A stretch of 64,000 bases of DNA, taken from positions 160,001 through 224,000 of the IMG/VR virus record IMGVR_UViG_3300020045_008999; one strand, given 5' to 3'. Source of the DNA: a virus. Taxonomy: Duplodnaviria; Heunggongvirae; Uroviricota; Caudoviricetes. The translations under genes and the position numbers were made by a program. The first letter of the stretch is position 1. Each line of letters starts with the position of its first letter. Below the pieces are notes generated by a model. That model did no database searches and was not told where the DNA came from. It was given only the letters and a program-made list of their open reading frames with translations. This document shows, one piece after another, positions 1-64,000 of this stretch.

Positions 1-360
1 ACCCACTGTAGTAGGCCCACCCACTAACGTAGTTAATCGATTTTCAATACAATAAAAACTACCACCAACCGTAACCGGTGAACCCTCTAATGAAGTTAAT
101 TTATTAAATCTACAACTAAAACCCTCACCCACAGTATGTGGCGAACCCTCTAATGAAGTCAAATCATTATGATCACATTCAAAATCCCCACTCACTTTTC
201 CAAATTTTAATGGTAATGAAGTTAATGATCCCCTGGGAAATACAACACTACCATCTACGTCAATAGAGCCATCCGAGTTTATCGAATAGTCTTCGATATG
301 ATATTCTTTGCAGATTAAATCGATCCGGTCTTTTTCTTCTTTATTGATTAAGTTCTTCAT
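1..360 (-). CDS. LRR family A protein, N-terminal part (runs off window start)
   Basis: ATG at 360-358 reads MKNLINKEEKDRIDLICKEYHIEDYSINSDGSIDVDG, followed by xFxCxxNxLTSLEGSP repeats; not in the ORF track because it is truncated. Confidence 0.9.
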   Translation of the reverse strand, partial: MKNLINKEEKDRIDLICKEYHIEDYSINSDGSIDVDGSVVFPRGSLTSLPLKFGKVSGDFECDHNDLTSLEGSPHTVGEGFSCRFNKLTSLEGSPVTVGGSFYCIENRLTTLVGGPTTVG

Positions 361-370
361 ATAGTATATA

Positions 371-1414
371 TTATTCTAGACCATCTTTAATTTCTGCTAT
401 CAAATCCAGGAAGTTTTCTTCATTTAATGTTAAGTCATCGTTCCAGATCTCAAAGTGTCGTTGATACTTTAAGATTAGTTTAATATGGTATATATTGTCT
501 ACAAATAGAACAGGCAAGCATTGACTATCGAAGTATCCCTCACCACTTATTTCTATATCTACATCACCGGCATAAGTAGAAGCTAAATTATTATCTGTGC
601 AATAAAAACCACCACTAACTGTATTTGGGGAACCCTCTAGGGTAGTTAATTGATTATTCTCACAATAAAAACTACCACTAACTACAGTCGGTGACCCCTT
701 TAGTAAAGTTAGTTTATTACTTGTACATGAAAAGTCACCACCCACCGATTGTGGTACCCCTTCAAAACTAGTTAATTGATTATCATCACAATAAAAACTA
801 CCACCAACTGTATTTGGCGAACCCACTAACGTAGTTAATCCATTACACTGGCAGTTAAAACCACGACTAACTGTAATAGGCCCACCCACTAACGTAGTTA
901 ATTGATTATCATTACAATGAAAATTACCGACCACTGAGGTAGGTCCACCAAGCAAACTAGTTAATTGATTATCATTACAATGAAAATTACCGACCACTGA
1001 GGTAGGGGATCCTTCTAAGGTAGTTAATTTATTATAACTACATTTGAAAATACCCCCAACTGTAGTAGGGGATCCCTCTAACGTAGTTAATTGATTATCA
1101 TCACAGTGGAAATTACCGCCAACTGTAGTAGGGGATCCCTCTAAGGTAGTTAAATGATTATCGTCACAATGGAAATTACCACCAACTGTAGTAGGGGATC
1201 CCTCTAAGGTAGTTAATTTATTATCATCACAATGGAAATTACCACTTACATTTCTAAACTTTAATGGTAGTTTTTCTAGTCCCCAATTAACTATTACCAC
1301 AAAATCATTCACATCAATAGATCCATCCGAGTTTATTGAATAGTTTTCAATTTGGTAAAATTTACATAATAAATCAATGCGGTCCTTTTCTTCTTTACTA
1401 ATTAAATTCTTCAT
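371..1414 (-). CDS. LRR family A protein (longest copy, about 10 repeats)
   Basis: Conserved N-cap, tandem 22-aa repeats FxCxxNxLTTLEGSPTTVGG, conserved C-cap ending DGLE. Confidence 0.93.
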   Translation of the reverse strand: MKNLISKEEKDRIDLLCKFYQIENYSINSDGSIDVNDFVVIVNWGLEKLPLKFRNVSGNFHCDDNKLTTLEGSPTTVGGNFHCDDNHLTTLEGSPTTVGGNFHCDDNQLTTLEGSPTTVGGIFKCSYNKLTTLEGSPTSVVGNFHCNDNQLTSLLGGPTSVVGNFHCNDNQLTTLVGGPITVSRGFNCQCNGLTTLVGSPNTVGGSFYCDDNQLTSFEGVPQSVGGDFSCTSNKLTLLKGSPTVVSGSFYCENNQLTTLEGSPNTVSGGFYCTDNNLASTYAGDVDIEISGEGYFDSQCLPVLFVDNIYHIKLILKYQRHFEIWNDDLTLNEENFLDLIAEIKDGLE

Positions 1415-1424
1415 GGCTTATATA

Positions 1425-2153
1425 TTAAAGTAAACCATCTTCAATTTCTGTTATTAAATCCTTGAAATTTTCTTCGTTTAATGTAAGGTCATCATTCCAT
1501 ATAAAAAAATGTCTTTGGTATTTTAGAATCAACTTAATATGGATAAGGTTAGTAATAAGCACCGATGGCAATCTATTTGATTTAAAATTTATACTATTTT
1601 CTACTTCTATATCAGTATCGCCTGAGTATGTAGAAACTATTTGATTGCTACTACAATCAAAATTATATCCAATTGTAGTCGGTGCACCCACCAATGATTT
1701 AATAAAATTATTGGAGCATATATAATAACCACCAATCGTAGTAGGAGAACTCTCTAATGTGACCAACCTATTGTATGAGCATTCATAATTACCACCCACT
1801 GTAACCGGCCCACCCACTAATGAAGTTAATTGATTATCATTACAATGATAATCCTCACCCACTATATGTGGAGAACCCTCTAATGAAGTCAATTTATTGT
1901 ATGAACAAGTAAAATAAACCCCGACAGTATGGGGGGAACCAGACAAAGATGTTAAGTTATTCTGATTGCATTTAAAATATCCAGTTACATTACCAAAGCG
2001 CAATGGTAAATGTGATATAGTCATACCAGTTAATTTCACATTACCATCCACATCAACAGATCCATCCGAGTTTATTGAATAGTTTTCGATTTCATATTCT
2101 TTGCAGATTAAATCGATCTGGTCCTTTTCTTCTTTAGATATTAAGTTCTTCAT
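1425..2153 (-). CDS. LRR family A protein
   Basis: ORF track 1425..2168; family-conserved start MKNLISKEEKD at 2153. Confidence 0.92.
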   Translation of the reverse strand: MKNLISKEEKDQIDLICKEYEIENYSINSDGSVDVDGNVKLTGMTISHLPLRFGNVTGYFKCNQNNLTSLSGSPHTVGVYFTCSYNKLTSLEGSPHIVGEDYHCNDNQLTSLVGGPVTVGGNYECSYNRLVTLESSPTTIGGYYICSNNFIKSLVGAPTTIGYNFDCSSNQIVSTYSGDTDIEVENSINFKSNRLPSVLITNLIHIKLILKYQRHFFIWNDDLTLNEENFKDLITEIEDGLL

Positions 2154-2198
2154 GTGGTAACGTATCAACTATGTTAGTTTGACTATATATTAAAACTA

Positions 2199-2750
2199 TT
2201 ATTCCAACCCCTCTTGGATTTCCAATATTAAAGTGTTGAAATTTTCTTCATTCAAAGTAAGATCAGCATTCCATATAAAGAAATGTCTTTGGTATTTCAA
2301 AATTAATTTAATATGATTATTATTCTTTTCTAAAATATCAGGCATTTTATGTATCCCCAGATTAAGGTCACTATATAAATCCCCAACGGTCTCATTGTCA
2401 ACATTACCGGAATAGGTGGAAATTAAATAATTTACCGCAAAGCGAAAATGTTTCCCGACATATTCTGGACAACCTTCCAATGTAGTCAAATTATTATTCT
2501 CACATTCATAATGACCACCGACACATATTGGGCCGCCCACTAATGTAGTTAATTTATTTCTATTGATCTCAAAGCTACCACTTACCTTGCCAAAACGCAA
2601 CGGTAAACTCAGTAATCCTCTCTGATTTAAATTAACATTACCATCTACATCAATAGAGCCATCCGAGTTTATCGAATAATTTTTAATTTGATAGCGTAAG
2701 CATTCCAGGTCGATCTGGTCCTTTTCTTCTTTAGATATTAAGTTCTTCAT
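2199..2750 (-). CDS. LRR family A protein (short)
   Basis: Conserved caps and 22-aa repeats. Confidence 0.92.
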   Translation of the reverse strand: MKNLISKEEKDQIDLECLRYQIKNYSINSDGSIDVDGNVNLNQRGLLSLPLRFGKVSGSFEINRNKLTTLVGGPICVGGHYECENNNLTTLEGCPEYVGKHFRFAVNYLISTYSGNVDNETVGDLYSDLNLGIHKMPDILEKNNNHIKLILKYQRHFFIWNADLTLNEENFNTLILEIQEGLE

Positions 2751-2774
2751 GAGATAACGGTGTTTGTCTATATA

Positions 2775-3383
2775 TTATTCTAGGCCGTCTTTAATTTCAT
2801 CCAGAAGTATCTGGAAGTTTTCTTCATTAAATGACAAATCATCATTCCAGATCATGAAATACCTCTGATACTTTATAATAGTACTAAGGTGTTCGTTATT
2901 ATCCATAAACACTTTAGGCAATAACTGAGTTTGTGGGTTTATTAGGTACACTCCACTCACATTTATATCGGTATCACCAGAATACGTAGATGTGATTTTA
3001 TTATTACCCACATTAAATTTGCCACCAACCGTTGTGGGTGCACCGACCAAGTCAGTCAGCTTATTGCTGCTACATGCAAAAATACTACCAACGGTGACCG
3101 GGCCACCAATCAAATTAGTCAATTTGTTATCGTTACAGTTAAATACACCACCAACCGTATGAGGGGATCCCTCTAAGGTAGTTAATGAATTCAGAGAACA
3201 ATAAAAACTACCAGACACATTACCAAATTTAATAGGAAGATTTTTCAGGTCTAAATTTCGTATACTCGCGTCACCATCAACGTCGATGGAACCATCTGGG
3301 TTTATCGAATAGTTTTTGATTCTATGTTTTTTACATATTAAATCAATCTGGTCCTTTTCTTCCTTGGTGATTAAGTTTTTCAT
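2775..3383 (-). CDS. LRR family A protein
   Basis: Conserved caps and 22-aa repeats. Confidence 0.92.
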   Translation of the reverse strand: MKNLITKEEKDQIDLICKKHRIKNYSINPDGSIDVDGDASIRNLDLKNLPIKFGNVSGSFYCSLNSLTTLEGSPHTVGGVFNCNDNKLTNLIGGPVTVGSIFACSSNKLTDLVGAPTTVGGKFNVGNNKITSTYSGDTDINVSGVYLINPQTQLLPKVFMDNNEHLSTIIKYQRYFMIWNDDLSFNEENFQILLDEIKDGLE

Positions 3384-3393
3384 AAATTTATTT

Positions 3394-4008
3394 TTATTCT
3401 AATCCCTCTTCTATTTCTAATAACAAATCCTTGAAATTTTCTTCGTTTAATGTAAGGTCATCATTCCAGATTTCAAAATGTCGTTGGTATTTCAAGATCA
3501 ATTTAATAACAACTTTGTTATGGCAATTACTAAGAAATTGCTGAGGTAATTTATTATTATTATTACAGTCAAAACTACCAATGATATCAATATCAATATC
3601 ACCAGAAAATATAGAAATTAGGTCATTGTGCATACAAAAAAACCCACCACCTATACTCTCAGGGGCACCCTCTAATGTGGTTAGTGCATTTAAATAACAA
3701 TGATAACTACCACCTACGGTAACTGGTCCACCCACCAATGAAATCAATTTATTAGTACAGCATGAATAACCCTTACCTACGGTAACCGGAGAACCTTTTA
3801 GAGTAGTTAACTTATTGTGATTGCATGAAAAATTACCAGATACTTTACCAAACTGTAATGGTAATTTTATTAAATGTCTATCCCTTAAATCCACATCACC
3901 ATCAACGTCAATAGATCCATCTGAGTTAATGGTATAGTTTTTTATTTTATATTCTTTGCATATAAAATCGATCTGGTCCTTTTCTTCCTTGGTGATTAAG
4001 TTCTTCAT
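3394..4008 (-). CDS. LRR family A protein
   Basis: Conserved caps and 22-aa repeats. Confidence 0.92.
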   Translation of the reverse strand: MKNLITKEEKDQIDFICKEYKIKNYTINSDGSIDVDGDVDLRDRHLIKLPLQFGKVSGNFSCNHNKLTTLKGSPVTVGKGYSCCTNKLISLVGGPVTVGGSYHCYLNALTTLEGAPESIGGGFFCMHNDLISIFSGDIDIDIIGSFDCNNNNKLPQQFLSNCHNKVVIKLILKYQRHFEIWNDDLTLNEENFKDLLLEIEEGLE

Positions 4009-4018
4009 ATAGTATATA

Positions 4019-4621
4019 TTATTCTAAACCATCTTCAATTTCTAATATAAGATCATTAAAATTTTCCTCGTTTAATGTAAGGTCATCATTCCAGATTTCA
4101 AAATGTCGTTGGTACTTTAAGATTATTTTAATATGGTCGATATTGTCATTAAATAATTGTGGTAATGAGGCCACATGCGAAAAAACATCTGATATTTCAA
4201 TATCAATATTTCCAGAATATGTAGAAATTAACTTATAGTTTTCGTAGCATATATATATGCCACCCACCATAGTAGGTGAACCCTCTAATGAAGTTAATTC
4301 ATTATAACTACAATTGAAAATACCCCCAACGGTAGTAGGCGATCCCTCTAAGGAAGTCAAAACATTATGATCACAATAAAAATTACCATTAACGGTAACT
4401 GGCGAACCTTCTAATGTAGTTAATTTATTACTAGCACAATCGAATTTACCAGATACTTTATTGAATTTAATCGGCATTTTAGTTAGTCCTATGTTGAATA
4501 AATCCACACTACCATCAACATTGATGGAACCATCCGAGTTTATGATATAGTTTGTGATTCTATATTGAATGCATATTAAATCAATCTGGTCCTTTTCTTC
4601 TTTAGTAATTAAGTTCTTCAT
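4019..4621 (-). CDS. LRR family A protein
   Basis: Conserved caps and 22-aa repeats. Confidence 0.92.
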   Translation of the reverse strand: MKNLITKEEKDQIDLICIQYRITNYIINSDGSINVDGSVDLFNIGLTKMPIKFNKVSGKFDCASNKLTTLEGSPVTVNGNFYCDHNVLTSLEGSPTTVGGIFNCSYNELTSLEGSPTMVGGIYICYENYKLISTYSGNIDIEISDVFSHVASLPQLFNDNIDHIKIILKYQRHFEIWNDDLTLNEENFNDLILEIEDGLE

Positions 4622-4635
4622 AAATTTATTCTTTT

Positions 4636-5487
4636 TTATTTTAAACCATCTTCAATTTCTAATAGCAAGTCATTGAAATTTTCATCATTTAATGATAAGT
4701 CATCATTCCAGATACTAAAATAGCGTTGGTACTTTAGAATCAATTTAATGTTTTCAGCATTATCTTGTAACAATTGTGGTAAGTAGGTATGATTAAAATA
4801 AAATTCTTCACCCACTTCAATGTCATTATCACCCGAATGGGTGGATATTAAATCATTATTACAATGGAAGTTGCCTTTAATCGTTTTGGGACAACCAATA
4901 AGAGTGCTTATTTGGTTAGAATTGCATACAAAATCACAATTAATTACTTCCGGGGATCCTACCAGGGATGTTATATTATTAAGCATGCAATAAATATTAC
5001 CCTTGATAGTATTTGGAATACCTTTAAATGAGGTTAAATTATTACTAGAACAATCAAAATCACCACCCACCGAAGTAGGTGCACCTTCCAATGTAGTCAA
5101 ATCGTTACCACCACATCTGAAGTGTAGACCAACCTCAACCGGACTACCATGCAGCGATCTTAGTTTATTTTCGACACAATCATACGCGTTCCCCACTATT
5201 GATGGACCACCAATCAAATTAACTAATTTGTTGTCAGCACAATCAAAGTAGTTTCCTACTTCATAAGGGCAACCATCTAATGTGGTTAGCATATTACTAG
5301 AACAGATGAAATCCTTACTGACTTTTCCAAAACGCAGGGGTAACTTAGTTAAACTTTCCATATATAAATTCACATCACCATCTACATCAATAGATCCATC
5401 CGAGTTTATGGTATAGTTTTTAATATTATATTTATCACAAATTGAATCAATACGATCCTTTTCTTCTTTACTGATTAAGTTCTTCAT
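4636..5487 (-). CDS. LRR family A protein (long)
   Basis: Conserved caps and 22-aa repeats. Confidence 0.92.
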   Translation of the reverse strand: MKNLISKEEKDRIDSICDKYNIKNYTINSDGSIDVDGDVNLYMESLTKLPLRFGKVSKDFICSSNMLTTLDGCPYEVGNYFDCADNKLVNLIGGPSIVGNAYDCVENKLRSLHGSPVEVGLHFRCGGNDLTTLEGAPTSVGGDFDCSSNNLTSFKGIPNTIKGNIYCMLNNITSLVGSPEVINCDFVCNSNQISTLIGCPKTIKGNFHCNNDLISTHSGDNDIEVGEEFYFNHTYLPQLLQDNAENIKLILKYQRYFSIWNDDLSLNDENFNDLLLEIEDGLK

Positions 5488-5536
5488 AGTACTATATATT
5501 AGATATTAAAAACTCACATGGAATCATAATATTTAT

Positions 5537-5544
5537 TACATTTG
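5537..5544 (+). promoter_or_regulatory. Bacteroidota-type -7 box, antisense to the LRR array
   Basis: TACATTTG upstream of the ATG at 5583. Confidence 0.5.
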
Positions 5545-5582
5545 TACCCATCATTAATAATATGCTGTAAATATACTCAATT

Positions 5583-6036
5583 ATGTCTATCAGTTTGAAA
5601 ACCATACCCCCAAATTATTCACCGGTTTTATTCGAAATGTTTTACATGGTGCCCGATGAAAAAACGGGGGAAGAATATTATTACTTCAAGGATAAAACGA
5701 TTAGCCGTGATCGCTATACTCCTATATTTCTGAAATGAATTAAAATCAACACATATGAATTTTCATTTTATAGTAGTATAAAAGGGGAATACGGTCGTTT
5801 TTTTTACAATTGAATTTGGATTGGGGTTCAGAACTATCAACGAAATTCAAGGACTTTTTACATACGGTAGATTTATAATGGATAATGATTATGAATTATC
5901 GTTGGACTCATGTAAAAAGATTTATGATTTAAATCTGACCATTGGCTATTATGATAACCAGGGTGTTGAGATAATTGAATATGATCAGATGGCAATACAA
6001 CGCCGCATTACCATCAATGATATTTTATATTCTTAA
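5583..6036 (+). pseudogene. Probable decayed gene inserted antisense in the array
   Basis: ATG 5583; in-frame TGA 5736-5738; same frame stays open to a T8 run (5798-5805), where removing one T joins ORF 5821..6036, which ends QRRITINDILYS. Confidence 0.5.
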
Positions 6037-6038
6037 TA

Positions 6039-6641
6039 TTATTCTAGGCCATCTTTAATTTCATCAAGCAATTCTTGAAAGTTTTCATCATTCAATGATA
6101 GATCGGCATTCCAGATCTCAAAATGTCGCTGATATTTTAAAATTAGTTTAATGTGTACAATATTATCTTGTAATAGTTGTGGTAATTCATCACCTATGCA
6201 TCTAAATTTACCACCCAATTCAATATCTATATCACCGGAATAGGTAGAAATTATCTCACTATGTATGTAATTAATATCCCCACCAATTATGTGGGGAGTC
6301 CCCTCTAATGAAGTCAGCTCATTACCATAACAATGAAAATTACCACCTACCGATGATGGCCCACCTATTAATGAAGTTAATTGATTGCAAGAACAACTAA
6401 AATCACCACCAACCGTAATTGGGGATCCCTCTAATGTAGTCAGTTTATTAACACTACAATTAAAATTACCACTGACATTATTAAATGTTAATGGTAATTT
6501 ATTAAATTTCAGTAATGCTAAATTTACATCACCATTAACATCAATCGATCCATCTGAAGTGATATTATAATTTTCAATATTGAGATTGGTGCATATTGAA
6601 TCAATTCGATCCTTTTCTTCTTTACTAATTAAGTTCTTCAT
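6039..6641 (-). CDS. LRR family A protein
   Basis: Conserved caps and 22-aa repeats. Confidence 0.92.
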   Translation of the reverse strand: MKNLISKEEKDRIDSICTNLNIENYNITSDGSIDVNGDVNLALLKFNKLPLTFNNVSGNFNCSVNKLTTLEGSPITVGGDFSCSCNQLTSLIGGPSSVGGNFHCYGNELTSLEGTPHIIGGDINYIHSEIISTYSGDIDIELGGKFRCIGDELPQLLQDNIVHIKLILKYQRHFEIWNADLSLNDENFQELLDEIKDGLE

Positions 6642-6660
6642 GGTTTAATAGGGTTTCATT

Positions 6661-6703
6661 ATATATAAAATCTAATAACTCAAAGTGGTCAGCTCAGATA
6701 CTA
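6661..6703. repeat. Empty/collapsed form of the intergenic element
   Basis: Left flank (tatataaaatctaataactcaaagtggtcagc, cf. 7864-7898) joined directly to right flank (tcagatacta, cf. 11344-11353). Confidence 0.65.
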
Positions 6704-7306
6704 TTCTAAACCATCTTCTATTTCAGTTATCAAAACCTGGAAGTTTTCTTCGTTTAATGTTAAGTCATCGTTCCAGATCTCAAAATGTCGCTGATATTTT
6801 AAAATTAGTTTAATGTGTACAATATTATCTTGTAATAGTTGTGGTAAGTTGTTACAAATACTCATATTGACAAAACCATTCACTTCAATATCTACATCAC
6901 CTGCATAGGTAGAAGTTAACTTGTTATATGCACAAATTAAATTACCACCAATTGTGTGAGGTGCACCTTCTAATGTAGATAGTTGATTATTATAGCACTG
7001 ATAATTACCACCTACTGATGATGGACCTCCTACTAATGAAGTTAAGTTGTTCCTATAACAATGAAAATTATAGCCCACCGATTGTGGAGCACCTTCTAAT
7101 GTAGATAGTTGATTAGTATCACAACAAAAATTGTCACTTACCGTACCAAACTGCAAGGGTAGTTTTTCTAGTTTCCACCTTACAAATAACATACTTCCAT
7201 CTACATCAATAGACGCATCCGGATTAATGGAATAGTTTTTTATGCGGTATTGCTTACATATTAAATCAATTTGATCCTTTTCTTCTTTACTAATTAAGTT
7301 CTTCAT
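6701..7306 (-). CDS. LRR family A protein
   Basis: Conserved caps and 22-aa repeats. Confidence 0.92.
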   Translation of the reverse strand: MKNLISKEEKDQIDLICKQYRIKNYSINPDASIDVDGSMLFVRWKLEKLPLQFGTVSDNFCCDTNQLSTLEGAPQSVGYNFHCYRNNLTSLVGGPSSVGGNYQCYNNQLSTLEGAPHTIGGNLICAYNKLTSTYAGDVDIEVNGFVNMSICNNLPQLLQDNIVHIKLILKYQRHFEIWNDDLTLNEENFQVLITEIEDGLE

Positions 7307-7318
7307 AAATTCATTCTT

Positions 7319-7858
7319 TTATTCTAATCCCTCTTCTATTTCTAATATCAAATCTTTAAAGTTATCAACATTAAGTGTCAGATCATCATTCCAAATCATA
7401 AAGTGTCTCTGGTACTTCAAGATCAGTTTAATGTGTATAATATTATCTTGTAATAATTGTGGTAATTCATTATTAGACAATTCCACGTCACCCACCAATT
7501 CAATATCTATATCCCCGGAATAGGTAGACGTTAACTTGTTACGTGAACAAATTAAATCACCTACAACCGTATGAGGTGCCCCCTCTAATGAAGTTATTTC
7601 ATTATAATAACAACTAAAATCACCACCAACGGTAATCGGCCCACCCTCTAAGGAAGTTAGGTTGTTCATATAACAATAGAAATCACCACTCACTTTATTA
7701 AATTTTATTGGAAATTCCACTAAATCAACATTGACTATTCTAACATAACCATCTACATCAATAGACCCATCCGGATTAATGCTATACTTCATGATGCTAT
7801 ATTGGGTACATATTGAATCAATTCGATCCTTTTCTTCTTTGGTAATTAAGTTCTTCAT
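7319..7858 (-). CDS. LRR family A protein (short)
   Basis: Conserved caps and 22-aa repeats. Confidence 0.92.
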   Translation of the reverse strand: MKNLITKEEKDRIDSICTQYSIMKYSINPDGSIDVDGYVRIVNVDLVEFPIKFNKVSGDFYCYMNNLTSLEGGPITVGGDFSCYYNEITSLEGAPHTVVGDLICSRNKLTSTYSGDIDIELVGDVELSNNELPQLLQDNIIHIKLILKYQRHFMIWNDDLTLNVDNFKDLILEIEEGLE

Positions 7859-7894
7859 ATGTTATATATAAAAATCTAATAACTCAAAGGGGAC

Positions 7895-8120
7895 CAGCGA
7901 ACCGATAGGTGAGCTGCATATTAAACTAAACTTTAACGTTTTTTAACATTATAAATTTGCATATTAATTTAACTTTTATTAACTTTGTGTTGGCACTTTA
8001 CACTCAAGTACTACACTATAAAGTGCCAACATAAAGATACAATATTATTTTCATATACACAAGAATTTTAACAACGTTGTTAACATTTATATTTCAGCAC
8101 TATGTCCTCGCTTCGCTCGG
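7895..8120. repeat. Intergenic element copy E1
   Basis: Top-strand hairpin 7895-7916; + promoter TTTG 7956 / TAACTTTG 7980-7987; 18-bp inverted repeat 7983-8000 / 8019-8036; - promoter TATCTTTA 8039-8032 with TTG 20 nt upstream; bottom-strand hairpin 8106-8120. Confidence 0.9.
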
Positions 8121-8225
8121 ACTAATCATTATATATATTTTGCCTCTTATAATCTAAACTTTATTTATTCTTTACGTATAGTGTAGTTGTTAACTACTGG
8201 TTTATAAGGTACCACCATGAGGATA

Positions 8226-8963
8226 CTATTCTAAACCATCTTCTATTTCGCTTATCAAAACCTGGAAGTTTTCTTCATTTAAGGTAAGATCATCATTCCA
8301 TATCTCAAAGTATCGCTGATATTTTAAAATTAGCTTAATAACAACGTTGTTATGATCCATATTAGACTTAAGGAGTGGCGGTAATGTACCACCTGGTGAA
8401 AAATGACCACTCACTTCGATATCAATATCACCAGAATAAGTGGATGTCAATTTGTTATCATAACATACAAAATCCCCGCCAATCTTAGCAGGGGAACCAT
8501 CTAAGGAGATTAACTGATTTTCATAACAGTGAAAATTATTACCGACACTAACCGGAGCACCCTTTAACGATGTTAATCTGTTAAAACCACAAACAAAACT
8601 ACCCCCAACTATATGGGGACAACCCTCTAATGAAGTCAAATTATTATGACTAATGATGAAATCACCATCGACACTAACCGGGGCACCCTCTAATGAGGTT
8701 AAAATATTATGACTAATGATGAAATCACCATCGACACTAACCGGGGCACCCTCTAATGAAGTCAAATTATTAAACGAACATGTAAATCTACCAGATATTG
8801 CACCAAATTTCAATGGCAACTTATCTAATTTTTCATTATATAAATTTATACTATCATCTACATCAATAGACCCATCCGGATTAATGGAATAGTTTTTTAT
8901 ACTGTATTGATCACATATTAAATCAATTTGATCCTTTTCTTCTTTAGATATTAAGTTCTTCAT
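8226..8963 (-). CDS. LRR family A protein
   Basis: Conserved caps; recent internal duplication TSLEGAPVSVDGDFIISHN x2. Confidence 0.92.
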   Translation of the reverse strand: MKNLISKEEKDQIDLICDQYSIKNYSINPDGSIDVDDSINLYNEKLDKLPLKFGAISGRFTCSFNNLTSLEGAPVSVDGDFIISHNILTSLEGAPVSVDGDFIISHNNLTSLEGCPHIVGGSFVCGFNRLTSLKGAPVSVGNNFHCYENQLISLDGSPAKIGGDFVCYDNKLTSTYSGDIDIEVSGHFSPGGTLPPLLKSNMDHNNVVIKLILKYQRYFEIWNDDLTLNEENFQVLISEIEDGLE

Positions 8964-8974
8964 AAAGCTATATA

Positions 8975-9577
8975 TTATTCTAGGCCATCTTCAATTTCTA
9001 ATATCAAATCTTTAAAGTTATCTACGTTCAATGTTAAGTCATCATTCCAGATCTCAAAATGTCGCTGATATTTTAAAATTAGTTTAATGTGTCTAATATT
9101 ATCTTGTAATAATTGTGGTAATAGATTACCAGATAAATCCACATCAGCATCCACTTCGATATCAGTATCACCGGAATATGTAGAAGTCAGGTAGTTACGT
9201 AAACAAGTTAAATCACCACCAACCGTATGAGGTGCCCCCTCTAATGAAGTTATTTCATTATAATAACAATAAAAATTACCACCTACATAAGTAGGCGAAC
9301 CTACTAATGATGTCAATTTGTTTTCATAACATTCAAAATATCCACCAACCGTTGTAGGTGCACCATCTAATGAAGTCAGTAGATTTAAACCACAATTAAA
9401 AAACCCGGTAACTTTACCAAATCGCAATGGTATTTTAGTTAATTTTGTATTATGTAAATTAACATCATCATCTACATCAATAGTACCATCCGGGTTAATG
9501 CTATACTTCATGATGCTATATTGGGTGCATATTGAATCAATTCGATCTTTTTCTTCTTTACTAATTAAATTCTTCAT
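8975..9577 (-). CDS. LRR family A protein
   Basis: Conserved caps and 22-aa repeats. Confidence 0.92.
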   Translation of the reverse strand: MKNLISKEEKDRIDSICTQYSIMKYSINPDGTIDVDDDVNLHNTKLTKIPLRFGKVTGFFNCGLNLLTSLDGAPTTVGGYFECYENKLTSLVGSPTYVGGNFYCYYNEITSLEGAPHTVGGDLTCLRNYLTSTYSGDTDIEVDADVDLSGNLLPQLLQDNIRHIKLILKYQRHFEIWNDDLTLNVDNFKDLILEIEDGLE

Positions 9578-9588
9578 AAAACTATATA

Positions 9589-10317
9589 TTATTCTAGGCC
9601 GTCTTCGATTTCTACTATCAAATCCTGGAAGTTATCTTCATTGAGTGTAAGGTCTTCGTTCCAGATAAAGAAATGTCTCTGGTACTTTAAAATTAGTTTA
9701 ATATGGTATATATTGTCTACAAATAGAACAGGCAAGCATTGACTATCGAAGTATCCCTCACCACTTATTTCTATATCTACATCACCGGCATAAGTAGAAG
9801 CCAAATTATTATCTGTACAAATTAAATCACCGCCAATGGTAACCGGAGCACCCTCTAGGGTAGTTAATTGATTTTCGTCACAATAAAAACTACCAACAAC
9901 GTTAACTGGTCCACCCACTAACGTAGTTAATTGATTCCTTGTACATGAAAAGTCACCACCCACCAATTGTGGCACCCCTTCAAAACTAGTTAATTGATTA
10001 TCGTCACAATAAAAATCACCGCCAATGGTAACCGGCCCACCCACTAACGTAGCTAATTGATTATCATCACAATAAAAAAACCCACCCACCGTAGTAGGTG
10101 AGTCCTCTAGTGATGTCAGTTTGTTTGAAACACAATCGAAATTACCAAATACTTTATTAAAATTTAATGGAATTTTTTCCAAACCGGTCCTCCTTAAACT
10201 CACATCACCATCAACATCAATAGATCCATCTGAGTTAATCGTATAATTCTTAATTTTATATTTTATACATATTAAATCGATCTGGTCCTTTTCCTCTTTA
10301 CTAATTAAGTTCTTCAT
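9589..10317 (-). CDS. LRR family A protein
   Basis: Conserved caps; shares an identical 110-bp block with gene 371..1414. Confidence 0.92.
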   Translation of the reverse strand: MKNLISKEEKDQIDLICIKYKIKNYTINSDGSIDVDGDVSLRRTGLEKIPLNFNKVFGNFDCVSNKLTSLEDSPTTVGGFFYCDDNQLATLVGGPVTIGGDFYCDDNQLTSFEGVPQLVGGDFSCTRNQLTTLVGGPVNVVGSFYCDENQLTTLEGAPVTIGGDLICTDNNLASTYAGDVDIEISGEGYFDSQCLPVLFVDNIYHIKLILKYQRHFFIWNEDLTLNEDNFQDLIVEIEDGLE

Positions 10318-10341
10318 ATGTTAGCGGTGTTTGTCTATATA

Positions 10342-11079
10342 TTATTCTAGCCCGTCGTCAATTTCTAATATTAAATCATTGAAGTTATCAATATTCAATG
10401 ATAAGTCATCATTCCAGATCTCAAAGTGTCTCTGGTATTTTAAAATCAATTTGATGTGGTGTATGTTAGCCATAAGCTGATGAGGTAACCTATTATCACC
10501 AAATTCAAGTTCACTATCCTCACTATCCACTTCTATGTCAATATCACCTGAGTATGTAGATGTCAATTTATTCGCACTACAATTAAAATTGCCACTTATA
10601 GTGATAGGCAAACCCACCATTGTAGTCAATATATTAAAATTACAGTTAAAATCACCACCAACAGAAATAGGCGATCCCTCTAATGACGTCAGCCGATTCT
10701 CAATACAATCAAACTGACCACCCACCGTATGAGGTCCACCCACTAAGGTAGATAAATCATTGTCACCGCAATCAAAATCACCGCCCACTGTATGTGGTGC
10801 GCCCTCTAATGAAGTTATTTGATTAAAGTGGCAGTAGAAATCACCACCAACTGTATGAGGAGATCCTTCCAATGAAGTTATTTGATTAAACGAGCATATG
10901 AAATGACCCGAAACTTTACCAAATTTCAATGGCAATTGTATTAATTTTTTACTCGAAATAAACACATCCCCATCAACATCAACAGATCCATTCGAATTAA
11001 TCGAATAATTTTCAATTTGATAATCTTTACATATTAAATCGATCTGGTCCTTTTCACCTTTGCTAATTAAATTTTTCAT
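10342..11079 (-). CDS. LRR family A protein
   Basis: Conserved caps and 22-aa repeats. Confidence 0.92.
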   Translation of the reverse strand: MKNLISKGEKDQIDLICKDYQIENYSINSNGSVDVDGDVFISSKKLIQLPLKFGKVSGHFICSFNQITSLEGSPHTVGGDFYCHFNQITSLEGAPHTVGGDFDCGDNDLSTLVGGPHTVGGQFDCIENRLTSLEGSPISVGGDFNCNFNILTTMVGLPITISGNFNCSANKLTSTYSGDIDIEVDSEDSELEFGDNRLPHQLMANIHHIKLILKYQRHFEIWNDDLSLNIDNFNDLILEIDDGLE

Positions 11080-11114
11080 AAGCTATATATAAAAATTAGA
11101 TCCATCAAAGCGGC

Positions 11115-11350
11115 CAGCGAACCGATAGGTGAGCTGCATATTATATTAAACTTTAACAGTTTTAATTTGTAAATGTTAGATATATTCATTAACTTTGTGT
11201 TGGTACCTTACACTCAAGTACTACACTATAAAGTGCCAATATAAAGATACAAAATATAGTAATACAAAGCAAGTCTTTAATGTAAAAGTTATGAACGATG
11301 TTAACGAAGTGTCTTATCAACGATGTTATAAACAATCGCTCACTCAGACA
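11115..11350. repeat. Intergenic element copy E2
   Basis: Hairpin 11115-11136 identical to E1; TTTG 11166 / TAACTTTG 11190-11197; inverted repeat 11193-11210 / 11229-11246; opposing promoter; gttatcaac-like repeats; truncated right end cgctcact 11337-11344. Confidence 0.9.
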
Positions 11351-11962
11351 CTACTGTAGCCCCTCTTCTATTTCAGAAATCAAATTCTGGAAGTTTTCTT
11401 CATTTAATGTAAGATCATCATTCCATATAAAGAAATACCTCTGGTACTTTAATATTAGTTTAGTAACAACGTTATTATGTTCCATATTAGACTTAAGGAG
11501 TGGCGGTAATGTATCACCTGGACAAAAAAATCCTAAAACTTCAATATCCACATCACCAGAATAAGTTGAGGTTAATTTGTTACCATTGCACTCAAAATCA
11601 CCACCAACAGTAACCGGGCCACCCACAAGTGAAGTCAATTTATTTCCATGACAGTGGTAATCACCACCAACAGTATGTGGACCACCATCTAATGAAGTCA
11701 ACTGATTTTGACCACATCTAAAATCACCACCAACAGTATGTGGACCGTCCTCTAATGTAGTCAAGAAGTTCGATGTACAAGAAAATCTACCAGAAATCTT
11801 ACCAAATTTCAATGGGAACTTAACTAAGTTCTCACTATATAAATTCACATTGCCATCCACATCAATCGATCCATCTGAGTTGATTGTATAATTCTCGATG
11901 CCGTATTGATCACATATTAAATCGATCTGGTCCTTTTCACCTTTGCTAATTAAATTTTTCAT
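11351..11962 (-). CDS. LRR family A protein
   Basis: Conserved caps and 22-aa repeats. Confidence 0.92.
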   Translation of the reverse strand: MKNLISKGEKDQIDLICDQYGIENYTINSDGSIDVDGNVNLYSENLVKFPLKFGKISGRFSCTSNFLTTLEDGPHTVGGDFRCGQNQLTSLDGGPHTVGGDYHCHGNKLTSLVGGPVTVGGDFECNGNKLTSTYSGDVDIEVLGFFCPGDTLPPLLKSNMEHNNVVTKLILKYQRYFFIWNDDLTLNEENFQNLISEIEEGLQ

Positions 11963-11972
11963 AAGCTATATA

Positions 11973-12515
11973 TTATTCTAATCCATCTTCAATTTCAGCT
12001 ATCAAATCAGCAAAGTTATCTGCATTCAAAGTTAAGTCATCGTTCCAGATTTCAAAATGCCTCTGGAACTTCAAGATTAGTTTAATATGATCCAGGTTAT
12101 CCAATAATTGCTGTGGTAGTAGACTGTTGTCGGCACATCTTACAATTCCGGATACGTCAATATCCGTATCACCTGTGTAAGTAGAAGTTAAATTATTATA
12201 ACTACAATAGAAATCACCACCAACCGTATGTGGGGATCCCTCTAATGAAGTTAAAACATTGTACCCACATCTAAAATCACCACCAACTGTAGCCGGGCAA
12301 CCGTCTAATGAAGTCAAGTAATTACCAAGGCAACTGAAATTACCAGTCACTTTTCCAAATTTCAAAGGTATAACAGATATTTCTTCTTCGTGTAATGCTA
12401 CATCACCATTCACATCAACTGAACCATCTGAGTTGATCGAATAGTTCTCGATGTCGTATTGTTTACATATTAAATCAATTTGATCCTTTTCTTCTTTAGA
12501 TATTAAATTCTTCAT
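11973..12515 (-). CDS. LRR family A protein (short)
   Basis: Conserved caps and 22-aa repeats. Confidence 0.92.
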   Translation of the reverse strand: MKNLISKEEKDQIDLICKQYDIENYSINSDGSVDVNGDVALHEEEISVIPLKFGKVTGNFSCLGNYLTSLDGCPATVGGDFRCGYNVLTSLEGSPHTVGGDFYCSYNNLTSTYTGDTDIDVSGIVRCADNSLLPQQLLDNLDHIKLILKFQRHFEIWNDDLTLNADNFADLIAEIEDGLE

Positions 12516-12526
12516 AAAACTATATA

Positions 12527-13135
12527 TTATTTCAACCCCTCTTCAATTTCTGCTATCAAATTCAGGAAGTTTTCCTCATTCAAAGATAGATCATCGTTCC
12601 AGATTTCAAAATGTCTCTGGTACTTCAAAATTAGTTTAATATGATCCATATGATCAATAACTAGCTGAGGTAACTGTAAAAATGTGTCACCTGAGTATAA
12701 ATCGCCAGCGAATTCAATATCAATATCCCCAGAATAGGTAGACGTAATGTTATTATTAGTACATTTTAAATCACCACCAATAATACTTGGACTACATTCC
12801 AACGTAGTTAAATTGTTATAACTACAATAAAAATCACCAACTACCGTATGTGGTCCACCCTCCAATGAAGTTAATTCATTATAATAACAATTAAAATCAC
12901 CACCAATTATAGTAGGCGATCCCACCAATGTAGTCAAATGATTAAACGAACATGAGAAATGACCAGAAACTTTACCAAATTTTAATGGTAATTGTATTAA
13001 TTTTTTCCTCGAAATAAACACATCCCCATCAACATCAATAGATCCATCCGAGTTAATTTTATATTTCTTTATATTGTATAGATAGCATATCGAATCGATA
13101 CGATCCTTTTCTTCTTTGTTAATTAAGTTCTTCAT
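12527..13135 (-). CDS. LRR family A protein
   Basis: Conserved caps and 22-aa repeats. Confidence 0.92.
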   Translation of the reverse strand: MKNLINKEEKDRIDSICYLYNIKKYKINSDGSIDVDGDVFISRKKLIQLPLKFGKVSGHFSCSFNHLTTLVGSPTIIGGDFNCYYNELTSLEGGPHTVVGDFYCSYNNLTTLECSPSIIGGDLKCTNNNITSTYSGDIDIEFAGDLYSGDTFLQLPQLVIDHMDHIKLILKYQRHFEIWNDDLSLNEENFLNLIAEIEEGLK

Positions 13136-13146
13136 GTAGCTATATA

Positions 13147-13707
13147 TTATTCTAATCCCTCTTTAATTTCTGCTATCAAATCATTGAAGTTTTCTTCGTT
13201 CAATGTTAGATCCTCATTCCAGATCATAAATGGTCGCTGGTACTTCAGAATCAATTTAATATGACCCAGGTTATCCACCAATTGCTGAGGTAGGTGGTTA
13301 GAATTGACACTTGTGACATCGGAAATGCATCTTATAATACCGGATACCTCAATATCAGTATCACCAGCGTAAGTAGAAGTTAGAACATTATACGTGATAT
13401 CAAAATAACCCCCAACATATGCCGGGCATCCCACCAATGATGTCAGCATATTATCCTCACAATCAAAATCACCACCAACATTCTTAGGGGAACCTACCAG
13501 TGATTTCAAGCCATTCGAATCACATCGGAAAACACCAGATACATTATTGAATTTTACTGGAATTACGATTAAGCCGCTATCCGCTAAATTGACATCCCCC
13601 TTTACATCAATCGATCCATCCGAGTTAATCGAATAATTCTTGATGCCAAATTCTTCACATATCAAATCAATTTGATCCTTTTCTTCTTTACTAATTAAGT
13701 TCTTCAT
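13147..13707 (-). CDS. LRR family A protein (short)
   Basis: Conserved caps and 22-aa repeats. Confidence 0.92.
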   Translation of the reverse strand: MKNLISKEEKDQIDLICEEFGIKNYSINSDGSIDVKGDVNLADSGLIVIPVKFNNVSGVFRCDSNGLKSLVGSPKNVGGDFDCEDNMLTSLVGCPAYVGGYFDITYNVLTSTYAGDTDIEVSGIIRCISDVTSVNSNHLPQQLVDNLGHIKLILKYQRPFMIWNEDLTLNEENFNDLIAEIKEGLE

Positions 13708-13717
13708 GGCCTATATA

Positions 13718-14569
13718 TTATTCTAACCCCTCGTTAATTTCTGCTATCAAATCATTGAAATTTTCTTCGTTCAGACTAAGATCTTCATTCCAGATCATAA
13801 AATGCCGCTGGTACTTTAAAATTAATACTATGTGTTCTATATTTTCATTAAACAGTTGAGGCAGTGTACTATTTGTAAAGCATACGTCAGCCCTCAACTC
13901 AATGTCTATATCACCAGAATATGTAGATGTCAACAGGTTTTTTTTACAATCGAAATAACCACAAGTAGCAGTTGGGGCACCCTCTAAAGATGTCAATTTA
14001 TTATGACCACATAGCAAATCACCGCCAACCCACTCAGGACCCCCCACTAATGAAGTCAACTGATTGTGACTACAATAAAAATTACCTTTCACTGTGGTAG
14101 GTGAGCCATGTAATGTAGTCAACATATTAAAGAAGCAGCTATAGCCTTTTCCGATCGTAGTAGGCCCATCCACTAATGAAGTCAAACGATTATCATCACA
14201 GTTAAAATGCCCACCAACCTCAACCGGACCCCCCACTAATGAAGTCAAATAATTATGACCACAGTCAAAATATCCACTCACCGTAGTAGGACAACCCACT
14301 AATGAAGTCAATTGATTTTTGACACAATCGAAACCACCCACCGTAGTAGGACAACCCACTAATGAAGTCAATTGATTATCATTACAAATAAAATTCCCAG
14401 ATACCGTATTAAATTTTATTGGCAACTCTTTTAATTTTTGCTCATGTAAGTTTACATCACCATCAACATCAATCGACCCATCCGAGTTGATAGTATAATT
14501 TTCGATTCGGTGGTCATTACATATCTCATCGATACGATCCTTTTCTTCTTTGGTAATTAAATTCTTCAT
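13718..14569 (-). CDS. LRR family A protein (long)
   Basis: Conserved caps; near-identical tandem NQLTSLVGCPTTV units. Confidence 0.92.
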   Translation of the reverse strand: MKNLITKEEKDRIDEICNDHRIENYTINSDGSIDVDGDVNLHEQKLKELPIKFNTVSGNFICNDNQLTSLVGCPTTVGGFDCVKNQLTSLVGCPTTVSGYFDCGHNYLTSLVGGPVEVGGHFNCDDNRLTSLVDGPTTIGKGYSCFFNMLTTLHGSPTTVKGNFYCSHNQLTSLVGGPEWVGGDLLCGHNKLTSLEGAPTATCGYFDCKKNLLTSTYSGDIDIELRADVCFTNSTLPQLFNENIEHIVLILKYQRHFMIWNEDLSLNEENFNDLIAEINEGLE

Positions 14570-14579
14570 GGTCTATATA

Positions 14580-15120
14580 TTATTCTAAGCCGTCTTTAAT
14601 ATCTGCAATCAGATTGTTAAAGTTTTCTTCATTCAATGTTAGATCATCATTCCAGATCATGAAATGCCGCTGGTACTTTAAAATTAATAAGATGTGCTCT
14701 ATATTATCATTAAACAGTTGAGGTAACGGATTACTTACAATATTAACATTCTCACCTATTTCAATATCAATATCCATTAAATAGGTGGTGGTTATATTAT
14801 TAAAGGAACAATCGAAACTACCCAAAATAGTAACCGGACATCCATTCAATGAAGTTAGACTATTATTGTTACAATAAAAATACCCACCCACCGTAGTAGG
14901 TGAGCCCTCCAGAGATGTCAATTTGTTTAAAACACAATTGAAATTACCAGACACAATGTTGAATCTTACCGGAAATTTAGTTATTTTTTTTATCAAATAA
15001 ATCTACATTGCCGTGCACGTCAATTGATCCATCTGAGTTAATTGAATAGTTTTTAATATTTTCATTAGAGCATATTCTATCGATACGATCCTTTTCTTCT
15101 TTGCTTATTAAGTTCTTCAT
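14580..15120 (-). pseudogene. LRR family A gene frameshifted in an A8 homopolymer
   Basis: MKNLISKEEKDRID starts at 15120; span is 541 nt (3n+1); A8 run (T8 at 14984-14991) restores the frame into ORF 14580..14996 if A7. Confidence 0.85.
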
Positions 15121-15131
15121 ATAAATATTTA

Positions 15132-15734
15132 CTATTCCAACCCTTCTTCAATTTCCGATATCAAATCCTTGAAGTTTTTTTTATTTAAGGTAAGATCATC
15201 ATTCCAAATATAAAAATGTCGCTGGTACTTTAAGATCAATTTGATGTGATTTATATTTGTGATAAGTGATTTATATATTTTTTTACCTGGGTAAAAATCG
15301 CCACCAAAATCAATATCGATATCACCAGAATACGTAGAACGGATAGGTGTATCCTCAAAAAATAAATCACCACCAATGGTATGAGGTGCTCCCTCTAATG
15401 AAGTTAATTCAATATTACCACTGCAAACAAAATCACCATTAACCACATTCGGGGCACCATTTAGTGATGTTAGTCTATTATCACTACACTTAAAATTACC
15501 ACCCACCGTAGTAGGACCACCCTCTAATGATGTCAATAGATTAAAATTACATCCAAAATCACCAGTTATCTTACCGAACTTCAATGGCAGCTTAACTATA
15601 TCTATATTAAATATACTGACATCACCATCCACATCAACTGAACCATCCGAGTTGATCGAATAATTCACGATTCCGTATTGATCACATATTAAATCAATAC
15701 GATCCTTTTCCTCTTTACTAATTAAGTTCTTCAT
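15132..15734 (-). CDS. LRR family A protein
   Basis: ORF track 15132..15764; family-conserved start at 15734. Confidence 0.92.
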   Translation of the reverse strand: MKNLISKEEKDRIDLICDQYGIVNYSINSDGSVDVDGDVSIFNIDIVKLPLKFGKITGDFGCNFNLLTSLEGGPTTVGGNFKCSDNRLTSLNGAPNVVNGDFVCSGNIELTSLEGAPHTIGGDLFFEDTPIRSTYSGDIDIDFGGDFYPGKKIYKSLITNINHIKLILKYQRHFYIWNDDLTLNKKNFKDLISEIEEGLE

Positions 15735-15851
15735 ATATCTATATATAAAATCCAAATCACTCAAAGGTGGCCGACTTACGTAGTTATAATCGCAGTGAGC
15801 GGCATAATTCTACCCATCTTGTTCCAATCTTTATGTTAGCGTAGGTATGAG

Positions 15852-16419
15852 TTATTCAAGTATTTGTGAAATTATCCACGTTCTATACAATTTTGCTAGA
15901 TCATACGATTCCGGATTTGCTAATTGGTCCATGCGTAATCCCAGCCTAAATAATTCGATAATCGTATCTATATCATTATTGATCCCGGAAAAACATCCAT
16001 CAATGTTGGTGGTAATTCCGTCAAATGAATGAATGAATGTGAAAATCAATATCACAAAAATAATTACCACCAACTTTACTTGGACCGAATTCCAATGATG
16101 TTAGTTTATTTTCACAGCAATAAAAACACTCACCGATAATACTTGGACCGAATTCCAATGATGTTAATTCATTTTCACAACACAAAAAATCACCAGTAAC
16201 TTCAATAGGACAACCGTATAATGTACTGAGCTTATTTTGTACACATATAAAGTCACCAATAACCTTATTAAACCGCAATGGTAGCTCAGTTAAATTTTGA
16301 CCACATAGATCAACCCCATCATAAGCATCAATTGTACCATCGTCATTAATGTCGTAGCCGGAAATTGAATACTTCTGACAGATATCCTCGATTTTATTAT
16401 TTCGTTCAGAATTATCCAT
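15852..16419 (-). pseudogene. Diverged LRR gene (family B tail) frameshifted at a (CATT)4 microsatellite
   Basis: ORF 16021..16419 and ORF 15852..16073 join in frame if one 4-bp unit at 16024-16039 is removed (568-4=564 nt); restored C-terminus LYRTWIISQILE. Confidence 0.8.
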
Positions 16420-16465
16420 AATTGTATTTTTCCTAAGTATTGAATATAAAAAGAAACTCGTAATG

Positions 16466-17206
16466 CTATTTATTTAATTGTTTAGTGTATTTTTTCTTTA
16501 TCATTTGTTTTGTTAGCTTTTCCTTATCACCATCTTCAACAATTCTAATTATTATACTATCGATACCAACGTCCTTGATCATCTTATCTAAGGTAACAGA
16601 ATGACCAGATTTTAAATTGTTTAGTAAGCCATCATTTTTACTAGTATATACTATAAATTTTTTATTTACCTGATTGGTTATGACAACAGAATAACGCTTG
16701 CTTTGTGTGAATAAATGAGATGGATATAGGTATAACTTTTCATGCAATTGTTTTAATGACTTATATCCCAAAACATCTTTCATAATATTGATCGACTTAT
16801 GTACTTCGGTATCCTCTGCTCCTTTGATAAATAGATTGTATCTTTCGTTGGGATTATTATTATCGTTAAATTCAATATTGGTTAGATCCTGGACCATAGA
16901 ATATTCTCTTATAAGCCTTTCTTCATCAGCGCGATCAGATGACAACATTTTGACAATTAGTCGACTACCAGAGTCCAGAATTCCCTTTATTAGTTTATTC
17001 TTTCTTACATTTATATTAGTTGCCTTTTGTAGATCTAATATGTGGAATGCAATCCTCCCCTTTATATTACTAGTTGATCCAATATAAAAATCATTTATCA
17101 TATACACCCCAGATGTATACGTATCTTCAATATCCGCAAACCATTTTATGTTATCAGAAACATAATTTATCAATAGTTTTTTCTTATCAACCTCAGTTTT
17201 TGTCAT
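16466..17206 (-). CDS. GIY-YIG family endonuclease
   Basis: SGVYMINDFYIGSTSNIKGRIAFH motif plus downstream E and N (EERLIREY...LTN). Confidence 0.75.
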   Translation of the reverse strand: MTKTEVDKKKLLINYVSDNIKWFADIEDTYTSGVYMINDFYIGSTSNIKGRIAFHILDLQKATNINVRKNKLIKGILDSGSRLIVKMLSSDRADEERLIREYSMVQDLTNIEFNDNNNPNERYNLFIKGAEDTEVHKSINIMKDVLGYKSLKQLHEKLYLYPSHLFTQSKRYSVVITNQVNKKFIVYTSKNDGLLNNLKSGHSVTLDKMIKDVGIDSIIIRIVEDGDKEKLTKQMIKKKYTKQLNK

Positions 17207-17485
17207 TTGTATATAAATTAATCAATTATATACAAATGATATGTGAAAGTTTAGTGATGTGTAAAATAAATAATCAAATAAATACTAGTGAATATTTAAC
17301 ATATTAAATTTGTATAAGAACTTTAAATTTCTTAACTTTGTGTTGGCACCTTATACTCTACTACTAGACTATAGTGTGCCAACATAAAGATACTAATTAA
17401 TACAATACAAAACAAGACTCATAGACAAAAGTTATCAACAATCGTTCACTGCGTTTATAAATACGTTAGCGACACCACTCTGATA

Positions 17486-18088
17486 CTATTCTAATCCGTC
17501 TTCAATTTCTGCTATCAAATTCTGGAAGTTTTCCTCATTTAAAGTTAAGTCATCATTCCAGATGAAGAAATGTCTTTGGTACTTCAAGATCAATTTAATG
17601 TGATGTACATTATTCTTCAATTGCTGTGGTAGGATGTTTAAGCTACATGTTACAATTCCGGATACGTCAATATCCGTATCACCTGAGTAAGTAGAAGTTA
17701 ATTTATTATTACTACAATATAAATTACTACCAACCGATTGTGGTGCCCCCACTAATGAAGTTAAACCATTGTACCCACATCTGAAATTCCCACCAACAGA
17801 TGTAGGTGATCCTTCCAATGACGTCAACATATTAATACTACAATAAAAATCATCACCAACTGTATGAGGGGATCCCTCTAAGGTAGTTAATATGTTCATT
17901 GAACAAGAAAATTTACCGGTCACATTACCAAATCGCAATGGTAATTGTTTTAAGCGTTTATGTTCTAAATCAACATCTCCCTCAACGTCAATGGATCCAT
18001 CAGCATTAATAGTGTAATGCCTAATATGAGATCTTCTACAAATCGAATCAATACGGTTCTTTTCCTCTATACTAATTAAGTTTTTCAT
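17486..18088 (-). CDS. LRR family A protein
   Basis: Conserved caps and 22-aa repeats. Confidence 0.92.
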   Translation of the reverse strand: MKNLISIEEKNRIDSICRRSHIRHYTINADGSIDVEGDVDLEHKRLKQLPLRFGNVTGKFSCSMNILTTLEGSPHTVGDDFYCSINMLTSLEGSPTSVGGNFRCGYNGLTSLVGAPQSVGSNLYCSNNKLTSTYSGDTDIDVSGIVTCSLNILPQQLKNNVHHIKLILKYQRHFFIWNDDLTLNEENFQNLIAEIEDGLE

Positions 18089-18211
18089 AAGCTATATATA
18101 CTATTATTATTTTTTCAATTTTTACCAAAACAGCGAATGGAAATATAATATATACTATGTAGGAATGATGAAGTTTATTAAATATTCTAGATTAACAACT
18201 CTATCACGCTC

Positions 18212-18445
18212 AGTAGATTATCGGATACCAGCTTTTATCCCAGGGATAATGATCCAGCTGCCCATATAAAGATCGAAAAGTGATAGAACAATCGAAAATG
18301 TTAAATATACCAAACCCAAGACTACACATCGAATAGATACAACAGTGTTATACCTATCGAAGAATATATGTTAATTCATAGTAGATTATCGGAAACCAGC
18401 TTTTATCCCAGGGATAATGATCCAGCTGCCCATATAAAGATCGAA
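18212..18445. repeat. 66-bp direct repeat x2 with internal palindrome
   Basis: 18212-18277 and 18380-18445 differ at one base; contain TTATCCC-A-GGGATAA nested in CAGCT...AGCTG. Confidence 0.9.
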
Positions 18446-18741
18446 CCGCAATTAATTATTCAAGATAATATACCATTCAAATATCAACGGATGTCATAAT
18501 ACAAATTAAAACATATTTAAATACCCAACCTGGTGAAATGTCAAAAAAAATGACATACATACCGGGAATTACCAGTTAGAACAATCCTAATGATTTAAAT
18601 ATGAATATAATTGAGCTATTTAAATACAGTGGATTTAAGCCACTTAAATTTTAAAATGGTGTCCTAGTATTAAAAAAATATAATAAAGCCTTATATTAGG
18701 CAACATTGAAGGGATTTAATGAATTTACTTATATAAGACAG

Positions 18742-18830
18742 CAGCGAACGAAGTGAGCTGTATAATTATACAAAATTTTAACAACGTTGTTATCAACAAT
18801 CGCTCACTACGTTTATAACTACATTAGCGA
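18742..18830. repeat. Intergenic element copy E4 lacking the promoter/IR core
   Basis: Left hairpin cagcgaacgaagtgagctg 18742-18760 followed closely by right-side ttaacaacgttgttatcaacaatcgctcact. Confidence 0.8.
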
Positions 18831-18844
18831 CCACCATCTAGATA

Positions 18845-19585
18845 TTATTCTAATCCTTCTTCAATTTCGGATATCAAATCCTTGAAGTTTTCTTCATTCA
18901 ATGTCAGATCATCATTCCATATAAAGAAATATCTCTGGTACTTAAAGATCATTCTGAAATCAACCATGTGTTCACCATCACCGTCTTTACCAAATTGTAC
19001 CGGCATGTACTTTGTGTCATAATATAAAGTGCCCTTTAATTCAATATCATCAGCACAATACGTGGATGATATTGAATTACCTTCACAATGATAACCACCT
19101 CCAATCATAGTAGGTGATCCTATTAAGTTACTTAGTTGGTTATCGGCACAACAAAAATTTCCATTAACACTATTTGGACCACCTTCCAATGAAGTTAAAA
19201 TGTTCCTATGACAATAAAAATCCACATTAATGATATCCGGTGATCCCTTTAACGAAGTTAATTGGTTATAAGAACAAAAGAAACTATTTCGGACTAACTT
19301 AGGGCCCCAGTCTAAATTAACCAAGTTATTAGACTGTCCGTAAAATGTCCCACCAACCTCATGCGGACATCCTTTCAATGAAGTTAACTGATTTCCATTG
19401 CAATAAAAATCACCAGATACTTTATTAAAGCTCAATGGTAAATCAGTTAATTCCTTTTTGGTTAAATTAACATCACCATCAACGTCAATAGTCCCATCTG
19501 AGTTTATCGAGTAATTAAATATATTATATTTCTTACAAATTGAATCAATACGATCCTTTTCCTCTTTAGATATTAAATTCTTCAC
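18845..19585 (-). CDS. LRR family A protein (first of array, GTG start)
   Basis: Conserved caps and 22-aa repeats. Confidence 0.9.
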   Translation of the reverse strand: MKNLISKEEKDRIDSICKKYNIFNYSINSDGTIDVDGDVNLTKKELTDLPLSFNKVSGDFYCNGNQLTSLKGCPHEVGGTFYGQSNNLVNLDWGPKLVRNSFFCSYNQLTSLKGSPDIINVDFYCHRNILTSLEGGPNSVNGNFCCADNQLSNLIGSPTMIGGGYHCEGNSISSTYCADDIELKGTLYYDTKYMPVQFGKDGDGEHMVDFRMIFKYQRYFFIWNDDLTLNEENFKDLISEIEEGLE

Positions 19586-19636
19586 ATGTTTATCTTTATT
19601 TCAATTATATATAAAATTCAGATCCCTCAAAGCGGC

Positions 19637-19874
19637 CAGCGAACGCAGTGAGCTGCATATTAACATAGGTAAATTTTAACGTAGATTTTAACAGTTTTAA
19701 TTTGTATATGTCCTCAACTTTTACTACCTTTATGTTGGCACACTATAGTGTAGTACCAGAGTATAAGGTGCCAATATAAAGATACAAAATATAGTAATAC
19801 AAGTCAAGTGTTTTCTGTAAAAGTTATCAACGATGTTATCAACGATGTTATAAACAATCGCTCACTGCGTTCGC
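19637..19874. repeat. Intergenic element copy E5 with inverted core
   Basis: Perfect 15-bp terminal inverted repeat GCGAACGCAGTGAGC (19639-19653) / GCTCACTGCGTTCGC (19860-19874); IR arms 19728-19741 / 19768-19781; three 12-bp gttatcaacgat-type repeats 19823-19858. Confidence 0.9.
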
Positions 19875-19909
19875 GGCACCATCTAAATCCCCATTAGATC
19901 TATTCGAAT

Positions 19910-20596
19910 TTAATTTAATGGAATTTTCAACCAGGTCATGTTATTATACATTTCCAATTCACCGGATCCACCAGTGTACTCATTTACTAAATGATGAAGT
20001 GCCTTGGAATTGATCTGGATACGCATATAGACAGTATTGAACTCTGTGAAAGTTTCTTTGGTTGATGCCCACACAAATCCCTTAACGAATTCCTCCAGGT
20101 AAATAGTTGGAATTCTAGGTACTTCTAACTCATATTTATTCACCTGGAATCCATAATCCATCAAAGACCAAACCAAATGGAATGAAGTGATCAAACAAGT
20201 TCGGATATTCACATCCCGGACACCCTTCTTAATGACATATCCAGAATTGATAGCAGCACTTATATCACTCATAATAGGATCCGTAGTTTTCAAATGCAAA
20301 TTATATAACTTAGTAGTTATTTTAATATGACCACATGCCCATATCGATCCAAGGTAATAGGCCCGGGTAGAATCCATCTTATCAATTCGAAAGTATTCGG
20401 AATCCAAGCTTATAGTGCGGGAATCAGAAACAGTCTTACACTGAATCGAACAGTATTTTCTAGGCCTGGTCAATTCAAATCTATTGTCATATTTAAATGA
20501 CTTTTTACAATTGGAACAGATGCAATCCACCCATAATAATTCTTTATTTTTGACCGGGCGGCCTGGGCGTTTCTTATTACTCATAGTTGAATTCAT
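19910..20596 (-). CDS. Degenerate LAGLIDADG-like protein with N-terminal AT-hook-like motif and Cys4 zinc finger
   Basis: KRPGRPVK; CSNC...YCSIQC; AYYLGSIWACGHI and FVKGFVWAS resemble the two LAGLIDADG helices without the acidic residues. Confidence 0.55.
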   Translation of the reverse strand: MNSTMSNKKRPGRPVKNKELLWVDCICSNCKKSFKYDNRFELTRPRKYCSIQCKTVSDSRTISLDSEYFRIDKMDSTRAYYLGSIWACGHIKITTKLYNLHLKTTDPIMSDISAAINSGYVIKKGVRDVNIRTCLITSFHLVWSLMDYGFQVNKYELEVPRIPTIYLEEFVKGFVWASTKETFTEFNTVYMRIQINSKALHHLVNEYTGGSGELEMYNNMTWLKIPLN

Positions 20597-20622
20597 AGTT
20601 AATTTAATATGTTTAGTGATAT

Positions 20623-20658
20623 TAAATTAATTTTTAGGGTTGTCTAAAAATTAATTTA
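20623..20658. promoter_or_regulatory. 15-bp inverted repeat upstream of the LAGLIDADG-like gene
   Basis: taaattaatttttag / ctaaaaattaattta with a 6-nt loop. Confidence 0.55.
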
Positions 20659-20894
20659 GTTAAGTATAAATAATTTGTTTTTGAATCTAAACTTTTTAAT
20701 AGGTCAAATCCTACTTAGTTTAAGACTCTAATATTATTTCCATATTATCCCATATTATTATACATCACCTATCTATATATTCCGAAAACAAAACACATAA
20801 TTAATATACTCACTTTTCATGTACATTATCACACATATCTATACATTTCGACATATTTAAATGATTTGATTTATTTAATAAAACACATAATTAA

Positions 20895-20913
20895 TTGCTC
20901 ACTGCGTTCGCAA
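20895..20913 (-). repeat. Isolated G.A/GCA hairpin of the element family
   Basis: Bottom strand ttgc-ga-ac-GCA-gt-ga-gcaa. Confidence 0.75.
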
Positions 20914-21003
20914 CCCCATAGAATTGTATTTAAATCATCTTTCAGGTTGTTTTCAGGTTGATTTCATGTATGTATTATCTTTCATCTTTTATATCATTAA
21001 ATA

Positions 21004-21034
21004 GTTGTTATATTAAAAAGATTATATACCTTTG
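21004..21034 (+). promoter_or_regulatory. Bacteroidota sigma promoter
   Basis: GTTG-N19-TACCTTTG at the head of the plus-strand gene block. Confidence 0.7.
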
Positions 21035-24000
21035 GGATCTAAAAACAAACCATAGAAGATTGTCAGCGTTGAATATAATATGAAAATATGAAAATACCAT
21101 TATTAATAAAAGCATTTACTAGTCCATTTGTTCGTCCTATGATAATTTTTTATTTTGGAAAAACTGCCATAGGGACTCCTTACTTCTTTCCCCGCAATTG
21201 GGTAAAATATACCAAGCAAGACTGTATCGACCAAGCTACTAAATCTATGGGAAATTCTAATACAAATAGAACTTTTGATCAGTGGATTGATCATTATAAA
21301 AATTATTCCAAGGCAGTTCCAAAGCGGATAGGTTTTGATTTTGTGGATCTTGGGTGGAAGACGAAGTGGAGTAATACGGATTTTAGGCATGAGTTCAATC
21401 CACGTTTGAGTTTTGTATTTTTCGGATATCAAATAGCTGTAACCTTTGTACCATTGGATGATTGTCACTATTGGGAATGTTTTTTATATTATAATTTCGC
21501 TACAGATAAGACAAAGAGTCGTCAAGAGAGAATTATCCAAAGTAGAAATGAGTTTCCATGTGTTTGGACTAGACATAGTGATAATGGTAAAGAGACTATA
21601 AATTATTGGGATAAAATATTAAAAAAATAAAAATAAAAATACCATTTAATTTTATAATTATGAAACTAAAAGATTTAAAAGGCCCCGATAGTATATTCAC
21701 ATATAAGGGTGAGAGTACTAGTATTTACGATAAGACTTTTTAGTTATGGAATTTATGGATGACTTATTTGATTTTACGGATGAACCGTTGGTACCTATTG
21801 TGATGTCTAAGGATGCATTTGTGACTAAGACTAGGAAGTTATTATCTCATATTGATACTCTTTATGGTCAGGGTTGGCAGACTCGGGCATTGATTGAATC
21901 GGAATATCCGGATCAAAGTGTTTGTGATTTGTGTAAGGGTTGTGGCACATTTACTTTGGATGGTGTGGATGGTGTTGCCGCGGATTGTGTTGTAGATTAC
22001 GAAGATGGTCAGTGTGTGACTAGGTATTTTGATTCGGAAGAATTTGTGTTGAGTATAGAGGAATGTTTGGATGATCTTTACGAACTGCTGTTGGTTGACA
22101 CTATTAATTAAATAAAAGTATTTGAATATGGGACAACTGACAAGATTGATTGAATTATCATCGGATGACAACCAAGTGGTTGTGGGTAGATCTTATACGT
22201 GTATGGATTGTGATTGGTGTGGATTGGTATCGGAATGTGATTTTGATACTGAGTATGATGAATTCAAGGACATAGATAGAAGGTATCCAATATGTCCGGA
22301 GTGCGGTGGTGGATTAGAATGTTGATCTTGATAATAAATAACTAAATATAATATGGAAAATACTAAGACTGCTGCTATACGTAGTTTAACTGATGATGAA
22401 TTATTGAGTAATGCTTTGCGGTTTGCTTTTGACAAATGTCCTGATGAAAGTGGGGCTTTGGTTGATTTTCAGAAATACAAGAGTACCTTTTACGGGTGTA
22501 TGAAATGGATGCGTGATAACTATGAGCCGACCTGTGATGGGTTTCTGGGCGAGGTTGAATCGAAATAAATTATAAATTAGACTAGATTATGAAAAACACA
22601 AACCTACCATTGGATTCTTGTACTAAGGATTTCAAATACACTTTAAGGAGTAAAGAGGGTAAAATCATATTACAAGAAATCGTAACATTTGGTTCCATAG
22701 AAGCCGTTTCCGAAAAATTGGAAAGGTAACCCAATGATACTTATGGCGATTTCTGATTACAAGCACAATATGATATCAAATAATTTTGATATCTTGGTTG
22801 ATGAAAATTTAGAGTTTGACATATAATAGGTGCCTCCGACACATTTCGGATAATCCGCAAGCTTTTGCCTAGGGTAATTATACACTTATATAGGGTTGTG
22901 GGTGTTTAACTAAAGTATAAAATGAAAAAAGAATTAGAGGAAATTGCTGAAAAAGTACAAAAATTAGTTGATTATGAAGTTTCTAAAATTGAAAGAAAGG
23001 AAACTAAATGGAAAAATCAATATGAAAGTGTGATGAGTGAATTAGAAAGTGAATTGAAATATACTAATGAACTTATTGTGGACTCAAACGAAAATGGGTT
23101 AACTATTAGTTCGGTTGAGGCAGAGGGTTACAAGAGATGTTTAATCACGATGATAAATCGATTTCGCGATTTTGAAAAATACGAGTAACTAATAGCGAAT
23201 CATTATGAGAAATAAAATAACCAGAAAGGATAAGAAGAAGTTACGTGCTATAATGTTGTGTCATACTGGTAATGTGACGTGTCGTAAATCAACCTATAGT
23301 AAGGAAGAATGGTTAAAGATAAAAATCATGTATAGGGTTTGGCTGTCTTGTTTCACTATGGATGACAGAAGAATGGCCAATACCGTACGATGAATTACTT
23401 AATGAATTACAAATTATGAATTAACCCAACTATTGTATAGATAAAAATAGCAGTAGTTACAATACAGATTTTATTATGAAAGCACTATGCTTAATTATTT
23501 GGATGCTTATTTCGATGTTATTCGTATGTAGTATAATAGGACTAGTAATGTTTATACCCAAGGATAGCTGGCAGAATTACTCAAATACCCCATCTACTTG
23601 GTATTCGTTTGGTGAAAGGTTATTGGCGAGTGTTGTTGAATAAATACGAAATAAATACATATTATGAGTCCATCAAAAAATAAGGATTTGATCCGGGTTT
23701 TCTATTGAGGACATACTGTTTTAGATATGAGAGAGACATTTGAAGATTACACGAAACGATTACAAGAACGAAGAACCGAGGATGGGTATAGGTATACTGA
23801 CGAAGATTTCGAAAGGCACAAAGAGTACATTAAGATTTGTTATGAAACGGATTTAAGTGTTTATAAGTGTTTGGAATTTATGTGGTTCCAAGAGTATTCT
23901 AAATAGGGCTTTTCACTATAAAAAACCAAATAATATGCAAATTAAAGAGGAATTGATTGCTCGTATTAAATTAGAATTGGCTGAGGTATGCCAGTCTTAT

Positions 24001-25500
24001 GACCAAGATAATGTCAGTAGTTTTATGCGATGGATGAGAGTGGAATATGTCAATTACATGTTACTTTCCAGAGATGCTGCGATGGAAACCTTAGGGCGAC
24101 TAAGAGTAGTGTATGCGGGTTACATCCCGTTGATAGAAGTATTGGAACGCAACATCAATGGGTATGCGTCGCTTCAATGTTTTTATAGGGTTTCGTTGGA
24201 CTATATATCGGAACAAGAACAAGTATAACAAGTAAAAAACAAATATGGCATATCAAATTACAAATGAAAATGAAATAGTTTTCACCAATTCAAGACAAGA
24301 CCCAATCCGCAATATATGGAACAATCTTACTACTGTAAAGGGGCATTTAATCTATCGATTGAAGCGTGACCTAGACAAAGGGACACATTCAGTAGATGAA
24401 CAAGAGCAAATTAAAAAGAGAATAGTCGAAGTTAATAAAATGACCAAAAAGAGCATAATGCAAGCCTATGACATAAAACGCAAGCCCATGACATTGCTCG
24501 AAAAATTTGAGAAAATTGAGGTTAATCATGAAAATTATCTGGACGGTTTAGTAGGCGTAGCAGATAAGTTTGCTATTGATTTTGCGGATTGGGTTGAGAA
24601 GCTATCACCATCGCAGCGAACGTCTGTTTGGTCTAAGAATGGTGAGTATAGTGGATTATTCACCATGGATAATGAGCAACTTTTAGAGAAATACAAAAGG
24701 GAAAAGGGATTATAGCCCGGGTTAATTTAACAATAAACCGATTTAATATGAAAGTAATAGTAAAATACCAGGTTATAGATTCAAATAACTTAACCTACGG
24801 AATGTTTAAGTTGGGTGGGGAAATGATCGCAAACCCTCGAATAACGGACCAACAGGTACCTTTGGGTGGTGTTGCTTCGAATATTGGATGGTTAAGGCAA
24901 GATGTTCATAGGTGTACTGGTGATATAATGGAATTTCATCCAGAATATGATTCTATTGAATATGAATTAGTAGAAATGGATTACGACAGATGGTAATATG
25001 GCTTTATTAGTAAAATATGAAGATTTATTAAATATTTCGGCTGAGTTTTATGATTTGTTTAATCCAGAAATAGATACAGCCGAACATTATAATCTTAGAA
25101 TAGAATTGGCCAAATACGTAGCACACGCTACATATTCACACGATGTGGCTCACAATGAATGTGGGTTAACTTTTGAAAACTGGGCTAAAAAATACAAAAT
25201 AGTTTCTGATAAAATTTAAAAGTAAAAACTATGTTTAAAGTAAGTATTAAAAAAGCATTTATAATACACAATGTAAGCCGGTTTTGTAACAACGGATGGC
25301 GAAGATTTGATAGTATAAAAGAGGTAGAAAAGCAACATTCGTTTAATGCTTTGCCAAAAACTAATGAATACTACGATATTGTAGTAAGAGGTAAAATACA
25401 ATACCGTTATTATTATGGCGGATGTATTTCGTCAGATGGATGGGTTGAACAAAATGTAACTCATTTTAGATTATCATCCAGTTATAAGTTACCGAGGTGG

Positions 25501-25855
25501 TAACGTCCGGTTACTATACGAGGTTGTTGCCGAATTAAAAACCGACCACACAAACACAAACTAATACTTAAAATTATGACTGGTATTTCAAAAAATTCCG
25601 AATTGCAACAATCTTGTATAACCGCTGTTATGCCTCGTTTTTTTGTCGATGAGCGAAATGGATGTATAGCAATTAGAGATAGAAATCATCCCGATTTTGA
25701 TATTGACCATCAAGGACTAGATGCAGATTTACCCGATGTGGTAGATTTTAAAATGGGTGAGCAAATTAAATTTTCAAATTTTGTAACTTGGGATTTAGCC
25801 CCTGAAATAATTTTAGATTTTAATTCTCGTTGTGCTTTGTTAAATGAGGCATAAC
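25501..25855 (+). mobile_element. attC-like site plus gene cassette (ORF 25576..25854)
   Basis: Imperfect inverted repeat TAAC(25501)...GTTA(25627-25630); cassette ends GTTATGCCTCGTTT 25627-25640 and AAATGAGGCATAAC 25842-25855 are complementary. Confidence 0.65.
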
Positions 25856-26325
25856 TTGCTCATAGCATTCCAGTGAACGATGCAAGTTCAAGTAATATCA
25901 AATAAAGACTGATCAATGAACATAGAAACTATCTTTTGTGACAATTATTTCCCACCTACTTATATTTTCTGTTTGAAATGGAAAGATGGTAGTTATCAGA
26001 ATAGGACACAATATGTGTGTAATGAATCAAAGTCACCGTATGGTAAAGAATACGTTGGTGTATGGAATGTGACTTATAAGAAACTAAATCCTAATTATTA
26101 TTGTGATGGACAGCGTGATATATAAGAATCGTTTCAAATTTTGGTCTATACAAACCTTATTAAATAATTAATAATGAAACAAATGAGCAACTATTTCAGA
26201 CGACTATCTAACGTGTGGTTAGGGTCGACAATTTTAGGTAAAATATGCATTAGTATTATATTTCCAATTTGGTTACTTGCTGGATTTAATTCGGCATGGG
26301 ATGATTAACAGTTTTGTACTAATTA

Positions 26326-26357
26326 TTTGGTTATTGTACTGAAATGTATTACATTTG
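26326..26357 (+). promoter_or_regulatory. Bacteroidota sigma promoter
   Basis: TTTG-N20-TACATTTG. Confidence 0.7.
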
Positions 26358-28095
26358 TCTGGTATACTGATTTTAAATACTATATTGAAATCATAAAGAC
26401 GCGATTAATTAACGTCCATCGCTACAATTTCGACTTGTGGTAAAAAGCAAGGTGTTTCGGATGAGAAACAGTAATTAAAAATGAATTTATGGCAAATATC
26501 TATGATTTACACGACCATCCTTGCGTTAAAATTGAAAACATAATCCATATTACAATTTCGGCAACTAAAACAATGTGTGGTAAAGAGTGGATTTATTCGC
26601 CAACCATCGAAAGATTTAAAAGAACAAAAGTAAAAACATTAAAGTGGGTAAGTCCGGATAAAATTAATTGTCAAAAATGTATTGATGCTTATGGAAATGA
26701 AAAAGCAGTTGATTTTTAGAAAAAAAGCAGTTGATTTTTAAAACGATGGTTGTGACAATATCGCCTAACTATCTTATGTTAGTGGTATTAAAAAAATAAA
26801 TTATGAAAATATATCCAGTTGAAATACAAATTGGTCAGAGAGTTATTAAAAGTAATAGCTTTCAATCTTTTAGAGTTATTGACAAAATAAAAGAAACACC
26901 AAAAACAATAACATTTCTCGTAAAATATTATAAAGGTGATATACGTTGTCATGGTGATTTTATTGAAAAAGAAGTAACATTTAGAAAATCTACAATAGTT
27001 GAAAGTAGAGAAGATTTTATCGGGACTAAATTTAACCAATTATATAAAATAAAACCCGAAAGACTAAAAGATGTTATTAACCGAGGATTTGAATTGTATA
27101 GAGTAAAGGCAAAACAAACATATAGTTGGGGTGATGATGGTTTGAGAATTGGTGATTATATGTTTGCAATGTTTAATGGTATCAACTATGAGACCGAAAG
27201 TATATTAGATGATGGTACCGTTAATGTAATACCACCATCAAAAAATTCAGACAAACCTAAATTATCTGGTTGGAGTAATAATAATGGCGGATTCGAGGAT
27301 TTTTATGAAAAGATAGATATGAATATTATTTTAAACACTAATGAACCGTGTCCCACAACGGTGGGAAGCGATAGTGACAAGGATGTTAAATTCACTCTTA
27401 ATACTAAAGAGGTTAGAAAATATTTAGAAAGTAAAGGATTTAAAGGCCTTACTTTTTTCCAAGGTGGTAAGTTTATTTATGCGTTTATATCTATAAGAGC
27501 AAACGTAAATCACCAATGGAAAGAGAAAGATTATTCCACCTTTAATGAGAATGATAAAAATAGACTGTCTTTCTTAAATCAAAGCGATTGTAGTTATGAT
27601 GAATTCAAATACTATATTGAAAACCTAAACTAGGGATTCCTTAATTATACTATGTTAGTGGTATTTTAAAAAAATAAATTATGCTGAATAAATTTAAAAT
27701 TGAAATAATCGATAATCAAGTTGGCAATTTTTTCCAAATCAATCTATATAAGTGGAAGAAAGTTAATAAGTGGTTTCAAATAGCGAAATTTGACTGGTGT
27801 ATTGAGTTTAGACACATTTTGGGTAAAAATTATAGGTGTCCAGAGATTTCACAAAAACGAATAACCATTGAACAGTATTTCGAAAGAGAGGTCCAAGACG
27901 AATTAAATCGCGATGGCATAGAAGAAGTACATAGAATTATAATTGCTGCATCATAATGAGGCAGGTTTTTTAAATATACACTTAAATACAACACTAAATA
28001 CAAAGAGAGATTGGGTAAACCGGTCTCTCTTTTTCCGTTACTGATCATTTTCGATTCAATTTTGGGATTTTCCCCTATATAAAAACGGTTATTTG

Positions 28096-28127
28096 TTTGG
28101 TAATTTGGTTCAAATACACTACATTTG
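28096..28127 (+). promoter_or_regulatory. Bacteroidota sigma promoter
   Basis: TTTG-N20-TACATTTG; implies true start of ORF 28093 is the ATG at 28150. Confidence 0.7.
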
Positions 28128-28603
28128 TTTTATACTAAAAACCTCTATTATGGAAACGTTAGCATTTTTTAAGAAGTATTGTAAGTTAAAGGGACTTGAA
28201 ACCAAGTATGCATTTGGACATATCCATGGTGAGACTAAGAGTTTGGTTTTTATGAATGGCGAAACTACGGAACATTTGGAATACTTGGGAACCAATGTAC
28301 GGGATGGTATTTTGTATCGGGTATCACCGGCTACTTGTGGCTATGGTGAGGACGGGAGTAACAAGTGTACTATAGGCAAACCTAACCCGGCCTGTATGGG
28401 TGGTATTTATTCCAAAAATAAATGTGCTATTTATTTTCATACTCCGATTGATTTGGAAACGTTTCGATATGATTTGAATATGGAGGAGTTTCAATTACTG
28501 AGTCTCAACCATGAGTAGGAAGTAGTCGAAGAATTGTAGAAAATGGGGTATATTATCAAAATCGGAAGCGCATTGAATCAATTTACCGAATATTTGTTTA
28601 ATC

Positions 28604-29002
28604 ATGGACGTAGGGGAAATATATAATTTTTGCATCAAACACCATATTAGTAATTACACCATTAATTCAGATGGGTTTATAGATGTGATCGGGTCAGTTA
28701 TTTTAGGTACAGAAGATGGAATAGAAGATGGGCACCTACCAGATGGAATTCGTTTTGGGTATGTTAGTGAGAGTTTCAACTGTACGTGGGCTTCCCTGAC
28801 CTCACTTAATGGATGTCCTTTGGTGTTGGGTGGTATTTTTTGTTGTTACTATGGATTTATGGATTGGACGGATGAGAACTTTGATGTTCTGTATCGTTAT
28901 AACTATTCCCAGCTGAGAATTAATAGTAATTTCAAGTTGGGATATGATAGGTATTGTAAAATAAGGAAGCGTAGGGATATTATTAATGAATTGCTCCGGT
29001 GA
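28604..29002 (+). CDS. LRR family B protein
   Basis: ISNYTINSDGFIDV N-cap, degenerate repeat, tail RKRRDIINELLR. Confidence 0.85.
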   Translation: MDVGEIYNFCIKHHISNYTINSDGFIDVIGSVILGTEDGIEDGHLPDGIRFGYVSESFNCTWASLTSLNGCPLVLGGIFCCYYGFMDWTDENFDVLYRYNYSQLRINSNFKLGYDRYCKIRKRRDIINELLR

Positions 29003-29006
29003 TATA

Positions 29007-29038
29007 TTTGGAAAAATCGAATAAAATTATTACATTTG
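29007..29038 (+). promoter_or_regulatory. Bacteroidota sigma promoter
   Basis: TTTG-N20-TACATTTG. Confidence 0.7.
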
Positions 29039-29293
29039 AATACTAATCGTAAATTAAATACAAATGAAAACAGAAACTTCGAAAAATAATGATGCAAATC
29101 CGGATCGCTCAATGGATTCAGATCAAGCATTTATTGACATTAACTACACATTTAATGCAATTGCAAATCAAGACAAGAGTAATAGTTGGAAACTGGATGA
29201 ACTTAGACTAATACTAAATCAGTTACAGAAGACTCAATTTGAAAACGGCATAAAAGCTGGATTTAGAAAAGGGATTAAACTACTTACGGACCA

Positions 29294-29481
29294 GGACATA
29301 AACAACCTTTAAATAAAAGTAATATGGATATGAAAAATTTCATCACTGAGAAAATGAATTCTGGTGGATTGACCGTAGCAATATCCGGACATAAACAACC
29401 TTTAAACAAAAGTAATATGGATATGAAAAATTTCATCACTGAGAAAATGAATTCTGGTGGATTGACCGTAGCAATATCCGG
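29294..29481 (+). repeat. 93-bp tandem duplication covering leader and start of ORF 29324..29950
   Basis: 29294-29386 and 29387-29479 differ at one base; duplicates MDMKNFITEKMNSGGLTVAISG. Confidence 0.9.
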
Positions 29482-29950
29482 TCAGGTGGCTGCCTTATGC
29501 GATGAATATAGACTAATGAAATCATCGGATCACTGCAGTATTATCACTGGTGAATTTGGCCGTTTGGGAAGTTTAAACATTAAAGAACTTAGTGCTGATT
29601 GCCAAGAGCTTGTATTCAAATATGAGAGTGGATCATATGACTATGTATCGACCAGAACCAATTCATCTACAAATATACTCTGGACTGATTATCAAGACAT
29701 CGAACCTTACAACCGCCAGGGTGGGTTGTACGCAGACGGGGCCTCATTTAAAAGTTTGGGTGCGCCAGTTTTAGAAAAATCGGATTGCCGAGAATTTCAC
29801 GCTACGCATGTTTACCAGGGCAATATAAGTTTTGCGGTTTGGGGGTTTCGTTTTAATGATTTTTACAATTCCATAAATTTTGGCATTTGCATAAAAACGG
29901 ATCAGGTGGGTGTATTCATTACTCGTCTAAGACTTATTATAGGAAAGTAA
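29324..29950 (+). CDS. Hypothetical protein with duplicated N-terminus
   Basis: ORF track. Confidence 0.75.
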   Translation: MDMKNFITEKMNSGGLTVAISGHKQPLNKSNMDMKNFITEKMNSGGLTVAISGQVAALCDEYRLMKSSDHCSIITGEFGRLGSLNIKELSADCQELVFKYESGSYDYVSTRTNSSTNILWTDYQDIEPYNRQGGLYADGASFKSLGAPVLEKSDCREFHATHVYQGNISFAVWGFRFNDFYNSINFGICIKTDQVGVFITRLRLIIGK

Positions 29951-30229
29951 ATAATTCTTTAAAACCGGTAAATATGAGTTTATTAATGTATGCGAACAAC
30001 ATGGCCTTTTGGATATTAAAGTATCGAAAAGAGTTGACCACATTTGAGGAATTCAAATCGAGGTCTAAATTTACACTTACCAGTCAATGGAATGCTGCTA
30101 TGTTCACTACTATGGTTAATGATGGAATCAATGATGATTTGACTTCTATTGCTCAATGGGTGCAAAATAGTTTGGATAAGGATGGTCATGATGAATCGTA
30201 TTACATAAACGACTAAAAAATAAATACCA

Positions 30230-30616
30230 ATGTATAATGATTTGGTTATTGATTTTCTTGATAATAATGAGATCTCAAATTACGTGATTAATTTGGATGG
30301 CACTATCGATGTACATGGTAGGGTTATGTTATATTCTTATAGTGGTATTGAATTACCCTCTTATATACAATTCGGCAAAGTATTAGGAAATTTTTCATGT
30401 TCGTGTCTTAATATAACATCTTTGGTTGGGTTCCCACTACACATTGGTGGTTATTTGATGTGTTATTTCGGCAAGATAGCACCGAGTTATGAGAATTTTG
30501 AAATTTTACACCGGTATTCGGGTTGTTTGTATATTGAACCAGAATTAGATGTGTTGTACCAAAAATACTGTAGGATGAAAAAACGTATGGGTAGTATAGA
30601 TGAAATCATCTATTAA
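30230..30616 (+). CDS. LRR family B protein
   Basis: ISNYVINLDGTIDV, FGKVLGNFSC, tail KKRMGSIDEIIY. Confidence 0.85.
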   Translation: MYNDLVIDFLDNNEISNYVINLDGTIDVHGRVMLYSYSGIELPSYIQFGKVLGNFSCSCLNITSLVGFPLHIGGYLMCYFGKIAPSYENFEILHRYSGCLYIEPELDVLYQKYCRMKKRMGSIDEIIY

Positions 30617-30619
30617 CTA

Positions 30620-30651
30620 GTTGTAAATATGGGTTGAATATATTACATTTG
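30620..30651 (+). promoter_or_regulatory. Bacteroidota sigma promoter
   Basis: GTTG-N20-TACATTTG. Confidence 0.7.
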
Positions 30652-31053
30652 AACCCCAGCTAAACATAAATATGGATCCAAACAAGAAAATGATTTACGA
30701 TAAGGTTTATGCCCATCTGAATGCGGATGAATCAACTGCTAGTAAATTAATTGCGAGACACTTTCGCTATGCGTTATTAGATAAGGCGATAACTGATCAA
30801 GAGTATGATTATTACTTTAAGTCGGGTGATGATATTGCCTTGGTAATGAATAATAGGCATGTGTTATGTTTGGGTGACGGAATTGATTCATGTGCGTATA
30901 ACACTACTATTGAGTGTGATGTATGTAAATACAACAACACAGCTTTCCCTGGAGCATTGGATCCGGGTGCTACTAAAAATCGTTATAAATAAAACCATAA
31001 GATATATTCAGTCGAACCTTCTTTATCTGGAAATAATTGTAATTAAACGGTGA

Positions 31054-31794
31054 ATGATTATGTATAATAATGACCTAACAACGTGGGATGATCATAAATT
31101 GTTGAAGTTATATAAGCACGCCATGGTATATAGGTATATGTGCTATAAGGATACTTTTGGCAGCTACCACCCTAAATATGAGCACAACTGTGTTCATCTA
31201 GAAGACATAAAGAGCAGCTTTTTTTTCAAACTATACTATCCGAATGAATTGGCTATGTTAGAGCAAATGTGGACTCGTTACATGGATAGTAATTTTCATA
31301 ATAGATGTTGGTGGGAGTCACAGAATATATTCAGTACTCGAATTACATTCCCGCAACCGGCCCTGGATGATGTTGTTAGTGATGTTGTTAGCGATGTTGT
31401 TAGCGATGTTGTTAGCGATGTTGTTAGTGATAGTATAATCATGGATTATATTCACTATAATGGTAACCAGTATATTCTACATGGCAGTGGCAGCAAGCGT
31501 AAGGTTTACTTATCACCGGACGGTACCCATGTAATTAAGGTTGCTATGGATCCTATTGGTTTAGGCATTGGTGAGAATTTATCAGAGTCCCAAATCTATG
31601 CGAGTAACCCGGATTCCATTTACGCCAAATGCGAAATGATAGAGAATGATTGGCTGTTGATGGAATACGTAGAACCGGGATTTTTCACTTCAAAAGACAA
31701 TTTACCCCAATGGACTTTGAGTATTGCCGAACATCAGGTGGGTTACACCCTTTCCGGGAAGTTAGTGGCATATGATTACGGTTCCGATATTTAA
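31054..31794 (+). CDS. Two-domain protein with (DVVS)5 linker and minimal protein-kinase-like C-terminal domain
   Basis: GSGSKRKVY...VIKV...NLSE...LMEYV...LVAYDYG. Confidence 0.55.
   Translation: MIMYNNDLTTWDDHKLLKLYKHAMVYRYMCYKDTFGSYHPKYEHNCVHLEDIKSSFFFKLYYPNELAMLEQMWTRYMDSNFHNRCWWESQNIFSTRITFPQPALDDVVSDVVSDVVSDVVSDVVSDSIIMDYIHYNGNQYILHGSGSKRKVYLSPDGTHVIKVAMDPIGLGIGENLSESQIYASNPDSIYAKCEMIENDWLLMEYVEPGFFTSKDNLPQWTLSIAEHQVGYTLSGKLVAYDYGSDI
31369..31428 (+). repeat. 12-bp tandem repeat x5 (gatgttgttagy)
   Basis: Directly visible; encodes DVVS x5. Confidence 0.95.
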
Positions 31795-32236
31795 TACAAT
31801 TGAAATGGATGATACTACATTAGACATAATTGATTATTTTCTAACTAATAGGTGTATTTGGAACTATGCCTACCCATACGAGGTTACTTCGGATGGTTTG
31901 ATTAATATCCAAGGTGATATTTTGATTACTTCGGTCCCGGATGGTCGCCATCAGATGTCTCATATTAGGTTTGGTAATGTGAGTGGTAATTTACGATGTC
32001 ATGTCTTAGGGGTTGATTCGCGTTCATGGGACTGGTTTCCTAACCAGGTGGGTGGTTGTGTTAGTATTATTTATGATAAAATAAACAATTCTAATTATGA
32101 TGTTTCAATTTTCAATACTTTATACCGCTATAACCTCAGACAGGTTCAGATAAACAATGGGATATCATCAGAATACCTTACATATTATCAGAACCGAAAG
32201 CGTATTGATACAATTAATAAAATATTAGATGACTAA
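31772..32236 (+). CDS. LRR family B protein (probable start 31805)
   Basis: RFGNVSGNLRC, tail RKRIDTINKILDD. Confidence 0.8.
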   Translation: MITVPIFNTIEMDDTTLDIIDYFLTNRCIWNYAYPYEVTSDGLINIQGDILITSVPDGRHQMSHIRFGNVSGNLRCHVLGVDSRSWDWFPNQVGGCVSIIYDKINNSNYDVSIFNTLYRYNLRQVQINNGISSEYLTYYQNRKRIDTINKILDD

Positions 32237-32238
32237 CG

Positions 32239-32628
32239 ATGGATAGAGATGACATTATAACGTTCTGTAAAAGACACAGGATAGCAAATTATAGTATTCG
32301 ACCGGATGGGGTTATTGATGTAGATGGTGATGTAGTTATGTTTGTCGAAACACTGAACTTAGGTGGTATAAAGTTTGGCAATGTAAGTGGTGATTTTTTC
32401 GTTAACTGGTCTAATTTAAGTAGCATGGTTGGGTTTCCGACCTTTGTTGGTAATACGCTTAGTGCGGATTATTGTCACTTAGATAATAGTGATGAAAATT
32501 TTTCTATTATATACCAGTGTGATTGTAAAGAAATGAAATTTACCCACGCTTTTATGGAGGGATATCGGCGGTATCAGGTCAAGCGAATGCGTATTGACAA
32601 TATTAATGACATATTAAAAAACGAATGA
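32239..32628 (+). CDS. LRR family B protein
   Basis: IANYSIRPDGVIDVDGDV, tail RMRIDNINDILKNE. Confidence 0.85.
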   Translation: MDRDDIITFCKRHRIANYSIRPDGVIDVDGDVVMFVETLNLGGIKFGNVSGDFFVNWSNLSSMVGFPTFVGNTLSADYCHLDNSDENFSIIYQCDCKEMKFTHAFMEGYRRYQVKRMRIDNINDILKNE

Positions 32629-33088
32629 AACAGCATGAAATTGCCACGCTATTTATAAAATTAGGGATTATTAAATATGATATAAGGGATGATGGTTTAA
32701 TTGACATCTACCATAGTGTGCCTTTAGACAAAATAATTTATATCCAACGCGAGACACAGCTTCGCATTGGTAGGATCATCGGAGATGTTCATGGAACATG
32801 GTCTACTGAAAATTATGTTGAGAAATTACCATACAGTGTTAGTGGTAATATTTATCTTAAATATGCATCATTGCATGCTACCGATGCGAATTTCGAAGTC
32901 TTATACAATTGTCAATGTAATCAAGTATTAACCACTGGCCAATTTAAAGTTAGGTATGAGGGATACTGTAGAGTGAGAAAGCGAAGTGAAACTATTAATG
33001 ACATATTAAAAAACGAATGAATCAGCATGAAATTGCCACGCTATTTATAAAATTAAGGATTATTAACTATGATATAAGGGATGATGGT
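32601..33088 (+). repeat. 96-bp direct repeat spanning two consecutive gene junctions
   Basis: 32601-32696 and 32993-33088, three mismatches. Confidence 0.85.
32625..33020 (+). CDS. LRR family B protein (highly diverged)
   Basis: YDIRDDGLIDI, tail RKRSETINDILKNE. Confidence 0.8.
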   Translation: MKQHEIATLFIKLGIIKYDIRDDGLIDIYHSVPLDKIIYIQRETQLRIGRIIGDVHGTWSTENYVEKLPYSVSGNIYLKYASLHATDANFEVLYNCQCNQVLTTGQFKVRYEGYCRVRKRSETINDILKNE

Positions 33089-33412
33089 GCAATTGAAATA
33101 AGGGGTGGCATAAACTTATCCACATTATTAAAAATATACCACTATTATCCAACGATCACCATTGGTAGTGTTTCGGGAAATATATATGGTTCAGGGTGTA
33201 CAGAAACCAAACTATTGGGATTTCCATCTCATGTAGGTGGTTTAGTACATCTCATGTACAGTTCACTGGAAGCTACTATTGAAAATTTTGAATTATTGTA
33301 CAAGTGTAATTATTTATCGGTAGTACTCCCACGCTATTTCGAATATGGGTATGTTAGATATTGTAAAATGAGAAAACGAAGTGAGTCTATTGTTGAATTG
33401 TTATATGAATAA
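33017..33412 (+). CDS. LRR family B protein (highly diverged)
   Basis: YDIRDDGAIEI, GFPSHVGG, tail RKRSESIVELLYE. Confidence 0.8.
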   Translation: MNQHEIATLFIKLRIINYDIRDDGAIEIRGGINLSTLLKIYHYYPTITIGSVSGNIYGSGCTETKLLGFPSHVGGLVHLMYSSLEATIENFELLYKCNYLSVVLPRYFEYGYVRYCKMRKRSESIVELLYE

Positions 33413-33465
33413 TATTCTCCAGACCTGATCCAAATCGATGTTGTGAAAACTTTAGAACATTCGGT

Positions 33466-33497
33466 ATTGCTTTTTAAGTTATAATGTTGTATGTTTG
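33466..33497 (+). promoter_or_regulatory. Bacteroidota sigma promoter
   Basis: ATTG-N20-TATGTTTG. Confidence 0.65.
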
Positions 33498-33523
33498 TAT
33501 CATAATAAGTAATACACTGAACT

Positions 33524-33967
33524 ATGGAAGCGATCTACTACACGACAACTGCTGCTGGACAATTGCATTTAGCTGAATTACAATCCCGTATTAAAGATGC
33601 CAAATCTGAAAAAATAATCGTAGACTGTCCCCGATGCAATGGTGAGGGTGGTATAGTTGAATTTGCACATGTATCTAATGGAATTTGTTTTTTATGCAAG
33701 GGTAGTAAACAAACCTATTCATATCGCACGCCGAAACAGCAAAACCTCAACCGTCTTATCAAAGAACAGATCCTAGAATTATCAAAACGTTTGGTTGTTC
33801 CACAAGAAATTATAATTGAATTTGGGACTAACCCAAAGCACCACACACCGATGTTTCATTCTTTTGTGCGCAATTTTATGGCAACCAATGGATTTTTGGG
33901 TGATAGTTATGATTTTCATGACATATTATACAGAATCAATTGCTTGGACCACTTTATGTATGAATAA
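33524..33967 (+). CDS. Protein with DnaJ-type CxxCxGxG zinc finger
   Basis: CPRCNGEG...CFLCKGS. Confidence 0.65.
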   Translation: MEAIYYTTTAAGQLHLAELQSRIKDAKSEKIIVDCPRCNGEGGIVEFAHVSNGICFLCKGSKQTYSYRTPKQQNLNRLIKEQILELSKRLVVPQEIIIEFGTNPKHHTPMFHSFVRNFMATNGFLGDSYDFHDILYRINCLDHFMYE

Positions 33968-33985
33968 TTATCTAACTCAAAATTA

Positions 33986-34432
33986 ATGGAATTGCCAAAC
34001 CCCGGAAGCGACGACCTAATAAAAGAAAGCAACACCGCTTATCATACTTTTGTACATCTAACACTCACTCAATGGGGTGTAAAAGATTACACCATTAATA
34101 CTGATATGACTGTCGATATAAATACTGATGTGTCCTTATTAGGTATACCTAATTTAGAAGTACCATTCCAAATAGGCATCGTGTGGGGTTATTTTTCTTG
34201 TTTGATCTGTGGGTTTGAATCATTCAAGGGATTTCCACGTAAAGTATATGGTACGTTTCGTTGTATTAGTAATGAAATAATACATTCCCAAGAAAATTTT
34301 GATTACTTATATACATTGGAACCATCTAAGATAGATATTGGGGATCGTGGCGACCCGTTTCACGACGCGTACCAACAGTATGTCAAGGGCCGGATGAGAT
34401 GTGATAACATTAATGAAATATTAAACCCATAA
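33986..34432 (+). CDS. LRR family B protein
   Basis: VKDYTINTDMTVDI, SFKGFPRKVYGTFRC, tail RMRCDNINEILNP. Confidence 0.85.
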   Translation: MELPNPGSDDLIKESNTAYHTFVHLTLTQWGVKDYTINTDMTVDINTDVSLLGIPNLEVPFQIGIVWGYFSCLICGFESFKGFPRKVYGTFRCISNEIIHSQENFDYLYTLEPSKIDIGDRGDPFHDAYQQYVKGRMRCDNINEILNP

Positions 34433-34435
34433 CAG

Positions 34436-34843
34436 ATGCAGAAAAGAACAACACCGGAATATATTAGCAACCTACCAAAGAACCACATTTTTGTATTTGG
34501 ATCAAATTTATCGGGAAGACATGGTAAGGGGGCAGCGAAAACGGCTCTGAGATGGGGTGCGCGCTATGGCCGGGCAAATGGTCCACAAGGAAGAACCTAT
34601 GCATTACCAACCAAAGATGCCCAAATTAAGCACGCTTTGTCCATTGATATAATTAGACCATTTGTAGATGAATTCATAGCATTTGCAAAAGAGAATGTCG
34701 GTCTGGTGTTTTTAGTAACCGAAGTCGGTTGCGGTCTGTCTGGTTTAAAACCTAGTGCTGTTGCACCACTATTCATCGATGCCATTGGTGTGGAAAACAT
34801 TCATTTACCGGAACGATTTTGGAATATTCTTAATAAAATATAA
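34436..34843 (+). CDS. Phage macrodomain-like protein
   Basis: IFVFGSNLSGRHGKGAA...YALPT...FLVTEVGCGLSG, a conserved phage macro-like family signature. Confidence 0.7.
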   Translation: MQKRTTPEYISNLPKNHIFVFGSNLSGRHGKGAAKTALRWGARYGRANGPQGRTYALPTKDAQIKHALSIDIIRPFVDEFIAFAKENVGLVFLVTEVGCGLSGLKPSAVAPLFIDAIGVENIHLPERFWNILNKI

Positions 34844-35334
34844 AACATATGGATTTAACTACATTAATTCCGGAAATTGATTACCAACAAACCTACACAT
34901 ATGAGCAAAGGGTCGATATTTTTAATAAGTATCTGATTTCACCGGCCACTAAAATGATGTGTCCGATTTGGCAATTATCACAATTTATAATTAGTAATAC
35001 CATGCCCAATAAAAATACTTACGTATATAGATTTGGACATGGTCAGAACTTATTAAACAACTCAAGAGATATAGCGATACAAAACCGCAAAGAGATGCAA
35101 GTTTCAATGACTTCTTCTAATAAATCAATCATGATACGTAGTTATGATCCAGATGCGAAAGAAATGCCAAAATATGGGAAGTATCGTAATGCGATTCGAT
35201 TTGATTTAACGATGCGTACGATTTCACTATGTACTAGTTTAACACAATTAGGACCGTATCAGGTTAGTCGTGATTTATATGATCAAATTGACCAGTGGTT
35301 AATAGATTTTGGGTATAGTAAGTGGTAGATTACA

Positions 35335-35392
35335 TTAAATTTAATACAACGAATAGTGCATTAAATTACACTATTCGTTGTATTAAATTTAA
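35335..35392. repeat. Perfect 24-bp inverted repeat, 10-nt loop
   Basis: ttaaatttaatacaacgaatagtg / cactattcgttgtattaaatttaa. Confidence 0.9.
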
Positions 35393-35641
35393 AAATCATA
35401 CGTAAGTATGGAAATAGTGCAATGAATGGCACTTTTAAAAATAAAAAAGAACATAGCATGTCAGAAAATTTAAACGAAGCACCCAAAGACTCACAAGTAA
35501 CCGGGGTATTTATTCAATTTCAGGATCGAGGAATGGTGAATATCGCTGATTTATCCAGAGTAGAATATGAAGAATTTTTGGATATGATGCATATGGTCCG
35601 AACATCTTATTTAGTAGCGATAAATCGAACCGAATAATCAT

Positions 35642-36232
35642 ATGGAAATATATGAAAAGATGAAGTCTTTGAAGAATAAAAGAAATAAGGAAAAAGTAGT
35701 TGATAAAGATATCAAAAAAATTAAATCATTTTGTGATCTGGTTGTGATTGGTACTTATGTGATCAATTTGGATAATACCGTATCTGTAACTGGAATGGTA
35801 AATATGGCTGGTCATGGGTTGAAATCTATACCGGTTAAATTTAAAGAGGTAAGTGAAGGGTTTAATTGTTCGGGAAACACACTAACTAATTTAATTGGTG
35901 CCCCGGATTCTATTGGTACATATTTTAATTGTTCTGACAATTTACTAACATCATTGGTTGGATTACCATGTTACATTCATGATTTTCTCATGTGTCATAC
36001 CAACCGCCTTGAAAGTTTCCAAGGATTAGAGAGTAGTACTTATAGCCCAACATGTAGGCTGCATGTCTATAACAATCCAACTATGAAACAAGAAGATAGG
36101 TTGGATAATTTTAAACGATTAGATAATTTTAATTCAAATTGTGTTTATTTGGATTCGGATTTAAACCATAGTTATCAACTATATTTACGTGCTAAAGACC
36201 GTATTAAAAACATTGCCGACATACTTAAATAA
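35642..36232 (+). CDS. LRR family B protein
   Basis: FNCSGNTLTNLIGAP repeats, tail KDRIKNIADILK. Confidence 0.88.
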   Translation: MEIYEKMKSLKNKRNKEKVVDKDIKKIKSFCDLVVIGTYVINLDNTVSVTGMVNMAGHGLKSIPVKFKEVSEGFNCSGNTLTNLIGAPDSIGTYFNCSDNLLTSLVGLPCYIHDFLMCHTNRLESFQGLESSTYSPTCRLHVYNNPTMKQEDRLDNFKRLDNFNSNCVYLDSDLNHSYQLYLRAKDRIKNIADILK

Positions 36233-36454
36233 AAAATATGATGAATAATAAAGAAATTAAACAAGAATGTGACTTAATATACAACGAAATTAAGAGTGCC
36301 GAACAACGACTGCGCAAATTGCGAGACCTTTGTGAGCATGATGATACCGATATTGGAAATTATTCCTATCGAGTTGGGGTTGTTGAGCGCGCAGAAATTT
36401 GTAATTCATGCGGCGAAATCATAAAACGCATGAGTTAATTAATAATGTATAGAT

Positions 36455-36985
36455 ATGACCCAAGAAGAATTAATTCGCGGAATATGTAGTACGTGTATTA
36501 CCGGAACTTATGATCTGGGCCCAGATTTGTCGGTAAATGTAAATGGTTCGGTAAATTTAGCTCATAGAAATTTATTATGTTTGCCTATTAATTTTAATAC
36601 TGTGAGTGGTAATTTTTACTGCGAAGGTAATAGGTTGACCACACTACATGGTGCTCCACACTACGTTGGTGGCGTATTTGATTGTTCCTTTAATAGATTG
36701 ATCAATTTAAATGGATTGCCTAAAGAGATATCTGGTAATTTAATTTGTAGTAATAATTCCTTTATTACATTTGAGGGTATGGACAAATCGATGATCAGTG
36801 GTGATCTGGCATGTTTTGATAATTTCGCATTAAGAAGCGATAAAAGTTCAGATATGATCAATTTTAAAATATTTGATCAATTTATGCCCGCACAAATCTA
36901 CGTCGATCATTCAATTACTGAACGATATAAACAATATTTACGCATTAAAAACCGTATTGACATCATTAAAAATATTTTAAACTAA
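36455..36985 (+). CDS. LRR family B protein
   Basis: FYCEGNRLTTLHGAP repeats, tail KNRIDIIKNILN. Confidence 0.88.
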   Translation: MTQEELIRGICSTCITGTYDLGPDLSVNVNGSVNLAHRNLLCLPINFNTVSGNFYCEGNRLTTLHGAPHYVGGVFDCSFNRLINLNGLPKEISGNLICSNNSFITFEGMDKSMISGDLACFDNFALRSDKSSDMINFKIFDQFMPAQIYVDHSITERYKQYLRIKNRIDIIKNILN

Positions 36986-37391
36986 ACAACACGCATATGG
37001 ACAATATGGACAAAATATTAACAAACGAAGCTTATATATCCTTTTCAAATTGGCTTATTCATTCAGATTGTGCAACGCGTTGCTGGGGTGGGTTAGGTAA
37101 TGGTAATGATAATGGTGGCATTGGTTTTGAATTTTTACCAGAAGAATTCCAAGTTGAAATGCTCATTATGTGGTTTGATGCAATGGAAATATTCATTGGT
37201 AGTGAGATTTGTTTCGATAGTGGATCACAATATGTTCGTGGGTTTGATGCATCCGTTTGGTCGAGTACTATTATTTTGGTCGAGAGTATATCCGGATACA
37301 ATAACCTAGATGTGTATCAAAGTCGTTTGGAATCCAAAAAGGACGCAATTGTATATGCGAATAATTACTACAATACCATTAAGTCTAAGCG

Positions 37392-37931
37392 ATGAAGATC
37401 AATCGAAGTACCATCATACACAAATGTCTTAGATATAACATCAATAATTATTCAATAAATTTAGATGGTTCGATTGATGTGCATGGTGATGTAAATTTAT
37501 TTCAGATTAAATTAGAAAAACTACCATTAAATTTTGGTAAGGTCAGTGGTAATTTTTCATGTGCATTTAATAAATTAACTACACTAGAGGGTTCCCCGGT
37601 TACGGTGGGTGGTTTTTTTGATTGTTCCTATAATACGTTAACATCCTTGGAGGGTGCTCCACATACAGTGGGACGTTTTTTCGATTGTAGTATGAATAGT
37701 TTGACAAATATATTAGGTGGACCCACATTAGTTCGCGATGAATTTAAACTTTCGAAACTATTTGATGGGACACATGTTAGTATTGATGACAATTATGCCT
37801 ATTTATATGATCTCATGTTGCAAAATACTGATATTTTTTTCAGAAGCCAGCCCATGCGTGATTATTTCATAAAATATGTCAAAGCCCGTAAAAGACTAGA
37901 TGTGATAAAATCAATTTTGGATACGGATTGA
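37392..37931 (+). CDS. LRR protein with family-A-like repeats and family B tail
   Basis: FSCAFNKLTTLEGSPVTVGG repeats, tail RKRLDVIKSILDTD. Confidence 0.88.
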   Translation: MKINRSTIIHKCLRYNINNYSINLDGSIDVHGDVNLFQIKLEKLPLNFGKVSGNFSCAFNKLTTLEGSPVTVGGFFDCSYNTLTSLEGAPHTVGRFFDCSMNSLTNILGGPTLVRDEFKLSKLFDGTHVSIDDNYAYLYDLMLQNTDIFFRSQPMRDYFIKYVKARKRLDVIKSILDTD

Positions 37932-40458
37932 TTCTAATACAATCATCGATATTATATCAATTTACACATAGATAAAAAACATTGAATTGAAATGCAATTT
38001 TTAGAAATAAAAATTATATATTTGTTAAAAAAAATCACATGAATAGTTATACGAAAGAATTTGTACACAATGGTCAACGCTTTAGCATTATTGTAAACTT
38101 AAACACTAAAGTTGAAAAACGAATAAATGGGGACCGATGGCATACCATTCAGTGCAACAACACAGGGCCAGGGAACTATTATGAAAAAATAGAAGTGTTA
38201 GATGCTAATTTAGAAAAATCAATAATGGATATAGAGTCCAGTGCCAAGGCGAGTGTTGATAAAATCTTGCCTAACGAAACTGAACAAGAAATCTTATTAA
38301 AGAAATTGGGATTTAAATAGTAAATTATGAAAATAGCTAAACAAGATATTCAAATAGGGATGCAGTTCGCACTGACTGAAAATTCCATAAATGTATTCAA
38401 TTATGATCCTAGTGGATATTATTCAATGGACAATGCAGTTGAAATATTTTCATCAGTTGGCAATATTTCGATTACGTCATTAGTGTATAGGAATAAAGGA
38501 AATGGTGACATGATTCGTTTCAATATTTCTAATTCGCCAAAAGAATTCACTACATGGTGGGCAGCATTTAAGAGAAGTACTAAATATGTCCCAACGGATT
38601 CAATCATATTGAACCCGGTAACAAAAATACCCAAATTGAAAAAGACAAAATGGTCGGAGATGCAAGCAGCCCGATTAGGTGCCCCGGGATACTACATTGA
38701 GTATTATGGAAAACCTAATGAGTATCCAAGCGAATATTCAGTGATTTACATCGGTGTTGGAAAATGCAGATACATTCATTATAATTCGCCACCTAATCGT
38801 CAAGATTGGGCATCTCTTTTATGGTCTTGTGCCCCGACAAAGCGCAAAATCAATACATCAATTACCGATATAGAAAACGTGATATATCGATATCACTTTT
38901 TCGAAACACATGAAGATTTGATTAAATATAAAGGAATTTATCATAAACCAGGTGCAATGATACCGGTAGTCGAATAATTTATGGAGTTCAAACCTAAATA
39001 TGGCAACAGTACCAAACCTTTACAATATGACTTGGAATCACTTGTAGAGGATTCATACTATCGCATCAATGACACCAAAAAAATTCTACAATGGAATGGT
39101 GTTGAATTTCTCAAACCTTTGAAAGACCAACAAGGGCGATATGGTAGTTGGTTGGAACGAATAGAATCGCAGCCAAATGTTAAATTCGTACAAGAAGTGG
39201 ATCTATTAGAACTCTACTTATGATTTATCTAATTACCGTAGAAGCTAATTACGATCATCTTGAAATTGAATTTCTGGCAAATTTTGAAATCATTGCAGAC
39301 ATTTGTGAAAGTACTAATGCATCAAGGGGTACTATTGAGGCTGAGCTTACTAAATATAATCCGGACATTTATACCGTATTTTCATCGTTTATACATCTAA
39401 AACAACGAGGATATGTAGTGCTTCATACTCGATCAGTTTCGTACTTTAATAATGCGGTGTGGAAACCTGATTTAAGTTACATGCTAATAAATACCGACAA
39501 TTCGGCGATAAAACCGTTATTTCGAAAAAAAATGATTGCGGAAATACTTAAATAAATTACATTCGTATTATATAATTGTATATATTTGTAGAAAATATTA
39601 TATTATGAAAACATTATATTATAACGAAATAGGGAATGCGATCTCGGATTATATGGTATCCAAATGGTTGGATAATTTCCTCAGTGGTGATGCATCCCAT
39701 GTTTATTTCTCATCTGCTATCGTATTGGATGAACTTCGCGCTCGAATTAAGGAGGGTAGTATCGCTCATGATGCGGTGTGTATTGATATCGATGGTAAAG
39801 AATTCTTCATTGATTCAGATGGTAGATCGAGTGATTGGGACAACTGTTCGGAATTGTTGGTTCATGAGCGCATAATGATGCGTTTATTTTAGCTTTAATA
39901 TTGATGAGAAATACTATAGACAAAAGTCGTATATGCATAGGATCGCGTTTAAGAATTTGGAGCAGTAAGTATCAATGTGAGAAAGTAATTACAGTAATTC
40001 ACATACGGTTAGTCGTGATTTTCTTTTTGTATGATAATGATCCGGAAGAAGATTGGTTACCAATGGGAAGTTATATAATAGAAACTGCTACATTCGAGTA
40101 GTATAAATCACTTATTATGATAAAAGTTATAATTAAAGTAGAAACCGATTCCGATTTCACCTTATCATTTCCTAAAAACATCACCGGATTTTATGATATA
40201 AAATATGATGGTAATTATTTTATAAAGATATGTTACGAAGAAAAAAACGCGCTGGATGGTTTAGTTGCACTATTAAGTGAAATTGAGATTAGTTCGTGTA
40301 AAGATTGGCACAGTGCTGATTTGAAAAAGGGTATAAGTGGTTACATCAACCAACTAAACACATTGGGACTTTCTAGTTCAATCTATGATTTAATAGGTGG
40401 TGGTAATTGGTCATTCACTATTGATGTTTTGAGAATAACCGAACAATACGTAACAGCA

Positions 40459-40793
40459 TAACGCTTTACTGACAAACGAAGGTAGTTATTTGATACAAAA
40501 TAATCTTTAAATTAATCTAAAAATGAAAATATTCTTCGCATTCAAGGCCCAAATAATTGTTTATGTGGTGTTAGTTGTAGTACTTTCTGCTTGTAGAAAT
40601 TCAGATAAAAAATATCCAAGCGAAACTTCAAAATTTATCGTTACCAGAATAGAACCTAACACATTTGCCACAAGTATTTATTTGTTGGAACCAATTGATA
40701 AACAAGACTTAAATATGAATCATACTTGGATAGTTGATAGTATTGGTAAATTTACCGCTGGCGATACGCTGTCTTTTCAACATTATCGCTAAC
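40459..40793 (+). mobile_element. Degenerate attC-like site plus cassette encoding a putative lipoprotein (40523..40792)
   Basis: GCATAAC at stop of 40117..40461; inner arms tagttatttg / caaataattg; GTTAG 40570; cassette ends GCTAAC 40788-40793; lipobox-like VLSAC. Confidence 0.45.
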
Positions 40794-41927
40794 ATACACG
40801 GTTTGTTTTTCGACTGTGCAATAAATCAAATACAAGATGTTCAATAAATTGAACACAGATGGAAAGCTGGAAATCATAATTGGATAGTTGATAATATTGA
40901 AATAATTAAAAAAATAAATATGTCGAAAATTAAAGAAGAGCATCTAGTGTTCATGACGGATGATATGTATACACCTATATCATACAAAGGAGTGTCTGTA
41001 AGTCCACCATTATACAAAGGAAATGGTGAGCATAGCGTTCGTGATTTAGAAAAAATTTGTAACCAATACAAAGAATACGTGAGTCAGCAGCAAATAATTA
41101 AGCAAAATTGCATGAAACATATTGTTGAGCTTAAATTTGGAATTAAATTCGAATCTAATGACCATTGATATGGAATTTATAGGCACAACCAAATATCAAC
41201 ATGCCGCTGTGTTGCGGAATAATACTAGGCGAAGTATTATGTTGTATTTCGTCAATGGTATTCAAATTTTCAAAGAGAAGATTCCATTTGATGAAAATTA
41301 TGAACAAGGTACCGGTAAATGGGTTTTTACAAACGTATACCTATTAAATGGGAAGTTGTACCAAACCAGATCCAATGATCGGTGGTGTAATCATACATCT
41401 ACCTACATAATAAAATCTAGAGATGTTAAATTTCCATTATCAAAACGGATATTAGAACAGGTAAATATACCAGTCGATTTGAAAATAATCTTCAAGAAGT
41501 AATTATTCGATAAAAGTAAGTTACATACATGATAATAATCGCTATAGTGCGTAATTGTACATTACCACTTACCCAGAATGGACTTGAGATGATTATGTCC
41601 AGCATCAATCTGATAGATATTGATATATTAATGGAAATTGATTCAGCACTAGGAATGACAGATGATAAAGATGTAATTAATTTTTTTAGAAGTCGTGGTA
41701 TTAAACATTTTCGCGATTCATATATCTCATACTTAAATCGGTATGGTGTTGTTCAATTGTATTCCGGAAAATTGGCATTACAACCTATAGTGATTGTCGA
41801 TTGTATGCATTCTAAATTCAGACATATTGAAAGACTTATTTCTATTCGTAAAATTTTAAGTAGCTAATAAATTAATATTTTTTTCACAATATAAACCCTT
41901 GTAAAATTTTACATAATATTTACATTA

Positions 41928-41962
41928 AAAAATAGGAAATTATAAACTAATTTCCTATTTTT
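41928..41962. promoter_or_regulatory. 15-bp inverted repeat overlapping a -7 box (operator-like or terminator)
   Basis: aaaaataggaaatta / taatttcctattttt overlapping TATTTTTG 41956-41963. Confidence 0.55.
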
Positions 41963-43894
41963 GTATTTATATAAACCACTTTTCTCATGACACAGATCGA
42001 AATTAACTTAATGAATTTAAAACAAGTTGGAATAATAGATTTCGTATCTACATTAGATTGGATGGACCCATATTTGGATGTATTGAAAAATGATGAGTTG
42101 GGTGAAGTATTTCCGGTTTTCCCAGAACGAATTTACGAATGGGGAACCAAAGAATACATTGCTTCATTATCAATTTCGTGTTTCTTTGGCACCAAATCAT
42201 TGGATAGAGAAATTGCTTTCAGTGCACAATCCAGACTTAATTACAACATTGTCCGTTGGACAGAACTTTAACATGGAAGTATCTGAAATACAAACTATCT
42301 TGGTGGGTCAGTTTACCGAATATTCATTTCGGGTCGTAAATGATGATCATAGTTATATCAATTACATTGCATTAGTAACTAAATATGATTTGAGGACCTA
42401 CACTGTTTCATTTATAGGATTGGAATGTATCGAACTTAATTTCGAAGATGACTACAGGGCGGCACACCAGTATGCAATAAATTGTATTACTGCAGCAAGA
42501 AACACTTAGATGAAGAATCCTTAGGGATGTAGAAGTATTAAAAAATCATAACTCATATAAATCTCACACAGATGGCAACCAACCAAAGAAATCAAAAGTG
42601 CATCGATACTATAAAAGAATCGCTAAAATCAAGATTCAACATCTCTTCTGATCGAGATTTATTAGTACAACTGGGAATTAAACCAGAGGATAAAGAAAAA
42701 TTATTCTTGTGGATTAAATACCAAAATGCATTTTCATATGCTGAGGGATATGAAAACGGACAAGAGAATTTGAAATTTGAAATTAATAATCAAATTGGCG
42801 ATTTGCTTAAATCCGAACGAGATTATTTTTAACATAATTCTATACTAAAACAACTGTTTAATTTTAATATAAACTAATGACTAATCCAATAATAAATAAT
42901 AGAATAGTATCATCCAAAACGTTCGCAGTTCGTTTTAAATCATTTGTCGAAAGTGTGACGGTACAAGATGCATGCGGCGAAGATGAAAAAGAAGCAATGT
43001 TAAATGTTGCCAATTCGTTATTAGTTTATCAATTACACACTATTGATGCTAATGATACGGAAGAGACTGAATATTTAGAAAGAATCGGGATATACCCATT
43101 ACTACCAATATTAGTAACTCATGATGGTGTAGAATTACATGCGAGTGAGACTGGTGCGATGGTATATTCTAGTATGATCATCCCAAGACTGGGTGATGAA
43201 GTACGCCAGCACACGGTAAAAAATTCGGATGATATTAAACGAATTAATCCAAAACGAATTATTTTTTGGAATAAAAAAGAGGCGGAATCTTATATAGAAT
43301 TCAACACTAAATCCATTTCAATACAAGATTTAATTAATGCTAATTTATACCAGGCATATGAGCAATCCAAATCCAAAGGACATTAAATACTTAGGGGTAC
43401 CCAATGTTTGCTTTTCACTTATCGATGCCAATGATAAACGCGATGAATTGTATGCTAACCAAAGAATTGATAGAGGGTTTGACGATAGTGAGACATGGTC
43501 ATTGTCTGGAACAATGGCATCTTTTTTGTTACCAAGACTAATCCGTTTTATAAAATTGGATAATAGTGTTAGAGATGCTGAATTTATGGAAGACTTGAAT
43601 AATTTTAGAAAATTATTAGAGTTAGAAATTCGAGATAATGGTGCAAGAAATTTTACAATAGAAGAAAAAAATACAGTATCCAAAGGACTAAAGGCATTTG
43701 AGAAAATATTTTTATTATTGTGGTGGTAGAAATTAGGTTATTTCCCTAATTTATATTAGATTTGTGTATAGTTTAAAAATCAGAAAATGAGCAATGTAGT
43801 AAATCACAAAGAAATATTTATAAGTGCATTATATGTATCACCAGAACAGGTGAGACATTATTTCACAAATGGTCATATAAAAGTATAATCAAAA

Positions 43895-44015
43895 GAGAAT
43901 TTTATAAAGTGATGCTGGATTTATTCGTCAGGGTTTATACAGATGCAAGTAGCTTTTTGATAACGATAAGGTAGCTATAGATGCCTATGGGTCGGTTCGA
44001 TTCCGACAATTCTCA
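43895..44015 (+). ncRNA. tRNA-like RNA with expanded central region
   Basis: Acceptor GAGAATT 43895-43901 / AATTCTC 44008-44014; T-arm GTCGG-TTCGATT-CCGAC 43991-44007; 89 nt between, with no canonical D or anticodon arm. Confidence 0.6.
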
Positions 44016-44548
44016 CTATTAAAAAATATAAAGTATGTTTATAATACAAGTAATTGTTTTGCTCGCGATCATATTATATGTGGTGGGAAGTTGTATAAAT
44101 ATAATAGATAATCACATACCTGAATCACGTACTAGTTTAAACGCGGATCTTATGTTTAATATTGTGGGTGCAATATGCATATTTGTATTACTTTATTTCT
44201 GTGGTGCCTTTGATCAAATTTTTCCAAAAATTCACGTGTTATGAAATCCACCACAGCTATGATAAAATATATAGTAAAATTGCATATGACTTCCACACAA
44301 GATTGTGTAAGACCTTACGTAAAAGAAGTTGTTAAAGAATCGCTAAAAGAAGCGAGAATTTTAATCAAAGACTTAAAAGTAGATTATAAAAAAGCATTCA
44401 ATATACACCAATTAGGATTTGAATATGATTATGATGGAGTTGAGAATAAAGTTTATAAAGTCATTTCAAAAACTATTGAATACGTTGGGTTAAATGACGT
44501 ACCACTAGATACTATAACTAATACACAAATAACTAATACATAAATGTT

Positions 44549-44974
44549 ATGATTAATAAGCTGGAAAAATTGAAAGCATTTGACTTAGAACGAAAAGTAA
44601 TTTGTTCTGTGTTATCTATTGAATTATCGAGTTTGAATGGTCGCAATTTGGGAAATGTAGAACTGAACAATGGTTTGGTGACTTTTTACAAAAATTATAC
44701 CAAAGGGGATTGTGTGTTGTTGGAATTCACCGGTTATCAAGATTCAGATAAAGAAGATATTTATGATTCTGATATATTGGTCGGGGATGACATAATTTAT
44801 TTAGTGCAATGGAATCAAAACCAAACTAGTTGGTGGCTATCACCGATCCAATCACGATCTGGAGTAGATGAGATGATTTATGTAATTGACAATCAGACAC
44901 TTGGGAATGGGTATTTATCTCGCCGAGATTTAACTAAAATTGGTAACAAATATACCCATGCACATTTATTGTAA
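44549..44974 (+). CDS. YopX-like phage protein
   Basis: KLKAFD...LLEFTGYQDSDKEDIYDSDIL...KIGNKY matches the YopX pattern (QYTGLKDKNGKEIYEGDI...VIGN). Confidence 0.7.
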   Translation: MINKLEKLKAFDLERKVICSVLSIELSSLNGRNLGNVELNNGLVTFYKNYTKGDCVLLEFTGYQDSDKEDIYDSDILVGDDIIYLVQWNQNQTSWWLSPIQSRSGVDEMIYVIDNQTLGNGYLSRRDLTKIGNKYTHAHLL

Positions 44975-45010
44975 CAACACTCACCGGTATAACGGGTGGT
45001 TGGCATAAAC

Positions 45011-45304
45011 AACGTCCTGTGGCTTTGTCTTGTGCCGAAAAAAATAAGACCTAATATTTAAATTAAAAACTATTATGCCAAGTACAAAACAAAATGAAAA
45101 TTTAACCGAAAGTGACAATAAGTCAAAACCACTGTTATGTGAGGTTATTACTTTAAAAGTAATGGATATATGGCACCCATTTATAAAAAATAGTCAACGA
45201 TGGGTTTACTCAAATGAATTTGAATCAACAACCGAATTTATAAATTGGGTAATGCAGCACCAAAAAGATTTATCAGGAGTGGTTCGTGGGTAATCTCACA
45301 TAAC
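45011..45304 (+). mobile_element. attC-like site plus gene cassette (ORF 45075..45293)
   Basis: AAC gtcct GTGG c TTTG t CTT ... AAG t CAAA a CCAC t GTT(45134); cassette ends GTTATGTGAGGTTA 45134-45147 and TAATCTCACATAAC 45291-45304 are complementary. Confidence 0.65.
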
Positions 45305-45706
45305 TTCTAAATAACTAACACATAAATTATGTTATACTGTATAAACCCAGTGGAATGCCCGAATGATTCACAATGCTTAGAAGTATTGTTATTCCAAGAT
45401 CTGAATGATTTGGGGTGGAAGATCTATAGAACTCATGATTCGTTCATTATTGAATATTTAGGCAATGCCTATTTTTCCGAAAAATACTTTTCATGTTATC
45501 TCAAGTCCGGTGTTAATATTACGTTTATTAATACCAATTGTATTTTATTTAAATGTACCAGGGTTGAAGTCTTTTTAAACATAAGAGACGCAATCACCAA
45601 TAATTACACAGATGATATCTGGGAATTTTTACAAAATTTATTTACAGAACGTCTTGATCTCGACCCAACACTTATGAGCACTGAATATATGTAAAACCCA
45701 CAATAT

Positions 45707-46264
45707 ATGAAAGATTTAATAACAATTACTACTGTACTTCATTTAGATAATCAATACGTATCATCTGATGGATTTTATGAAATAAATAAACACAGAGACT
45801 CTTTTGTTTATGATGGTATTGTATACACCTATTTATCGTCAGGGATGGCAAGAAGGGTTTATAAATCAGCATGTGGTGAATTTGTGATCAAAGTTCCAAT
45901 TGGTGGTTATTATATAGACACCGCTGAGGAAATAAAAGACTTCATAATGTCTGATATGAAAAACGTGGACCCTAGTATATCACATAACTATGGTGAAGCT
46001 AAAGCATATGAAGAATGTCCCGAGGAATTGAAAATATTTTTAGCACACACTGAGTTACTACCAAATTGTTGGGTAAAACAAGAATTTGTGGAAGTATTAA
46101 ATTGTGTATTCACCGGCCGCCACGACCTTCGAGAAATAGGCCGACGTAAAGACGGTACTCTTTGTATTTTTGATTTTGACCCATTGTTAGATGATTTTAA
46201 ATTTGATGGTTATTACTGGCCAAGACTACCAATAATCATTTCAGAAATTGAGAGTAAAATATAA
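45707..46264 (+). CDS. Minimal protein-kinase-like protein
   Basis: SSGMARRVY...FVIKVP...NYGEA...VKQEFV...HDLREIG...LCIFDFD; paralogous to the C-terminal half of 31054..31794. Confidence 0.55.
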   Translation: MKDLITITTVLHLDNQYVSSDGFYEINKHRDSFVYDGIVYTYLSSGMARRVYKSACGEFVIKVPIGGYYIDTAEEIKDFIMSDMKNVDPSISHNYGEAKAYEECPEELKIFLAHTELLPNCWVKQEFVEVLNCVFTGRHDLREIGRRKDGTLCIFDFDPLLDDFKFDGYYWPRLPIIISEIESKI

Positions 46265-47171
46265 ATACTAACAAGTAATTAAGTTACTAATACGATCATC
46301 TGTATGGAAAAAATCAGCGGTACAAATGCCTATAATCGGATTCTATACGGTTTGAAAATATACGAATATCCCGTATCGTTTTCTAATTACATGTAAGAAA
46401 TAGGTAATGGATATTTTTAAATCTAAATATTAAATAAAATTCAAAAATGGAAGAACAAAAACTATCAATTAGTGGGTTGTATTACAGATATAAACAAACT
46501 TCGGATAACGATATAGAAAAACATTTAAAAACTATTAAGATAGTTGTGTTGAAAGATAATGGAATTGGTACCACTTATGGGTATTACCCACTCTCACAAA
46601 ATTCAATGGACAAAATCTTAGAAAGTCCAAGAAGTGTTTCGTTAAGTTATGATGCAACTGAAACAGATCCGGATTGTCTGGAAGGATTAAGTGAATATAA
46701 AACAATCCGTTATTTAGTTAAGTCAACATCTAGGTTTTTTCTAAAACCTGATATTGGTGAGATTTTTGATCAGATACATTATCGTGATTTATTGTCGGAC
46801 AAAATAAAGGCGATTCAATACATACCATCCGCATTGGAAACACTAGATGATACTCAAGGGGAGCATTTCATCTTGGAAGCTAAGTTACTAATATAATCAG
46901 TAATTAAAATGGAAAATAAAACTATCCCGGATAAATCTGATAAATCTGATAAATTGACTAAGGCCCGTAATGAATTCATACAGAATATGTTAGCTTGGTC
47001 AATATATTTTGTAATAACTATGATACTTTTATATCCGGTATTTACCGATGAAATCTGGATGCATATTAGTATAAGTACTATTATTAGTTTTGTGTTAGGC
47101 ATGTTTAATAAAATAATTCAATTGTTAATATGTATTGATAATAAAATCGATCCAAAATAGTAGCCATTTAT

Positions 47172-47203
47172 GTTGCTATTTTGGATTTTATTTATTATAT
47201 TTG
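47172..47203 (+). promoter_or_regulatory. Bacteroidota sigma promoter
   Basis: GTTG-N20-TATATTTG. Confidence 0.7.
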
Positions 47204-47598
47204 TGTTCTAAATAAGTAAATTATGGACACAAATACAATCAATATTGAATTGGCAAAATTTTTAGGATGGTTCCAAGACCCTGATAGTTTACCAGGTACT
47301 TGGTTTGTGATAAATGCCAATGCTAAAATAGTTATATATTCTCAGCACAATGACATCTACCAAGAACTACCATTCCACAGGAATATTAAATACCAAATTG
47401 AAATTATTGACAAAATCGAAAGTCTTGGATATGATTTCATTATAGGTGGTGGTGTGGTATCTATTAAAGTTACTAGCACAAGCCCTAAATTTTATGAAAG
47501 TTGTACTTTGTATCGAGATCGCGATCTTAGTAGATTAGATGGTATTTATTCCGAGATAGATAAATTTATTAAATTCTATAACAAAAATATCATCTAAT

Positions 47599-48198
47599 AT
47601 GTCACGATTTGAATTTGTGTCGGATTTCAATAAACTAGACAATCGAAGTATTTCGATTAACGAAACATTGAAAAAAATTTATGAAAATAATGGTGGCGAT
47701 CTAAATGCCTCTATTGTAGAGGCATCGTCTTATTTAAAGACAGTAGACGAAACTATTCGAAATGTTTACGAAGTTGTTGAATCTGAGATTCCGCTATACG
47801 CATATCATAACTTAATGACTTTAGGGGCTGATAATTATGGTTTTACCGATGCTGAACATGAAACGGCATTATCCAATACTATAACGGCATGTCGAGATTA
47901 TTATGGTGATCCTATACCAAATGAGTACATTTTATGTGCCGCCATTAATTACAGAGGTATCATTGTAAGTGGAAAGCGTCACGGTGATTGTTATGATACT
48001 CTATATGGGATTCTAGGTAGTCGAGACATTAAAGATAATCCATGTAGGGAACAACAAGGATTTCTAACATCATATAATCGCTATGTTGATCGCAAAGAAG
48101 GGTGGGTGATCGCCAAGAAAAATAACCAAATAAAATACGGTTTAGAAGCATCAGAAAATGGACCTGAATCTACATTAATTAGCGAAAATCTTTATTAA
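47599..48198 (+). CDS. Conserved phage hypothetical protein
   Basis: C-terminal ILCAAI...GKRHGDC...QGFLTSYNRYVDRKE...LISENLY, a motif set I recognise from phage hypotheticals; function unknown. Confidence 0.6.
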   Translation: MSRFEFVSDFNKLDNRSISINETLKKIYENNGGDLNASIVEASSYLKTVDETIRNVYEVVESEIPLYAYHNLMTLGADNYGFTDAEHETALSNTITACRDYYGDPIPNEYILCAAINYRGIIVSGKRHGDCYDTLYGILGSRDIKDNPCREQQGFLTSYNRYVDRKEGWVIAKKNNQIKYGLEASENGPESTLISENLY

Positions 48199-48206
48199 AA
48201 ATTATT

Positions 48207-48650
48207 ATGAAAAACTTATCAAAAATATTCACATTGTTGATCCTCAGTACATTATTATTTTCATGTGATGTACCACCCGAACGTTATACCATAAATAGAA
48301 CCAGTTCGACATTCGAATTAAGACAGCTCATACAAAATGAACGAACCACTACCTCTTCAAGTGCTATGTATTTCTTGGTAATCGGAAGCTATGCTTCTAA
48401 CACCACAACAACAGAAGAAGTTAAAGTATTTGCAAAAGTAAATGGTGATTACCGCATGCTTACAATGCCTTTAGAGGATGTGCGCATTCGAATAAATAAT
48501 AAATTAACAAAACCAACTTTGTTGATTACCTATAGGGATGCGCTTCATACAGACGAAGAGATATGTGATTCCAAGTGGGTTAGTAAAAAATACATCATAT
48601 CATGTCCGGAAAAATACATTCCCGAAAAATTGTTGCCTATAAATTTGTAG
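48207..48650 (+). CDS. Putative lipoprotein
   Basis: MK + hydrophobic stretch + LLFSC lipobox. Confidence 0.6.
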   Translation: MKNLSKIFTLLILSTLLFSCDVPPERYTINRTSSTFELRQLIQNERTTTSSSAMYFLVIGSYASNTTTTEEVKVFAKVNGDYRMLTMPLEDVRIRINNKLTKPTLLITYRDALHTDEEICDSKWVSKKYIISCPEKYIPEKLLPINL

Positions 48651-48703
48651 GAAACAATTTTTCAAATTTGTAAAAATAATATATAGTTTAAACTAATTTA
48701 CAA

Positions 48704-49216
48704 ATGGACCATCTTAAAAAATTTGAAGAATTTTCATTTAGCGAAACTGAAAATTTAAAAAATATATCACCACAGCAACCTCGTTCAAAAGGACAATTTC
48801 AAAAGGGCCATGTCCCATTCAACAAAGATAGGAAGCGAGAAGAATATTTATCACCCGAACAAATTGCAAAGATGCAACAAACTGAGTTCAAAGAGGGCGA
48901 AACCACAGGTGCTGCACATCCCAGTTGGAAAGGCGGGATTCAATCAAATAAGCGCGATGGTAAATTCATTAGCACCGGGAACAAGGAACGAAAGAGAATT
49001 TCACGATATAATTATGAAATGCGTCACGGTAAAATACCAACCGGTTGGATAATATATCATTTAGATCAGGATAAAGAAAACGATGATATTGATAATTTAA
49101 TAGCAGTACCCAGAGCAATTTTGATGCAATTAAATTCAAATCGAATGAACTCAAATTATCATGAGATCAAAACCGCGGTTGATATGCATCTCGCAAATAT
49201 TGAATCGAAAAAATAA
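48704..49216 (+). CDS. HNH homing endonuclease
   Basis: FQKGHVPFNK / HPSWKGG N-terminal motifs; HGKIPTGWIIYHLDQDKENDDIDNL; preceded by TAATATATA. Confidence 0.75.
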   Translation: MDHLKKFEEFSFSETENLKNISPQQPRSKGQFQKGHVPFNKDRKREEYLSPEQIAKMQQTEFKEGETTGAAHPSWKGGIQSNKRDGKFISTGNKERKRISRYNYEMRHGKIPTGWIIYHLDQDKENDDIDNLIAVPRAILMQLNSNRMNSNYHEIKTAVDMHLANIESKK

Positions 49217-49224
49217 TTCATAAT

Positions 49225-49252
49225 AAAAAACCATCAGATAGATGGTTTTTTT
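49225..49252 (+). terminator. Intrinsic terminator
   Basis: aaaaaaCCATC-agata-GATGGttttttt. Confidence 0.8.
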
Positions 49253-49851
49253 GTTTTTCATATATATTTACATGATAAATATACACATTACATCAAAACC
49301 TATTGTTTTTTTAACTATATTTGTCAATGATAATTAAAATAGTATGGAAGATCTTAAAAATAATATTGATGCAATCAGTCTAGAAAGATATATATTACTT
49401 TCTAAGTATTTGGCATATGGTTTAGTGGTACAATATAAAGAATTTCGTTACGAGGTTGATTCACTTGGACTAGAGTGGATATTTATTGCAAATGAAAATG
49501 GTTTGGCCACTAGGTACGGTGATGTGCGGCCAGTTTTTCGACCAAATTCAGACATAGTGAAAGAAATCGAGATTAATGGGAACCGATTAATACCAATTGT
49601 GGAACTTGCTAAATTATTCCACACCACCAAAGGAAATGATATAAGTCATTATACTAATATCAAAATAGATGATCGAAAGCGATATTCGGTAAATTGTTGT
49701 GTTGATAATGACGACTCTAGATATATGTATTTCCAAATAAATTTCGACATTTTATCCGAGTCATATCAATTAGTGGATAAGTTAATTGAATGGGGATTTG
49801 ATGTATTTGATCAAATTGGGTTGTACGCAGTATCTTATAACAGTAAAATAA

Positions 49852-50070
49852 TTGACAATGAGTAAATCAAACACCCAAGCGAAATTGACTGATTATCAAA
49901 TTAAAATATTAGACACAATCAAAGATGAGTCTAAAACCTGTGATGATATTGCATGGGAAATCAATTCCCATAAAATGCATGTAGGTAGATCAATGAAAAC
50001 ACTAATAGGTAGAAATGTGGTCGGAGTATATCACGCAGATTGGTCAAACCCAAGGTATTATAAATTATAA
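49852..50070 (+). CDS. Small winged-helix DNA-binding protein
   Basis: LTDYQIKIL...TCDDIAWEI...VGRSMKTLIGRNVV pattern. Confidence 0.55.
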   Translation: MTMSKSNTQAKLTDYQIKILDTIKDESKTCDDIAWEINSHKMHVGRSMKTLIGRNVVGVYHADWSNPRYYKL

Positions 50071-50097
50071 CCAAACCAAACCAAACAAATATTTTTT

Positions 50098-50853
50098 ATG
50101 TATTATATAGTACAGGATAAAATTTTCAAAAATGAAAATTACAACAAACTTTTTGTTGCATTGGACCGCTTAGGTGTTGAATATAAAACAATTGATATGG
50201 ATTCAATTGACACGTCAATATTAACTACTGATAGAAAGGATGTATTCGTATTTGGTTCAGTTCGTTTAGCAAAACATTCCGCTGAAAATGGCTGGATACC
50301 CGGATCATTCTACGGTGGTAACCATGATTATTCAATATACAAAGACTATTATAAAGAGAATTTACTTAATTATGATAGTATTGTTCAGAAAATTTCAGAT
50401 CCTATTGACTGGACACCCAATGAAATTAAATTCATACGACCATGTAAAGATAATAAAGCTTTTAATGGCGGTCGTTATACCTGTACAAAATGGCTTGACC
50501 AGATGGTAATGAATAACATACATTTTGATATATTAATTCAAATTTCTACCATCAAAAAAATATACAAAGAAGCCAGGGTATGGGTTGTGGGTGGTAAGGT
50601 GGTGACCAGCTCATATTATTTATTTAATGGTGATATCCCATATGAAGAAAGTGTTGAACCATCTGGCCTTGATTTTGCACAGTCAATGGCTAATATCTAT
50701 CAAGTTGCGGAAGCATTTGTTATTGATATTTGTCTGACACCCGATGGGTGGAAAATTGTGGAAGTAAATTGCATCAATTGTTCGGGGTTTTATAACGGTG
50801 ATTTACAAAAACTAATTATATCTTTAGAAGATCATTTTAATCCAATAAAATAA
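50098..50853 (+). CDS. ATP-grasp domain protein (DUF4343/R2K-like)
   Basis: FIRPCKDNKAFNG...EARVWVVGGKVVT...FVIDI...IVEVNCINCSGFY. Confidence 0.8.
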   Translation: MYYIVQDKIFKNENYNKLFVALDRLGVEYKTIDMDSIDTSILTTDRKDVFVFGSVRLAKHSAENGWIPGSFYGGNHDYSIYKDYYKENLLNYDSIVQKISDPIDWTPNEIKFIRPCKDNKAFNGGRYTCTKWLDQMVMNNIHFDILIQISTIKKIYKEARVWVVGGKVVTSSYYLFNGDIPYEESVEPSGLDFAQSMANIYQVAEAFVIDICLTPDGWKIVEVNCINCSGFYNGDLQKLIISLEDHFNPIK

Positions 50854-50859
50854 GTAACT

Positions 50860-51594
50860 ATGAAATATTCAAATGATTATTTGGCTGAAATTTATTCAAA
50901 TACATTAGCGCATGCTGCCACTATTAGCAAAATTTCATCAGCTAGTTTATGTACGATGGGTGAATTTACAAAAATACCTAATGGGGGTTCGCATAATATC
51001 GAAGTAGTCAGTAGTGATACAGTATCCGCAATTATAGCACTACGCGAACATGGTACAGTATGTGCCTTAAATATGGCTTCTTATAGAAGACCAGGGGGTG
51101 GTGTCATAAATGGTGCAAAGGCACAAGAAGAATGTTTATACAGATGTTCCAATTTAGGAACCTTAGATACCAATATGTACTACCCGCTATCGGACGAGGC
51201 GGCGGTATATACCAAAAATGCAGTATTTTTCAAGGACGTTAATTATGATTACATGCCTGAGGTTATCTGTGATGTGGTTACAATTGCTGCGTATAATTTC
51301 AATGAAAAAGGTCTGAGCCGGTTGGAATTCACGGACTATGAAGCACAAACGAAGCGAAAAATAAGATTTATGCTAAAACTTGCAAATGAGAATCAAATAG
51401 ACTCGGTAGTTTTAGGCGCATGGGGGTGCGGCGTATTTGATAATGATCCATTTGAAATGGCCACTATGTTTAAAGAAGTTTTAATTGGTGAAAATTATGC
51501 ATCATTATTCAAATTGGTAAGATTTGCGGTAATAAATGATCATAATTCGGTTGGTGACAACTACGATGTTTTTAATAAGGTATTAACGTTTTAA
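50860..51594 (+). CDS. Microbial-type PARG macrodomain (TIGR02452/DUF2263-like)
   Basis: LNMASYRRPGGGVINGAKAQEECLYRCS catalytic GGG-x6-QEE motif; VLGAWGCGVF. Confidence 0.9.
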   Translation: MKYSNDYLAEIYSNTLAHAATISKISSASLCTMGEFTKIPNGGSHNIEVVSSDTVSAIIALREHGTVCALNMASYRRPGGGVINGAKAQEECLYRCSNLGTLDTNMYYPLSDEAAVYTKNAVFFKDVNYDYMPEVICDVVTIAAYNFNEKGLSRLEFTDYEAQTKRKIRFMLKLANENQIDSVVLGAWGCGVFDNDPFEMATMFKEVLIGENYASLFKLVRFAVINDHNSVGDNYDVFNKVLTF

Positions 51595-51805
51595 TAAATA
51601 ATCATGGTAAATAAATTTAGAAATATCATTTTAATTTATGTCAATGATACTTTGTGTAATATTGGGTTACACAAATGGGTGAATATTGATAGACATACAC
51701 CAATACCAACTGATGGTGAACGAATATATTTTTCCAATCTACACGAATGTAGCCACTGCAAAAAAAAAGAATATAAACCAATGGGGTCTATTATATAAAT
51801 ATTTA

Positions 51806-51837
51806 TTTGGATTGTAATGTATTTTCACATATATTTG
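51806..51837 (+). promoter_or_regulatory. Bacteroidota sigma promoter
   Basis: TTTG-N20-TATATTTG. Confidence 0.7.
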
Positions 51838-51867
51838 TATATCTAAAAATGATAAATATTAAAAATA

Positions 51868-54800
51868 ATGGATTTAACAGCACAAAATGTCCACCAGGTT
51901 TTTTTAAATTGTATGTTCGAAGAGGGTGAAAGCACTGATAACTATATTTTGGCAGAGGGTTTGCACTTGAGTGTTGGCTTTAAACCGGAACGGTTAGAAG
52001 ATAATGCCGATAATATTACTGAATTATTAAATAGTCTGCCAGATAGCTTTAAAAATGATGGGGCTGGAATGACATTTCTCAATATGTGTAATGATAATTT
52101 AGGCAATCAATGGACTGATAGACATCAAACAATGGATGAATTAGTATGTTTAGGAATAGCTATTGGTAAATTATCGTATTCAAGTCCTAGAGAATTATGG
52201 ATAACATTCCCTGGAGGTATGCCATTTTTATCAATCAAATAACTAATCTATAGTATTATGAATACATATACACTTTTTTGGATGACCGGTGAGGTACAAA
52301 TAATAACCGGTGACACCCCTAGTGAGGCGATGAATAATGCGGGAATAGGGCAAGGCGCATTGCGAGCACTTGACTTTTATAGCAGTGGTGATAAGCAAAA
52401 TGAATATACCTGGAATCGTGAGGATCGTAAATGGGATAAGGTATAAACCATTTCATATCGCATAGTATATTAATCAAATTTGTAAAATTATAATAAAAAA
52501 GTTGATATGAAAAAAATACTGGTTTTAGGCACAACTCATATAATGTGCACACTGGTTTCAAATAAATCATTCGTATTTGACAATAATGGGAGTGATGAAT
52601 CAGTAGTAAATACAAATGACCCATTTGCTCCGGAAAGTATCCCATTTATCAATTCAAGAAAGGATCATTTCGAAGGTTTACAGTTTTATGAAAAAACCCC
52701 AAATAAATTTATTGGGAAACCGTTGAGAAATTATAAATAAATATCGGTAACATCAAGAATGAAGAATGGAAAAAACATAATTCCCCAGGAATTAGATTTA
52801 GTAGCTAGATTAGTATTGGGTGCTTATGGATATGAAACTATATGGGTTCGTATCGCTAAAATTAATAGTGATGGAACCTTTTTTGGTATAGCTGAGAATG
52901 TAGATAGGCGTAATGATAGATATATAAAGGGTGACCAGTACCTATTTGATTATGATGACAGTATGATTATTTACACCGACCAACAATTGTGTTATTCAGA
53001 TAATGTATCTATATGTGACTGCCCAGGTCTTTGTAGAGACAAATAAAGCGTCATATGAAACCAACTTCTAATAATGTGAATATTTCAGAGTTTCGCTTAA
53101 CCGGGTTAAGTAGAAAAAAATCATTCACATTACAATTGCTACATACTGATCGCGAAATATTTTGGGCAACACCTGAAATGTCACAACATTCGTTTGATAC
53201 TTTTTGGAATTATTATATTCCGTCTAATAAATATATTGCGGAGGTACAACACAACGGATTAACTGGTGATGGAATACCCATTGATCCAATAGTGATTTCT
53301 ATAAGAGAAATACATTTATAATTTTTTTAATATTCTAAAAAAACCTATATGATAAATCCTGAAACTTTAATAGAAGCTAATAAATTCAAAACACAAATGT
53401 TGGTATGTTCAATAATGTGTTGGCTACTTATTATTTTCTTAGAAATATTAAACCCTGATCGGCCATTAGAATTTGTGATTTTATTCGCAGCGGTTGTACT
53501 AACATTTATTTATGTTAAAATGAAATGTATGATTGCTAGGTACAACAGTGAAGACATACTCAATCAAAATGCGGAATTCGCTAGAGTAATTACTAAATCT
53601 ATAACAAAAAGCAAATGATTAATAGTATATCAGTGAAACTAAATAAAATAGAAATACCACACTTTGATGGCGAAATTTCTATGCTACCATTTGACCTGTG
53701 TGATACTAGCACGTTGCCTGATAATTTTCACAACACTGTTAATGATATGGTCAATAATTTACCAATTTTATATGGGGAAGCATTTTTCACAATACATGGT
53801 AAATTCGTCAGTAAAGACAGGACTATGCGTCGAGGTGCCCCACACATTGATGGTAATTATATCAATGGCCCTAGTATTAAGGGATATAAGAGACAATTAT
53901 CAGGCTGGTCAAACCCGAATCCTAATCCAGGTTGGTCAACCCCGAATCCTAATCCAGGTTGGGAAAATTCTAATCCTAATCATAATCCAGGCTGGAGTTC
54001 ACATCAGCCGCTAGTGAACGGACACAAAATTTCATATGAAAGTGCCACGGGAGGGATGCTTATATCGTCAAATTATTCAGCATGCAAAGGCTGGAACGGT
54101 GTATTTGATGGAATTCCTAACATTGGCGGCGATTGTTCACATATCAAATTAGATGATGGATTTATGCTAGAGGCAAATGAGGTATATTACGGAAATTCAC
54201 AATTTATACATGAAAGTTTACCATCTGATAAAGACATTCATAGAGTAATGATAAGAATTACGCTACCGATTGAATATCCAGCATTAGTATTTTAAATTCA
54301 CACATTTTATGCAAATTATAGTTATAGAAAATACGGTTTATAAAATAACAGAAAGTCTTTATAGTGAATTAATGTTAAAGTATAAAGAAATCTCTGATAA
54401 AGAATACTATCATTCACAACAGATGGAGATCTCGGATTACATTGATAGTATTTTACCTAAATTAACACTTGTCGGATCAATAGCATTTGATTATAGACTA
54501 TAAATTATATTCGTTGTTAGTAATTTGATATTTAATATGTAAATTTCAATGAGTAATATTTTGAATTAATTATTTTTTTGATTATATTTGTTTAATATTA
54601 TTTAATAACACTATTATGGAATTTACCAAAAAAACATACGAATTGCTTAAAAAACAGTACAATGAAGCAGTGGCCGCTAATCAAACTTCATTCATATTCG
54701 AAGGGAATGAGTTGTTGGTTTCGTACGCAAAGTATCTGATAGAATATCTAAGTACTAAATTTTAATAAAGAAACTTCTATGGAACAGTTTAGTATTTCAG

Positions 54801-55881
54801 AATTGAAGCTAATTGCACATTCACTTGGCATAGATCTTTTCAATGCTGTAATGTCACATAAGAGAATTGATAAAATATTACCAAATACATTTTATCGAAA
54901 TTATTACCAAAGTAATGACGAAGCGTTATTTGGAAGTTTGTTACAAGATGGGTTTGTTCATAAAATGTATAGAAGCAATTTGTGCTACTTCCACATAACT
55001 GAATCCGGTATTGTGAAGTTTAAAAAAGAGTTTGAAAAACTGGTAAATTACCAGAAACAATCTAACCGAGATGTATCGTACTTGAAAAGTAGAATTGAAT
55101 TCTATTGTACCTGGAGTAACTACAACTTTGGAGCCGGGAATGCTGAACACGTAATATCAGTATATCTCAATGACTACAAACAAGGACACAATATATCACA
55201 TACAACTAGGGATTGTATAAGAAGGTTTTCGAATGAATTGAAAACAATCGATACATTAATCGTTAATTAGTAAAACTACACATAATGTCAGAATCAAATT
55301 CCGAGACACACTTGGCTATAACTGCTACCAAAGGCGGGATGCTACAACTAAATAAAATAGATGTTAAAGGTGAATATCTTAGCGAATGGAATGAACATTC
55401 AAAAGATTTTTACGCATTGGCTATGAATGGTGAAATTATACGAAACACTCTTTATCGAAAGGGTGGACTTAATTTCAACTTAAAAGTTGGTATCGATAAG
55501 TATTTTATGCTTTTAAAATACACGGAATGTATTTATGATTTAGATTTTATTCAAAAGTGTTATCCGGAAAAAAGTAAAACCGAACAAGAGGTATTGCGAA
55601 AACATTTGAAATCACAATGGGTAATAATTGACTCATATGGTGACGAAAAAGTAATTTTTGATCAATTCAAACACGCTAATCTCGTAAATTCAATGTCCCC
55701 TATTTATTTCATTGATGGGAATTATTATAATATTGATACCGGATATTTTTATTGTAATGCTTCATCTAGCATGAGTACCAAGACTGTTTTGATTTTGGAA
55801 AATAAATATGATAGTGACGAAGCTAAAAAAGGAATAATGAAAATAAATCTAAATGATGGGACTTGGGAAGTTTTCAAATAA
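51868..55881 (+). other. Block of small hypothetical phage genes (51868..52242, 52258..52446, 52507..52740, 52759..53046, 53055..53321, 53349..53618 membrane, 54309..54503, 54779..55270, 55285..55881)
   Basis: Co-oriented packed ORFs; promoter TTTG-N19-TATATTTG at 54560-54590. Confidence 0.7.
53615..54295 (+). CDS. 2-oxoglutarate/Fe(II) oxygenase-like protein with GW-(NP)n repeat insert
   Basis: RRGAPHIDG (HxD), HESLP (distal H), RVMIRIT (2OG-binding R); 27-bp repeats about 53901-53996. Confidence 0.6.
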   Translation: MINSISVKLNKIEIPHFDGEISMLPFDLCDTSTLPDNFHNTVNDMVNNLPILYGEAFFTIHGKFVSKDRTMRRGAPHIDGNYINGPSIKGYKRQLSGWSNPNPNPGWSTPNPNPGWENSNPNHNPGWSSHQPLVNGHKISYESATGGMLISSNYSACKGWNGVFDGIPNIGGDCSHIKLDDGFMLEANEVYYGNSQFIHESLPSDKDIHRVMIRITLPIEYPALVF

Positions 55882-55998
55882 CCACGAAGTAGACCAGCAT
55901 TATATCGCCTTCAAATGTTACCATTGAGAATTCGTAATTACTGCGAAAAAATGGTCATATACAAAGTACCGTAGTTTAACAATATTGAAATTATTAGA

Positions 55999-56421
55999 AT
56001 GACAATAGAAGAAATTGATTTTTTTTGTGAAAACGTACATATAATAAGATATGTTCATAATAATGATGGTACAATCGATGTCAATCAGCACGTATCATTA
56101 CCTCATTGGGTTCATGAAGTACCTCCAATATTTAACGTGGTCCATGGTTTTTTTGAGTGTATGAGTAGTCAATTAACTAGTTTGATTGGATCACCAAATG
56201 AAGTATTTGGGGGTATATGGCTGTCAAATTGTGAAAAATTATCGTCATTGGTGGGACTGCCTAACAATTTCACATCGTTAACTATAAACGACTCAGTTGA
56301 AGGTTCACTTGAAAATTTTCAAATATTAATGAATTGCGTAAAAGTGGATAAGATTCATGCCCCACGAGAATTTCTGCGTAAATATAATAGATATAAAAGC
56401 ATAGTTTCAATTTTAAAATAA
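55999..56421 (+). CDS. LRR family B protein
   Basis: NNDGTIDV, LTSLIGSP, tail YNRYKSIVSILK. Confidence 0.85.
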   Translation: MTIEEIDFFCENVHIIRYVHNNDGTIDVNQHVSLPHWVHEVPPIFNVVHGFFECMSSQLTSLIGSPNEVFGGIWLSNCEKLSSLVGLPNNFTSLTINDSVEGSLENFQILMNCVKVDKIHAPREFLRKYNRYKSIVSILK

Positions 56422-56428
56422 TATCAAT

Positions 56429-56989
56429 ATGAAATACCAATACTTTGGCAAAACACCAACACCAACACCAACACCAAATAATATACAATTGGGATTTTAT
56501 ATAGATTGTGGTGGAAATTTGATCATATATCATGAAATGAAACCATCTAGTTTTGCAATAAAAAAATATGGATATAGTGATTCCGATAAGATAGTATGTT
56601 CACATACTATCAAACAATCCAAATTACGACAAATACCAAAAAGTATCAAAACTAGGTTTCGAAATCGATTTGAATCAGAACACCAATGGGTGTTATTTTT
56701 CAAAGACCTAAATAAATATATAGGAATGTATAGAGTATCTGGGAAAAATTGGGTGGATACGGTACCATTACCTGTTTCAAATTGGTTACTTGGCCGCTTA
56801 GAACAATATAAGAATGAAATGGATGAACATTGTGTTGATAATTACAGAGCAGCCAATGTACGCAAATCATCGCAGATGCGTCGTTATCGCAGAGATCAAA
56901 AATCAGGATGTTGTGGTTTTTTTGATGTCAAGGAAGTATGTCCTATTGACCACAACGAATATATAATGGGATTTAATTATGGGCATTAA
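56429..56989 (+). CDS. Hypothetical protein with N-terminal (TP)4 repeat
   Basis: ORF track; C-terminal DNYR...GCCGFFD...MGFNYGH. Confidence 0.65.
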   Translation: MKYQYFGKTPTPTPTPNNIQLGFYIDCGGNLIIYHEMKPSSFAIKKYGYSDSDKIVCSHTIKQSKLRQIPKSIKTRFRNRFESEHQWVLFFKDLNKYIGMYRVSGKNWVDTVPLPVSNWLLGRLEQYKNEMDEHCVDNYRAANVRKSSQMRRYRRDQKSGCCGFFDVKEVCPIDHNEYIMGFNYGH

Positions 56990-57488
56990 GGTTTACATGA
57001 AGATCCTACAATTTGTTAACAGTCTTCTATTTGGGAAAAAACGTACATTGGCAATTGAAGTATTTTGTAATCATCTTAATATAGTAAAATATGAAGTCAA
57101 TGATGATTATTCAATAGATGTTTTTAGTGATGTGTGGTTAGTAAACAGCAATTTAAAGAAAATACCCATAACTTTCAACCGAATTTATGGGTCGTTTAAT
57201 TGTTATTCATGTGTTCAGCTGAAAACACTTGATGGTTTTCCGAAATATATTTATGGAAAATTCGATATGCCAGATAACATATCTTTAAAATCTTTAAAAG
57301 GATTACCGTTATTCGTAGGTGGTTATGTTAACTTAGAGGGATCATTTAATTTAGTCAACAGTAATGAAAATTGTGAAATTCTAGAAAGATGTGAAATTCT
57401 TGGTGGTGTTTTCCTACCAAATAAATTCAATATTTTCTACAAAATTTTTAAACGTTCATCCACAATACAACAAATGTTAAATGAATAA
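56979..57488 (+). CDS. LRR family B protein
   Basis: YEVNDDYSIDV, LKTLDGFP, tail FKRSSTIQQMLNE. Confidence 0.85.
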   Translation: MGIKVYMKILQFVNSLLFGKKRTLAIEVFCNHLNIVKYEVNDDYSIDVFSDVWLVNSNLKKIPITFNRIYGSFNCYSCVQLKTLDGFPKYIYGKFDMPDNISLKSLKGLPLFVGGYVNLEGSFNLVNSNENCEILERCEILGGVFLPNKFNIFYKIFKRSSTIQQMLNE

Positions 57489-57945
57489 ATTTAAAAGAAA
57501 AATAATATCCAAGTGCATTAAGCTAAGAAATGAAGGCATAATTAAAGGGTCTTTTCATGTGAATGATAATTTAGAGGTAGATGTTATAGGTAGTGTAGTT
57601 TTTGATTTCACCACACATGAAACAATTCCGGTTCAGTTTGGATCAATATCTAATGACTTCGAATGTTATTCAATCCACCTTAAGTCAATTAGCGGTTTTC
57701 CAAAATTATTAGGTGGTGCATTTAGATTCACGTCCAATAATTTTGAACAAACTGATGAAAATTTCTTAGTAATCAGAAACATATACAATTTACCTGACTT
57801 GGTTACGCAATTTGGTGAGATTACACACTTACGAACATCATGTGTCCACTTGGATTCAGAATGTAGAATTGCATATTATTCGTGGTTAAAAAGATATACC
57901 CGGATTGAAACTATAAATGATATTATAAGTGATATTATAACTTAA
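57481..57945 (+). CDS. LRR family B protein
   Basis: VNDNLEVDV, LKSISGFP, tail YTRIETINDIISDIIT. Confidence 0.82.
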   Translation: MNKFKRKIISKCIKLRNEGIIKGSFHVNDNLEVDVIGSVVFDFTTHETIPVQFGSISNDFECYSIHLKSISGFPKLLGGAFRFTSNNFEQTDENFLVIRNIYNLPDLVTQFGEITHLRTSCVHLDSECRIAYYSWLKRYTRIETINDIISDIIT

Positions 57946-58547
57946 TTTGTATTATCCACTGGTGGAACTAAGCTCAATAAAAGTTTCCCAGCATCCCAAT
58001 CAAACCCCATAGTAGCTGACGCAATAGCAGTGGTATTGGACCATCTAAACTTCTGTTCGCTGTTAAGTACAACAATTTCCACACCATCATATACTGGATC
58101 TAAATTGTTTAGCAATTCTCTCATTTCTTTTATATTCATATTTTATATTGTTATGTGTTATTATTTACCAATCTTTGAATTATTGGGGCATTACTTTGAT
58201 CATCTAAATCATATATAAATCGATATGTAATTTCCTCTATATTAAATTGTTCTTCATACAAGTAGGCGGAAAAACAAGTATAGAATGGCTCCAAATATGA
58301 TGATTTATTATATATAATTTTAGACTCTTCTTTGTCAATATTTTCGAATTGTGGTAGTGAATTTATATATTCCATTATTTGACCAGCAACAGTTGACTTA
58401 ATAGACACAAATTGTTCATGGTCTTCTACAATTTTAGTGAGATTTGATGCAATATCATACACATCAATCGAGTTCCCGAGTATCGAATTAGTACTCAAAT
58501 ATTCAACAAATTTATCAAGTAATAAATTTTTGGATTCCATATTTATA

Positions 58548-59087
58548 TCAGTTAATTAAATTACAAATGAGTTTCACGATCAATTCGCGATCACTCGGTG
58601 CACTTTGAGCGATTAGAATTGTCAAAGATACTAAAGTTGCCTTATTTATTTTATTATTATTGTTACTTATTAAATTATTATTCATTGATAGATACCATAC
58701 AAACATAAGTGCTCCAATACGCTTATTACCATCGCTAAATGGGTGGTTTTTGACAATGAAATAGAAAAGATTAGTTGCCCTTTCCTCAACACTGGGATAT
58801 AAGTATTGTCCACCGAATGATTGCTCTACACTTTTCAATATGCCCTCGAATGATTCATCCCGCTTATTACCAAACAACTGAGTTGCTTCACCTAATCCAA
58901 TTAAGGTACCTTTTAAGCGATCAATTATGCCCATGGCATTACTAATATCTATTTGATATAAATCGGCCTCCTCAAGTGCCAATGTAGGGATTCGATCGGA
59001 ATCAAATTGATTTAATAATACAAAACTATCTAGGTATTCATTTATGATGTCGTTTTTTTTCATAATTTGATATTTAATATTTGACAT
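58548..59087 (-). CDS. Fic/Doc family protein
   Basis: HPFSDGNKRIG motif; QSFGGQYLYPSVEERA. Confidence 0.9.
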   Translation of the reverse strand: MSNIKYQIMKKNDIINEYLDSFVLLNQFDSDRIPTLALEEADLYQIDISNAMGIIDRLKGTLIGLGEATQLFGNKRDESFEGILKSVEQSFGGQYLYPSVEERATNLFYFIVKNHPFSDGNKRIGALMFVWYLSMNNNLISNNNNKINKATLVSLTILIAQSAPSDRELIVKLICNLIN

Positions 59088-59095
59088 TTAATGTA

Positions 59096-59123
59096 CAAAT
59101 GTAAGTTATTTTAAGTATATTTG
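59096..59123. promoter_or_regulatory. Overlapping divergent -7 boxes
   Basis: TACATTTG on minus strand (59103-59096) and TATATTTG on plus strand (59116-59123). Confidence 0.55.
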
Positions 59124-59423
59124 TATTTTAAATATCATATTATGCAAAATAAAACGTTAATAGCAGCTGCTCGTTTAATTCTAACGGAATTGGTCATTCA
59201 ATGTAGCGAAAAAGAACAAATTTTCTTCAAAAAGATGTATTCGCATCAAAATTCAACGCTTAGCATAACTGATATAGTGGATAATCTAGACCCATCTAAA
59301 TTAGACACGGCCATAACACAATGCGAAAATACTATACGCAAAAATGCACAAATAGATAAATCTATTATTTAGTTAAAATGTTCGTAAAGGGAACTGATGT
59401 GAAGTATTTCAATAAGTTTTCTG

Positions 59424-60245
59424 GTGGATTTTACTATAACTTATATCAAATTCAATGATAAAAATGATAAAAATAAAATAAAAATGGCAAAAGTTAGAAC
59501 GGAACATTTAAGTATACATAATCCACACTCTGGTGGTGATAGATCTGATTCATTAGTTCTTAAATTTAACATCAATGTTTCAGTGAATGGACTGTTTTAT
59601 ACGTTATTGAATAATGATGATGTGGTTAAAATAGAAGCGACCGGTGTAATATTTGAATTTGATAAAAAAGGCAACAGTGGTTACTTCTGTGCGAACAATA
59701 TAGATGATTTGACATATAAAATTAAATCACACTGTGTTGATTACTTCAATAGAGTAATAATTGAGGATGTAATTGTGATTAAATATTCAATCGAAACCAA
59801 TTGTAGTTATGTACTTAATGAAGATGGTATTACCTGTCCAAATGGAACATCTAAATATGTCGGTACTGGCGAATCATGGTCATGGGAATCCGGTACCCTA
59901 AAGCCATCAGTTACATCCAAATTCCCGTTTGGTGTGAAAATTTATGCAAAACCATTCCATAAAGTAGTGAGTAAATATAATAGTGGTGCGATTAAATCAG
60001 TTTATAGTGGAATTGAACATAACGATAATTATTATTTAAATTGGTTAAACGATATTATACACATTTCTCCGCCATCAAATGGTATCAATGGTGAGGTTAT
60101 ATATAGCGAAGAAAATGCAAAATTTTTCGTGGATATGTTAAAATGGGTGTGTTCCACCAACGAAAACATAAAACATATGTTTAGTAGTCCCGAGAAATTA
60201 TTGGACACAATACAATCTAGACCAAATATTTTATCTCTGCGGTAA
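59424..60245 (+). CDS. Hypothetical protein (probable start 59484)
   Basis: Long ORF, no recognised motif. Confidence 0.7.
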   Translation: MDFTITYIKFNDKNDKNKIKMAKVRTEHLSIHNPHSGGDRSDSLVLKFNINVSVNGLFYTLLNNDDVVKIEATGVIFEFDKKGNSGYFCANNIDDLTYKIKSHCVDYFNRVIIEDVIVIKYSIETNCSYVLNEDGITCPNGTSKYVGTGESWSWESGTLKPSVTSKFPFGVKIYAKPFHKVVSKYNSGAIKSVYSGIEHNDNYYLNWLNDIIHISPPSNGINGEVIYSEENAKFFVDMLKWVCSTNENIKHMFSSPEKLLDTIQSRPNILSLR

Positions 60246-60767
60246 ATGGATTTTATTAAAGAAAAATGCGAGAAATATAAAATACGCAATTACTCTATTA
60301 GACAAAATGGTGAGGTTGATGTGAGGGGTGACGTAGATTTAACCTCTAGAAATTTACACAAACTCCCAATTGTATTCAATCATGTCACCGGGATATTTAA
60401 TTGTAGTAATAATCGACTAACTACCCTAATGGGTTCACCCAAATATGTTGGTCATGACTTCATTTGTTCATTGAATGAATTACCAAATTTGGTAGGAGCA
60501 CCAGAATATATAGGTGGTAATTTTATATGCAGCCACAATTTAAAATTGAATAGTACATATTCCGGAAATAATGATATAGACGTAAAGGGATTTATGCGAA
60601 ATATAAATTTCAATTGTCGTTTACCGCATGAGATTATGAAATATAAACAATACCATACTCAGATATTAAAATATCAACGCTATTTTGACATATGGAATGT
60701 TGATTTATCATTAAATGAAGAAAATTTTAAACTATTAATTACAGAGTGCTCCGATGGTTTATTGTAA
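60246..60767 (+). CDS. Orphan LRR protein with family A C-cap but no MKNLISKEE leader
   Basis: ILKYQRYFDIWNVDLSLNEENFKLLITECSDGLL. Confidence 0.88.
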   Translation: MDFIKEKCEKYKIRNYSIRQNGEVDVRGDVDLTSRNLHKLPIVFNHVTGIFNCSNNRLTTLMGSPKYVGHDFICSLNELPNLVGAPEYIGGNFICSHNLKLNSTYSGNNDIDVKGFMRNINFNCRLPHEIMKYKQYHTQILKYQRYFDIWNVDLSLNEENFKLLITECSDGLL

Positions 60768-60812
60768 CCATTACTTCCGGTAATTAATAGTTTAAAAATC
60801 CTGATCAAATAA

Positions 60813-61202
60813 TTAGTGTTGGTACATTATTCCCATATCATCTAATGATTTCGATAACATTTTATTATAATCACCAAAGGTTCCATTAAGTAATTCTATA
60901 AATGGAATCCACTTCACTAAATGTGGTTCATCATGGGAAATTATACCACTATACTTCGCGATATAAGTAAAACACATGCTACCATCTTTGTGTATTGCAA
61001 ATGCCAGAATCAAATCATCTATGTCTAGACCAGTTTCTTCCTTACATTCGCGTATAGCGGTTGTTTTTGAGTCAAGTAAATCTTCTGGTTCCATTTTACC
61101 TCCGGGTAACCCCATCTTACTATGATCATCTTTACGCGAAACACCCAAAACTAAGCCTTGTTCATTAATTAGCACTACACATGCTGATACATTTTTATAC
61201 AT
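60813..61202 (-). CDS. NUDIX hydrolase
   Basis: LPGGKMEPED...AIRECKEETGL Nudix box. Confidence 0.88.
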   Translation of the reverse strand: MYKNVSACVVLINEQGLVLGVSRKDDHSKMGLPGGKMEPEDLLDSKTTAIRECKEETGLDIDDLILAFAIHKDGSMCFTYIAKYSGIISHDEPHLVKWIPFIELLNGTFGDYNKMLSKSLDDMGIMYQH

Positions 61203-61279
61203 AATTTTATTTAATTTAAACTCATTTTATACAAATGTAGTAATTTTATCAATATGTTAATATGATCGAACAATTAATA

Positions 61280-61708
61280 TTATAATTTAGTTGTTTCATC
61301 TCCATTTTTTTTATCAATTACTTTTCTACCCCAAGCATACTTTACCCAGGTTTTTGTATCATGGAAATATTCCCACCAATAAGGTATCCATTTACCAAAA
61401 AACACAATGGTCCATGTATTTGGCTCAGCTTTAAGTATTCTATGGCAATAATTTTCAGGAAGATAGCGAGGTTTGAACAGTTGATTTACATTTTTGGTTA
61501 ATATAGTACCATCTTCAATCACTTCTTCCACGTAGCTTCCGCTTAATAAAAATGCATATGCATTAAACGCATGTGTATGGAATCGGTTTTGTAATATGGT
61601 TTGCCAGTTGTAAACCCATATTCCACCAAAATGCTTACTTTCAAAGATGGTATATTGGATTATACCTCCCTCACCTAATTCTACTCTTTTCTTTTTGAAA
61701 AATATCAT
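61280..61708 (-). CDS. Cupin-fold protein
   Basis: FHTHAF...LLSGSYVEE...HRI...WTIVF. Confidence 0.65.
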   Translation of the reverse strand: MIFFKKKRVELGEGGIIQYTIFESKHFGGIWVYNWQTILQNRFHTHAFNAYAFLLSGSYVEEVIEDGTILTKNVNQLFKPRYLPENYCHRILKAEPNTWTIVFFGKWIPYWWEYFHDTKTWVKYAWGRKVIDKKNGDETTKL

Positions 61709-61710
61709 AT

Positions 61711-62475
61711 TTATTGTTTTTTATTTATATCTATTATTCGATTAACCGCCATGTTAAAATAACGTTCTTCCATTTCAATACCGATCGAGTGGCGATTTAA
61801 TTTTACGGCAGCGAGATTTGTAGTTCCTGAACCCATTGTATTATCTAGTATTAAATCACCATCATTTGTATATGTTTTTACTAACATTTCTAATAATGCC
61901 AATGGTTTTTGGGTTGGGTGGGCTTCTTCACCTTTTTTGGTTTTTTGTTTATCCGTTGCGAAAATTTGCACGCTTCGTGGATAACGTTCCGTGCTATCAT
62001 ATGACGTTAAACCATGATCACCATATACTTCGGTTTTCTTACTATTACGTTTGTGGTTAGCAGAACTCACTTTACGTTCGTGTCCTATCGTTTTTTGTGG
62101 GTTATATGTTGGAATTTTATCGTAAAAAACCAATATATTCTCATGAGCTTTCATTGGCATTTTCTTAGCATTAAGATGACCGGTTGCCGATGTTTTTTCC
62201 CAAATCCATTCGTATCGCAACCACTCTAAATTAGAACACCCCAATACCTTGTCAAATGGAGTTTGTGCAAATAGAATAATAACACCATTTGGTTTCAATA
62301 CTCGTTTATATTCAGCCCATAACTTATCTAAATCTAGCACAGTATCCCAACGATTCCTAGTTGTACCATATGGTAAATCACATATAATCGCATCAACGCT
62401 ATTATCAACAATTAATGGAAATATATCAAAACAATCGGCATTATATAAAGTAGTGTTCCCTATTATTTTCTTCAT
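61711..62475 (-). CDS. DNA N4-cytosine/N6-adenine methyltransferase (beta class)
   Basis: Motif IV DLPY precedes HPTQKP and motif I LDNTMGSGTT. Confidence 0.92.
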   Translation of the reverse strand: MKKIIGNTTLYNADCFDIFPLIVDNSVDAIICDLPYGTTRNRWDTVLDLDKLWAEYKRVLKPNGVIILFAQTPFDKVLGCSNLEWLRYEWIWEKTSATGHLNAKKMPMKAHENILVFYDKIPTYNPQKTIGHERKVSSANHKRNSKKTEVYGDHGLTSYDSTERYPRSVQIFATDKQKTKKGEEAHPTQKPLALLEMLVKTYTNDGDLILDNTMGSGTTNLAAVKLNRHSIGIEMEERYFNMAVNRIIDINKKQ

Positions 62476-62479
62476 ATGT

Positions 62480-63943
62480 CTAATGTGTAATTCTCTTTAA
62501 TGTCTGTTTTGTAAATTCTTTACAAAGTCCCCATTTGGTCCCTCTTCCTGTATAATTATGTTGCTCAATATCCAGGATTTCAACGTACCCAGACCAATTA
62601 CATTTTTCCATTTTAGACCAAGTCGAAAATAATTTAATATAAGGTGTGTCCTGTCCGAATTTGTATAAATACCACTTTCCACCATATAACTTGCGATACC
62701 ACCGACTGTATAAAAAATCAGAATTCCAGTAAATATTTTCTTGTTTTTGTAAGTATTTACTATCTTCCATAATGATTTTCTCGCTTATTAGTAATGTGAT
62801 TAAATGTATCCAGCGATCGTAGTAAATAATTTGCTAATATATGATCAGGTGTATTACTAGCATTTTCTTTACAATATTTGTTCAGTAATAAAGTTAATTC
62901 TTTTTCAAAACTGATATCAGATGATTCCAATTCAAAATTAGTCGCAGTAGATTCTATTTGATCGCAAGGCAACACATTAGGATTAGTATCAAGTAAGTCA
63001 AATGCCTTATTTATAATTATATTCATATCGTCTTCGATCATCGAAATCAGTCTATAATTATCCCAGATAAATGTGTTGCCGTCATATTCAACATAGTCAA
63101 TTCGAAATCCACCAGCCATTAGCGCACTATATGTAAGTTTGTAATATACATTATTATACCTGACTAAATCTGGTAATTCTACTTCACACCTATTATTAAA
63201 TTCAATTTCAATATTCATGTCCATTATATAGTTATTAATTTTTTAATATTTTTCATTTTTTCTCTACTTATTGTTTTTCCATGTTCGGTTATTTTAAATG
63301 GTGATTTATATATAACAATTTTAAAAAAATAGGACCCAAACTCATCATCATTTACGATGACACTTACCACAATCTGATTCCCATTATCATCACACTCGAT
63401 CTCTCCACCAACACCATATAAAAACTCAACAACTTTTTGAATATTTTCTGTACTAAAATCCATATTTACCTATTATTTAATTTGTGTATTAAATTGAAAA
63501 AACCCTACTATGTTATAGTAGGGTTTTTTAAAAAAGTTTGTTTTTTAATATTTCATTTGATACATTTCAGTGAAATCCAATATCACTTTATTACGATCTG
63601 GAATTATATTAAAGTCCGTAAAGCCATTTTTACCTAACATCGATTGTAATATATCGTTTAGTTTATCCCAGGTTGAATGAGTTATGCTATCATTTTCACG
63701 CGCAACAAATTCAACAATTACCTCATTGGCCCACTCATTGGAAGATTTGTTGAATACCGATGAGTATTTAATATCTCGAATACTACTACCCACAAATGAA
63801 AAAAGTTCTCTAATTCGAAAAGTGTTTACCAATACTTTAGATCCATCATCATCCAAAAATGAAATCATGTCAAATTTATCATCCGAAATATAATGTTCGG
63901 ATATAAAATCACCGATCTTTACTTTTATATTTTTACCATTCAT
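62480..63943 (-). other. Minus-strand hypothetical genes 62480..62770, 62760..63224, 63224..63463, 63545..63943
   Basis: Packed/overlapping co-oriented ORFs. Confidence 0.7.
63497..63529. terminator. Intrinsic (bidirectional) terminator
   Basis: aaaaaaCCCTACTAT-gtt-ATAGTAGGGtttttt. Confidence 0.8.
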
Positions 63944-64000
63944 TTAATATATTTCATTTTTCATTATATATAAAATATATGTTATGATAATGATATAATT

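What the first reader, a model, noticed from the sequence alone, without database searches (positions are those of the whole stretch)
1..19585. Tandem array of 24 variable-LRR genes: a phage repertoire with VLR-like architecture
Seen: 24 head-to-tail paralogs, and the array continues past base 1. Each has a conserved N-cap, a variable number of 22-aa repeats (xFxCxxNxLTSLEGSPxxVGG) and a conserved C-cap. Lengths cluster at about 180, 202, 245, 283 and 347 aa, i.e. steps of roughly whole repeats. Variation concentrates around FxCxxN. Established: in LRR solenoids those positions form the concave ligand-binding face, and capped variable-LRR repertoires underlie lamprey VLRs. Inference: this is a diversifying library of binders aimed at many host targets, such as defence proteins or receptors. 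I do not know a characterised phage system of this form.
Basis: partly seen in the sequence, partly recalled or inferred. Interest (0 to 1): 0.92.

Follow-up and report, generated by a model that had tools for sequence, protein, structure and literature searches.

The report
Hundred-gene LRR binder family in megaphage
A 597-kb phage gives about 11-13% of its genome to roughly 115 related genes for small leucine-rich-repeat proteins whose scaffold is conserved while the ligand-facing residues differ from gene to gene; this looks like an inherited set of binders whose targets are unknown.

Summary
Window 1-19585 carries 24 minus-strand paralogs (one cut by base 1, one frameshifted) plus one truncated variant. 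The window lies in a 596,785-bp T4-type phage genome with 97 intact canonical members (66.7 kb, 11.2%) and about 15 variants.

The repeat is 21 aa, not 22, and lengths step by 21 (179, 200, 221 ... 347). AlphaFold gives a confident LRR solenoid (pLDDT 96.7). The class is the 21-residue cysteine-ladder type of Listeria InlJ (E 8e-13).

Variation peaks at the x positions of xFxCxxNx. In five ortholog pairs from related metagenome contigs, dN/dS there is about 0.7-1.6, against 0.13-0.25 for scaffold and caps. Gene content and order differ between relatives.

The lamprey-VLR analogy fails mechanistically. All genes are complete germline genes, the paralogs are old (best DNA identity 73.5% median) and there is no reverse transcriptase.

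Targets, timing and delivery remain unknown. Relatives carry a T4-like capsid-targeting leader that this family lacks.

Earlier follow-ups in this scan found similar but smaller arrays in other phages. I found no published description for phages.

The parts
1..360 (-). 5' part (120 aa) of a 263-aa canonical LRR gene that continues left of the window
   Evidence: genome 159569-160360
371..1414 (-). canonical LRR gene, 347 aa, about 10 units
1425..2153 (-). canonical LRR gene, 242 aa from MKNLIS; 86% identical ortholog on Logan contig L105
2199..2750 (-). canonical LRR gene, 183 aa
2775..3383 (-). canonical LRR gene, 202 aa
3394..4008 (-). canonical LRR gene, 204 aa
4019..4621 (-). canonical LRR gene, 200 aa
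4636..5487 (-). canonical LRR gene, 283 aa
6039..6641 (-). canonical LRR gene, 200 aa
6701..7306 (-). canonical LRR gene, 201 aa
7319..7858 (-). canonical LRR gene, 179 aa
8226..8963 (-). canonical LRR gene, 245 aa, with a young internal duplication of one 63-bp unit (88 bp at 93%, offset 63)
8975..9577 (-). canonical LRR gene, 200 aa; the member folded (pLDDT 96.7, pTM 0.90)
9589..10317 (-). canonical LRR gene, 242 aa
10342..11079 (-). canonical LRR gene, 245 aa
11351..11962 (-). canonical LRR gene, 203 aa
11973..12515 (-). canonical LRR gene, 180 aa; 83% ortholog on JGI contig L104
12527..13135 (-). canonical LRR gene, 202 aa; 84% ortholog on L104
13147..13707 (-). canonical LRR gene, 186 aa
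13718..14569 (-). canonical LRR gene, 283 aa
14580..15120 (-). canonical LRR gene split by a one-base frameshift in an A8 run near 14990 (pseudogene, slippage or sequencing error)
15132..15734 (-). canonical LRR gene, 200 aa from MKNLIS; 94% aa / 95.7% DNA ortholog on L104
16021..16419 (-). truncated variant: N-cap plus 3 units, no C-cap, 132 aa
16466..17206 (-). GIY-YIG-like ORF inside the array (probable homing endonuclease), not a family member
   Evidence: PF01541, E 1.7e-4, 22.2 bits, just under the 22.6 cut-off
17486..18088 (-). canonical LRR gene, 200 aa; 91% ortholog on L104, at a different array position
18845..19585 (-). canonical LRR gene, 246 aa; last member of the 35-gene minus-strand block
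7859..8225 (-). one of four copies of a repeated intergenic element heading a sub-array (others 11080-11350, 17207-17485, 19586-19909): TTGATAAC boxes, TTTG..TATCTTTA, hairpin TTGGCAC..GTGCCAA, and (except in 17207-17485) a TTTTATATATA box before the next ATG
Two more lie at 55975-57488, and one canonical member at 60246-60767

Best explanation
This is a lineage-specific expansion of one gene into an inherited repertoire of about 115 small LRR binding proteins. They have no signal peptide or membrane segment. The genome is a T4-type megaphage whose host is probably a Flavobacterium-like Bacteroidota.

Each protein is one rigid solenoid: an N-cap (a helix plus two hairpins), 2-10 units of 21 residues of the InlJ cysteine-ladder class, and a C-cap that folds only against the last unit. 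F, C, N, L, G, P and V build the core. The residues between them on the beta-strand face differ from paralog to paralog and are rich in Asn, Ser, Asp, Tyr and His.

Shown: the fold, the census, the site pattern, purifying selection on scaffold and caps, fast change on the concave face, and turnover of gene content between relatives.

Inferred:
- New genes arose by old tandem duplication.
- Repeat number changes by 63-bp unit slippage.
- Each member binds a different protein of the infected cell (defence or takeover targets) through its concave face.
- It is unresolved whether the proteins act where they are made or are loaded into capsids and injected.
For: - Census: 97 frames carry both caps, totalling 66.7 kb or 11.2% of the genome. 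Only 2 clear frameshift splits and 2 short fragments were seen.
- Fold: pLDDT 96.7 and pTM 0.90. Every top Foldseek and VIA hit is an LRR protein: SDS22 Z 12.0, IpaH1.4 Z 11.4, YopM Z 11.1. The family profile hits InlJ 3bz5 at E 8e-13.
- Period 21 and length quantisation.
- Entropy is 3.0-3.7 bits at x positions and 0.3-1.1 at the core. Concave positions are enriched in Y 2.5x, H 2.2x, D 1.8x, S 1.8x and N 1.5x.
- Five ortholog pairs with overall dS 0.26: concave dN 0.185 gives omega 0.72 on overall dS and 1.6 on class dS. Scaffold is 0.13-0.21, caps 0.17-0.25, convex about 0.4. Paralog pairs rank the classes the same way.
- Orthologs at 83-94% identity exist in other samples, while the best within-genome paralog is 57.5% median and 70% at most. 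Individual paralogs are therefore kept as distinct genes.
- Content and order differ in sister contig L104. Among phages with 62-72% identical capsid protein, counts range from none (465-kb record rated 98% complete) to roughly 25-30 in a 201-kb fragment.
- The N-terminus is charged, with no hydrophobic stretch (sequence).
Against: - No binding partner, expression datum or phenotype exists.
- Omega above 1 is not shown. About 33 non-synonymous changes on 199 concave sites are equally compatible with relaxed constraint.
- Site classes were chosen partly from the same variability that they then measure.
- I had no model coordinates, so 'concave face' rests on the canonical LRR register plus the DSSP strands at F-x.
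- The box TAATATATAG, shared with the major capsid gene, sits 10 nt before the ATG of about half of the genes. That may mean late expression, which fits packaged or virion proteins better than early host takeover.
- Related phages put a T4-like capsid-targeting leader on their LRR proteins.
Confidence: 0.55

Rival explanations
1. Packaged and injected cargo. The LRR proteins are made late, loaded into the very large capsid and delivered with the DNA, as T4 internal proteins are. They would then meet host defences before any phage gene is expressed.
For: - LRR paralogs of two related phages (G004, G005) begin with MKHIKPYKIFES or MKHLIQYRLFES. This is a T4 CTS-like leader ending in (I/L)-F-E, which fits the T4 prohead-protease rule (L/I)-x-E (the rule is established T4 knowledge).
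- Several unrelated ORFs of this genome start the same way, for example MKHLKRFNES and MKYIKKFIKINES.
- A weak gp21-like protease match lies next to the capsid gene (E 1e-5, below cut-off).
- The TAATATATAG box is shared with the capsid and baseplate-wedge genes and is absent before the DNA polymerase and DnaB genes.
Against: - In this genome the leader is shortened to MKNLISKEE. It lacks the aromatic residue and the hydrophobic P3 residue.
- Residues 7-19 are a helix of the folded N-cap, so there is no free propeptide.
- The box also precedes an HNH endonuclease and a helicase, so its timing class is not established.
Confidence: 0.22
2. Virion-surface adhesins. The caps dock the proteins onto capsid or fibres, and the variable LRR faces bind many cell-surface or matrix glycans. 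This would be a cloud of host-recognition modules.
For: - In phage Goslar, a conserved docking module followed by LRR or carbohydrate-binding domains is proposed to form such a fibre cloud (bioRxiv 10.64898/2026.04.21.720040).
- InlJ, the closest solved relative by sequence, is a surface protein.
- The promoter-like box may indicate late expression.
Against: - There is no trimerisation or fibre-attachment domain.
- The C-cap does not fold alone (pLDDT 63).
- The C-cap occurs only at the end of 120-300-aa proteins of this same family (181 representatives in 1.84 billion proteins).
- About 100 different surface proteins on one particle has no precedent.
- The Vibrio phage homolog lies beside a DnaB-like helicase gene among small ORFs, not among tail genes.
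Confidence: 0.1
3. Largely neutral repeat-gene proliferation that inflates the genome, with no specific targets.
For: - Omega on the concave face is near 1.
- Repeat-protein gene number scales with genome size in giant viruses (PMC5753266).
- A 465-kb relative rated 98% complete has none.
Against: - 97 of about 100 canonical frames are intact despite near-saturated synonymous divergence.
- Scaffold and caps are under clear purifying selection, omega 0.13-0.25.
- Specific paralogs are conserved as orthologs at 83-94% identity in other samples.
Confidence: 0.06
4. An actively diversifying system in the sense of lamprey VLRs or DGRs: cassette assembly, targeted hypermutation or frequent gene conversion.
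For: - NAT and NGT codons dominate the concave positions. Ser there is mostly AGT, against TCA in the scaffold.
- One young 63-bp unit duplication was found.
Against: - No reverse transcriptase was found in a record rated 98% complete.
- There are no partial cassettes.
- Best-hit DNA identity is 73.5% median, and the longest stretch of >=90% identity between genes is 120 bp.
- Synonymous differences between paralogs are 0.42-0.86 per site.
Confidence: 0.02

Closest known systems
Listeria monocytogenes internalin J (InlJ, PDB 3bz5): the 21-residue cysteine-ladder LRR class (Bublitz et al. 2008, J Mol Biol 378:87, as listed in the references of PMC9525666)
   Same: The period is 21 residues. Cys replaces the hydrophobic residue at LRR position 6 (88% of 374 units here). 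It is the best sequence match among solved structures, E 8e-13.
   Different: InlJ is a large secreted, wall-anchored adhesin present as a single gene. These are 180-350-aa proteins without a signal peptide, with their own N- and C-caps, in about 115 copies in a phage.
LRR domains of bacterial type III effectors (IpaH, SspH1, YopM)
   Same: Short 20-22-residue units, a helical N-cap, and action inside another cell's cytoplasm by binding host proteins on the concave face. They are among the best structural matches: IpaH1.4 Z 11.4, YopM Z 11.1, IpaH9.8 spanning model residues 9-200.
   Different: Those carry secretion signals and mostly a ligase domain, in a few copies per genome. Sequence relation is weak (E 0.004-0.06).
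Repeat-protein multigene families of giant eukaryotic viruses (FGxxFN/FNIP LRR proteins of CroV and Megavirus; ankyrin, WD40 and MORN families)
   Same: A large virus spends a sizeable share of its genome on dozens to hundreds of paralogs of one repeat scaffold. The gene number scales with genome size, the role is proposed to be binding, and the comparison with VLRs is already made there (PMC9525666, PMC5753266).
   Different: Those have eukaryotic hosts, a different LRR class (22-residue FGxxFN), and are often fused to F-box or kinase domains. Here the host is a bacterium and there is no effector fusion.
Lamprey and hagfish variable lymphocyte receptors
   Same: Capped LRR modules with a variable number of units and variation on the concave face. 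VLR structures appear among the fold matches (2o6q, 3m18, 6bxa).
   Different: VLR diversity is somatic, assembled from cassettes into an incomplete germline gene. Here all genes are complete, inherited and anciently diverged, and the caps are unrelated.
Lineage-specific expansion of a zinc ribbon in Bacillus phage G (about 35 copies, called unprecedented in PMC7824862)
   Same: A paralog expansion inside a jumbo phage genome.
   Different: A different fold, one third of the copy number, and a proposed DNA-binding role.

Membership tests
LRR superfamily | Tandem 20-30-residue units with the LxxLxLxxNxL core | tested here: met
   374 units with F at position 2 (80%), C at 4 (88%), N at 7 (91%) and L at 9 (86%), period 21
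LRR superfamily | Curved solenoid fold with one beta-strand per unit | tested here: met
   AF2 pLDDT 96.7 with a strand at F-x of every unit. All 50 top VIA rows are LRR proteins, Z up to 12.0, rmsd 2.5 A over 117 residues
LRR superfamily | Match to a curated Pfam LRR model | tested here: not met
   No LRR family at E<=0.1 for five window members. PF12799 is precomputed on only a few relatives. The models miss this class; the fold evidence stands.
InlJ-type cysteine-ladder LRR class | 21-residue unit with Cys at core position 6 | tested here: met
   profile match to 3bz5 at E 8e-13
Internalins | Signal peptide, internalin N-cap plus inter-repeat Ig-like domain, wall anchor | tested here: not met
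   The N-terminus is charged, the proteins end 65-70 aa after the last unit, and no such domains were found
Lamprey VLR-type system | Incomplete germline gene completed from flanking partial cassettes | tested here: not met
   Every member has its own start, caps and stop. Only 12 short stretches of >=90% identity occur between genes
Diversity-generating retroelement target | Reverse transcriptase plus template/variable repeat pair | tested here: not met
   No PF00078 match at E<=0.01 in the record, which is rated 98% complete; no near-identical repeat pair
T4-type capsid-targeted internal proteins | Short N-terminal leader ending in (L/I)-x-E, removed by the prohead protease | tested here: inconclusive
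   Present by sequence on LRR paralogs of relatives G004 and G005. In this genome's family it is reduced to MKNLISKEE, without the hydrophobic P3 residue. Cleavage and packaging are not testable here.
Viral repeat-protein multigene family (giant-virus type) | Tens to hundreds of paralogs of one repeat scaffold, clustered, lineage-specific in number | tested here: met
   97 canonical plus about 15 variant members. 67 lie in one 65-kb block. Counts range from 0 to about 30 in related phage records

The most novel reading that the evidence does not exclude
Megaphages of Bacteroidota carry a germline receptor-like repertoire of more than 100 LRR proteins, comparable in scale to plant NLR or animal TLR/VLR gene sets. 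Its members each neutralise or sense a different host defence or rival-phage protein. Expansion of this repertoire is one of the drivers of phage genome gigantism.
Probability: 0.3. Interest if true: 0.9.

Novelty: new variant of a known kind. Interest (0 to 1): 0.7.

Why it matters
- If the members bind distinct host proteins, this is the largest known set of natural, compact, cysteine-ladder LRR binders in any phage. It would give direct access to what a megaphage must recognise in its host. It would also be a ready scaffold family for binder engineering.
- It offers a concrete partial answer to why some phage genomes grow so large. One gene family accounts for 11-13% of a 597-kb genome and is absent from a 465-kb relative.
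- The published record I found for jumbo phages calls a 35-copy expansion unprecedented (PMC7824862).

Tried and rejected
- Pattern scans of IMG/VR and JGI metagenome contigs with alignment A1 gave pattern hits but no tblastn-confirmed relative. Relatives were reached through the capsid protein and exact-protein look-ups instead.
- Megablast of window 20-44 kb against GenBank phages found only a 130-bp match to Flavobacterium phages.
- The C-cap folded alone gave pLDDT 63 and pTM 0.36, so no fold search was run on it. I read it as an integral cap, not a separate domain.
- The sigma-70 promoter scan was no better than shuffles: 121 found against 121.4 expected. The excess of terminator-like hairpins (23 against 7.5) lies inside coding sequence for G-S-P-x-T-V-G-G and is a coding artefact.
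- No Rfam family and no tRNA in the region.
- I tried to date the TAATATATAG box by annotating ten large genes that carry it. The result was one baseplate wedge, one helicase, one HNH endonuclease and seven unknowns, which is inconclusive.
- Small ORFs in the gaps 5488-6038 and 18089-18844 look like noise.
- No complex prediction was run, because no candidate partner exists.


Full report
**What is there**

Window 1-19585 holds 24 minus-strand ORFs with one architecture, plus one truncated variant. Neighbouring genes are mostly 10-14 nt apart. Gaps of 270-756 bp split the row into sub-arrays.

The window is bases 160001-224000 of a single 596,785-bp contig with 31.9% GC. The contig is an IMG/VR virus record that CheckV rates 98% complete. 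It has a T4-type major capsid gene at 444.6-446.3 kb and a T4-type portal gene at 396 kb. Al-Shayeb et al. mention a 596-kb genome as the largest phage genome reported before their study (PMC7162821). That this record is that genome is my inference from size and source only.

**Census**

I built HMMs of the N-cap and the C-cap and searched all stop-to-stop frames of the genome.
- 97 frames carry both caps, 19 the N-cap only and 3 the C-cap only. All lie between 10.7 and 233 kb.
- The 97 canonical genes sum to 66.7 kb, which is 11.2% of the genome. 67 of them form one block at 115-180 kb (17 minus, 15 plus, 35 minus).
- Of the N-cap-only frames, three are pieces of broken genes. About 15 form a second subfamily with the same N-cap, 1-4 units and a different short C-terminus. 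Nine of these lie in the window at 28.5-38 kb and 56-57.5 kb.
- The split gene at 14580-15120 is caused by one extra base in an A8 run.

**Repeat and fold**

The spacing between unit cores is exactly 21 residues in 240 of 278 cases. Protein lengths fall on 179 + 21n.

AlphaFold2 on a 30-sequence alignment of 200-aa members gave pLDDT 96.7 and pTM 0.90. The model has a helix at residues 7-19, two hairpins, one short strand at F-x and one at x-V in each unit, and three helices in the C-cap.

All leading Foldseek and VIA matches are LRR proteins:
- SDS22, Z 12.0, rmsd 2.5 A over 117 residues.
- IpaH1.4, Z 11.4.
- YopM, Z 11.1.
- IpaH9.8, spanning model residues 9-200.

The family profile hits internalin J (3bz5) at E 8e-13 and the SspH1 and IpaH LRR domains weakly. 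Pfam finds no LRR model on window members. PHROGs gives only two families of unknown function.

The N-terminus is charged and there is no hydrophobic segment, so the proteins stay in the cytoplasm where they are made.

**Where the variation is**

Over 374 units, F2, C4, N7, L9, L12, G14, P16 and V19 have 0.3-1.1 bits of entropy. Positions 1, 3, 5, 6 and 8 (the x of xFxCxxNx) have 3.0-3.7 bits. Positions 13, 15, 17 and 18 have 2.4-3.5 bits.

In the canonical LRR register, F2 and C4 point into the core, so positions 1, 3 and 5 face the concave side, and 6 and 8 flank the Asn ladder. I could not compute exposure from coordinates.

Concave positions are enriched in Tyr, His, Asp, Ser and Asn. They are mostly NAT or NGT codons, and Ser there is AGT rather than the TCA used in the scaffold. 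That fits single-base walks among neighbouring codons.

**Selection**

Paralog pairs are nearly saturated, with pS 0.42-0.86. In the 20-60 closest pairs, Nei-Gojobori dN/dS is about 1.3 on concave sites, 0.7 on convex variable sites, 0.15 on scaffold and 0.2-0.35 on caps.

Better data come from orthologs. Metagenome proteins match particular window genes at 83-94% identity. The best paralog inside the genome is 57.5% identical at the median and 70% at most.

For five gap-free ortholog pairs with overall dS 0.26:

| Site class | dN/dS |
|---|---|
| Concave (dN 0.185) | 0.72 on overall dS; 1.6 on the dS of its own 41 synonymous sites |
| Convex variable | about 0.4 |
| Scaffold | 0.13-0.21 |
| Caps | 0.17-0.25 |

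So the binding face changes three to five times faster than the rest, at about the neutral rate. A value above 1 is not demonstrated.

**Age and mode of growth**

- Best-hit DNA identity between paralogs is 73.5% at the median. Only 12 inter-gene stretches reach 90% identity over 60 bp, and the longest is 120 bp.
- One gene (8226-8963) has a young duplication offset by 63 bp.
- Best hits lie somewhat closer in the array than chance: median rank distance 16 against 29.
- No reverse transcriptase is present.

The picture is old tandem duplication, occasional unit slippage and long independent divergence. It is not cassette shuffling or hypermutation.

**Comparison across phages**

- JGI contig L104 (4.9 kb) has six members. 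Two are syntenic orthologs of 12527 and 11973. The 15132 ortholog (95.7% DNA identity) sits elsewhere. The closest relative of 17486 occupies the place of 11351. Genes 13718 and 14580 have no counterpart.
- A Logan contig has seven full members in 13.5 kb.
- Among phage records with 62-72% identical capsid protein, a 465-kb record (98% complete) and a 242-kb record have none, one has a single gene, and two fragments of about 200 kb have roughly 25-30 and 12-15.
- Each lineage has its own C-cap. This genome's C-cap profile finds only 181 cluster representatives among 1.84 billion proteins, always at the C-terminus of 120-300-aa proteins.
- The ESM Atlas places the protein among some 30 clusters that are 94-100% viral and unnamed.
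- A Vibrio jumbo phage has the same unit type without these caps, beside a DnaB-like helicase gene.
- One bacterial genome, Flavobacterium sandaracinum LB-D12, has a full-architecture homolog in an island with an integrase, a resolvase and a DNA methyltransferase.

**Delivery and timing (unresolved)**

In the relatives G004 and G005 the LRR proteins start with MKHIKPYKIFES or MKHLIQYRLFES. This resembles the T4 capsid-targeting sequence and ends in the (L/I)-x-E site of the T4 prohead protease; both are established T4 knowledge.

Seven other ORFs of this genome start in the same style. A weak protease match lies beside the capsid gene. This genome's LRR family has only MKNLISKEE, without the hydrophobic residues, and residue 7 already starts a helix of the fold.

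A box TAATATATAG starts 10 nt before the ATG of about 40% of family genes, and 23-31 nt before the ATG of a further 19%. The same box precedes the capsid gene and about 260 genes genome-wide in two sharp spacing classes. It is absent before the DNA polymerase and DnaB genes.

It resembles the T4 late promoter TATAAATA. At the -10 spacing it would start transcripts at the ATG. Annotation of ten carriers did not settle its class. Sub-arrays are also headed by a repeated element with Bacteroidota-like promoter boxes and a conserved hairpin.

**Literature and earlier scan notes**

Seven searches found no description of LRR gene arrays in phages.
- The jumbo-phage survey calls a 35-copy zinc-ribbon expansion in phage G unprecedented (PMC7824862).
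- Giant eukaryotic viruses have comparable LRR and ankyrin families, for which the VLR comparison is already drawn (PMC9525666, PMC5753266).
- Earlier follow-ups of this scan report smaller arrays of the same unit type in other phages. I did not test those.

**Verdict**

The LRR-binder reading is well supported structurally and by the site pattern. The VLR-style mechanism is not supported. Targets and route of action are open.

Noticed in passing
genome-wide; in the window e.g. 361-370, 8964-8974, 11963-11972: The box (T)TAATATATAG lies upstream of about 260 of 843 ORFs in two sharp spacing classes. TATATA starts at -10/-12 in one class and at -23 to -31 in the other. It precedes the T4-type capsid gene but not the DNA polymerase or DnaB genes. 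It is a possible late promoter, and at the short spacing it would give leaderless mRNAs.
   Followed up: partly
window 7859-8225, 11080-11350, 17207-17485, 19586-19909 (part copy near 18700-18844): A repeated 240-280-bp intergenic element heads the sub-arrays. It has TTGATAAC boxes, TTTG..TATCTTTA (Bacteroidota promoter-like), a conserved hairpin TTGGCAC..GTGCCAA, and (in three of the four copies) a TTTTATATATA box.
   Followed up: partly
L097-L103 (IMG/VR records G004 and G005): LRR paralogs of two related huge phages carry an N-terminal MKHIKPYKIFES or MKHLIQYRLFES leader, which is T4 capsid-targeting-like. They also have lineage-specific C-caps. Within G004 the caps are nearly identical between paralogs, which suggests a much younger expansion than here.
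   Followed up: partly
L107:3497-4285 (Flavobacterium sandaracinum LB-D12, NZ_SMFN01000020.1): This is the only bacterial genome hit with the full N-cap/LRR/C-cap architecture (262 aa, 35% identity). It lies in an island with a tyrosine integrase, a serine recombinase and a 650-aa DNA methyltransferase next to a riboflavin synthase gene. It hints at a Flavobacterium host range.
   Followed up: partly
window 16466-17206 and 19910-20596, minus strand: A GIY-YIG-like ORF lies inside the array and an HNH/endonuclease-like ORF (PHROG 4645, E 3e-6) lies just beyond it. They are probably homing endonucleases.
   Followed up: no
window 18089-18844: A 756-bp non-coding gap contains a direct repeat of about 65 bp (TTCGATCTTTATATGGGCAGCTGGATCATTATCCCTGGGATAAAAGCTGGT..) in two copies about 210 bp apart.
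   Followed up: no
window 25515-25644: 130 bp are 94.6% identical to a hypothetical gene of Flavobacterium phages vB_FspS_snusmum6-1, 6-2, 6-3 and 9-1. This is the only near match of 24 kb of flanking sequence to GenBank phages.
   Followed up: no
genome 447990-448352, minus strand (outside the window): A weak Peptidase_S77 (T4 gp21-like) match (E 1e-5, below cut-off) lies inside a 718-aa ORF next to the capsid gene. It may be a protease-scaffold fusion.
   Followed up: no
genome 333264-334652 (outside the window): The family B DNA polymerase match is split and has one in-frame TAA inside the matched stretch.
   Followed up: no

What the first reader, a model, noticed from the sequence alone, without database searches (positions are those of the whole stretch)
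474..18088. Patchwork segment sharing among non-adjacent LRR genes (shuffling or gene conversion)
Seen: 474-583 is identical to 9692-9801 (110 bp), although those genes differ at the N-terminus. Other shared blocks: 7319 and 8975 (RIDSICTQYSIMKYSINPDG, CYYNEITSLEGAPHTV); 8226 and 11351 (TLPPLLKSNM.HNNVV); 8226 and 6701 (NEENFQVLI); 10342 and 12527 (VFIS.KKLIQLPLKFGKVSGHF); 10342 and 11351 (MKNLISKGEKD); 11973 and 17486 (GDTDIDVSGIV). Near-identical adjacent 66-bp units lie inside 371..1414, 8226..8963 and 16021..16419. One gene has different closest relatives for different segments. Inference: new members arise by modular recombination plus repeat expansion, not just whole-gene duplication.
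Basis: partly seen in the sequence, partly recalled or inferred. Interest (0 to 1): 0.8.

Follow-up and report, generated by a model that had tools for sequence, protein, structure and literature searches.

The report
Recombining LRR gene family in megaphage
A 597-kb bacteriophage carries about 100 copies of a small leucine-rich-repeat gene. The copies are old and divergent but have swapped short DNA patches with several different partners, which is a familiar way for such families to evolve but is seen here at unusual scale in a virus.

Summary
Window 474-583 and 9692-9801 are identical over 110 nt. All seven listed shared blocks are 42-134-nt tracts of at least 95% DNA identity. The repeat unit is 63 bp, not 66.

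The window array is part of a family of 96 intact genes, about 10% of a 597-kb phage genome. Each gene has an N-cap, 2-11 Internalin-J-type 21-residue LRR units and a C-cap.

Paralogs are about 60-65% identical. Even so, 62 of 87 parsed genes share near-identical tracts with others, and 45 do so with two or more partners. Third-codon identity is 0.93 inside tracts and 0.43 outside. A null model allowing for site conservation and pair divergence is exceeded. N-cap and C-tail histories disagree more than simulations on one shared tree allow. Gene 115381- is a three-donor mosaic (Fisher p = 5e-25).

The best reading is sporadic short-patch ectopic gene conversion, a few unequal crossovers and occasional 63-nt unit duplication.

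Limits:
- The PHI test was negative.
- Short blocks in the caps are not individually significant.
- Tract ends do not follow unit boundaries.
- One-to-one orthologues in a related phage show that the paralogs are kept stably.

The mechanism is familiar. This scan had already noted similar arrays in other megaphages.

The parts
1..19585 (-). Minus-strand array of 24 complete LRR paralogs plus 2 broken ones. It is part of a 96-gene family spread over genome 33-180 kb. Each gene has a 58-codon N-cap, 2-11 units of 21 codons and a C-cap of about 70 codons.
   Evidence: ORFs and translations. Whole-genome HMM hits: 96 ORFs with both caps. Protein lengths step by 21 aa.
465..598 (-). Conversion tract in gene 371..1414. 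It is 134 nt at 99% identity to the tract in gene 9589..10317, with an exact core at 474-583.
   Evidence: Bonferroni-corrected run probability 9e-6.
9683..9816 (-). Partner tract in gene 9589..10317, with an exact core at 9692-9801.
7672..7781 (-). Tract in gene 7319..7858 (gene nt 78-187). It is 99% identical to a paralog at genome 157959, left of the window. The same gene matches gene 8975..9577 on both sides of this tract (A-B-A pattern).
   Evidence: 95-nt exact match; tracts; identity profile.
7750..7840 (-). Tract in gene 7319..7858 (gene nt 19-109), 95% identical to 9469-9559 of gene 8975..9577. A second tract, 7538-7613, matches 9194-9269.
6109..6185 (-). 77-nt exact tract in gene 6039..6641. 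Its partner is 6771-6847 in gene 6701..7306.
   Evidence: Highest score in the site-aware test (23.0 against a simulated maximum of 16.8).
10900..10991 (-). 92-nt tract (95%) in gene 10342..11079. Its partner is 12956-13047 in gene 12527..13135.
11029..11079 (-). 51-nt exact tract at the 5' end of gene 10342..11079. Its partner is 11912-11962 in gene 11351..11962. The match continues 11 nt into the upstream spacer.
12140..12209 (-). 70-nt tract (96%) in gene 11973..12515. Its partner is 17650-17719 in gene 17486..18088.
   Evidence: (family D13).
17742..17859 (-). 118-nt tract (98%, 80 nt exact) in gene 17486..18088. It is shared with mosaic gene 115381-, which lies 62 kb away outside the window.
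600..1245 (-). 10.3 tandem 63-nt units in gene 371..1414. The first three units are 92-94% identical, which indicates recent unit duplication.
8622..8772 (-). 2.4 tandem 63-nt units at 93% identity in gene 8226..8963, indicating recent unit duplication.
16466..17206 (-). GIY-YIG endonuclease-like gene inside the array. It is followed by a divergent LRR gene without a C-cap (16021..16419).
   Evidence: Pfam GIY-YIG E=1.7e-4. It is the only GIY-YIG match in the genome, 23.4 bits and above the cut-off.
19910..20596 (-). Endonuclease-like gene at the head of the array.
   Evidence: PHROG 4645 'endonuclease', E=3.2e-6.

Best explanation
The window holds part of an old family of about 100 small cytoplasmic LRR proteins in a 597-kb phage that is probably Flavobacterium-associated. 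The paralogs have diverged to about 60-65% nucleotide identity and are individually conserved between related phages.

On top of this, sporadic ectopic homologous recombination has copied short stretches (35-134 nt, up to 251 nt in one pair) from one paralog into another. This is mostly short-patch, non-reciprocal gene conversion primed on the conserved caps and repeat framework. It occurs between neighbours and between genes up to 62 kb apart, on either strand, and sometimes out of repeat register. A few single-breakpoint chimeras (for example 371..1414) fit unequal crossing-over. Slipped or unequal alignment of the 63-nt unit occasionally adds units.

Shown: the tracts, their statistical excess, the mosaic partner structure, the incongruence between caps and the unit duplications. 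Inferred: that the process is conversion rather than double crossover; that the phage's own RecA/UvsX-like recombinase drives it; and that it matters because it re-assorts the hypervariable concave-face residues of a set of binding proteins.
For: - Exact inter-gene matches of 110, 95, 80, 79, 78, 77 and 76 nt occur in pairs that are 46-79% identical in the 100 nt flanking each side on the same diagonal (Bonferroni p 1e-5 to 5e-20).
- There are 115 extended tracts. 62 of 87 genes are involved, and 45 have two or more partners.
- The site-aware and pair-aware null is exceeded: 7 pairs pass the global threshold and 30 against 3.8 expected have p<0.01.
- Third-codon identity is 0.934 inside tracts and 0.432 outside.
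- Gene 115381- is about 90% like 111055- at nt 14-107, 97-99% like 177486- at nt 103-347, and 99% like 169589- at nt 360-545. The two main parents are 47-60% alike in those regions. Fisher p = 4.6e-25.
- C-tail data fit the N-cap tree far worse than expected under one shared tree (dlnL 508 against a null of 184 +/- 50).
- Nearest neighbours in the N-cap and the C-tail coincide for 3.9% of genes against 16.4 +/- 4.7% in simulations.
- Tract partners are closer than random pairs (median 8 kb against 32 kb), but only 15 of 102 pairs are adjacent and 24% lie on opposite strands.
- Of 20 tracts in the repeat region, 6 sit in neither the N-anchored nor the C-anchored register.
- Recent unit duplications are present.
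- A RecA/UvsX-like gene is present.
- No reverse transcriptase was found, so a DGR is unlikely.
Against: - The PHI test on the 28-gene alignment is not significant (observed 2.014 against a null of 1.982).
- The AU-type test is uninformative in one direction (N data: 458 against a null of 416 +/- 65).
- The Mantel correlation is only about 1.9 sd below the null.
- In the conserved caps few tracts are individually significant.
- Comparison with orthologues in a related phage shows almost no concerted-evolution sites (0-1 against 18-63 per pair). Exchange is therefore rare relative to phage divergence.
- Reads and independent DNA assemblies could not be examined.
Confidence: 0.8

Rival explanations
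1. The shared blocks reflect only constraint: conserved cap and framework sequence that many members keep, with no DNA transfer between paralogs.
For: The caps are strongly conserved. Gene nt 1-50 are 96% identical among many pairs. With a site-aware null only 2 N-cap pairs and 0 C-tail pairs pass the global threshold. PHI is negative.
Against: The tracts are pair-specific, not family-wide. Synonymous third positions are 93% identical inside tracts and 43% outside. The longest tracts lie in variable repeat DNA. The site-aware null is exceeded in the full-length alignment.
Confidence: 0.07
2. Recent whole-gene duplication was followed by very fast, patchy divergence (diversifying selection or local hypermutation), leaving islands of identity.
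For: Hypervariable codons (unit positions 1, 3, 5, 6, 8, 13, 17, 18) are concentrated on the predicted binding face. Orthologue differences fall largely on those positions.
Against: Genes share tracts with two or more partners that are themselves dissimilar in the same region. Divergence outside tracts includes near-saturated synonymous sites. No reverse transcriptase or DGR was found. Orthologues in a related phage show that the paralogs predate the split.
Confidence: 0.05
3. The mosaics are artefacts of metagenome assembly: paralog or strain chimeras created at shared k-mers.
For: The record is an uncultured IMG/VR contig. The longest exact inter-gene repeat, 110 nt, is below common maximum k-mer sizes (my own knowledge), so longer repeats may have been collapsed or avoided. 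Related arrays elsewhere are found only on short contigs.
Against: Mis-joining cannot create an identical block in two genes that are both present. Seven genes, including tract-bearing 17486..18088, 12527..13135 and 11973..12515, have full-length, same-length orthologues at 79-94% protein identity in independent assemblies, and an eighth (11351..11962) has one at 73%. Nearly all genes are intact ORFs with quantised lengths.
Confidence: 0.03
4. This is a programmed diversification system of the lamprey-VLR or antigenic-variation type, with silent donor cassettes copied into an expression site.
For: The genes have a capped LRR architecture with variable concave-face residues. Endonuclease-like genes lie in and next to the array.
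Against: 96 members are complete genes with their own start and, in most cases, a TATATA-containing spacer. Only about 5 are fragments. No incomplete germline gene or cassette library was seen. Orthologues are stably inherited. Tracts do not follow unit boundaries.
Confidence: 0.03

Closest known systems
Tandem LRR multigene clusters that evolve by interlocus gene conversion and unequal crossing-over (plant NLR/R-gene clusters; from general knowledge, not tested against plant data here)
   Same: Tandem arrays, variable repeat number, hypervariable solvent-exposed LRR positions, short mosaic tracts shared by different paralogs, and old paralog lineages kept despite exchange.
   Different: The genes are encoded by a bacteriophage. 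They are tiny (180-350 aa) and consist of an LRR domain alone, with dedicated N- and C-caps and no NB-ARC or kinase domain. About 100 copies make up about 10% of a viral genome.
Tandem LRR protein locus of Flavobacterium psychrophilum (Altae-Tran et al. 2020, PMC10392669, read)
   Same: Up to 19 tandem LRR genes with 2-14 internal repeats of about 22 residues, hypervariable positions, extensive recombination signatures, and the same bacterial genus as the cellular homologues found here.
   Different: Those proteins are secreted cell-surface proteins (signal peptide, T9SS signal). Their locus is full of broken gene fragments joined at 1-5-bp microhomologies, which is illegitimate recombination. 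Here the proteins have no signal peptide, nearly all genes are intact, and the tracts look like homologous patch conversion.
Internalin-J of Listeria monocytogenes (PDB 3bz5), 21-residue cysteine-ladder LRR
   Same: A profile of the family matches InlJ at E=3.5e-13 over four stretches. The unit xFxCxxNxLTSLxGxPxxVGG has 21 residues with Cys at a core position. The AF2 model is an LRR solenoid with pLDDT 96.
   Different: InlJ is a large secreted surface protein of a Gram-positive pathogen. It has no shared caps with this family and no array organisation.
Lamprey/hagfish variable lymphocyte receptors (VLR)
   Same: Capped LRR modules with diversity on the concave face and mosaic combinations of LRR sequence. 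VLR structures are among the fold matches.
   Different: VLR genes are assembled somatically from cassettes into one incomplete germline gene. Here every member is a complete inherited gene and the exchange is sporadic.
LRR arrays noted earlier in this scan in other huge phages (e1-5408138, e1-5408115, e1-5991916)
   Same: Small capped LRR paralogs in tandem arrays of megaphages, with patch exchange between copies.
   Different: Those arrays were reported with roughly 20-30 copies. This genome has 96 intact copies. I did not test homology to those arrays at sequence level.

Membership tests
Leucine-rich repeat proteins, 21-residue cysteine-ladder (Internalin-J-like) class | Tandem 20-30-residue units with an LxxLxLxxNxL-type core, here FxCxxNxL with Cys at a core position | tested here: met
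   Logo of 364 units: F2 79%, C4 93%, N7 96%, L9 88%, L12 87%, G14 83%, P16 86%. Period 63 nt.
Leucine-rich repeat proteins, 21-residue cysteine-ladder (Internalin-J-like) class | Significant sequence similarity to a solved member | tested here: met
   Family profile against PDB: Internalin-J 3bz5 E=3.5e-13, four stretches. Pfam-A gave no hit above cut-off for seven window proteins, five of them family members. LRR_4 is precomputed on a few relatives.
Leucine-rich repeat proteins, 21-residue cysteine-ladder (Internalin-J-like) class | Curved solenoid fold with one beta-strand per unit on the concave face | tested here: met
   AF2 pLDDT 96.4, pTM 0.90. All top Foldseek and VIA matches are LRR domains (IpaH, YopM, FlrP 8z5u, SspH1, VLR), with Z up to about 10. 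Foldseek E-values are weak (0.02 or higher).
Interlocus (ectopic) gene conversion among paralogs | Pair-specific tracts of near identity flanked on both sides by much lower identity, in excess of chance given site conservation | tested here: met
Interlocus (ectopic) gene conversion among paralogs | Different segments of one gene have different closest paralogs (phylogenetic incongruence) | tested here: met
   Profiles and triplet test. Parametric bootstrap on C-tail data gives z about 6.5. Nearest-neighbour coincidence is 3.9% against 16.4%. The reverse-direction AU test and PHI were not significant.
Interlocus (ectopic) gene conversion among paralogs | Non-reciprocity (donor unchanged), which separates conversion from double crossover | not testable with these tools
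   This needs ancestral or outgroup DNA for both partners. DNA of related arrays could not be fetched.
Interlocus (ectopic) gene conversion among paralogs | Concerted evolution: paralogs within a genome more alike than orthologues between genomes | tested here: not met
   Orthologue-pattern sites are 18-63 per pair against 0-1 concerted-pattern sites. Conversion here is sporadic patching, not homogenisation.
VLR-like programmed cassette assembly | One incomplete expressed gene plus many promoterless partial donor cassettes | tested here: not met
   96 complete ORFs with both caps and only about 5 fragments. Most genes have their own TATATA-containing spacer.
Diversity-generating retroelement (DGR) target family | Reverse transcriptase and a template repeat near the variable genes | tested here: not met
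   No RVT_1 match in the 597-kb genome.

The most novel reading that the evidence does not exclude
The roughly 100-gene array is a germline-encoded repertoire of intracellular LRR binders carried by a virus. Short-patch conversion between members, possibly stimulated by the endonuclease-like genes resident in the array, is the main way new concave-face combinations (new specificities against host proteins or defences) arise. That would make it a phage counterpart of plant R-gene clusters working from the parasite's side.
Probability: 0.25. Interest if true: 0.75.

Novelty: new member of a known kind. Interest (0 to 1): 0.45.

Why it matters
Large, recombining families of binding proteins usually mark an arms race; plant NLRs, VLRs and surface antigens are examples. 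A phage that spends about 10% of a 597-kb genome on about 100 individually conserved LRR genes with hypervariable faces, and re-assorts pieces of them, probably carries a large set of host-interaction specificities.

My literature searches found no description of such arrays in phages. The recombination process is not new. Its value here is to show how the repertoire diversifies, and that the paralogs are old and stably kept. That argues for many distinct targets rather than dosage or junk amplification.

Tried and rejected
- **PHI test.** Run on the 28-gene, 591-nt codon alignment, for all sites and for third positions. There was no signal. I take this as lack of power in saturated data with short tracts, but it is a genuine negative.
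- **Plain AU test of N-cap against C-tail trees.** It rejected in both directions. Parametric simulation showed the N-data rejection is expected from tree-estimation noise alone. Only the C-data direction counts.
- **UFBoot trees with iqtree for 77 taxa.** Timed out.
- **All-diagonal tract scan in pure Python.** Timed out. Replaced by seed-and-extend.
- **blastn for long high-identity HSPs.** Found only 2, because HSPs extend into diverged flanks.
- **Independent DNA of the same or related arrays.** An exact junction pattern in viral contigs gave 0 matches. The search for related loci in viral and metagenome contigs returned no usable locus. A degenerate back-translated pattern in metagenome contigs gave 0 matches. 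Cross-strain comparison was therefore limited to proteins.
- **Module-boundary hypothesis.** Tract ends do not cluster at unit boundaries.
- **DGR.** No reverse transcriptase.
- **Endonuclease stimulation.** Tracts are not visibly concentrated beside the GIY-YIG gene, so there is no support beyond co-location.
- **Triplet tests.** Those for 160371-, 167319- and 171351- (p 1e-8 to 4e-4) would not survive correction over all triplets and breakpoints. Only 115381- does.

Full report
**Context.**
The window is bases 160001-224000 of a 596,785-bp IMG/VR virus record that CheckV rates 98% complete. Window 1-19585 is a minus-strand array of about 26 ORFs of 130-350 aa. Each ORF shares the following parts:
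- a 58-residue N-cap that starts MKNLISKEEKD;
- n copies of a 21-residue unit;
- a C-cap that ends ...KLILKYQRHFxIWNDDLTLNEENF...EDGLE.

Cap HMMs built from the window genes find 96 ORFs in the genome with both caps, between 33 and 180 kb on both strands, plus about 5 fragments. I parsed 87 of them cleanly. They total 59,970 nt, which is 10.0% of the genome. Protein lengths step by 21 residues: 180, 200, 221, 242, 263, 283, 304, 325 and 347.

**What the proteins are.**
- Pfam gives nothing above cut-off and PHROGs gives nothing.
- A family profile matches Internalin-J (PDB 3bz5) at E=3.5e-13.
- An AlphaFold2 model of gene 6701..7306 has pLDDT 96.4.
- Every top structural match is an LRR domain: IpaH, YopM, SspH1, FlrP 8z5u and VLRs, with VIA Z up to about 10. 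Foldseek E-values are weak.
- The unit logo from 364 units is xFxCxxNxLTSLxGxPxxVGG. High entropy sits at positions 1, 3, 5, 6 and 8, the x positions around the beta-strand that form the concave face in known LRRs. Positions 13, 17 and 18 are also variable.
- The charged N-terminus lies mostly in the model's first helix (residues 7-19), so there is no sign of a signal peptide.
- ESM-Atlas neighbours are almost all viral 'hypothetical proteins'.
- Single copies occur in four Flavobacterium genomes. In one of them the copy lies beside a large serine recombinase, with BrxA about 4 kb downstream.

**Checking the observation.**
- Window 474-583 equals 9692-9801 exactly over 110 nt.
- All the other listed peptide blocks exist and correspond to DNA tracts of 42-134 nt at 95-100% identity.
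- The unit is 63 bp, not 66.
- Adjacent near-identical units are confirmed in 371..1414 (three units at 92-94%) and 8226..8963 (93%). The units in 16021..16419 are only 78% alike.

**Is it more than chance or constraint?**
The family is deeply diverged, with mean pairwise nucleotide identity of 0.60-0.68.
- *Exact matches.* Inter-gene exact matches reach 110, 95, 80, 79, 78, 77 and 76 nt in pairs whose 100-nt flanks on the same diagonal are 46-79% identical. Bonferroni-corrected run probabilities are 1e-5 to 5e-20.
- *Extended tracts.* Seed-and-extend gives 115 tracts (median 54 nt, maximum 251 nt). They involve 62 of 87 genes, and 45 genes have two or more different partners. Of the 24 complete window genes, 22 have at least one tract and 18 have two or more partners.
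- *Site-aware null.* Conserved caps could mimic tracts, so I built a null in which each site keeps its family-wide match probability and each pair its overall identity. In the full-length alignment of the 28 three-repeat genes, 7 pairs exceed the global 5% threshold (observed maximum 23.0, simulated maximum 16.8). Thirty pairs have p<0.01 against 3.8 expected.
- *Caps alone.* In the caps the excess is weaker. Two pairs (N-cap) and no pairs (C-tail) pass globally, although pairs at p<0.01 are about 3.5 times more common than expected. The very short cap blocks in the finding are therefore not individually convincing.
- *Synonymous sites.* Third-codon identity is 0.934 inside tracts and 0.432 outside on the same diagonal. 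That rules out protein-level selection as the cause.

**Different partners for different segments.**
- *Gene 115381- (outside the window).* It is about 90% like 111055- at nt 14-107, 97-99% like window gene 17486..18088 at nt 103-176 and 230-347, and 99% like window gene 9589..10317 at nt 360-437 and 472-545. The two main parents are only 47-60% alike in those regions. A triplet test gives Fisher p = 4.6e-25, which survives correction over all triplets and breakpoints.
- *Window gene 7319..7858.* It shows an A-B-A pattern: gene 8975..9577, then a gene at genome 157959, then 8975..9577 again.
- *Window gene 371..1414.* It is 155095-like at its 5' end and 9589-like over its last ~480 nt, and it carries a fresh three-unit expansion.
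- *Family-wide AU test.* N-cap (174 nt) and C-tail (123 nt) trees reject each other, but I checked this against simulations on one shared topology. The N-data rejection is expected from noise (458 against 416 +/- 65). The C-data rejection is not (508 against 184 +/- 50, maximum 294).
- *Nearest neighbours.* They coincide in 3.9% of genes against 16.4 +/- 4.7% in simulations. The C-rank of the N-nearest neighbour is 29.4 against 17.5 +/- 3.0. The Mantel r is 0.21 against 0.32 +/- 0.06.
- *PHI test.* It found nothing. I attribute this to saturation and short tracts, but it counts as evidence against a strong family-wide signal.

**Geometry of exchange.**
- Tract partners lie closer together than random pairs (median 8.2 kb against 32 kb).
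- Only 15 of 102 partner pairs are adjacent genes, 24% are on opposite strands, and one pair is 62 kb apart.
- Of 20 tracts in the repeat region, 6 sit in neither the N-anchored nor the C-anchored register, for example shifts of 189 nt, which is three units.
- Apparent tract ends are scattered over the unit, mostly at variable codons. They do not pile up at unit boundaries. The exchange is therefore patch-like and not cassette-like.
- A unit's nearest unit lies in the same gene in 18 of 364 cases, against about 4 expected by chance (1.2% of unit pairs). Of the 25 units with a neighbour at 90% or more, 22 have that neighbour in another gene.

**Tempo.**
The protein search found 327 relatives, many on short contigs from other metagenomes. 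Several are clear one-to-one orthologues of individual window genes:

| External protein | Window gene | Protein identity |
|---|---|---|
| P0083 | 15132 | 94% |
| P0045 | 17486 | 91% |
| P0036 | 1425 | 87% |
| P0049 | 12527 | 84% |
| P0090 | 11973 | 83% |
| P0057 | 11351 | 73% |

Five of these lie on one 4,908-nt JGI contig. In quartets of two paralogs and their two orthologues, orthologue-pattern sites number 18-63 and concerted-pattern sites 0-1. The paralogs therefore predate the split of the two phages and are kept as distinct genes. Conversion does not homogenise them.

Some orthologue differences coincide with patches that the window gene shares with another paralog. One example is the LPPLLKSNMxHNNVV patch of 11351..11962, which is shared with 8226..8963 and absent from P0057. 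This hints at post-split conversion, but without DNA it cannot be polarised. The full-length orthologues in independent assemblies also argue against assembly chimeras.

**Mechanism.**
- *Shown:* pair-specific DNA identity tracts, multi-partner mosaics, incongruence between caps, out-of-register and inverted partners, and unit duplications.
- *Inferred:* patches flanked on both sides by diverged DNA are most simply short-tract gene conversion, for example repair of a break copied from an ectopic paralog. Single-breakpoint chimeras and gene-number change fit unequal crossing-over on the conserved block of C-tail, 10-nt spacer and N-cap (repeat families D3 and D8). Unit gain fits slippage or unequal alignment.
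- *Possible players:* the phage encodes a RecA/UvsX-like protein. The only GIY-YIG match in the genome lies inside the array at 16466..17206. A PHROG 'endonuclease' gene heads the array at 19910..20596. A role for these in making the breaks is speculation, because tracts are not concentrated beside them.
- *Excluded:* no reverse transcriptase is present, so a DGR is unlikely.

**Comparison with what is known.**
The process matches tandem LRR clusters that evolve by conversion and unequal crossing-over (plant R genes; general knowledge). The nearest bacterial case is the F. psychrophilum LRR locus, which has up to 19 tandem secreted LRR proteins and recombination at 1-5-bp microhomologies that leaves many fragments (PMC10392669). 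Here the proteins are cytoplasmic, nearly all genes are intact, and the exchange is homologous.

It is not VLR-like programmed assembly, since there is no cassette and expression-site layout. Literature searches found no description of LRR arrays in huge phages. Earlier notes of this scan describe similar recombining LRR arrays of about 20-30 genes in other megaphages. This genome has the largest set so far, but the phenomenon is not new to the scan.

**Verdict.**
The mechanism is ordinary. The scale and the viral setting are what make the array interesting.

Noticed in passing
window 361-370, 1415-1424, 4009-4018, 8964-8974, 9578-9588, 11963-11972, 12516-12526, 13136-13146, 13708-13717, 14570-14579: Most stop-to-start spacers in the array are 10-11 nt and begin TATATA, only 4-5 nt before the ATG. 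Leading genes of runs have TTTTATATATA just upstream. This could be a late-promoter-like motif giving near-leaderless mRNAs, with no Shine-Dalgarno sequence.
   Followed up: partly
window 14580-15131: Gene 14580..14996 lacks the N-cap, but the 135-nt 'spacer' upstream still encodes an N-cap remnant (...SDGSIDVHGNVDL). This is a broken, frameshifted or truncated family member.
   Followed up: partly
window 7928-8093, 11138-11303, 17281-17446, 19673-19838: A 166-nt intergenic element (63-79% identical copies, repeat family D17, with motif family D19) sits in the long gaps that head sub-blocks of the array. It is probably a promoter or regulatory region.
   Followed up: no
window 28577-57488 and 60246-60767 (genome 188577-217488, 220246-220767): Plus-strand ORFs match only the inner part of the N-cap HMM and lack the family C-cap. 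This is a second, dispersed LRR family. ORF 60246..60767 combines that N-end with a family-A-type C-cap (64 bits) and looks like a hybrid.
   Followed up: partly
genome 150976-151105 (outside the window): A 16-nt-period tandem repeat of about 130 nt lies between family genes.
   Followed up: no
L001:3474-5654 (Flavobacterium urumqiense) and L002-L004: Flavobacterium genomes carry single copies of the family (33-47% identity, same C-cap). In L001 the copy lies next to a large serine recombinase, with BrxA about 4 kb downstream, so the context looks like a mobile element or defence island. This fits a Flavobacterium-type host.
   Followed up: partly
window 18212-18277 and 18380-18445: A 66-nt direct repeat at 98% identity, spaced 168 nt apart, lies in the 756-nt gap upstream of gene 17486..18088.
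   Followed up: no
genome 111900-112997 and 136832-137495 (outside the window): Two family genes are split into an N-cap ORF and a C-cap ORF, so each is probably frameshifted. A 98-nt exact match links 111937 to 146353.
   Followed up: no

Follow-up and report, generated by a model that had tools for sequence, protein, structure and literature searches.

What is a ~240-bp symmetric cassette with two promoters facing each other doing inside an array of repeat-protein genes? The window is the whole stretch of 64,000 nucleotides that was analysed, and it comes from a phage genome of 596,785 bp (597-kb) with a T4-type portal (E=9e-53). The LRR-family array runs from genome position 149,935 to 180,596 (30-kb), and every gene in it is on the - strand. 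The paralogues have common N- and C-terminal domains, and gaps inside blocks are 10-12 bp. Cassettes are confined to the gaps separating gene blocks. Each lies upstream of a tightly packed block, and all five are oriented alike with respect to the genes.

The pattern TTGGYAC-N20-32-GTGCCAA (expectation from shuffles 0.01) has four matches in the window, with cores at 7990-8029, 11200-11239, 17343-17382 and 19735-19774. An nhmmer profile matches at 7895-8123, 11115-11349, 17270-17474 and 19637-19879. The four ~240-bp copies of the initial annotation are all recovered by both. The profile also finds a fifth copy, E0, which lies 2 kb to the left of the window (genome 157764-157947); a fragment of a left end is matched at genome 150655-150704. 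Neither search finds further matches in the rest of the genome, and the other virus and metagenome records searched in public collections hold no copy beyond three related contigs. The five copies all fall within 22 kb. Decayed forms exist besides the full copies. The features in the window are as follows.

4636..19585, - strand: part of the LRR-family gene array inside the window, 2-8 21-aa repeats per paralogue
6661..6703, unstranded: 'empty' junction, left flank TATATATAAAATCTAATAACTCAAAGTGGTCAGC directly joining right flank TCAGATACTATTCTAA
7895..8122, unstranded: cassette E1, profile and pattern match
7895-7916: E1 left mini-hairpin, structured on +
7956-7959 (TTTG) and 7980-7987 (TAACTTTG), + strand: E1 + promoter
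7980-7996 and 8023-8039: E1 palindrome arms, core 7997-8022
8032-8039 (-7, TATCTTTA) and 8060-8063 (-33, CTTG), - strand: E1 sense promoter
8067-8085: E1 AACAACGTTGTTAAC repeat
8104-8122: E1 right mini-hairpin, GTCC GA GC GAA GC GA GGAC on -
11115..11349, unstranded: cassette E2, left hairpin 11115-11136
11166-11197, + strand: E2 + promoter
11190-11206 and 11233-11249: E2 palindrome arms, core 11207-11232
11242-11249 (-7) and 11270-11273 (-33), - strand: E2 sense promoter
11288-11335: E2 GTTAT(C/G/A)AAC 12-nt repeats; the E2 right hairpin is truncated and abuts the stop codon of gene 11351-11962
15772..15805, + strand: orphan left end, a long-loop hairpin, CGACTTACGTAGTTATAATCGCAGTGAGCGG, upstream of gene 15132-15764
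16466..17206, - strand: GIY-YIG endonuclease-like gene, first gene downstream of the E3 sense promoter
17309..17470, unstranded: cassette E3, with no left hairpin of its own
17309-17340, + strand: E3 + promoter
17333-17349 and 17376-17392: E3 palindrome arms, core 17350-17375
17385-17392 (-7) and 17413-17416 (-33), - strand: E3 sense promoter
17431-17443: E3 GTTATCAACAATC
17444-17470: E3 right hairpin with one 12-nt loop unit, structured on -
18742..18830, unstranded: core-less cassette E5, left hairpin CAGCGAACGAAGTGAGCTG fused to repeats and right hairpin
19637..19876, unstranded: cassette E4, left hairpin 19637-19655
19701-19704 (TTTG) and 19725-19732 (TACCTTTA), + strand: E4 + promoter
19725-19741 and 19768-19784: E4 palindrome arms, core 19742-19767, inverted relative to E1-E3 and relatives
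19777-19784 (-7) and 19805-19808 (-33), - strand: E4 sense promoter
19823-19846: two E4 GTTATCAACGAT repeats
19860-19874: E4 right hairpin, a perfect 15-nt TIR with the E4 left hairpin
19910..20596, - strand: endonuclease-like gene (phrog_4645, E=3e-6), immediately upstream of E4
20897..20911, - strand: solitary right-type mini-hairpin GCGAACGCAGTGAGC

The promoters of this T4-portal megaphage match the Bacteroidota sigma consensus TTTG/TAnnTTTG. The strict form of this motif occurs 51 times in the genome; 35 are intergenic (intergenic sequence is 13% of the genome) and 24 have a same-strand gene beginning no more than 200 nt downstream. Since the array genes are all on the - strand and the cassette is upstream of the blocks, the - strand promoter, CTTG-N20-TAYCTTTA, is the sense promoter. 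The initial annotation was silent on this uniform strand, from which it follows that each block has one of the two promoters as its ordinary sense promoter. The only intergenic - strand host-type promoters in the array are those of the five cassettes and one at genome 154,039-154,069. From sense promoter to start codon is ~170 nt; the phage's other host-type promoters are 17-30 nt upstream.

The layout first described, TTTG/TTG-N20-TAnnTTT(G/A), is present on both strands in 4/4 window copies. The 20-nt spacing, said to persist despite divergent spacers, does so in 7/8 copies once those of relatives are counted, the exception being E0 with N19 on either side. Conservation is 89% at the + strand -33, 59% in its spacer and 82% at its -7, 91-92% in the palindrome arms, and 97% at the - strand -7 and 68% in its spacer. 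The spacers are thus only 59-68% identical yet keep their length, and conservation peaks at both -33 and both -7 boxes. The sense -7 is inside a 17-bp palindrome arm, so the + strand automatically has a mirrored -7. The antisense promoter is completed by a conserved TTTG at a distance of exactly 20 nt upstream, and the independent evidence for this promoter is only the -33 and the fixed spacing. The + promoter is a perfect consensus in E1-E3 and in contig L009, and the antisense promoter (TTTG / TAACTTTG) comes closer to consensus than the sense promoter (CTTG / TAnnTTTA). In E0 the + promoter has decayed (ATTG-N19-TAATTTCA). Judging from these sequences, the antisense promoter is probably real. 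Since the promoters face each other their transcripts would converge, with ~35 nt of overlap.

Folding of the 60-bp palindrome is strong whichever strand is taken, at -16 to -27 kcal/mol with z-scores as low as -7.6. It is retained even in E0, where arms have G-C to A-T changes and the loop is 21 nt instead of 26. There is a single compensatory pair, no excess over shuffled controls, so the palindrome is conserved as sequence and may work as RNA, as DNA or as a site bound by protein. The terminal hairpins, annotated as left and right hairpins, are reverse complements of each other, and in the 19637-19879 copy they form a perfect 15-nt TIR. These strand-specific mini-hairpins have tandem G.A pairs and GNA loops, and the motif is restricted to the array, + at left ends and - at right ends. 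Covariation is seen in their outer stems (CAGC/GCTG, GTCC/GGAC, TTGC/GCAA). Of the 16 hairpins folded, 14 are stabler by 2-5 kcal/mol on the G-rich strand and the remaining two are about equal on both, and the left hairpin is stable on the + strand only. The loop can lengthen in 12-nt steps, as many as 5. Iteron-like 12-nt repeats of the GTTATCAAC type also lie upstream of the sense promoter in varying number. No U-tract follows the palindrome or the terminal hairpins, so none of them scores as an intrinsic terminator. The d(GCGNAGC) DNA mini-hairpins of Hirao, Yoshizawa and colleagues are reportedly extraordinarily stable. The cassette ends share their C-GAA-G / C-GCA-G triloops and adjacent sheared G.A pairs, and the E1 right end has GCGAAGC on the - strand. 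Unlike d(GCGNAGC), the cassette hairpin sits within a longer conserved stem (GC-GA-AC ... GT-GA-GC) and has an expandable loop; it may act at either the DNA or the RNA level.

The cassette is kept in contigs L008, L009 and L011 (another metagenome) at 70-86% nucleotide identity; in one relative it is 80-94% identical, against ~70% for the array genes. L011 has a full cassette at the position orthologous to E5, which lacks the palindrome and both promoters. The nearest relatives are discordant by half: E4-left is closest to L011 (94%), E4-right to E2 (94%) and L011-right to L008 (91%). Cassette halves of non-adjacent copies reach 89-94% identity, while their flanks are mostly at 70-80% against a background of ~70-75% in what is a crude comparison. 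Two endonuclease genes sit within or beside cassettes (E3, E4). The genome has a single GIY-YIG match, the gene at 16466..17206, and the orphan left end and E3 flank 1.5 kb containing it and an LRR fragment. The other endonuclease-like gene lies between ~27 nt direct repeats made of the solitary hairpin at 20897..20911 and the E4 right hairpin. At the empty junction the left flank is the gene-proximal side of the cassette, with nothing between the flanks. Recombination, which shared one of the three options first proposed with an origin, is borne out as an evolutionary pattern by the discordant halves, presence and absence in a relative, and the endonuclease insertions.

Could the functional point of the cassette be the antisense promoter? 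Sense and antisense would be exclusive at each cassette, a factor on the 12-nt repeats or palindrome would pick the direction, and antisense RNA would run back through the upstream block to the next left hairpin for early silencing. The geometry and the conserved antisense -33 and spacing would fit such control. So would the perfect + consensus, predicted starts ~35 nt apart, and a left hairpin stable only on the strand where antisense RNA from the left would meet it. Head-to-head LRR genes enclose another face-to-face pair at genome 60.84-60.96 kb, and a half copy in L011 adjoins a divergently oriented HATPase_c_3 gene which a + promoter would serve. However, that promoter is not seen since the contig end cuts the copy, and in the 597-kb genome + strand genes are absent to the right of every cassette. 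No regulator was identified, the -7 mirror is automatic, and E0 kept its palindrome while its + promoter decayed. P2 Pe/Pc and 186 pR/pL are face-to-face promoters whose start sites are separated by a few tens of bp and which interfere by occupancy and elongation. These P2-like switches are single-copy, govern lysis/lysogeny and have known repressors. The cassette promoters also face each other with close starts, but the module is repeated in a gene array, one of its two directions lacks a gene and no repressor is known. We consider this scenario unlikely. It is much less probable still that the 26-bp core is a programmed mini-inverton, flipped by a recombinase between the 17-bp arms to alter the first ~30 nt of both transcripts or a protein-binding site. 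The E4 core does match the L009, E3 and L008 cores as a reverse complement (23-25/26, against 15-17/26 directly) with its flanks direct, and by its sequence the E0 core is probably flipped too. But known invertible segments are far longer than 26 bp, the core is promoter-free, and the genome has no serine invertase and only a tyrosine recombinase 50-70 kb away. The core is self-complementary at 12-18/26 positions, a substrate for passive hairpin template-switch inversions, and one or two flips in 8 copies suffice for the data. Chloroplast 'flip-flop' minute inversions and bacterial quasipalindrome template-switch mutations flip loops without a recombinase, as neutral spacer events. Here too the core is found in either orientation between inverted-repeat arms among close relatives, except that the -7 boxes of both promoters lie in these arms.

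A MITE-like element was also proposed; it would be non-autonomous, carry promoters and insert between array genes. Correia elements of Neisseria are intergenic MITEs with TIRs and promoters that can fold when transcribed, present in hundreds of dispersed copies with TA target duplications. The cassette is likewise small, intergenic, promoter-bearing and bounded by terminal inverted repeats, perfect over 15 nt in E4. The empty junction, the internally deleted copy at 18742-18830 and the 89-94% identical halves could be read this way. But it sits at a single locus in one fixed orientation, and no target-site duplication is seen at E1-E4 or 6661-6703. A whole-genome search found no resolvase, Y1, rve or DDE_Tnp_1 genes, and no copy appeared in other records searched. 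The ends of neighbouring genes vary along with the cassette: to the right of E0-E3, and also of the empty junction, the gene terminates in TAG and has the GATACTATTCTAA variant. We find this scenario improbable. Neutral spacer DNA copied with gene blocks fares no better. Copies are found only in the tandemly duplicated array and flanking gene ends are partly co-duplicated (families D15 and D17), but conservation is uneven and follows the promoter elements and stems, the hairpin stems covary, and the cassette is better conserved in the relative than the array genes. The origin hypothesis, whether transcription-primed in the manner of T4 oriE/oriF or a primosome loading site, is the hardest to believe. 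It would account for promoters combined with variable iteron-like repeats and AT-rich spacers, for d(C-GNA-G) mini-hairpins of a type known at phiX174/G4 origins, and for a global cumulative GC-skew minimum at genome 181,244, 1.4 kb from E4. However, five copies lie within 22 kb, and the minimum is inseparable from coding-strand skew, since it coincides with a switch from 38 - strand to 57 + strand genes; the genome-wide skew curve is multi-modal. The near-DnaA motif TTATCAACA is at 17432 and 18790 as annotated, but it occurs 50 times genome-wide, is not cassette-specific, and no copy has a perfect DnaA box. The initial interpretation is supported in part: recombination as an evolutionary pattern has support, and the origin has none.

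We argue, with somewhat better than even confidence, for a composite PeSL-like regulatory and recombination cassette heading - strand LRR gene blocks in a T4-portal megaphage. Host RNA polymerase would start at CTTG-N20-TAYCTTTA, a few nt inside the arm, and the mRNA would begin with the palindrome hairpin (5' protection) in a leader of ~170 nt. The mirrored -7 and conserved TTTG would make a second near-consensus promoter in the opposite direction, so two facing polymerases would be mutually exclusive and their RNAs overlap by ~35 nt. Because the G-rich form is on the strand of entering transcripts, each terminal hairpin would serve as a polar boundary or as a 3'-end element. The 12-nt repeats are candidate activator-binding sites. 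At the DNA level cassettes may be portable homology for exchange between blocks, with the palindrome loop occasionally flipping by hairpin-mediated template switching. Since there are only five or six cassettes for 38 genes, most array genes would need an additional expression route.

PeSLs, or promoter-early stem-loop cassettes, combine a host-sigma-type promoter with a stem-loop overlapping the -10 or just before the start site (Arbiol et al. 2010, PMC2839356; Comeau et al. 2014, PMC4122927). They are 60-80 bp, unidirectional, intergenic and repeated ~50 times per genome, they are enriched in plastic regions upstream of accessory genes, and their recombination leads to indels and replacements between related T4-type phages (PMC2839356, PMC4122927). 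The cassette shares the host-type promoter joined to a stem-loop, the intergenic repeats, the mosaic exchange and a phage with a T4-type portal. It differs in its ~240 bp, in having five or six copies in one gene family, in its Bacteroidota TTTG/TAnnTTTG promoter, and in its stem-loop, the 60-bp palindrome, which gives rise to a conserved mirror promoter. It also has terminal G.A mini-hairpins and 12-nt repeats, and its sequence gives no sign of terminator activity. Even so, among known systems the cassette appears to most resemble the PeSLs of T4-like phages, which express and reshuffle accessory genes.

The record (596,785 bp, with the window at 160,001-224,000; G+C 31.9%, 98% complete by the CheckV estimate) encodes a T4-type portal protein (PF07230, E=9e-53). 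A structural-protein search for the host gave 6 matches, the best at 49% identity. They belong to an uncultured Caudoviricetes, an enrichment-culture virus, a Maribacter phage and Synechococcus phages, and no single host is indicated. The cassettes sit in an array that spans 30 kb (genome 149,935-180,596, in coordinates of the whole record) and has 38 genes, every one of them on the - strand. The genes are paralogues with a common N-terminal domain (MKNLISKEEKD...), 2-8 leucine-rich-type repeats of 21 residues each and a common C-terminal domain (...LILKYQRHFEIWNDDLTLN...EIEDGLE). The array proteins have no Pfam match at the thresholds used, and there are no tRNAs in the window. Inside array blocks the genes are spaced 10-12 bp apart. 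Nearly every array ATG has TATATA(TA) 4-8 nt 5' of it (e.g. window 7859-7880, 12516-12526), including genes that begin only 10-12 bp past the preceding stop, and this may be a translation-initiation context. Recoding of TAG as Q was considered and rejected; it neither fuses array genes nor extends them usefully into the cassettes.

The initial annotation placed four copies of a symmetric element in this array, and all four are there. The arm pair TTGGYAC-N-GTGCCAA occurs 4 times in the window against 0.01 expected, and is absent from the rest of the genome. A profile built from the four copies found a fifth and a left-end fragment, which gives five full copies plus fragments, all inside genome 150-181 kb. 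Three more copies are on contigs of another metagenome (L008, L009 and L011) that carry related array genes.

Cassettes, fragments and associated repeats
window 7895-8122: full cassette E1
window 11115-11349: full cassette E2
window 17309-17470: full cassette E3
window 19637-19876: full cassette E4
genome 157,764-157,947: fifth full cassette E0, found with the profile
genome 150,655-150,704: left-end fragment, found with the profile
window 18742-18830: core-less copy E5
window 15772-15805: orphan left end
window 6661-6703: 'empty' junction
window 20897-20911: solitary right-type hairpin
window 17444-17470: 12-nt GTTTATAACTAC unit, + strand
window 18805-18830: 12-nt GTTTATAACTAC unit, + strand
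L008:4100-4165: 12-nt GTTTATAACTAC units, + strand
L011:355-395: 12-nt GTTTATAACTAC units, + strand
window 19853-19880 and 20890-20916: ~27-nt direct repeats AAT(T/C)GCTCACTGCGTTCGC..CCAT flanking gene 19910-20596

The relatives were reached solely by protein look-ups. In searches for related loci, neither a single LRR protein nor the alignment of paralogues found anything. Blastn of the cassette against the phage collection and the exact arm-pair pattern against viral_contigs gave no match either. The right arm alone gave six chance matches in viral_contigs, which the nhmmer profile rejected, and the pattern scan of metagenome_contigs gave a single chance match within an ordinary coding region of an unrelated contig. 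Seven other contigs (L005-L007, L012-L015) have array genes and no cassette. Rfam returned just sub-threshold miRNA-like matches on the palindrome.

Since the array genes are all on the - strand, each cassette lies upstream of a block. It follows that its - strand promoter is an ordinary sense promoter and its + strand promoter is antisense to the array. Read in the direction of the genes, the last stop codon of the preceding block is followed by the right mini-hairpin and 1-3 copies of a 12-nt GTTATCAAC-type repeat, which may bind a factor. Then come the promoter CTTG-N20-TAYCTTTA, a 60-bp palindrome (17-bp arms around a 26-bp core) and a second promoter in reverse complement. The left mini-hairpin and ~35 nt with a conserved TATATATA lead to the ATG of the first gene of the next block. 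The gene directly right of E0-E3 and of the empty junction ends in TAG within the variant GATACTATTCTAA (window 8226, 11351, 17486 and 6701; genome 157,959). Most other array genes stop at TAA. This suggests that the last few codons of the gene travel with the cassette.

A predicted promoter of the host primary-sigma type (CTTG-N19/20-TAYCTTTA) is on the gene strand in 8/8 copies. The genome has 51 occurrences of the strict Bacteroidota-type motif, TTTG-N19-21-TAnnTTTG. Intergenic DNA, which is 13% of the genome, holds 35 of these, and 24 of the 51 precede a same-strand gene by 200 nt or less, with a typical distance to the ATG of 17-30 nt. This intergenic, gene-oriented enrichment argues that the phage does use this class of promoter. 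With a relaxed motif, the intergenic - strand matches in the array are the sense promoters of the five cassettes plus a single further site, so the cassettes supply nearly all of the array's predicted host-type promoters. Two points count against a simple promoter reading: ~170 nt separate the sense promoter from the ATG, an unusual distance in this genome, and the antisense promoter is the closer of the two to consensus.

The antisense promoter needs a more careful argument. The sense -7 box lies inside a palindrome arm, so an antisense -7 box is automatic. The independent evidence is therefore the -33 element and its spacing. Across the eight copies the + strand TTTG is 89% conserved, while the adjoining 20-nt spacer is just 59% identical. 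The length of that spacer is constant except in E0 (19 nt), and the - strand side has the same pattern of a conserved element and a divergent spacer of kept length. The earlier claim that 20-nt spacing is kept despite diverging spacer sequence holds in 7 of the 8 copies, with E0 as the exception. On this sequence evidence the predicted antisense promoter is probably functional. At the end of L011 a half cassette adjoins a divergently oriented HATPase_c_3 gene, into which the + promoter would point, but the contig stops inside the palindrome before the + promoter. Homologues of this gene are found in unrelated phages and cells, none with a cassette. The genome has a second face-to-face pair of strict host-type promoters at 60,840-60,956, between two head-to-head LRR-family genes. 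These paralogues (genome 60,133-61,664, ~100 kb left of the window) have start codons 45 nt apart within a perfect 16-nt inverted repeat. The first 12 codons of each, reverse-complemented (MTNLITQEQKNK), form a strict TTTG-N20/21-TTAAATTTG promoter aimed at the other gene.

Predicted folding energies of the palindrome are -16 to -27 kcal/mol for both strands. Its 17-bp arms contain the -7 box, so the stem-loop overlaps the promoter. If the usual Bacteroides distance from -7 box to start applies, both transcripts would begin near GGCAC of an arm, 4-8 nt after TATCTTTA on the - strand and after TAACTTTG on the + strand. Each transcript would thus start with a stem-loop. E0 has a compensatory G-C to A-T change in the arms and a 21-nt loop of different sequence, and keeps the palindrome. 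Since the arm spacing differs by 5 bp, a folded hairpin is favoured over a dimeric protein that would have to contact the two arms at a set distance. It must be noted that covariation in the palindrome is statistically thin, with one compensatory pair and a pair count not above shuffled controls. There are 5 one-sided arm changes that favour G.U on the + strand against 2 for the - strand, from which no strand can be inferred. In a consensus terminator scan the palindrome is not called, and its stem has no U-tract behind it.

In E4 the core between the arms is flipped. The flanks of E4 are collinear with those of the other copies and its core is reversed; it matches the reverse complement of the L009 core at 25/26 positions and those of E3 and L008 at 23/26 each, against 15-17/26 in direct orientation. 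The left half of L011 is 94% identical to that of E4, including an identical stretch of ~37 nt, and the L011 core is nonetheless in the standard orientation. The diverged core of E0 aligns better flipped, so comparison between copies and genomes makes E4, and probably E0, flipped relative to the other six. The cores are 12-18/26 self-complementary. Hairpin-mediated template-switch inversions are known from chloroplast spacers, and we read the core flip as an event of this kind, with programmed switching as an unlikely alternative. The flip is also indirect evidence that the palindrome extrudes in vivo.

The ends of the cassette are mini-hairpins of the form GC(G/T)AAC-loop-GTGA(G/A)C. In the genome they are confined to the array and its edge; left ends have the motif on the + strand, right ends on the - strand. 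They fold with an outer stem of 4 bp, tandem G.A, an inner stem of 2-3 bp and a GCA, GAA or GATA loop. There is covariation in the outer stem (CAGC/GCTG, GTCC/GGAC, TTGC/GCAA, CGC/GCG). Of 16 hairpins folded, 14 are more stable on the G-rich strand, by 2-5 kcal/mol over the complement, and in the remaining two the strands are about equal. The right end of E1 includes GCGAAGC, the classic, very stable DNA mini-hairpin. E4 has the terminal inverted repeat GCGAACGCAGTGAGC at both ends; the ends of other copies are degenerate or structurally equivalent. The right hairpin loop can hold the 12-nt unit GTTTATAACTAC, with a single copy in E3 and in E5, two copies in L011 and five in L008. This unit contains the palindrome GTTATAAC and resembles the adjacent GTTATCAACGAT repeats. 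The terminal hairpins have no U-tract behind them and are not reported by the terminator scan. Their stable form is the one that incoming transcripts, or incoming lagging-strand templates, would carry, and it is for this reason that we propose, with low confidence, that they could act as polar boundaries.

The copies show patterns expected of exchange. The halves of a cassette have different nearest relatives, since the left half of E4 is closest to L011 (94%) and its right half to E2 (94%). The left half of E2 is closest to E1 (90%), and the right half of L011 to L008 (91%). L011:1-416 is 93.8% identical to window 18783-19186, which places a full L011 cassette at the position of the core-less E5 here. 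The central module is thus present in the relative and missing at the orthologous position in this genome. Left of E5, window 18089-18740 is 650 bp without ORFs, between an array gene and E5. It has two ~70-nt direct repeats (~18205-18275 and ~18381-18445) with an internal TTATCCCAGGGATAA palindrome, which fold no better than shuffles on either strand. L008 is a mosaic with best matches at genome 175.1-175.7, 171.2-173.5 and 177.3-178.1 kb, and its similarity to E3 ends at the left edge of the promoter module. The sole GIY-YIG gene of the genome lies between the E3 promoter module and its displaced left end. An endonuclease-like gene (19910-20596, phrog_4645) is flanked by two right-type hairpins as ~27-nt direct repeats, which would be expected if this gene was gained through exchange at the hairpins. 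A search for Endonuclease VII found no match here, nor in control genomes. Shuffling mediated by PeSLs, the promoter-early stem-loop cassettes of T4-type phages, yields such patterns (PMC2839356, PMC4122927), and homing-endonuclease cuts would add to them. In relatives a conserved 90-aa ORF lies on the opposite strand between array blocks (L008:1277-1549, L013:1135-1407); it is missing from this genome. The array here has a 551-bp gap (window 5488-6038) with small + strand ORFs and a TACATTTG box. Together the ORF and the gap imply that the array behaves like a hyperplastic region with islets.

We argue that the cassette is most likely PeSL-like, serving both regulation and recombination, and adapted to promoters of the Bacteroidota type. 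Its additions are a mirror promoter, a palindrome with a core that flips, G.A mini-hairpins of strand-polar form and 12-nt repeats. Like a PeSL it has a predicted host-sigma-type promoter, a stable stem-loop overlapping that promoter, and exchange between related phages. However, PeSLs are many and spread through hyperplastic regions, whereas the cassette has five full copies plus fragments in one array, and a mirror promoter is not reported for PeSLs in PMC2839356 or PMC4122927. A Bacteroidota inverton would likewise have inverted repeats around a segment found in both orientations, here between copies and genomes. Inverton promoters are inside the segment, though, and the two cassette promoters are in the arms and flanks, not in the 26-bp core. 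No dedicated recombinase is near the cassettes either; the genome has no serine recombinase, and its sole tyrosine recombinase is at 108 kb. Of the features of a MITE-like element, terminal inverted repeats are present. No target-site duplication is seen at E1-E4 or at the empty junction, the copies are in one array and one orientation, and none of the four families searched in the genome (resolvase, Y1_Tnp, rve, DDE_Tnp_1) was found. Patterned conservation and covarying stems contradict a neutral spacer.

The proposal of an origin or recombination initiator divides in two. Discordant halves, presence and absence of the module and the gene-order mosaic of L008 all favour cassettes as exchange points. 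The replication-origin half is unlikely: none of the copies has a perfect DnaA box, the box with one mismatch is found 50 times across the genome, and the element is in five copies. The global minimum of cumulative GC skew is at genome 181,244 (window 21,244) and the maximum at 422,887. That minimum falls in a divergent gap exactly at the switch from 38 - strand to 57 + strand genes, and is confounded by it; the whole curve is multi-modal and follows gene-strand blocks. One can also imagine a two-fold symmetric, strand-polar boundary element, where an incoming transcript on either strand would meet a hairpin stable on that strand only, followed by a promoter that would fire across the shared palindrome into the opposite promoter. 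Blocks of variable LRR genes would then be under a switch, present in several copies, that selects either sense or antisense transcription. The palindrome and end hairpins would double as sites of breakage and exchange, at which the repertoire is reshuffled with the help of resident homing endonucleases. We consider this full scenario unlikely.

A PeSL-like cassette offers experimental handles in its predicted starts on two strands, a hairpin loop flipped between copies, strand-specific end hairpins and 12-nt repeats. It takes the mobile regulatory cassette, an idea from T4-like coliphages of 170 kb, to a phage of 597 kb with promoters that fit a Bacteroidota host. An active antisense promoter would make it a face-to-face promoter module in repeated form, and such modules are otherwise known mainly as single-copy lysis/lysogeny switches. 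Variable repeat proteins form big families in very large phages, and the cassette bears on both the expression and the diversification of such families.

Follow-up and report, generated by a model that had tools for sequence, protein, structure and literature searches.

Strand-asymmetric hairpins with tandem G.A pairs at the ends of a palindromic cassette in a phage gene array

Seven short hairpins interrupted by tandem G.A mismatches form the inverted ends of a palindromic cassette of ~240 bp, which separates the operons of an LRR-like gene array in a phage genome. The hairpin fold is selected, and the sequences indicate that the G-A/G-A mismatch itself is likely to be under selection too. 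We tentatively favour a reading in which the elements act at the DNA level, as one-strand mini-hairpins that serve as boundary and recombination junction.

The analysis covered the whole 596,785-bp phage genome (98%-complete), which includes the window, the 64,000-nt stretch of DNA from which the hairpins were first described. All seven hairpins named in that sequence-only reading matched exactly as written, four on the top strand and three on the bottom strand (Table 1). The genome was scanned strictly, with orientation, for a G..A loop closed by an inner stem of 2–3 bp, flanked on each side by GA and enclosed by an outer stem of 3 bp or more; these seven were returned and no others. Thirty first-order Markov genomes averaged 1.1 matches, and none had more than 4. 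All seven strict hairpins lie inside 13 kb, or 2.2% of the genome. To the left of the window, two diverged copies were found, one at genome position 150655 whose stem contains a G.T wobble, and one at 157764 whose second GA has become GT. A loose pattern, GANNGNANNGA, was observed 44 times against 20 expected; this excess is unfit as evidence because it is inflated by the coding repeat GATCGWATYGA within the conserved N-terminus of the array genes.

Table 1. Hairpin ends and cassette features, in window coordinates.
Feature	Position	Strand	Description
L-end hairpin, cassette c1	7895..7916	+	cagc-GA-acc-GATA-ggt-GA-gctg; 37 nt upstream of ATG at 7858 (minus-strand operon)
Cassette c1 centre	7956..8063		promoter pair around 40-nt inverted repeat 7990-8030
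c1 plus-strand promoter (predicted)	7956-7987	+	TTTG-N20-TAACTTTG
c1 minus-strand promoter (predicted)	8063-8032	-	CTTG-N20-TATCTTTA
Perfect 16-bp palindrome TTAACAACGTTGTTAA	8068..8083		between minus-strand promoter and R-end; second copy 18778-18793
R-end hairpin, cassette c1	8104..8122	-	gtcc-GA-gc-GAA-gc-GA-ggac; ~100 nt past stop of gene 8226-8963
L-end hairpin, cassette c2	11115..11136	+	identical to 7895 copy
Cassette c2 centre	11166..11273		promoter pair and core as in c1
Related 12-mers GTTATCAACGAT	11288, 11313, 17431, 18789, 19823, 19835		kin to 16-bp palindrome 8068-8083
Truncated R-end, cassette c2	11337..11345	-	3' arm GAGTGAGCG only remnant; deletion between short AGTG repeats
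Degenerate L-end, long variant	15769..15802	+	upstream of ATG at 15734; 12-nt loop insert, first GA lost
Cassette c3 centre	17309..17416		promoter pair and core as in c1; L-end hairpin lost
Degenerate R-end, cassette c3, long variant	17442..17472	-	12-nt loop insert, first GA lost
Half hairpin CAGCGAA	18131..18137	+	upstream of ATG at 18088
L-type hairpin	18742..18760	+	cagc-GA-ac-GAA-gt-GA-gctg
Degenerate R-end, long variant	18800..18830	-	directly past stop of gene 18845-19585; 12-nt loop insert, first GA lost
L-end hairpin, cassette c5	19637..19655	+	cagc-GA-ac-GCA-gt-GA-gctg
Cassette c5 centre	19701..19808		promoter pair and core as in c1
R-end hairpin, cassette c5	19859..19875	-	cgc-GA-ac-GCA-gt-GA-gcg; 35 nt past stop of 228-aa endonuclease-like gene
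Second R-end copy	20895..20913	-	ttgc-GA-ac-GCA-gt-GA-gcaa; divergent region before plus-strand genes

From end to end the cassette consists of a hairpin, putative binding-site boxes, a promoter, a 40-nt inverted repeat, an opposing promoter and a second hairpin, with the hairpins placed within terminal inverted repeats of roughly 45 nt. The two promoters are predicted to be convergent and of Bacteroidota type. In c5 the inner 26 nt of the core run in the opposite orientation to those of c1-c3, and the gene downstream of c3 is a weakly GIY-YIG-like ORF. The cassette is missing from the sole relative with the LRR family and is therefore a gained element. No close relative of the cassette was found in sequence collections, hence there is no between-strain view of gain or loss at the hairpins. 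The sequence-only reading also noted that left ends fold on the top strand and right ends on the bottom. This orientation was seen, but it is not an independent signal because the hairpins are inverted ends of one palindromic cassette. Within the phage the geometry fits RNA too, the stable version being the sense strand for transcripts entering the cassette from either side.

Terminal inverted repeats on a 240-bp element that a related phage lacks, with deletion derivatives that retain their ends (e.g. 18742-18830), resemble a MITE. The palindromic and direct-repeat boxes beside the R-ends likewise resemble protein-binding sites, so that the ends could belong to a MITE-like element or be an operator bound as duplex by a transposase or dimeric regulator, their hairpin potential being incidental. 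This is improbable, as a duplex-bound dimer would face unequal half-sites (..GA.. vs ..TC..), placed identically in all copies, while the stem bases around these half-sites change in complementary pairs. Neither a transposase gene nor a clear target-site duplication was found.

Covariation supports the fold. Across nine copies 98% of stem cells are paired, compensatory two-sided changes occur in 4 of 7 pairs, and none of 500 shuffles reaches the observed score, although all nine are homologous pieces of a single repeated cassette and therefore represent only about 3–4 independent sequence versions. Sliding the partner columns by 1–3 reduces pairing to 17–38% of cells. In the R-end at 8104-8122, four stem positions are altered on both sides relative to the L-ends. 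G-A/G-A is retained in eight of the nine copies, bearing out the earlier observation that stems co-vary while this mismatch and the C-G..A-G loop closure are kept. The long-variant ends fold no better than shuffles. Loops are GAA, GCA and GATA in the phage, and GAA, GCA, GGA, GTA and GCTA in hairpins of the same type elsewhere. All copies also fit 5'-Y-GA-R-3', the context of sheared tandem G.A pairs. Every loop satisfies the published rule for DNA mini-hairpins, C-GNA-G or C-GNNA-G, as in GCGNAGC and GCGNNAGC (PMC13037366).

The strand asymmetry of the predicted fold is real, the complementary strand of each hairpin offering T/C mismatches only. Nearest-neighbour DNA folding gave -1.2 to -4.2 kcal/mol, with a difference of 0.4–0.8 kcal/mol between strands and mostly insignificant z-scores; such models fail to capture the mini-hairpin motif (PMC13037366).

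The hairpin tip extends well beyond this phage. AGC-GA-AC-GNA-GT-GA-GCT (AGCGAACGNAGTGAGCT) was present in 57 viral contigs in IMG/VR, 21 of which carried at least two extra complementary stem bases against ~3.6 expected. Controls of the same composition with Watson-Crick pairs replacing G.A gave 14 matches with one extended (AGCGAACGNAGTTCGCT) and five with none extended (AGCTCACGNAGTGAGCT). The mismatched tip is thus 4–11 times commoner than the Watson-Crick tips, and longer stems go with the G.A version only; the rarity of the symmetric versions across viral contigs also counts against an operator bound as duplex. In bacteria and archaea, the 19-mer of the tip was found in at least 120 stretches against ~17 expected, where it caps longer lineage-specific palindromes. 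It is multi-copy in very diverse members of both domains, intergenic and in both orientations. The 13-nt core YGARCGNAGYGAR reaches 18–112 copies per genome compared with 3–22 for a reversed control, and both sequences are multi-copy in Jeotgalibacillus, Fretibacterium, Ideonella/Rubrivivax and others. Viral loci are intergenic in 17 of 22 cases, with the stable strand sense in ~7, antisense in 6 and the remainder convergent or divergent. Low-GC bacterial loci are intergenic in 37 of 40, with flanking gene strands -/- (11), +/+ (8), +/- (7) and -/+ (5). The predicted stable strand therefore has no fixed relation to neighbouring genes in either set. As the tip recurs in unrelated phages and many bacteria and archaea, it represents a widespread, unexplained hairpin class and not an N4-type promoter.

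The main rival to a DNA-level role is a polar RNA terminator or insulator, which is possible but doubtful. Each half-cassette would then resemble a PeSL (promoter-early stem-loop), with stem-loop and promoter sharing a strand. Transcripts running into the cassette would carry the G.A form and be stopped or attenuated, while RNA of the opposite direction, with U/C mismatches, would fold poorly and let the cassette's own transcripts pass, making the G.A mismatches the source of one-directionality. R-ends do come after stop codons, and L-ends hold the mirror position relative to the plus-strand promoter. RNA folding favours the G.A strand (-2.8 to -9.8 vs -1.9 to -6.8 kcal/mol), yet these energies are low for an intrinsic terminator and no copy is followed by a U-tract. 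The motif adjoins canonical terminators in other phages (e.g. L228 and L274), and PeSL stem-loops in the same position have been shown to terminate transcription (PMC2839356). However, the stable strand is antisense as often as sense in unrelated phages and bacteria, and the L-ends would meet only antisense transcripts crossing whole operons. The loops GAUA and GCUA and the triloops are not stable RNA loop types; their DNA forms differ from the GNRA loops favoured by RNA, which counts for reading at the DNA level.

The sequence-only reading had compared the hairpins to N4 virion-RNAP promoters, at which a phage RNA polymerase would read an extruded template-strand hairpin and start ~11 nt downstream. 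The stable fold does lie on the template strand 37–60 nt upstream of the first ATG in five minus-strand operons (7895, 11115 and 19637 in the window, 150655 and 157764 in the genome) and also precedes the plus-strand genes at 21088 by 175 nt, and N4 promoters carry template-strand C-GNA-G loops (PMC4496689). The analogy nonetheless fails on several counts and such promoters are very improbable. The stems are interrupted by two mismatches, three copies have C at the loop centre where a purine is needed, and antisense RNA would be made from 2–3 of the nine copies, the R-ends at 8104 and 19859 among them. Predicted host-type promoters already serve the same operons, and orientation is random in other phages. 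N4 mini-vRNAP had no match at E<=1 in the 98%-complete genome. PF00940, PF00562 and PF00623 also had no matches in the phage, although the PF00940 positive control gave no signal either, and the giant ORFs of the phage have no PHROG or PDB relatives.

Signals for priming or unwinding at a replication origin, where each hairpin would direct outward primer synthesis once the cassette melts, are unlikely. Mini-hairpins of this type are known at the G4, St-1 and alpha3 origins and ssiA (PMC13037366), and here an AT-rich, palindromic element with repeated 12-mer boxes carries one on each strand. The cumulative GC-skew minimum of the genome, at 175–180 kb, falls inside the hairpin region, but it is weak evidence because it coincides with a gene-orientation switch and a strongly skewed coding array. 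Against an origin stand at least five cassette copies within one gene array, the lack of a primase linked to the site, and the dispersed, multi-copy occurrence of the motif in bacterial chromosomes, which is unlike origins.

Rearrangement breakpoints in the array coincide with the hairpins in five kinds of case. The R-ends at 19859-19875 and 20895-20913 are direct repeats that bracket the 228-aa endonuclease-like gene and its upstream region. L-end homology stops at the half hairpin 18131-18137, followed by ~600 bp of other DNA and then the complete hairpin at 18742. This hairpin and the R-end 18800-18830 form a mini-cassette without promoters. The remaining cases are a microhomology deletion at 11337-11345 and an identical 12-nt loop insert in three ends. 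These breakpoints could instead come from general palindrome instability and not from a selected recombination function.

In the DNA-level mini-hairpin reading, the purine-rich strand would form two sheared G.A pairs and a loop of the C-GNA-G or C-GNNA-G type, and the stable strand would fold upon duplex opening or negative supercoiling. The hairpins could then be structure-specific boundary elements, their folded ends acting as preferred junctions where modules are joined, duplicated or lost, a role that may be comparable to that of T4-type PeSL stem-loops and bacterial REP-like repeats. We infer that the hairpins work as DNA and not as RNA, that a phage or host factor is the reader, and that they have been selected for recombination or insulation. 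They may be recognised by a protein on single-stranded or extruded DNA, as proposed earlier. A Y1/HUH transposase is absent from the phage genome, two bacterial genomes with a Y1-type gene have no hairpin within 1.5 kb of it, and no enzyme able to read the hairpins was found.

The hairpins resemble the d(GCGNAGC) and d(GCGNNAGC) DNA mini-hairpins of Hirao and colleagues, reviewed in PMC13037366. Every phage copy has a G..A loop of three or four bases closed by C-G, is predicted to fold on the purine-rich strand only, and in one case (8104-8122) contains GCGAAGC itself. The phage version differs in being joined to a further stem by a tandem G.A / A.G step, and its 13-nt core, Y-GA-R-C-GNA-G-Y-GA-R, is absent from that review as a natural repeat. 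C-GAA-G-type mini-hairpins are also read on single-stranded DNA at the G4/St-1/alpha3 complementary-strand origins and RSF1010 ssiA/ssiB, origin elements that are present once and whose primase is known; in RSF1010 the two signals lie on opposite strands of an inverted repeat beside iterons and an AT-rich stretch (PMC13037366). The phage, in contrast, has many copies inside a gene array with no primase link found, and its motif is also dispersed in bacterial chromosomes. N4 early promoters are likewise small C-GNA-G hairpins upstream of genes, stable on the template strand only, but their 5–7-bp stems are uninterrupted and the centre of the loop must be a purine; N4 has three of them, at the end of the genome that is injected, and they depend on a polymerase of their own, 3,500 aa in size (PMC4496689). 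Uninterrupted stems, a genome-end trio and such a polymerase were not found in the phage.

REP/BIME sequences, associated with RAYT (Y1 HUH) proteins, are short imperfect palindromes that occur between genes in many copies and either orientation, frequently arranged as mosaics or inverted pairs; REPs are lineage-specific with a 5' GTAG. The 19-mer and 13-nt core are similarly short, intergenic, multi-copy and in either orientation. Unlike REPs, the hairpin tip recurs unchanged in different phyla, in both domains and in viruses; the phage is without a Y1 gene, and the Y1 genes examined are not flanked by the hairpin.

The PeSL of T4-type phages (Arbiol et al. 2010, PMC2839356) are single directional units whose perfect hairpins have stems of G/C runs, whereas the phage cassette combines two units in a palindrome, with predicted convergent promoters and G.A strand-asymmetric stem-loops. 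Both are repeated intergenic cassettes with host-type promoters and a stem-loop past the upstream stop, and both are found among dispensable, shuffled genes, with rearrangements that map to the cassettes.

All seven hairpins described in a sequence-only reading of the window are confirmed. A strict scan covered both strands of the entire genome and required, in order, an outer stem (≥3 bp), GA, an inner stem of 2–3 bp, a loop of 3–4 bases beginning with G and ending with A, and then the other halves of the inner stem, GA and outer stem. It returned exactly these seven, all within 13 kb, against an average of 1.1 and no more than 4 in any of 30 first-order Markov genomes. A looser motif count was dropped as evidence, because a coding repeat in the array genes inflates it. 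Two diverged copies lie just left of the window, one with a G.T wobble in the outer stem and the other with GT in place of the second GA. Aligning all nine copies bears out the reported co-variation of the stems, with 98% of stem cells forming standard pairs and four of the seven pairs changed on both sides. The covariation score was reached by none of 500 shuffles, and sliding the partner columns by 1–3 lowers pairing to 17–38%. The tandem G-A/G-A is retained in eight of the nine copies, and the C-G closing pair and the G..A loop ends in all nine. The structural part of the earlier reading is supported; its claim that the hairpins are recognised by a protein acting on single-stranded or extruded DNA is not.

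The loop is C-GATA-G in four short copies, C-GAA-G in two and C-GCA-G in three. All nine fit the DNA mini-hairpin motif (GCGNAGC / GCGNNAGC), which has a loop of 3–4 bases with G first, A last and a C-G closure. In this motif the purine-rich strand alone is exceptionally heat-stable, and the stability of GCGNAGC and GCGNNAGC is not accounted for by conventional thermodynamic models (review, PMC13037366). Standard DNA parameters, which miss mini-hairpin stability (PMC13037366), give –1.2 to –4.2 kcal/mol for the phage hairpins, with a purine-strand advantage of 0.4–0.8 kcal/mol and mostly insignificant z-scores. Under RNA parameters the energies are –2.8 to –9.8 kcal/mol for the G.A strand, compared with –1.9 to –6.8 for its complement.

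The phage's very large variable-repeat gene array is organised by regulatory cassettes, whose borders are marked by the hairpins. The cassettes are copies of one element with 75–84% identity (see table). A 40-nt inverted repeat forms the centre, with plus-strand TTTG-N20-TAACTTTG to its left and minus-strand CTTG-N20-TATCTTTA to its right, which we take to be promoters of the Bacteroidota –33/–7 type. In four cassettes the promoter boxes are conserved, the 20-nt spacers are variable and hairpins stand at both borders. The two promoters face each other with starts predicted within the arms of the central repeat, and the G.A hairpins form the outer cassette ends ~110 nt outside each start point. 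Homology between left and right ends continues ~20 nt past the hairpin, making the complete element an imperfect ~240-bp palindrome. This explains the strand rule that had been proposed: left ends do fold on the top strand and right ends on the bottom, but as a by-product of the cassette's palindromic symmetry.

The cassette halves also differ. A perfect 16-bp palindrome and sets of 12-mer boxes are found in right halves, with chance expectations of 0.04 and 0.66, respectively, and are probably binding sites for a regulator. In the cassette centred at ~19701–19808 (c5), a 26-nt inner segment of the central repeat is inverted relative to the other cassettes while arms and flanks keep their orientation, and BLAST gives both direct and reverse matches. 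The flip may be a small inversion of a hairpin loop, or it may serve to switch between the facing promoters. Directly downstream of the cassette centred at ~17309–17416 (c3), where the left-end hairpin is missing, lies a 246-aa ORF whose match to GIY-YIG is borderline, falling narrowly short of the Pfam cut-off (E 1.7e-4).

Positions of cassettes, hairpin ends, repeats and ORFs (window positions unless marked as genome or MAG contig)
Feature	Position	Remarks
Double-promoter cassettes	7859-8225; 11080-11350; 17207-17485; 19586-19909; genome 157729-157958	all intergenic
Diverged short hairpins	genome 150655; 157764	
Long-variant ends	15769-15802; 17442-17472; 18800-18830	same 12-nt insert between inner stem and loop; first GA lost
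Perfect 16-bp palindrome TTAACAACGTTGTTAA	8068-8083; 18778-18793	right halves only, between operon promoter and right-end hairpin
12-mer boxes GTTATCAACGAT, two to three	11288; 11313; 17431; 18789; 19823; 19835	right halves only, same interval
26-nt inner segment	7997-8022; 11207-11232; 17350-17375	
26-nt inner segment, inverted	19742-19767	cassette c5
End of left-end homology (CAGCGAA)	18131-18137	upstream of ATG 18088
66-nt direct repeats	18212-18277; 18380-18445	98.5% identical
Doubled right end	19859-19875; 20895-20913	direct orientation
228-aa ORF	19910-20596 (-)	
246-aa ORF	16466-17206 (-)	
Tandem 16-nt units ACTTACACAGTAAACA	L122:10900-11080 (genome ~150,900-151,080)	~9 units, minus-strand reading
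TnpB-like ORF (L132)	genome 123570-125204 (+)	544 aa
Large ORFs (L124, L125, L126)	genome 355233-361778; 486251-492805; 414270-419591	2181, 2184, 1773 aa; no PHROG family, no PDB sequence relative
Core runs in an Ideonella MAG (G008), examples	C1:178866-178896; C3:184846-184876	(YGAR-CGNAG)n

The G.A version is always on the template strand for transcription leaving the cassette, which is the sense strand for incoming transcription, and left ends lie 37–60 nt ahead of the first ATG of the downstream operon. A polar RNA terminator would fit this local geometry, would give a neat reason for the strand asymmetry and has a precedent in the promoter-early stem-loop (PeSL) cassettes of T4-type phages (PMC2839356). 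If the motif is read as RNA, its mismatch asymmetry would make it a one-directional terminator and a useful design principle. However, an intrinsic (rho-independent) terminator combines a G+C-rich hairpin with a direct U-tract on the sense strand, and a T-run follows none of the nine phage copies. The loop types are also poor in RNA and the orientation in other genomes is random, so that termination, the main rival reading, is rather unlikely. A consensus promoter/terminator scan listed none of the hairpins, and its terminator-like matches lie in coding repeats.

Beyond the short copies, several ends are degenerate, split or duplicated, hence the hairpins coincide with several rearrangement boundaries. 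The three long-variant ends fold no better than shuffled sequence, and the right end of the cassette centred at ~11166–11273 retains only its 3' arm after a deletion between short AGTG repeats. At the split left end, the homology gives way to ~600 bp of other DNA followed by the complete hairpin at 18742, which forms a mini-cassette without promoters together with a right end 40 nt further on. Within the 600-bp insert, each 66-nt repeat holds a palindrome ATCCCAGGGAT and a –7-like box resembling that of the minus-strand cassette promoter. The doubled right end brackets a 228-aa ORF and its upstream region. This ORF encodes an N-terminal CxxC...CxxC, a basic stretch and a weak match to a PHROG "endonuclease" (E 3e-6), with no match in Pfam, NCBIfam or PDB. 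Inspection by eye found no convincing target-site duplications around the cassette.

Our first-ranked reading, a tentative one, is that the hairpin is a putative DNA-level boundary and recombination junction. This reading comes first because it explains why the loops follow DNA-type rules, why orientation does not matter, why the motif behaves as a multi-copy mosaic and where the breakpoints lie.

The virus record comprises 596,785 bp at 31.9% G+C and is rated 98% complete; the window covers its positions 160001–224000. Positions 1–20600 of the window carry tandem minus-strand paralogues separated by ~10 nt, with a few longer intergenic gaps, and plus-strand genes follow from 21088 onward. The paralogues have a conserved N- and C-terminus flanking 21-residue leucine-rich-type repeats (LRR), and the family extends left beyond the window to a total span of ~129–181 kb of the genome. 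The 16-nt tandem units in the table occupy a 550-bp gap upstream of a diverged left end. The only TnpB-like ORF of the phage, which has a zinc-ribbon domain of the Cas12f/TnpB type (PF07282, E 6e-11), lies 35 kb left of the hairpin region with no visible link to it. Searches for tail-sheath relatives found phages with 52–68% identity. The exact hairpin core is missing from the five large ones examined, and the single relative with the LRR family shows no cassette homology around its LRR genes. LRR searches of IMG/VR gave one weak locus by protein and none by profile, and metagenome scans for the 22-mer of the left end and for the promoter-core junction gave no match. With no counterpart in these relatives and metagenome scans, the cassette appears to be a lineage-specific gain.

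Cumulative GC skew over the 597-kb genome has its minimum at ~175–180 kb, where the LRR array ends on its right and gene orientation switches, and its maximum at ~420 kb. A tRNA scan found none. The skew offers a weak hint that the hairpin might be a priming signal at an origin, a role for which hairpin precedent exists (PMC13037366). Such a signal fits badly with a motif that is repeated many times within one array and scattered over bacterial chromosomes, and is quite unlikely.

The motif also occurs in other viruses. A first collection scan used only 14 fixed bases and returned mostly chance matches, hence it was used only after sorting by loop and stem; GNA then made up 11 of 34 three-base loops versus ~2 expected, and the GNA cases have extended stems. 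The left end with its flank had one match in IMG/VR, on an unrelated 40-kb contig, which is intergenic and has an identical tip on a different 8-bp basal stem. The sequence AGCGAACGNAGTGAGCT was found in 57 IMG/VR stretches, 21 with at least two further complementary bases per side versus ~3.6 expected, and several further matches continue through a second tandem G.A step. Two Watson–Crick controls of the same composition gave 14 and 5 matches, of which 1 and 0 were extended. The mismatched tip is 4–11 times commoner in viral contigs than perfectly paired equivalents, which are also barely extended, and is therefore specifically favoured. The extended viral matches are intergenic in 17 of 22 cases, with the stable strand about equally sense and antisense to its neighbours. 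Mismatches in the basal stem, with G.T versus A.C as strand indicator, are few: five single and two tandem, and both tandem cases are GA/GA. A duplex operator or transposase site would leave unexplained both the rarity of symmetric versions elsewhere and the retention of the same non-complementary bases at two stem positions whose neighbours vary in pairs. We regard such a site as improbable, below even a priming signal.

The distribution of the motif is unexpectedly wide and includes bacteria and archaea. The 19-mer CAGCGAACGNAGTGAGCTG occurs in at least 120 stretches of a species-representative genome collection versus ~17 expected by chance. Among the matches listed, many per genome come from Jeotgalibacillus, Fretibacterium, Rubrivivax/Ideonella/Caldimonas, Hellea, Udaeobacter, Limnocylindria and a Pacearchaeote. 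The 19-mer is the tip of a longer imperfect palindrome that differs in each lineage. At low-GC loci 37 of 40 copies are intergenic, with all four gene-orientation classes present. The 13-nt core YGARCGNAGYGAR has 18–112 copies in five hairpin-rich genomes versus 3–22 for a reversed control. Rfam searches gave no family at the hairpins, either in phage positions 7000–22000 at a permissive threshold or at 17 bacterial loci at the gathering threshold, and 15-mers of the tip had no match in a full-text literature search. Compensatory change within one genome, the commoner mismatched tip and its multi-copy occurrence in distant prokaryotes are sequence-level evidence that selection acts on the G.A mismatches themselves, beyond mere hairpin potential.

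In the Ideonella MAG the core forms overlapping runs at 9-nt spacing, which indicates a 9-nt period. Such a run is able to self-pair through G.A steps at any register. The 13-nt core equals 1.5 units of this period and would self-pair via sheared G.A. An undescribed class of self-folding DNA elements may work through this core; such elements would move between, or recurrently arise in, phages, giant viruses, bacteria and archaea, and a common factor would read them single-stranded or extruded. Here the class would have been co-opted for the ends of a switchable cassette with two promoters, which divides a repertoire of ~70 LRR genes and helps to reshuffle it. This broader proposal is speculative and, taken as a whole, unlikely. 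If the motif is read as DNA, an unrecognised structure-specific activity would be common to very different hosts.

To our knowledge, one-strand non-B DNA hairpins have very few documented uses, namely N4 promoters, primase signals of single-stranded phages and plasmids, integron attC sites and IS200/IS605 ends. Promoters of the N4 type have an uninterrupted 5–7-bp stem and a 3-nt loop with a central purine (PMC4496689). The phage stems are instead 4 + 2–3 bp, with two mismatches interrupting them; three copies have C at the loop centre, and four have a 4-nt loop. Left ends that immediately precede operon starts, and the copy at 20895–20913, fit the N4 template-strand geometry, while the copies at 8104 and 19859 point into gene 3' ends. 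A search of the phage genome with the N4 mini-vRNAP gave nothing at E≤1, and the ORFs of 1773–2184 aa had no PHROG or PDB match; further RNA polymerase searches were also negative, although very remote homologues might escape such searches. The analogy with N4 promoters drawn from the sequence therefore fails on the lack of a detectable N4-like polymerase, the interrupted stems, several pyrimidine loop centres, two right ends pointing into genes and the host-type promoters that already serve the operons, and an N4-type promoter is highly improbable.

IS200/IS605-type ends, and their PATE derivatives, carry both hairpins on the same strand, whereas the phage ends lie on opposite strands as inverted repeats. 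In REP/RAYT systems a Y1 (HUH) transposase gene is flanked by the repeats, but the phage genome has no PF01797 match. Y1-type genes occur in three of the five hairpin-rich bacterial genomes, with no hairpin within 1.5 kb of those examined. REP sequences are short, imperfect, multi-copy intergenic palindromes in both orientations, as is the wider hairpin family, although the phage copies are those of one duplicated cassette. PeSL cassettes join a host-type promoter to a stem-loop and are repeated between genes, as the phage cassette is. In PeSL cassettes the stem-loop stops transcription, and modules are shuffled as cassettes recombine with one another; the phage hairpins lack a U-tract, with breakpoints and duplications at the hairpins. 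The phage element is akin to mini-hairpin DNA and to PeSL- and REP-like repeats.
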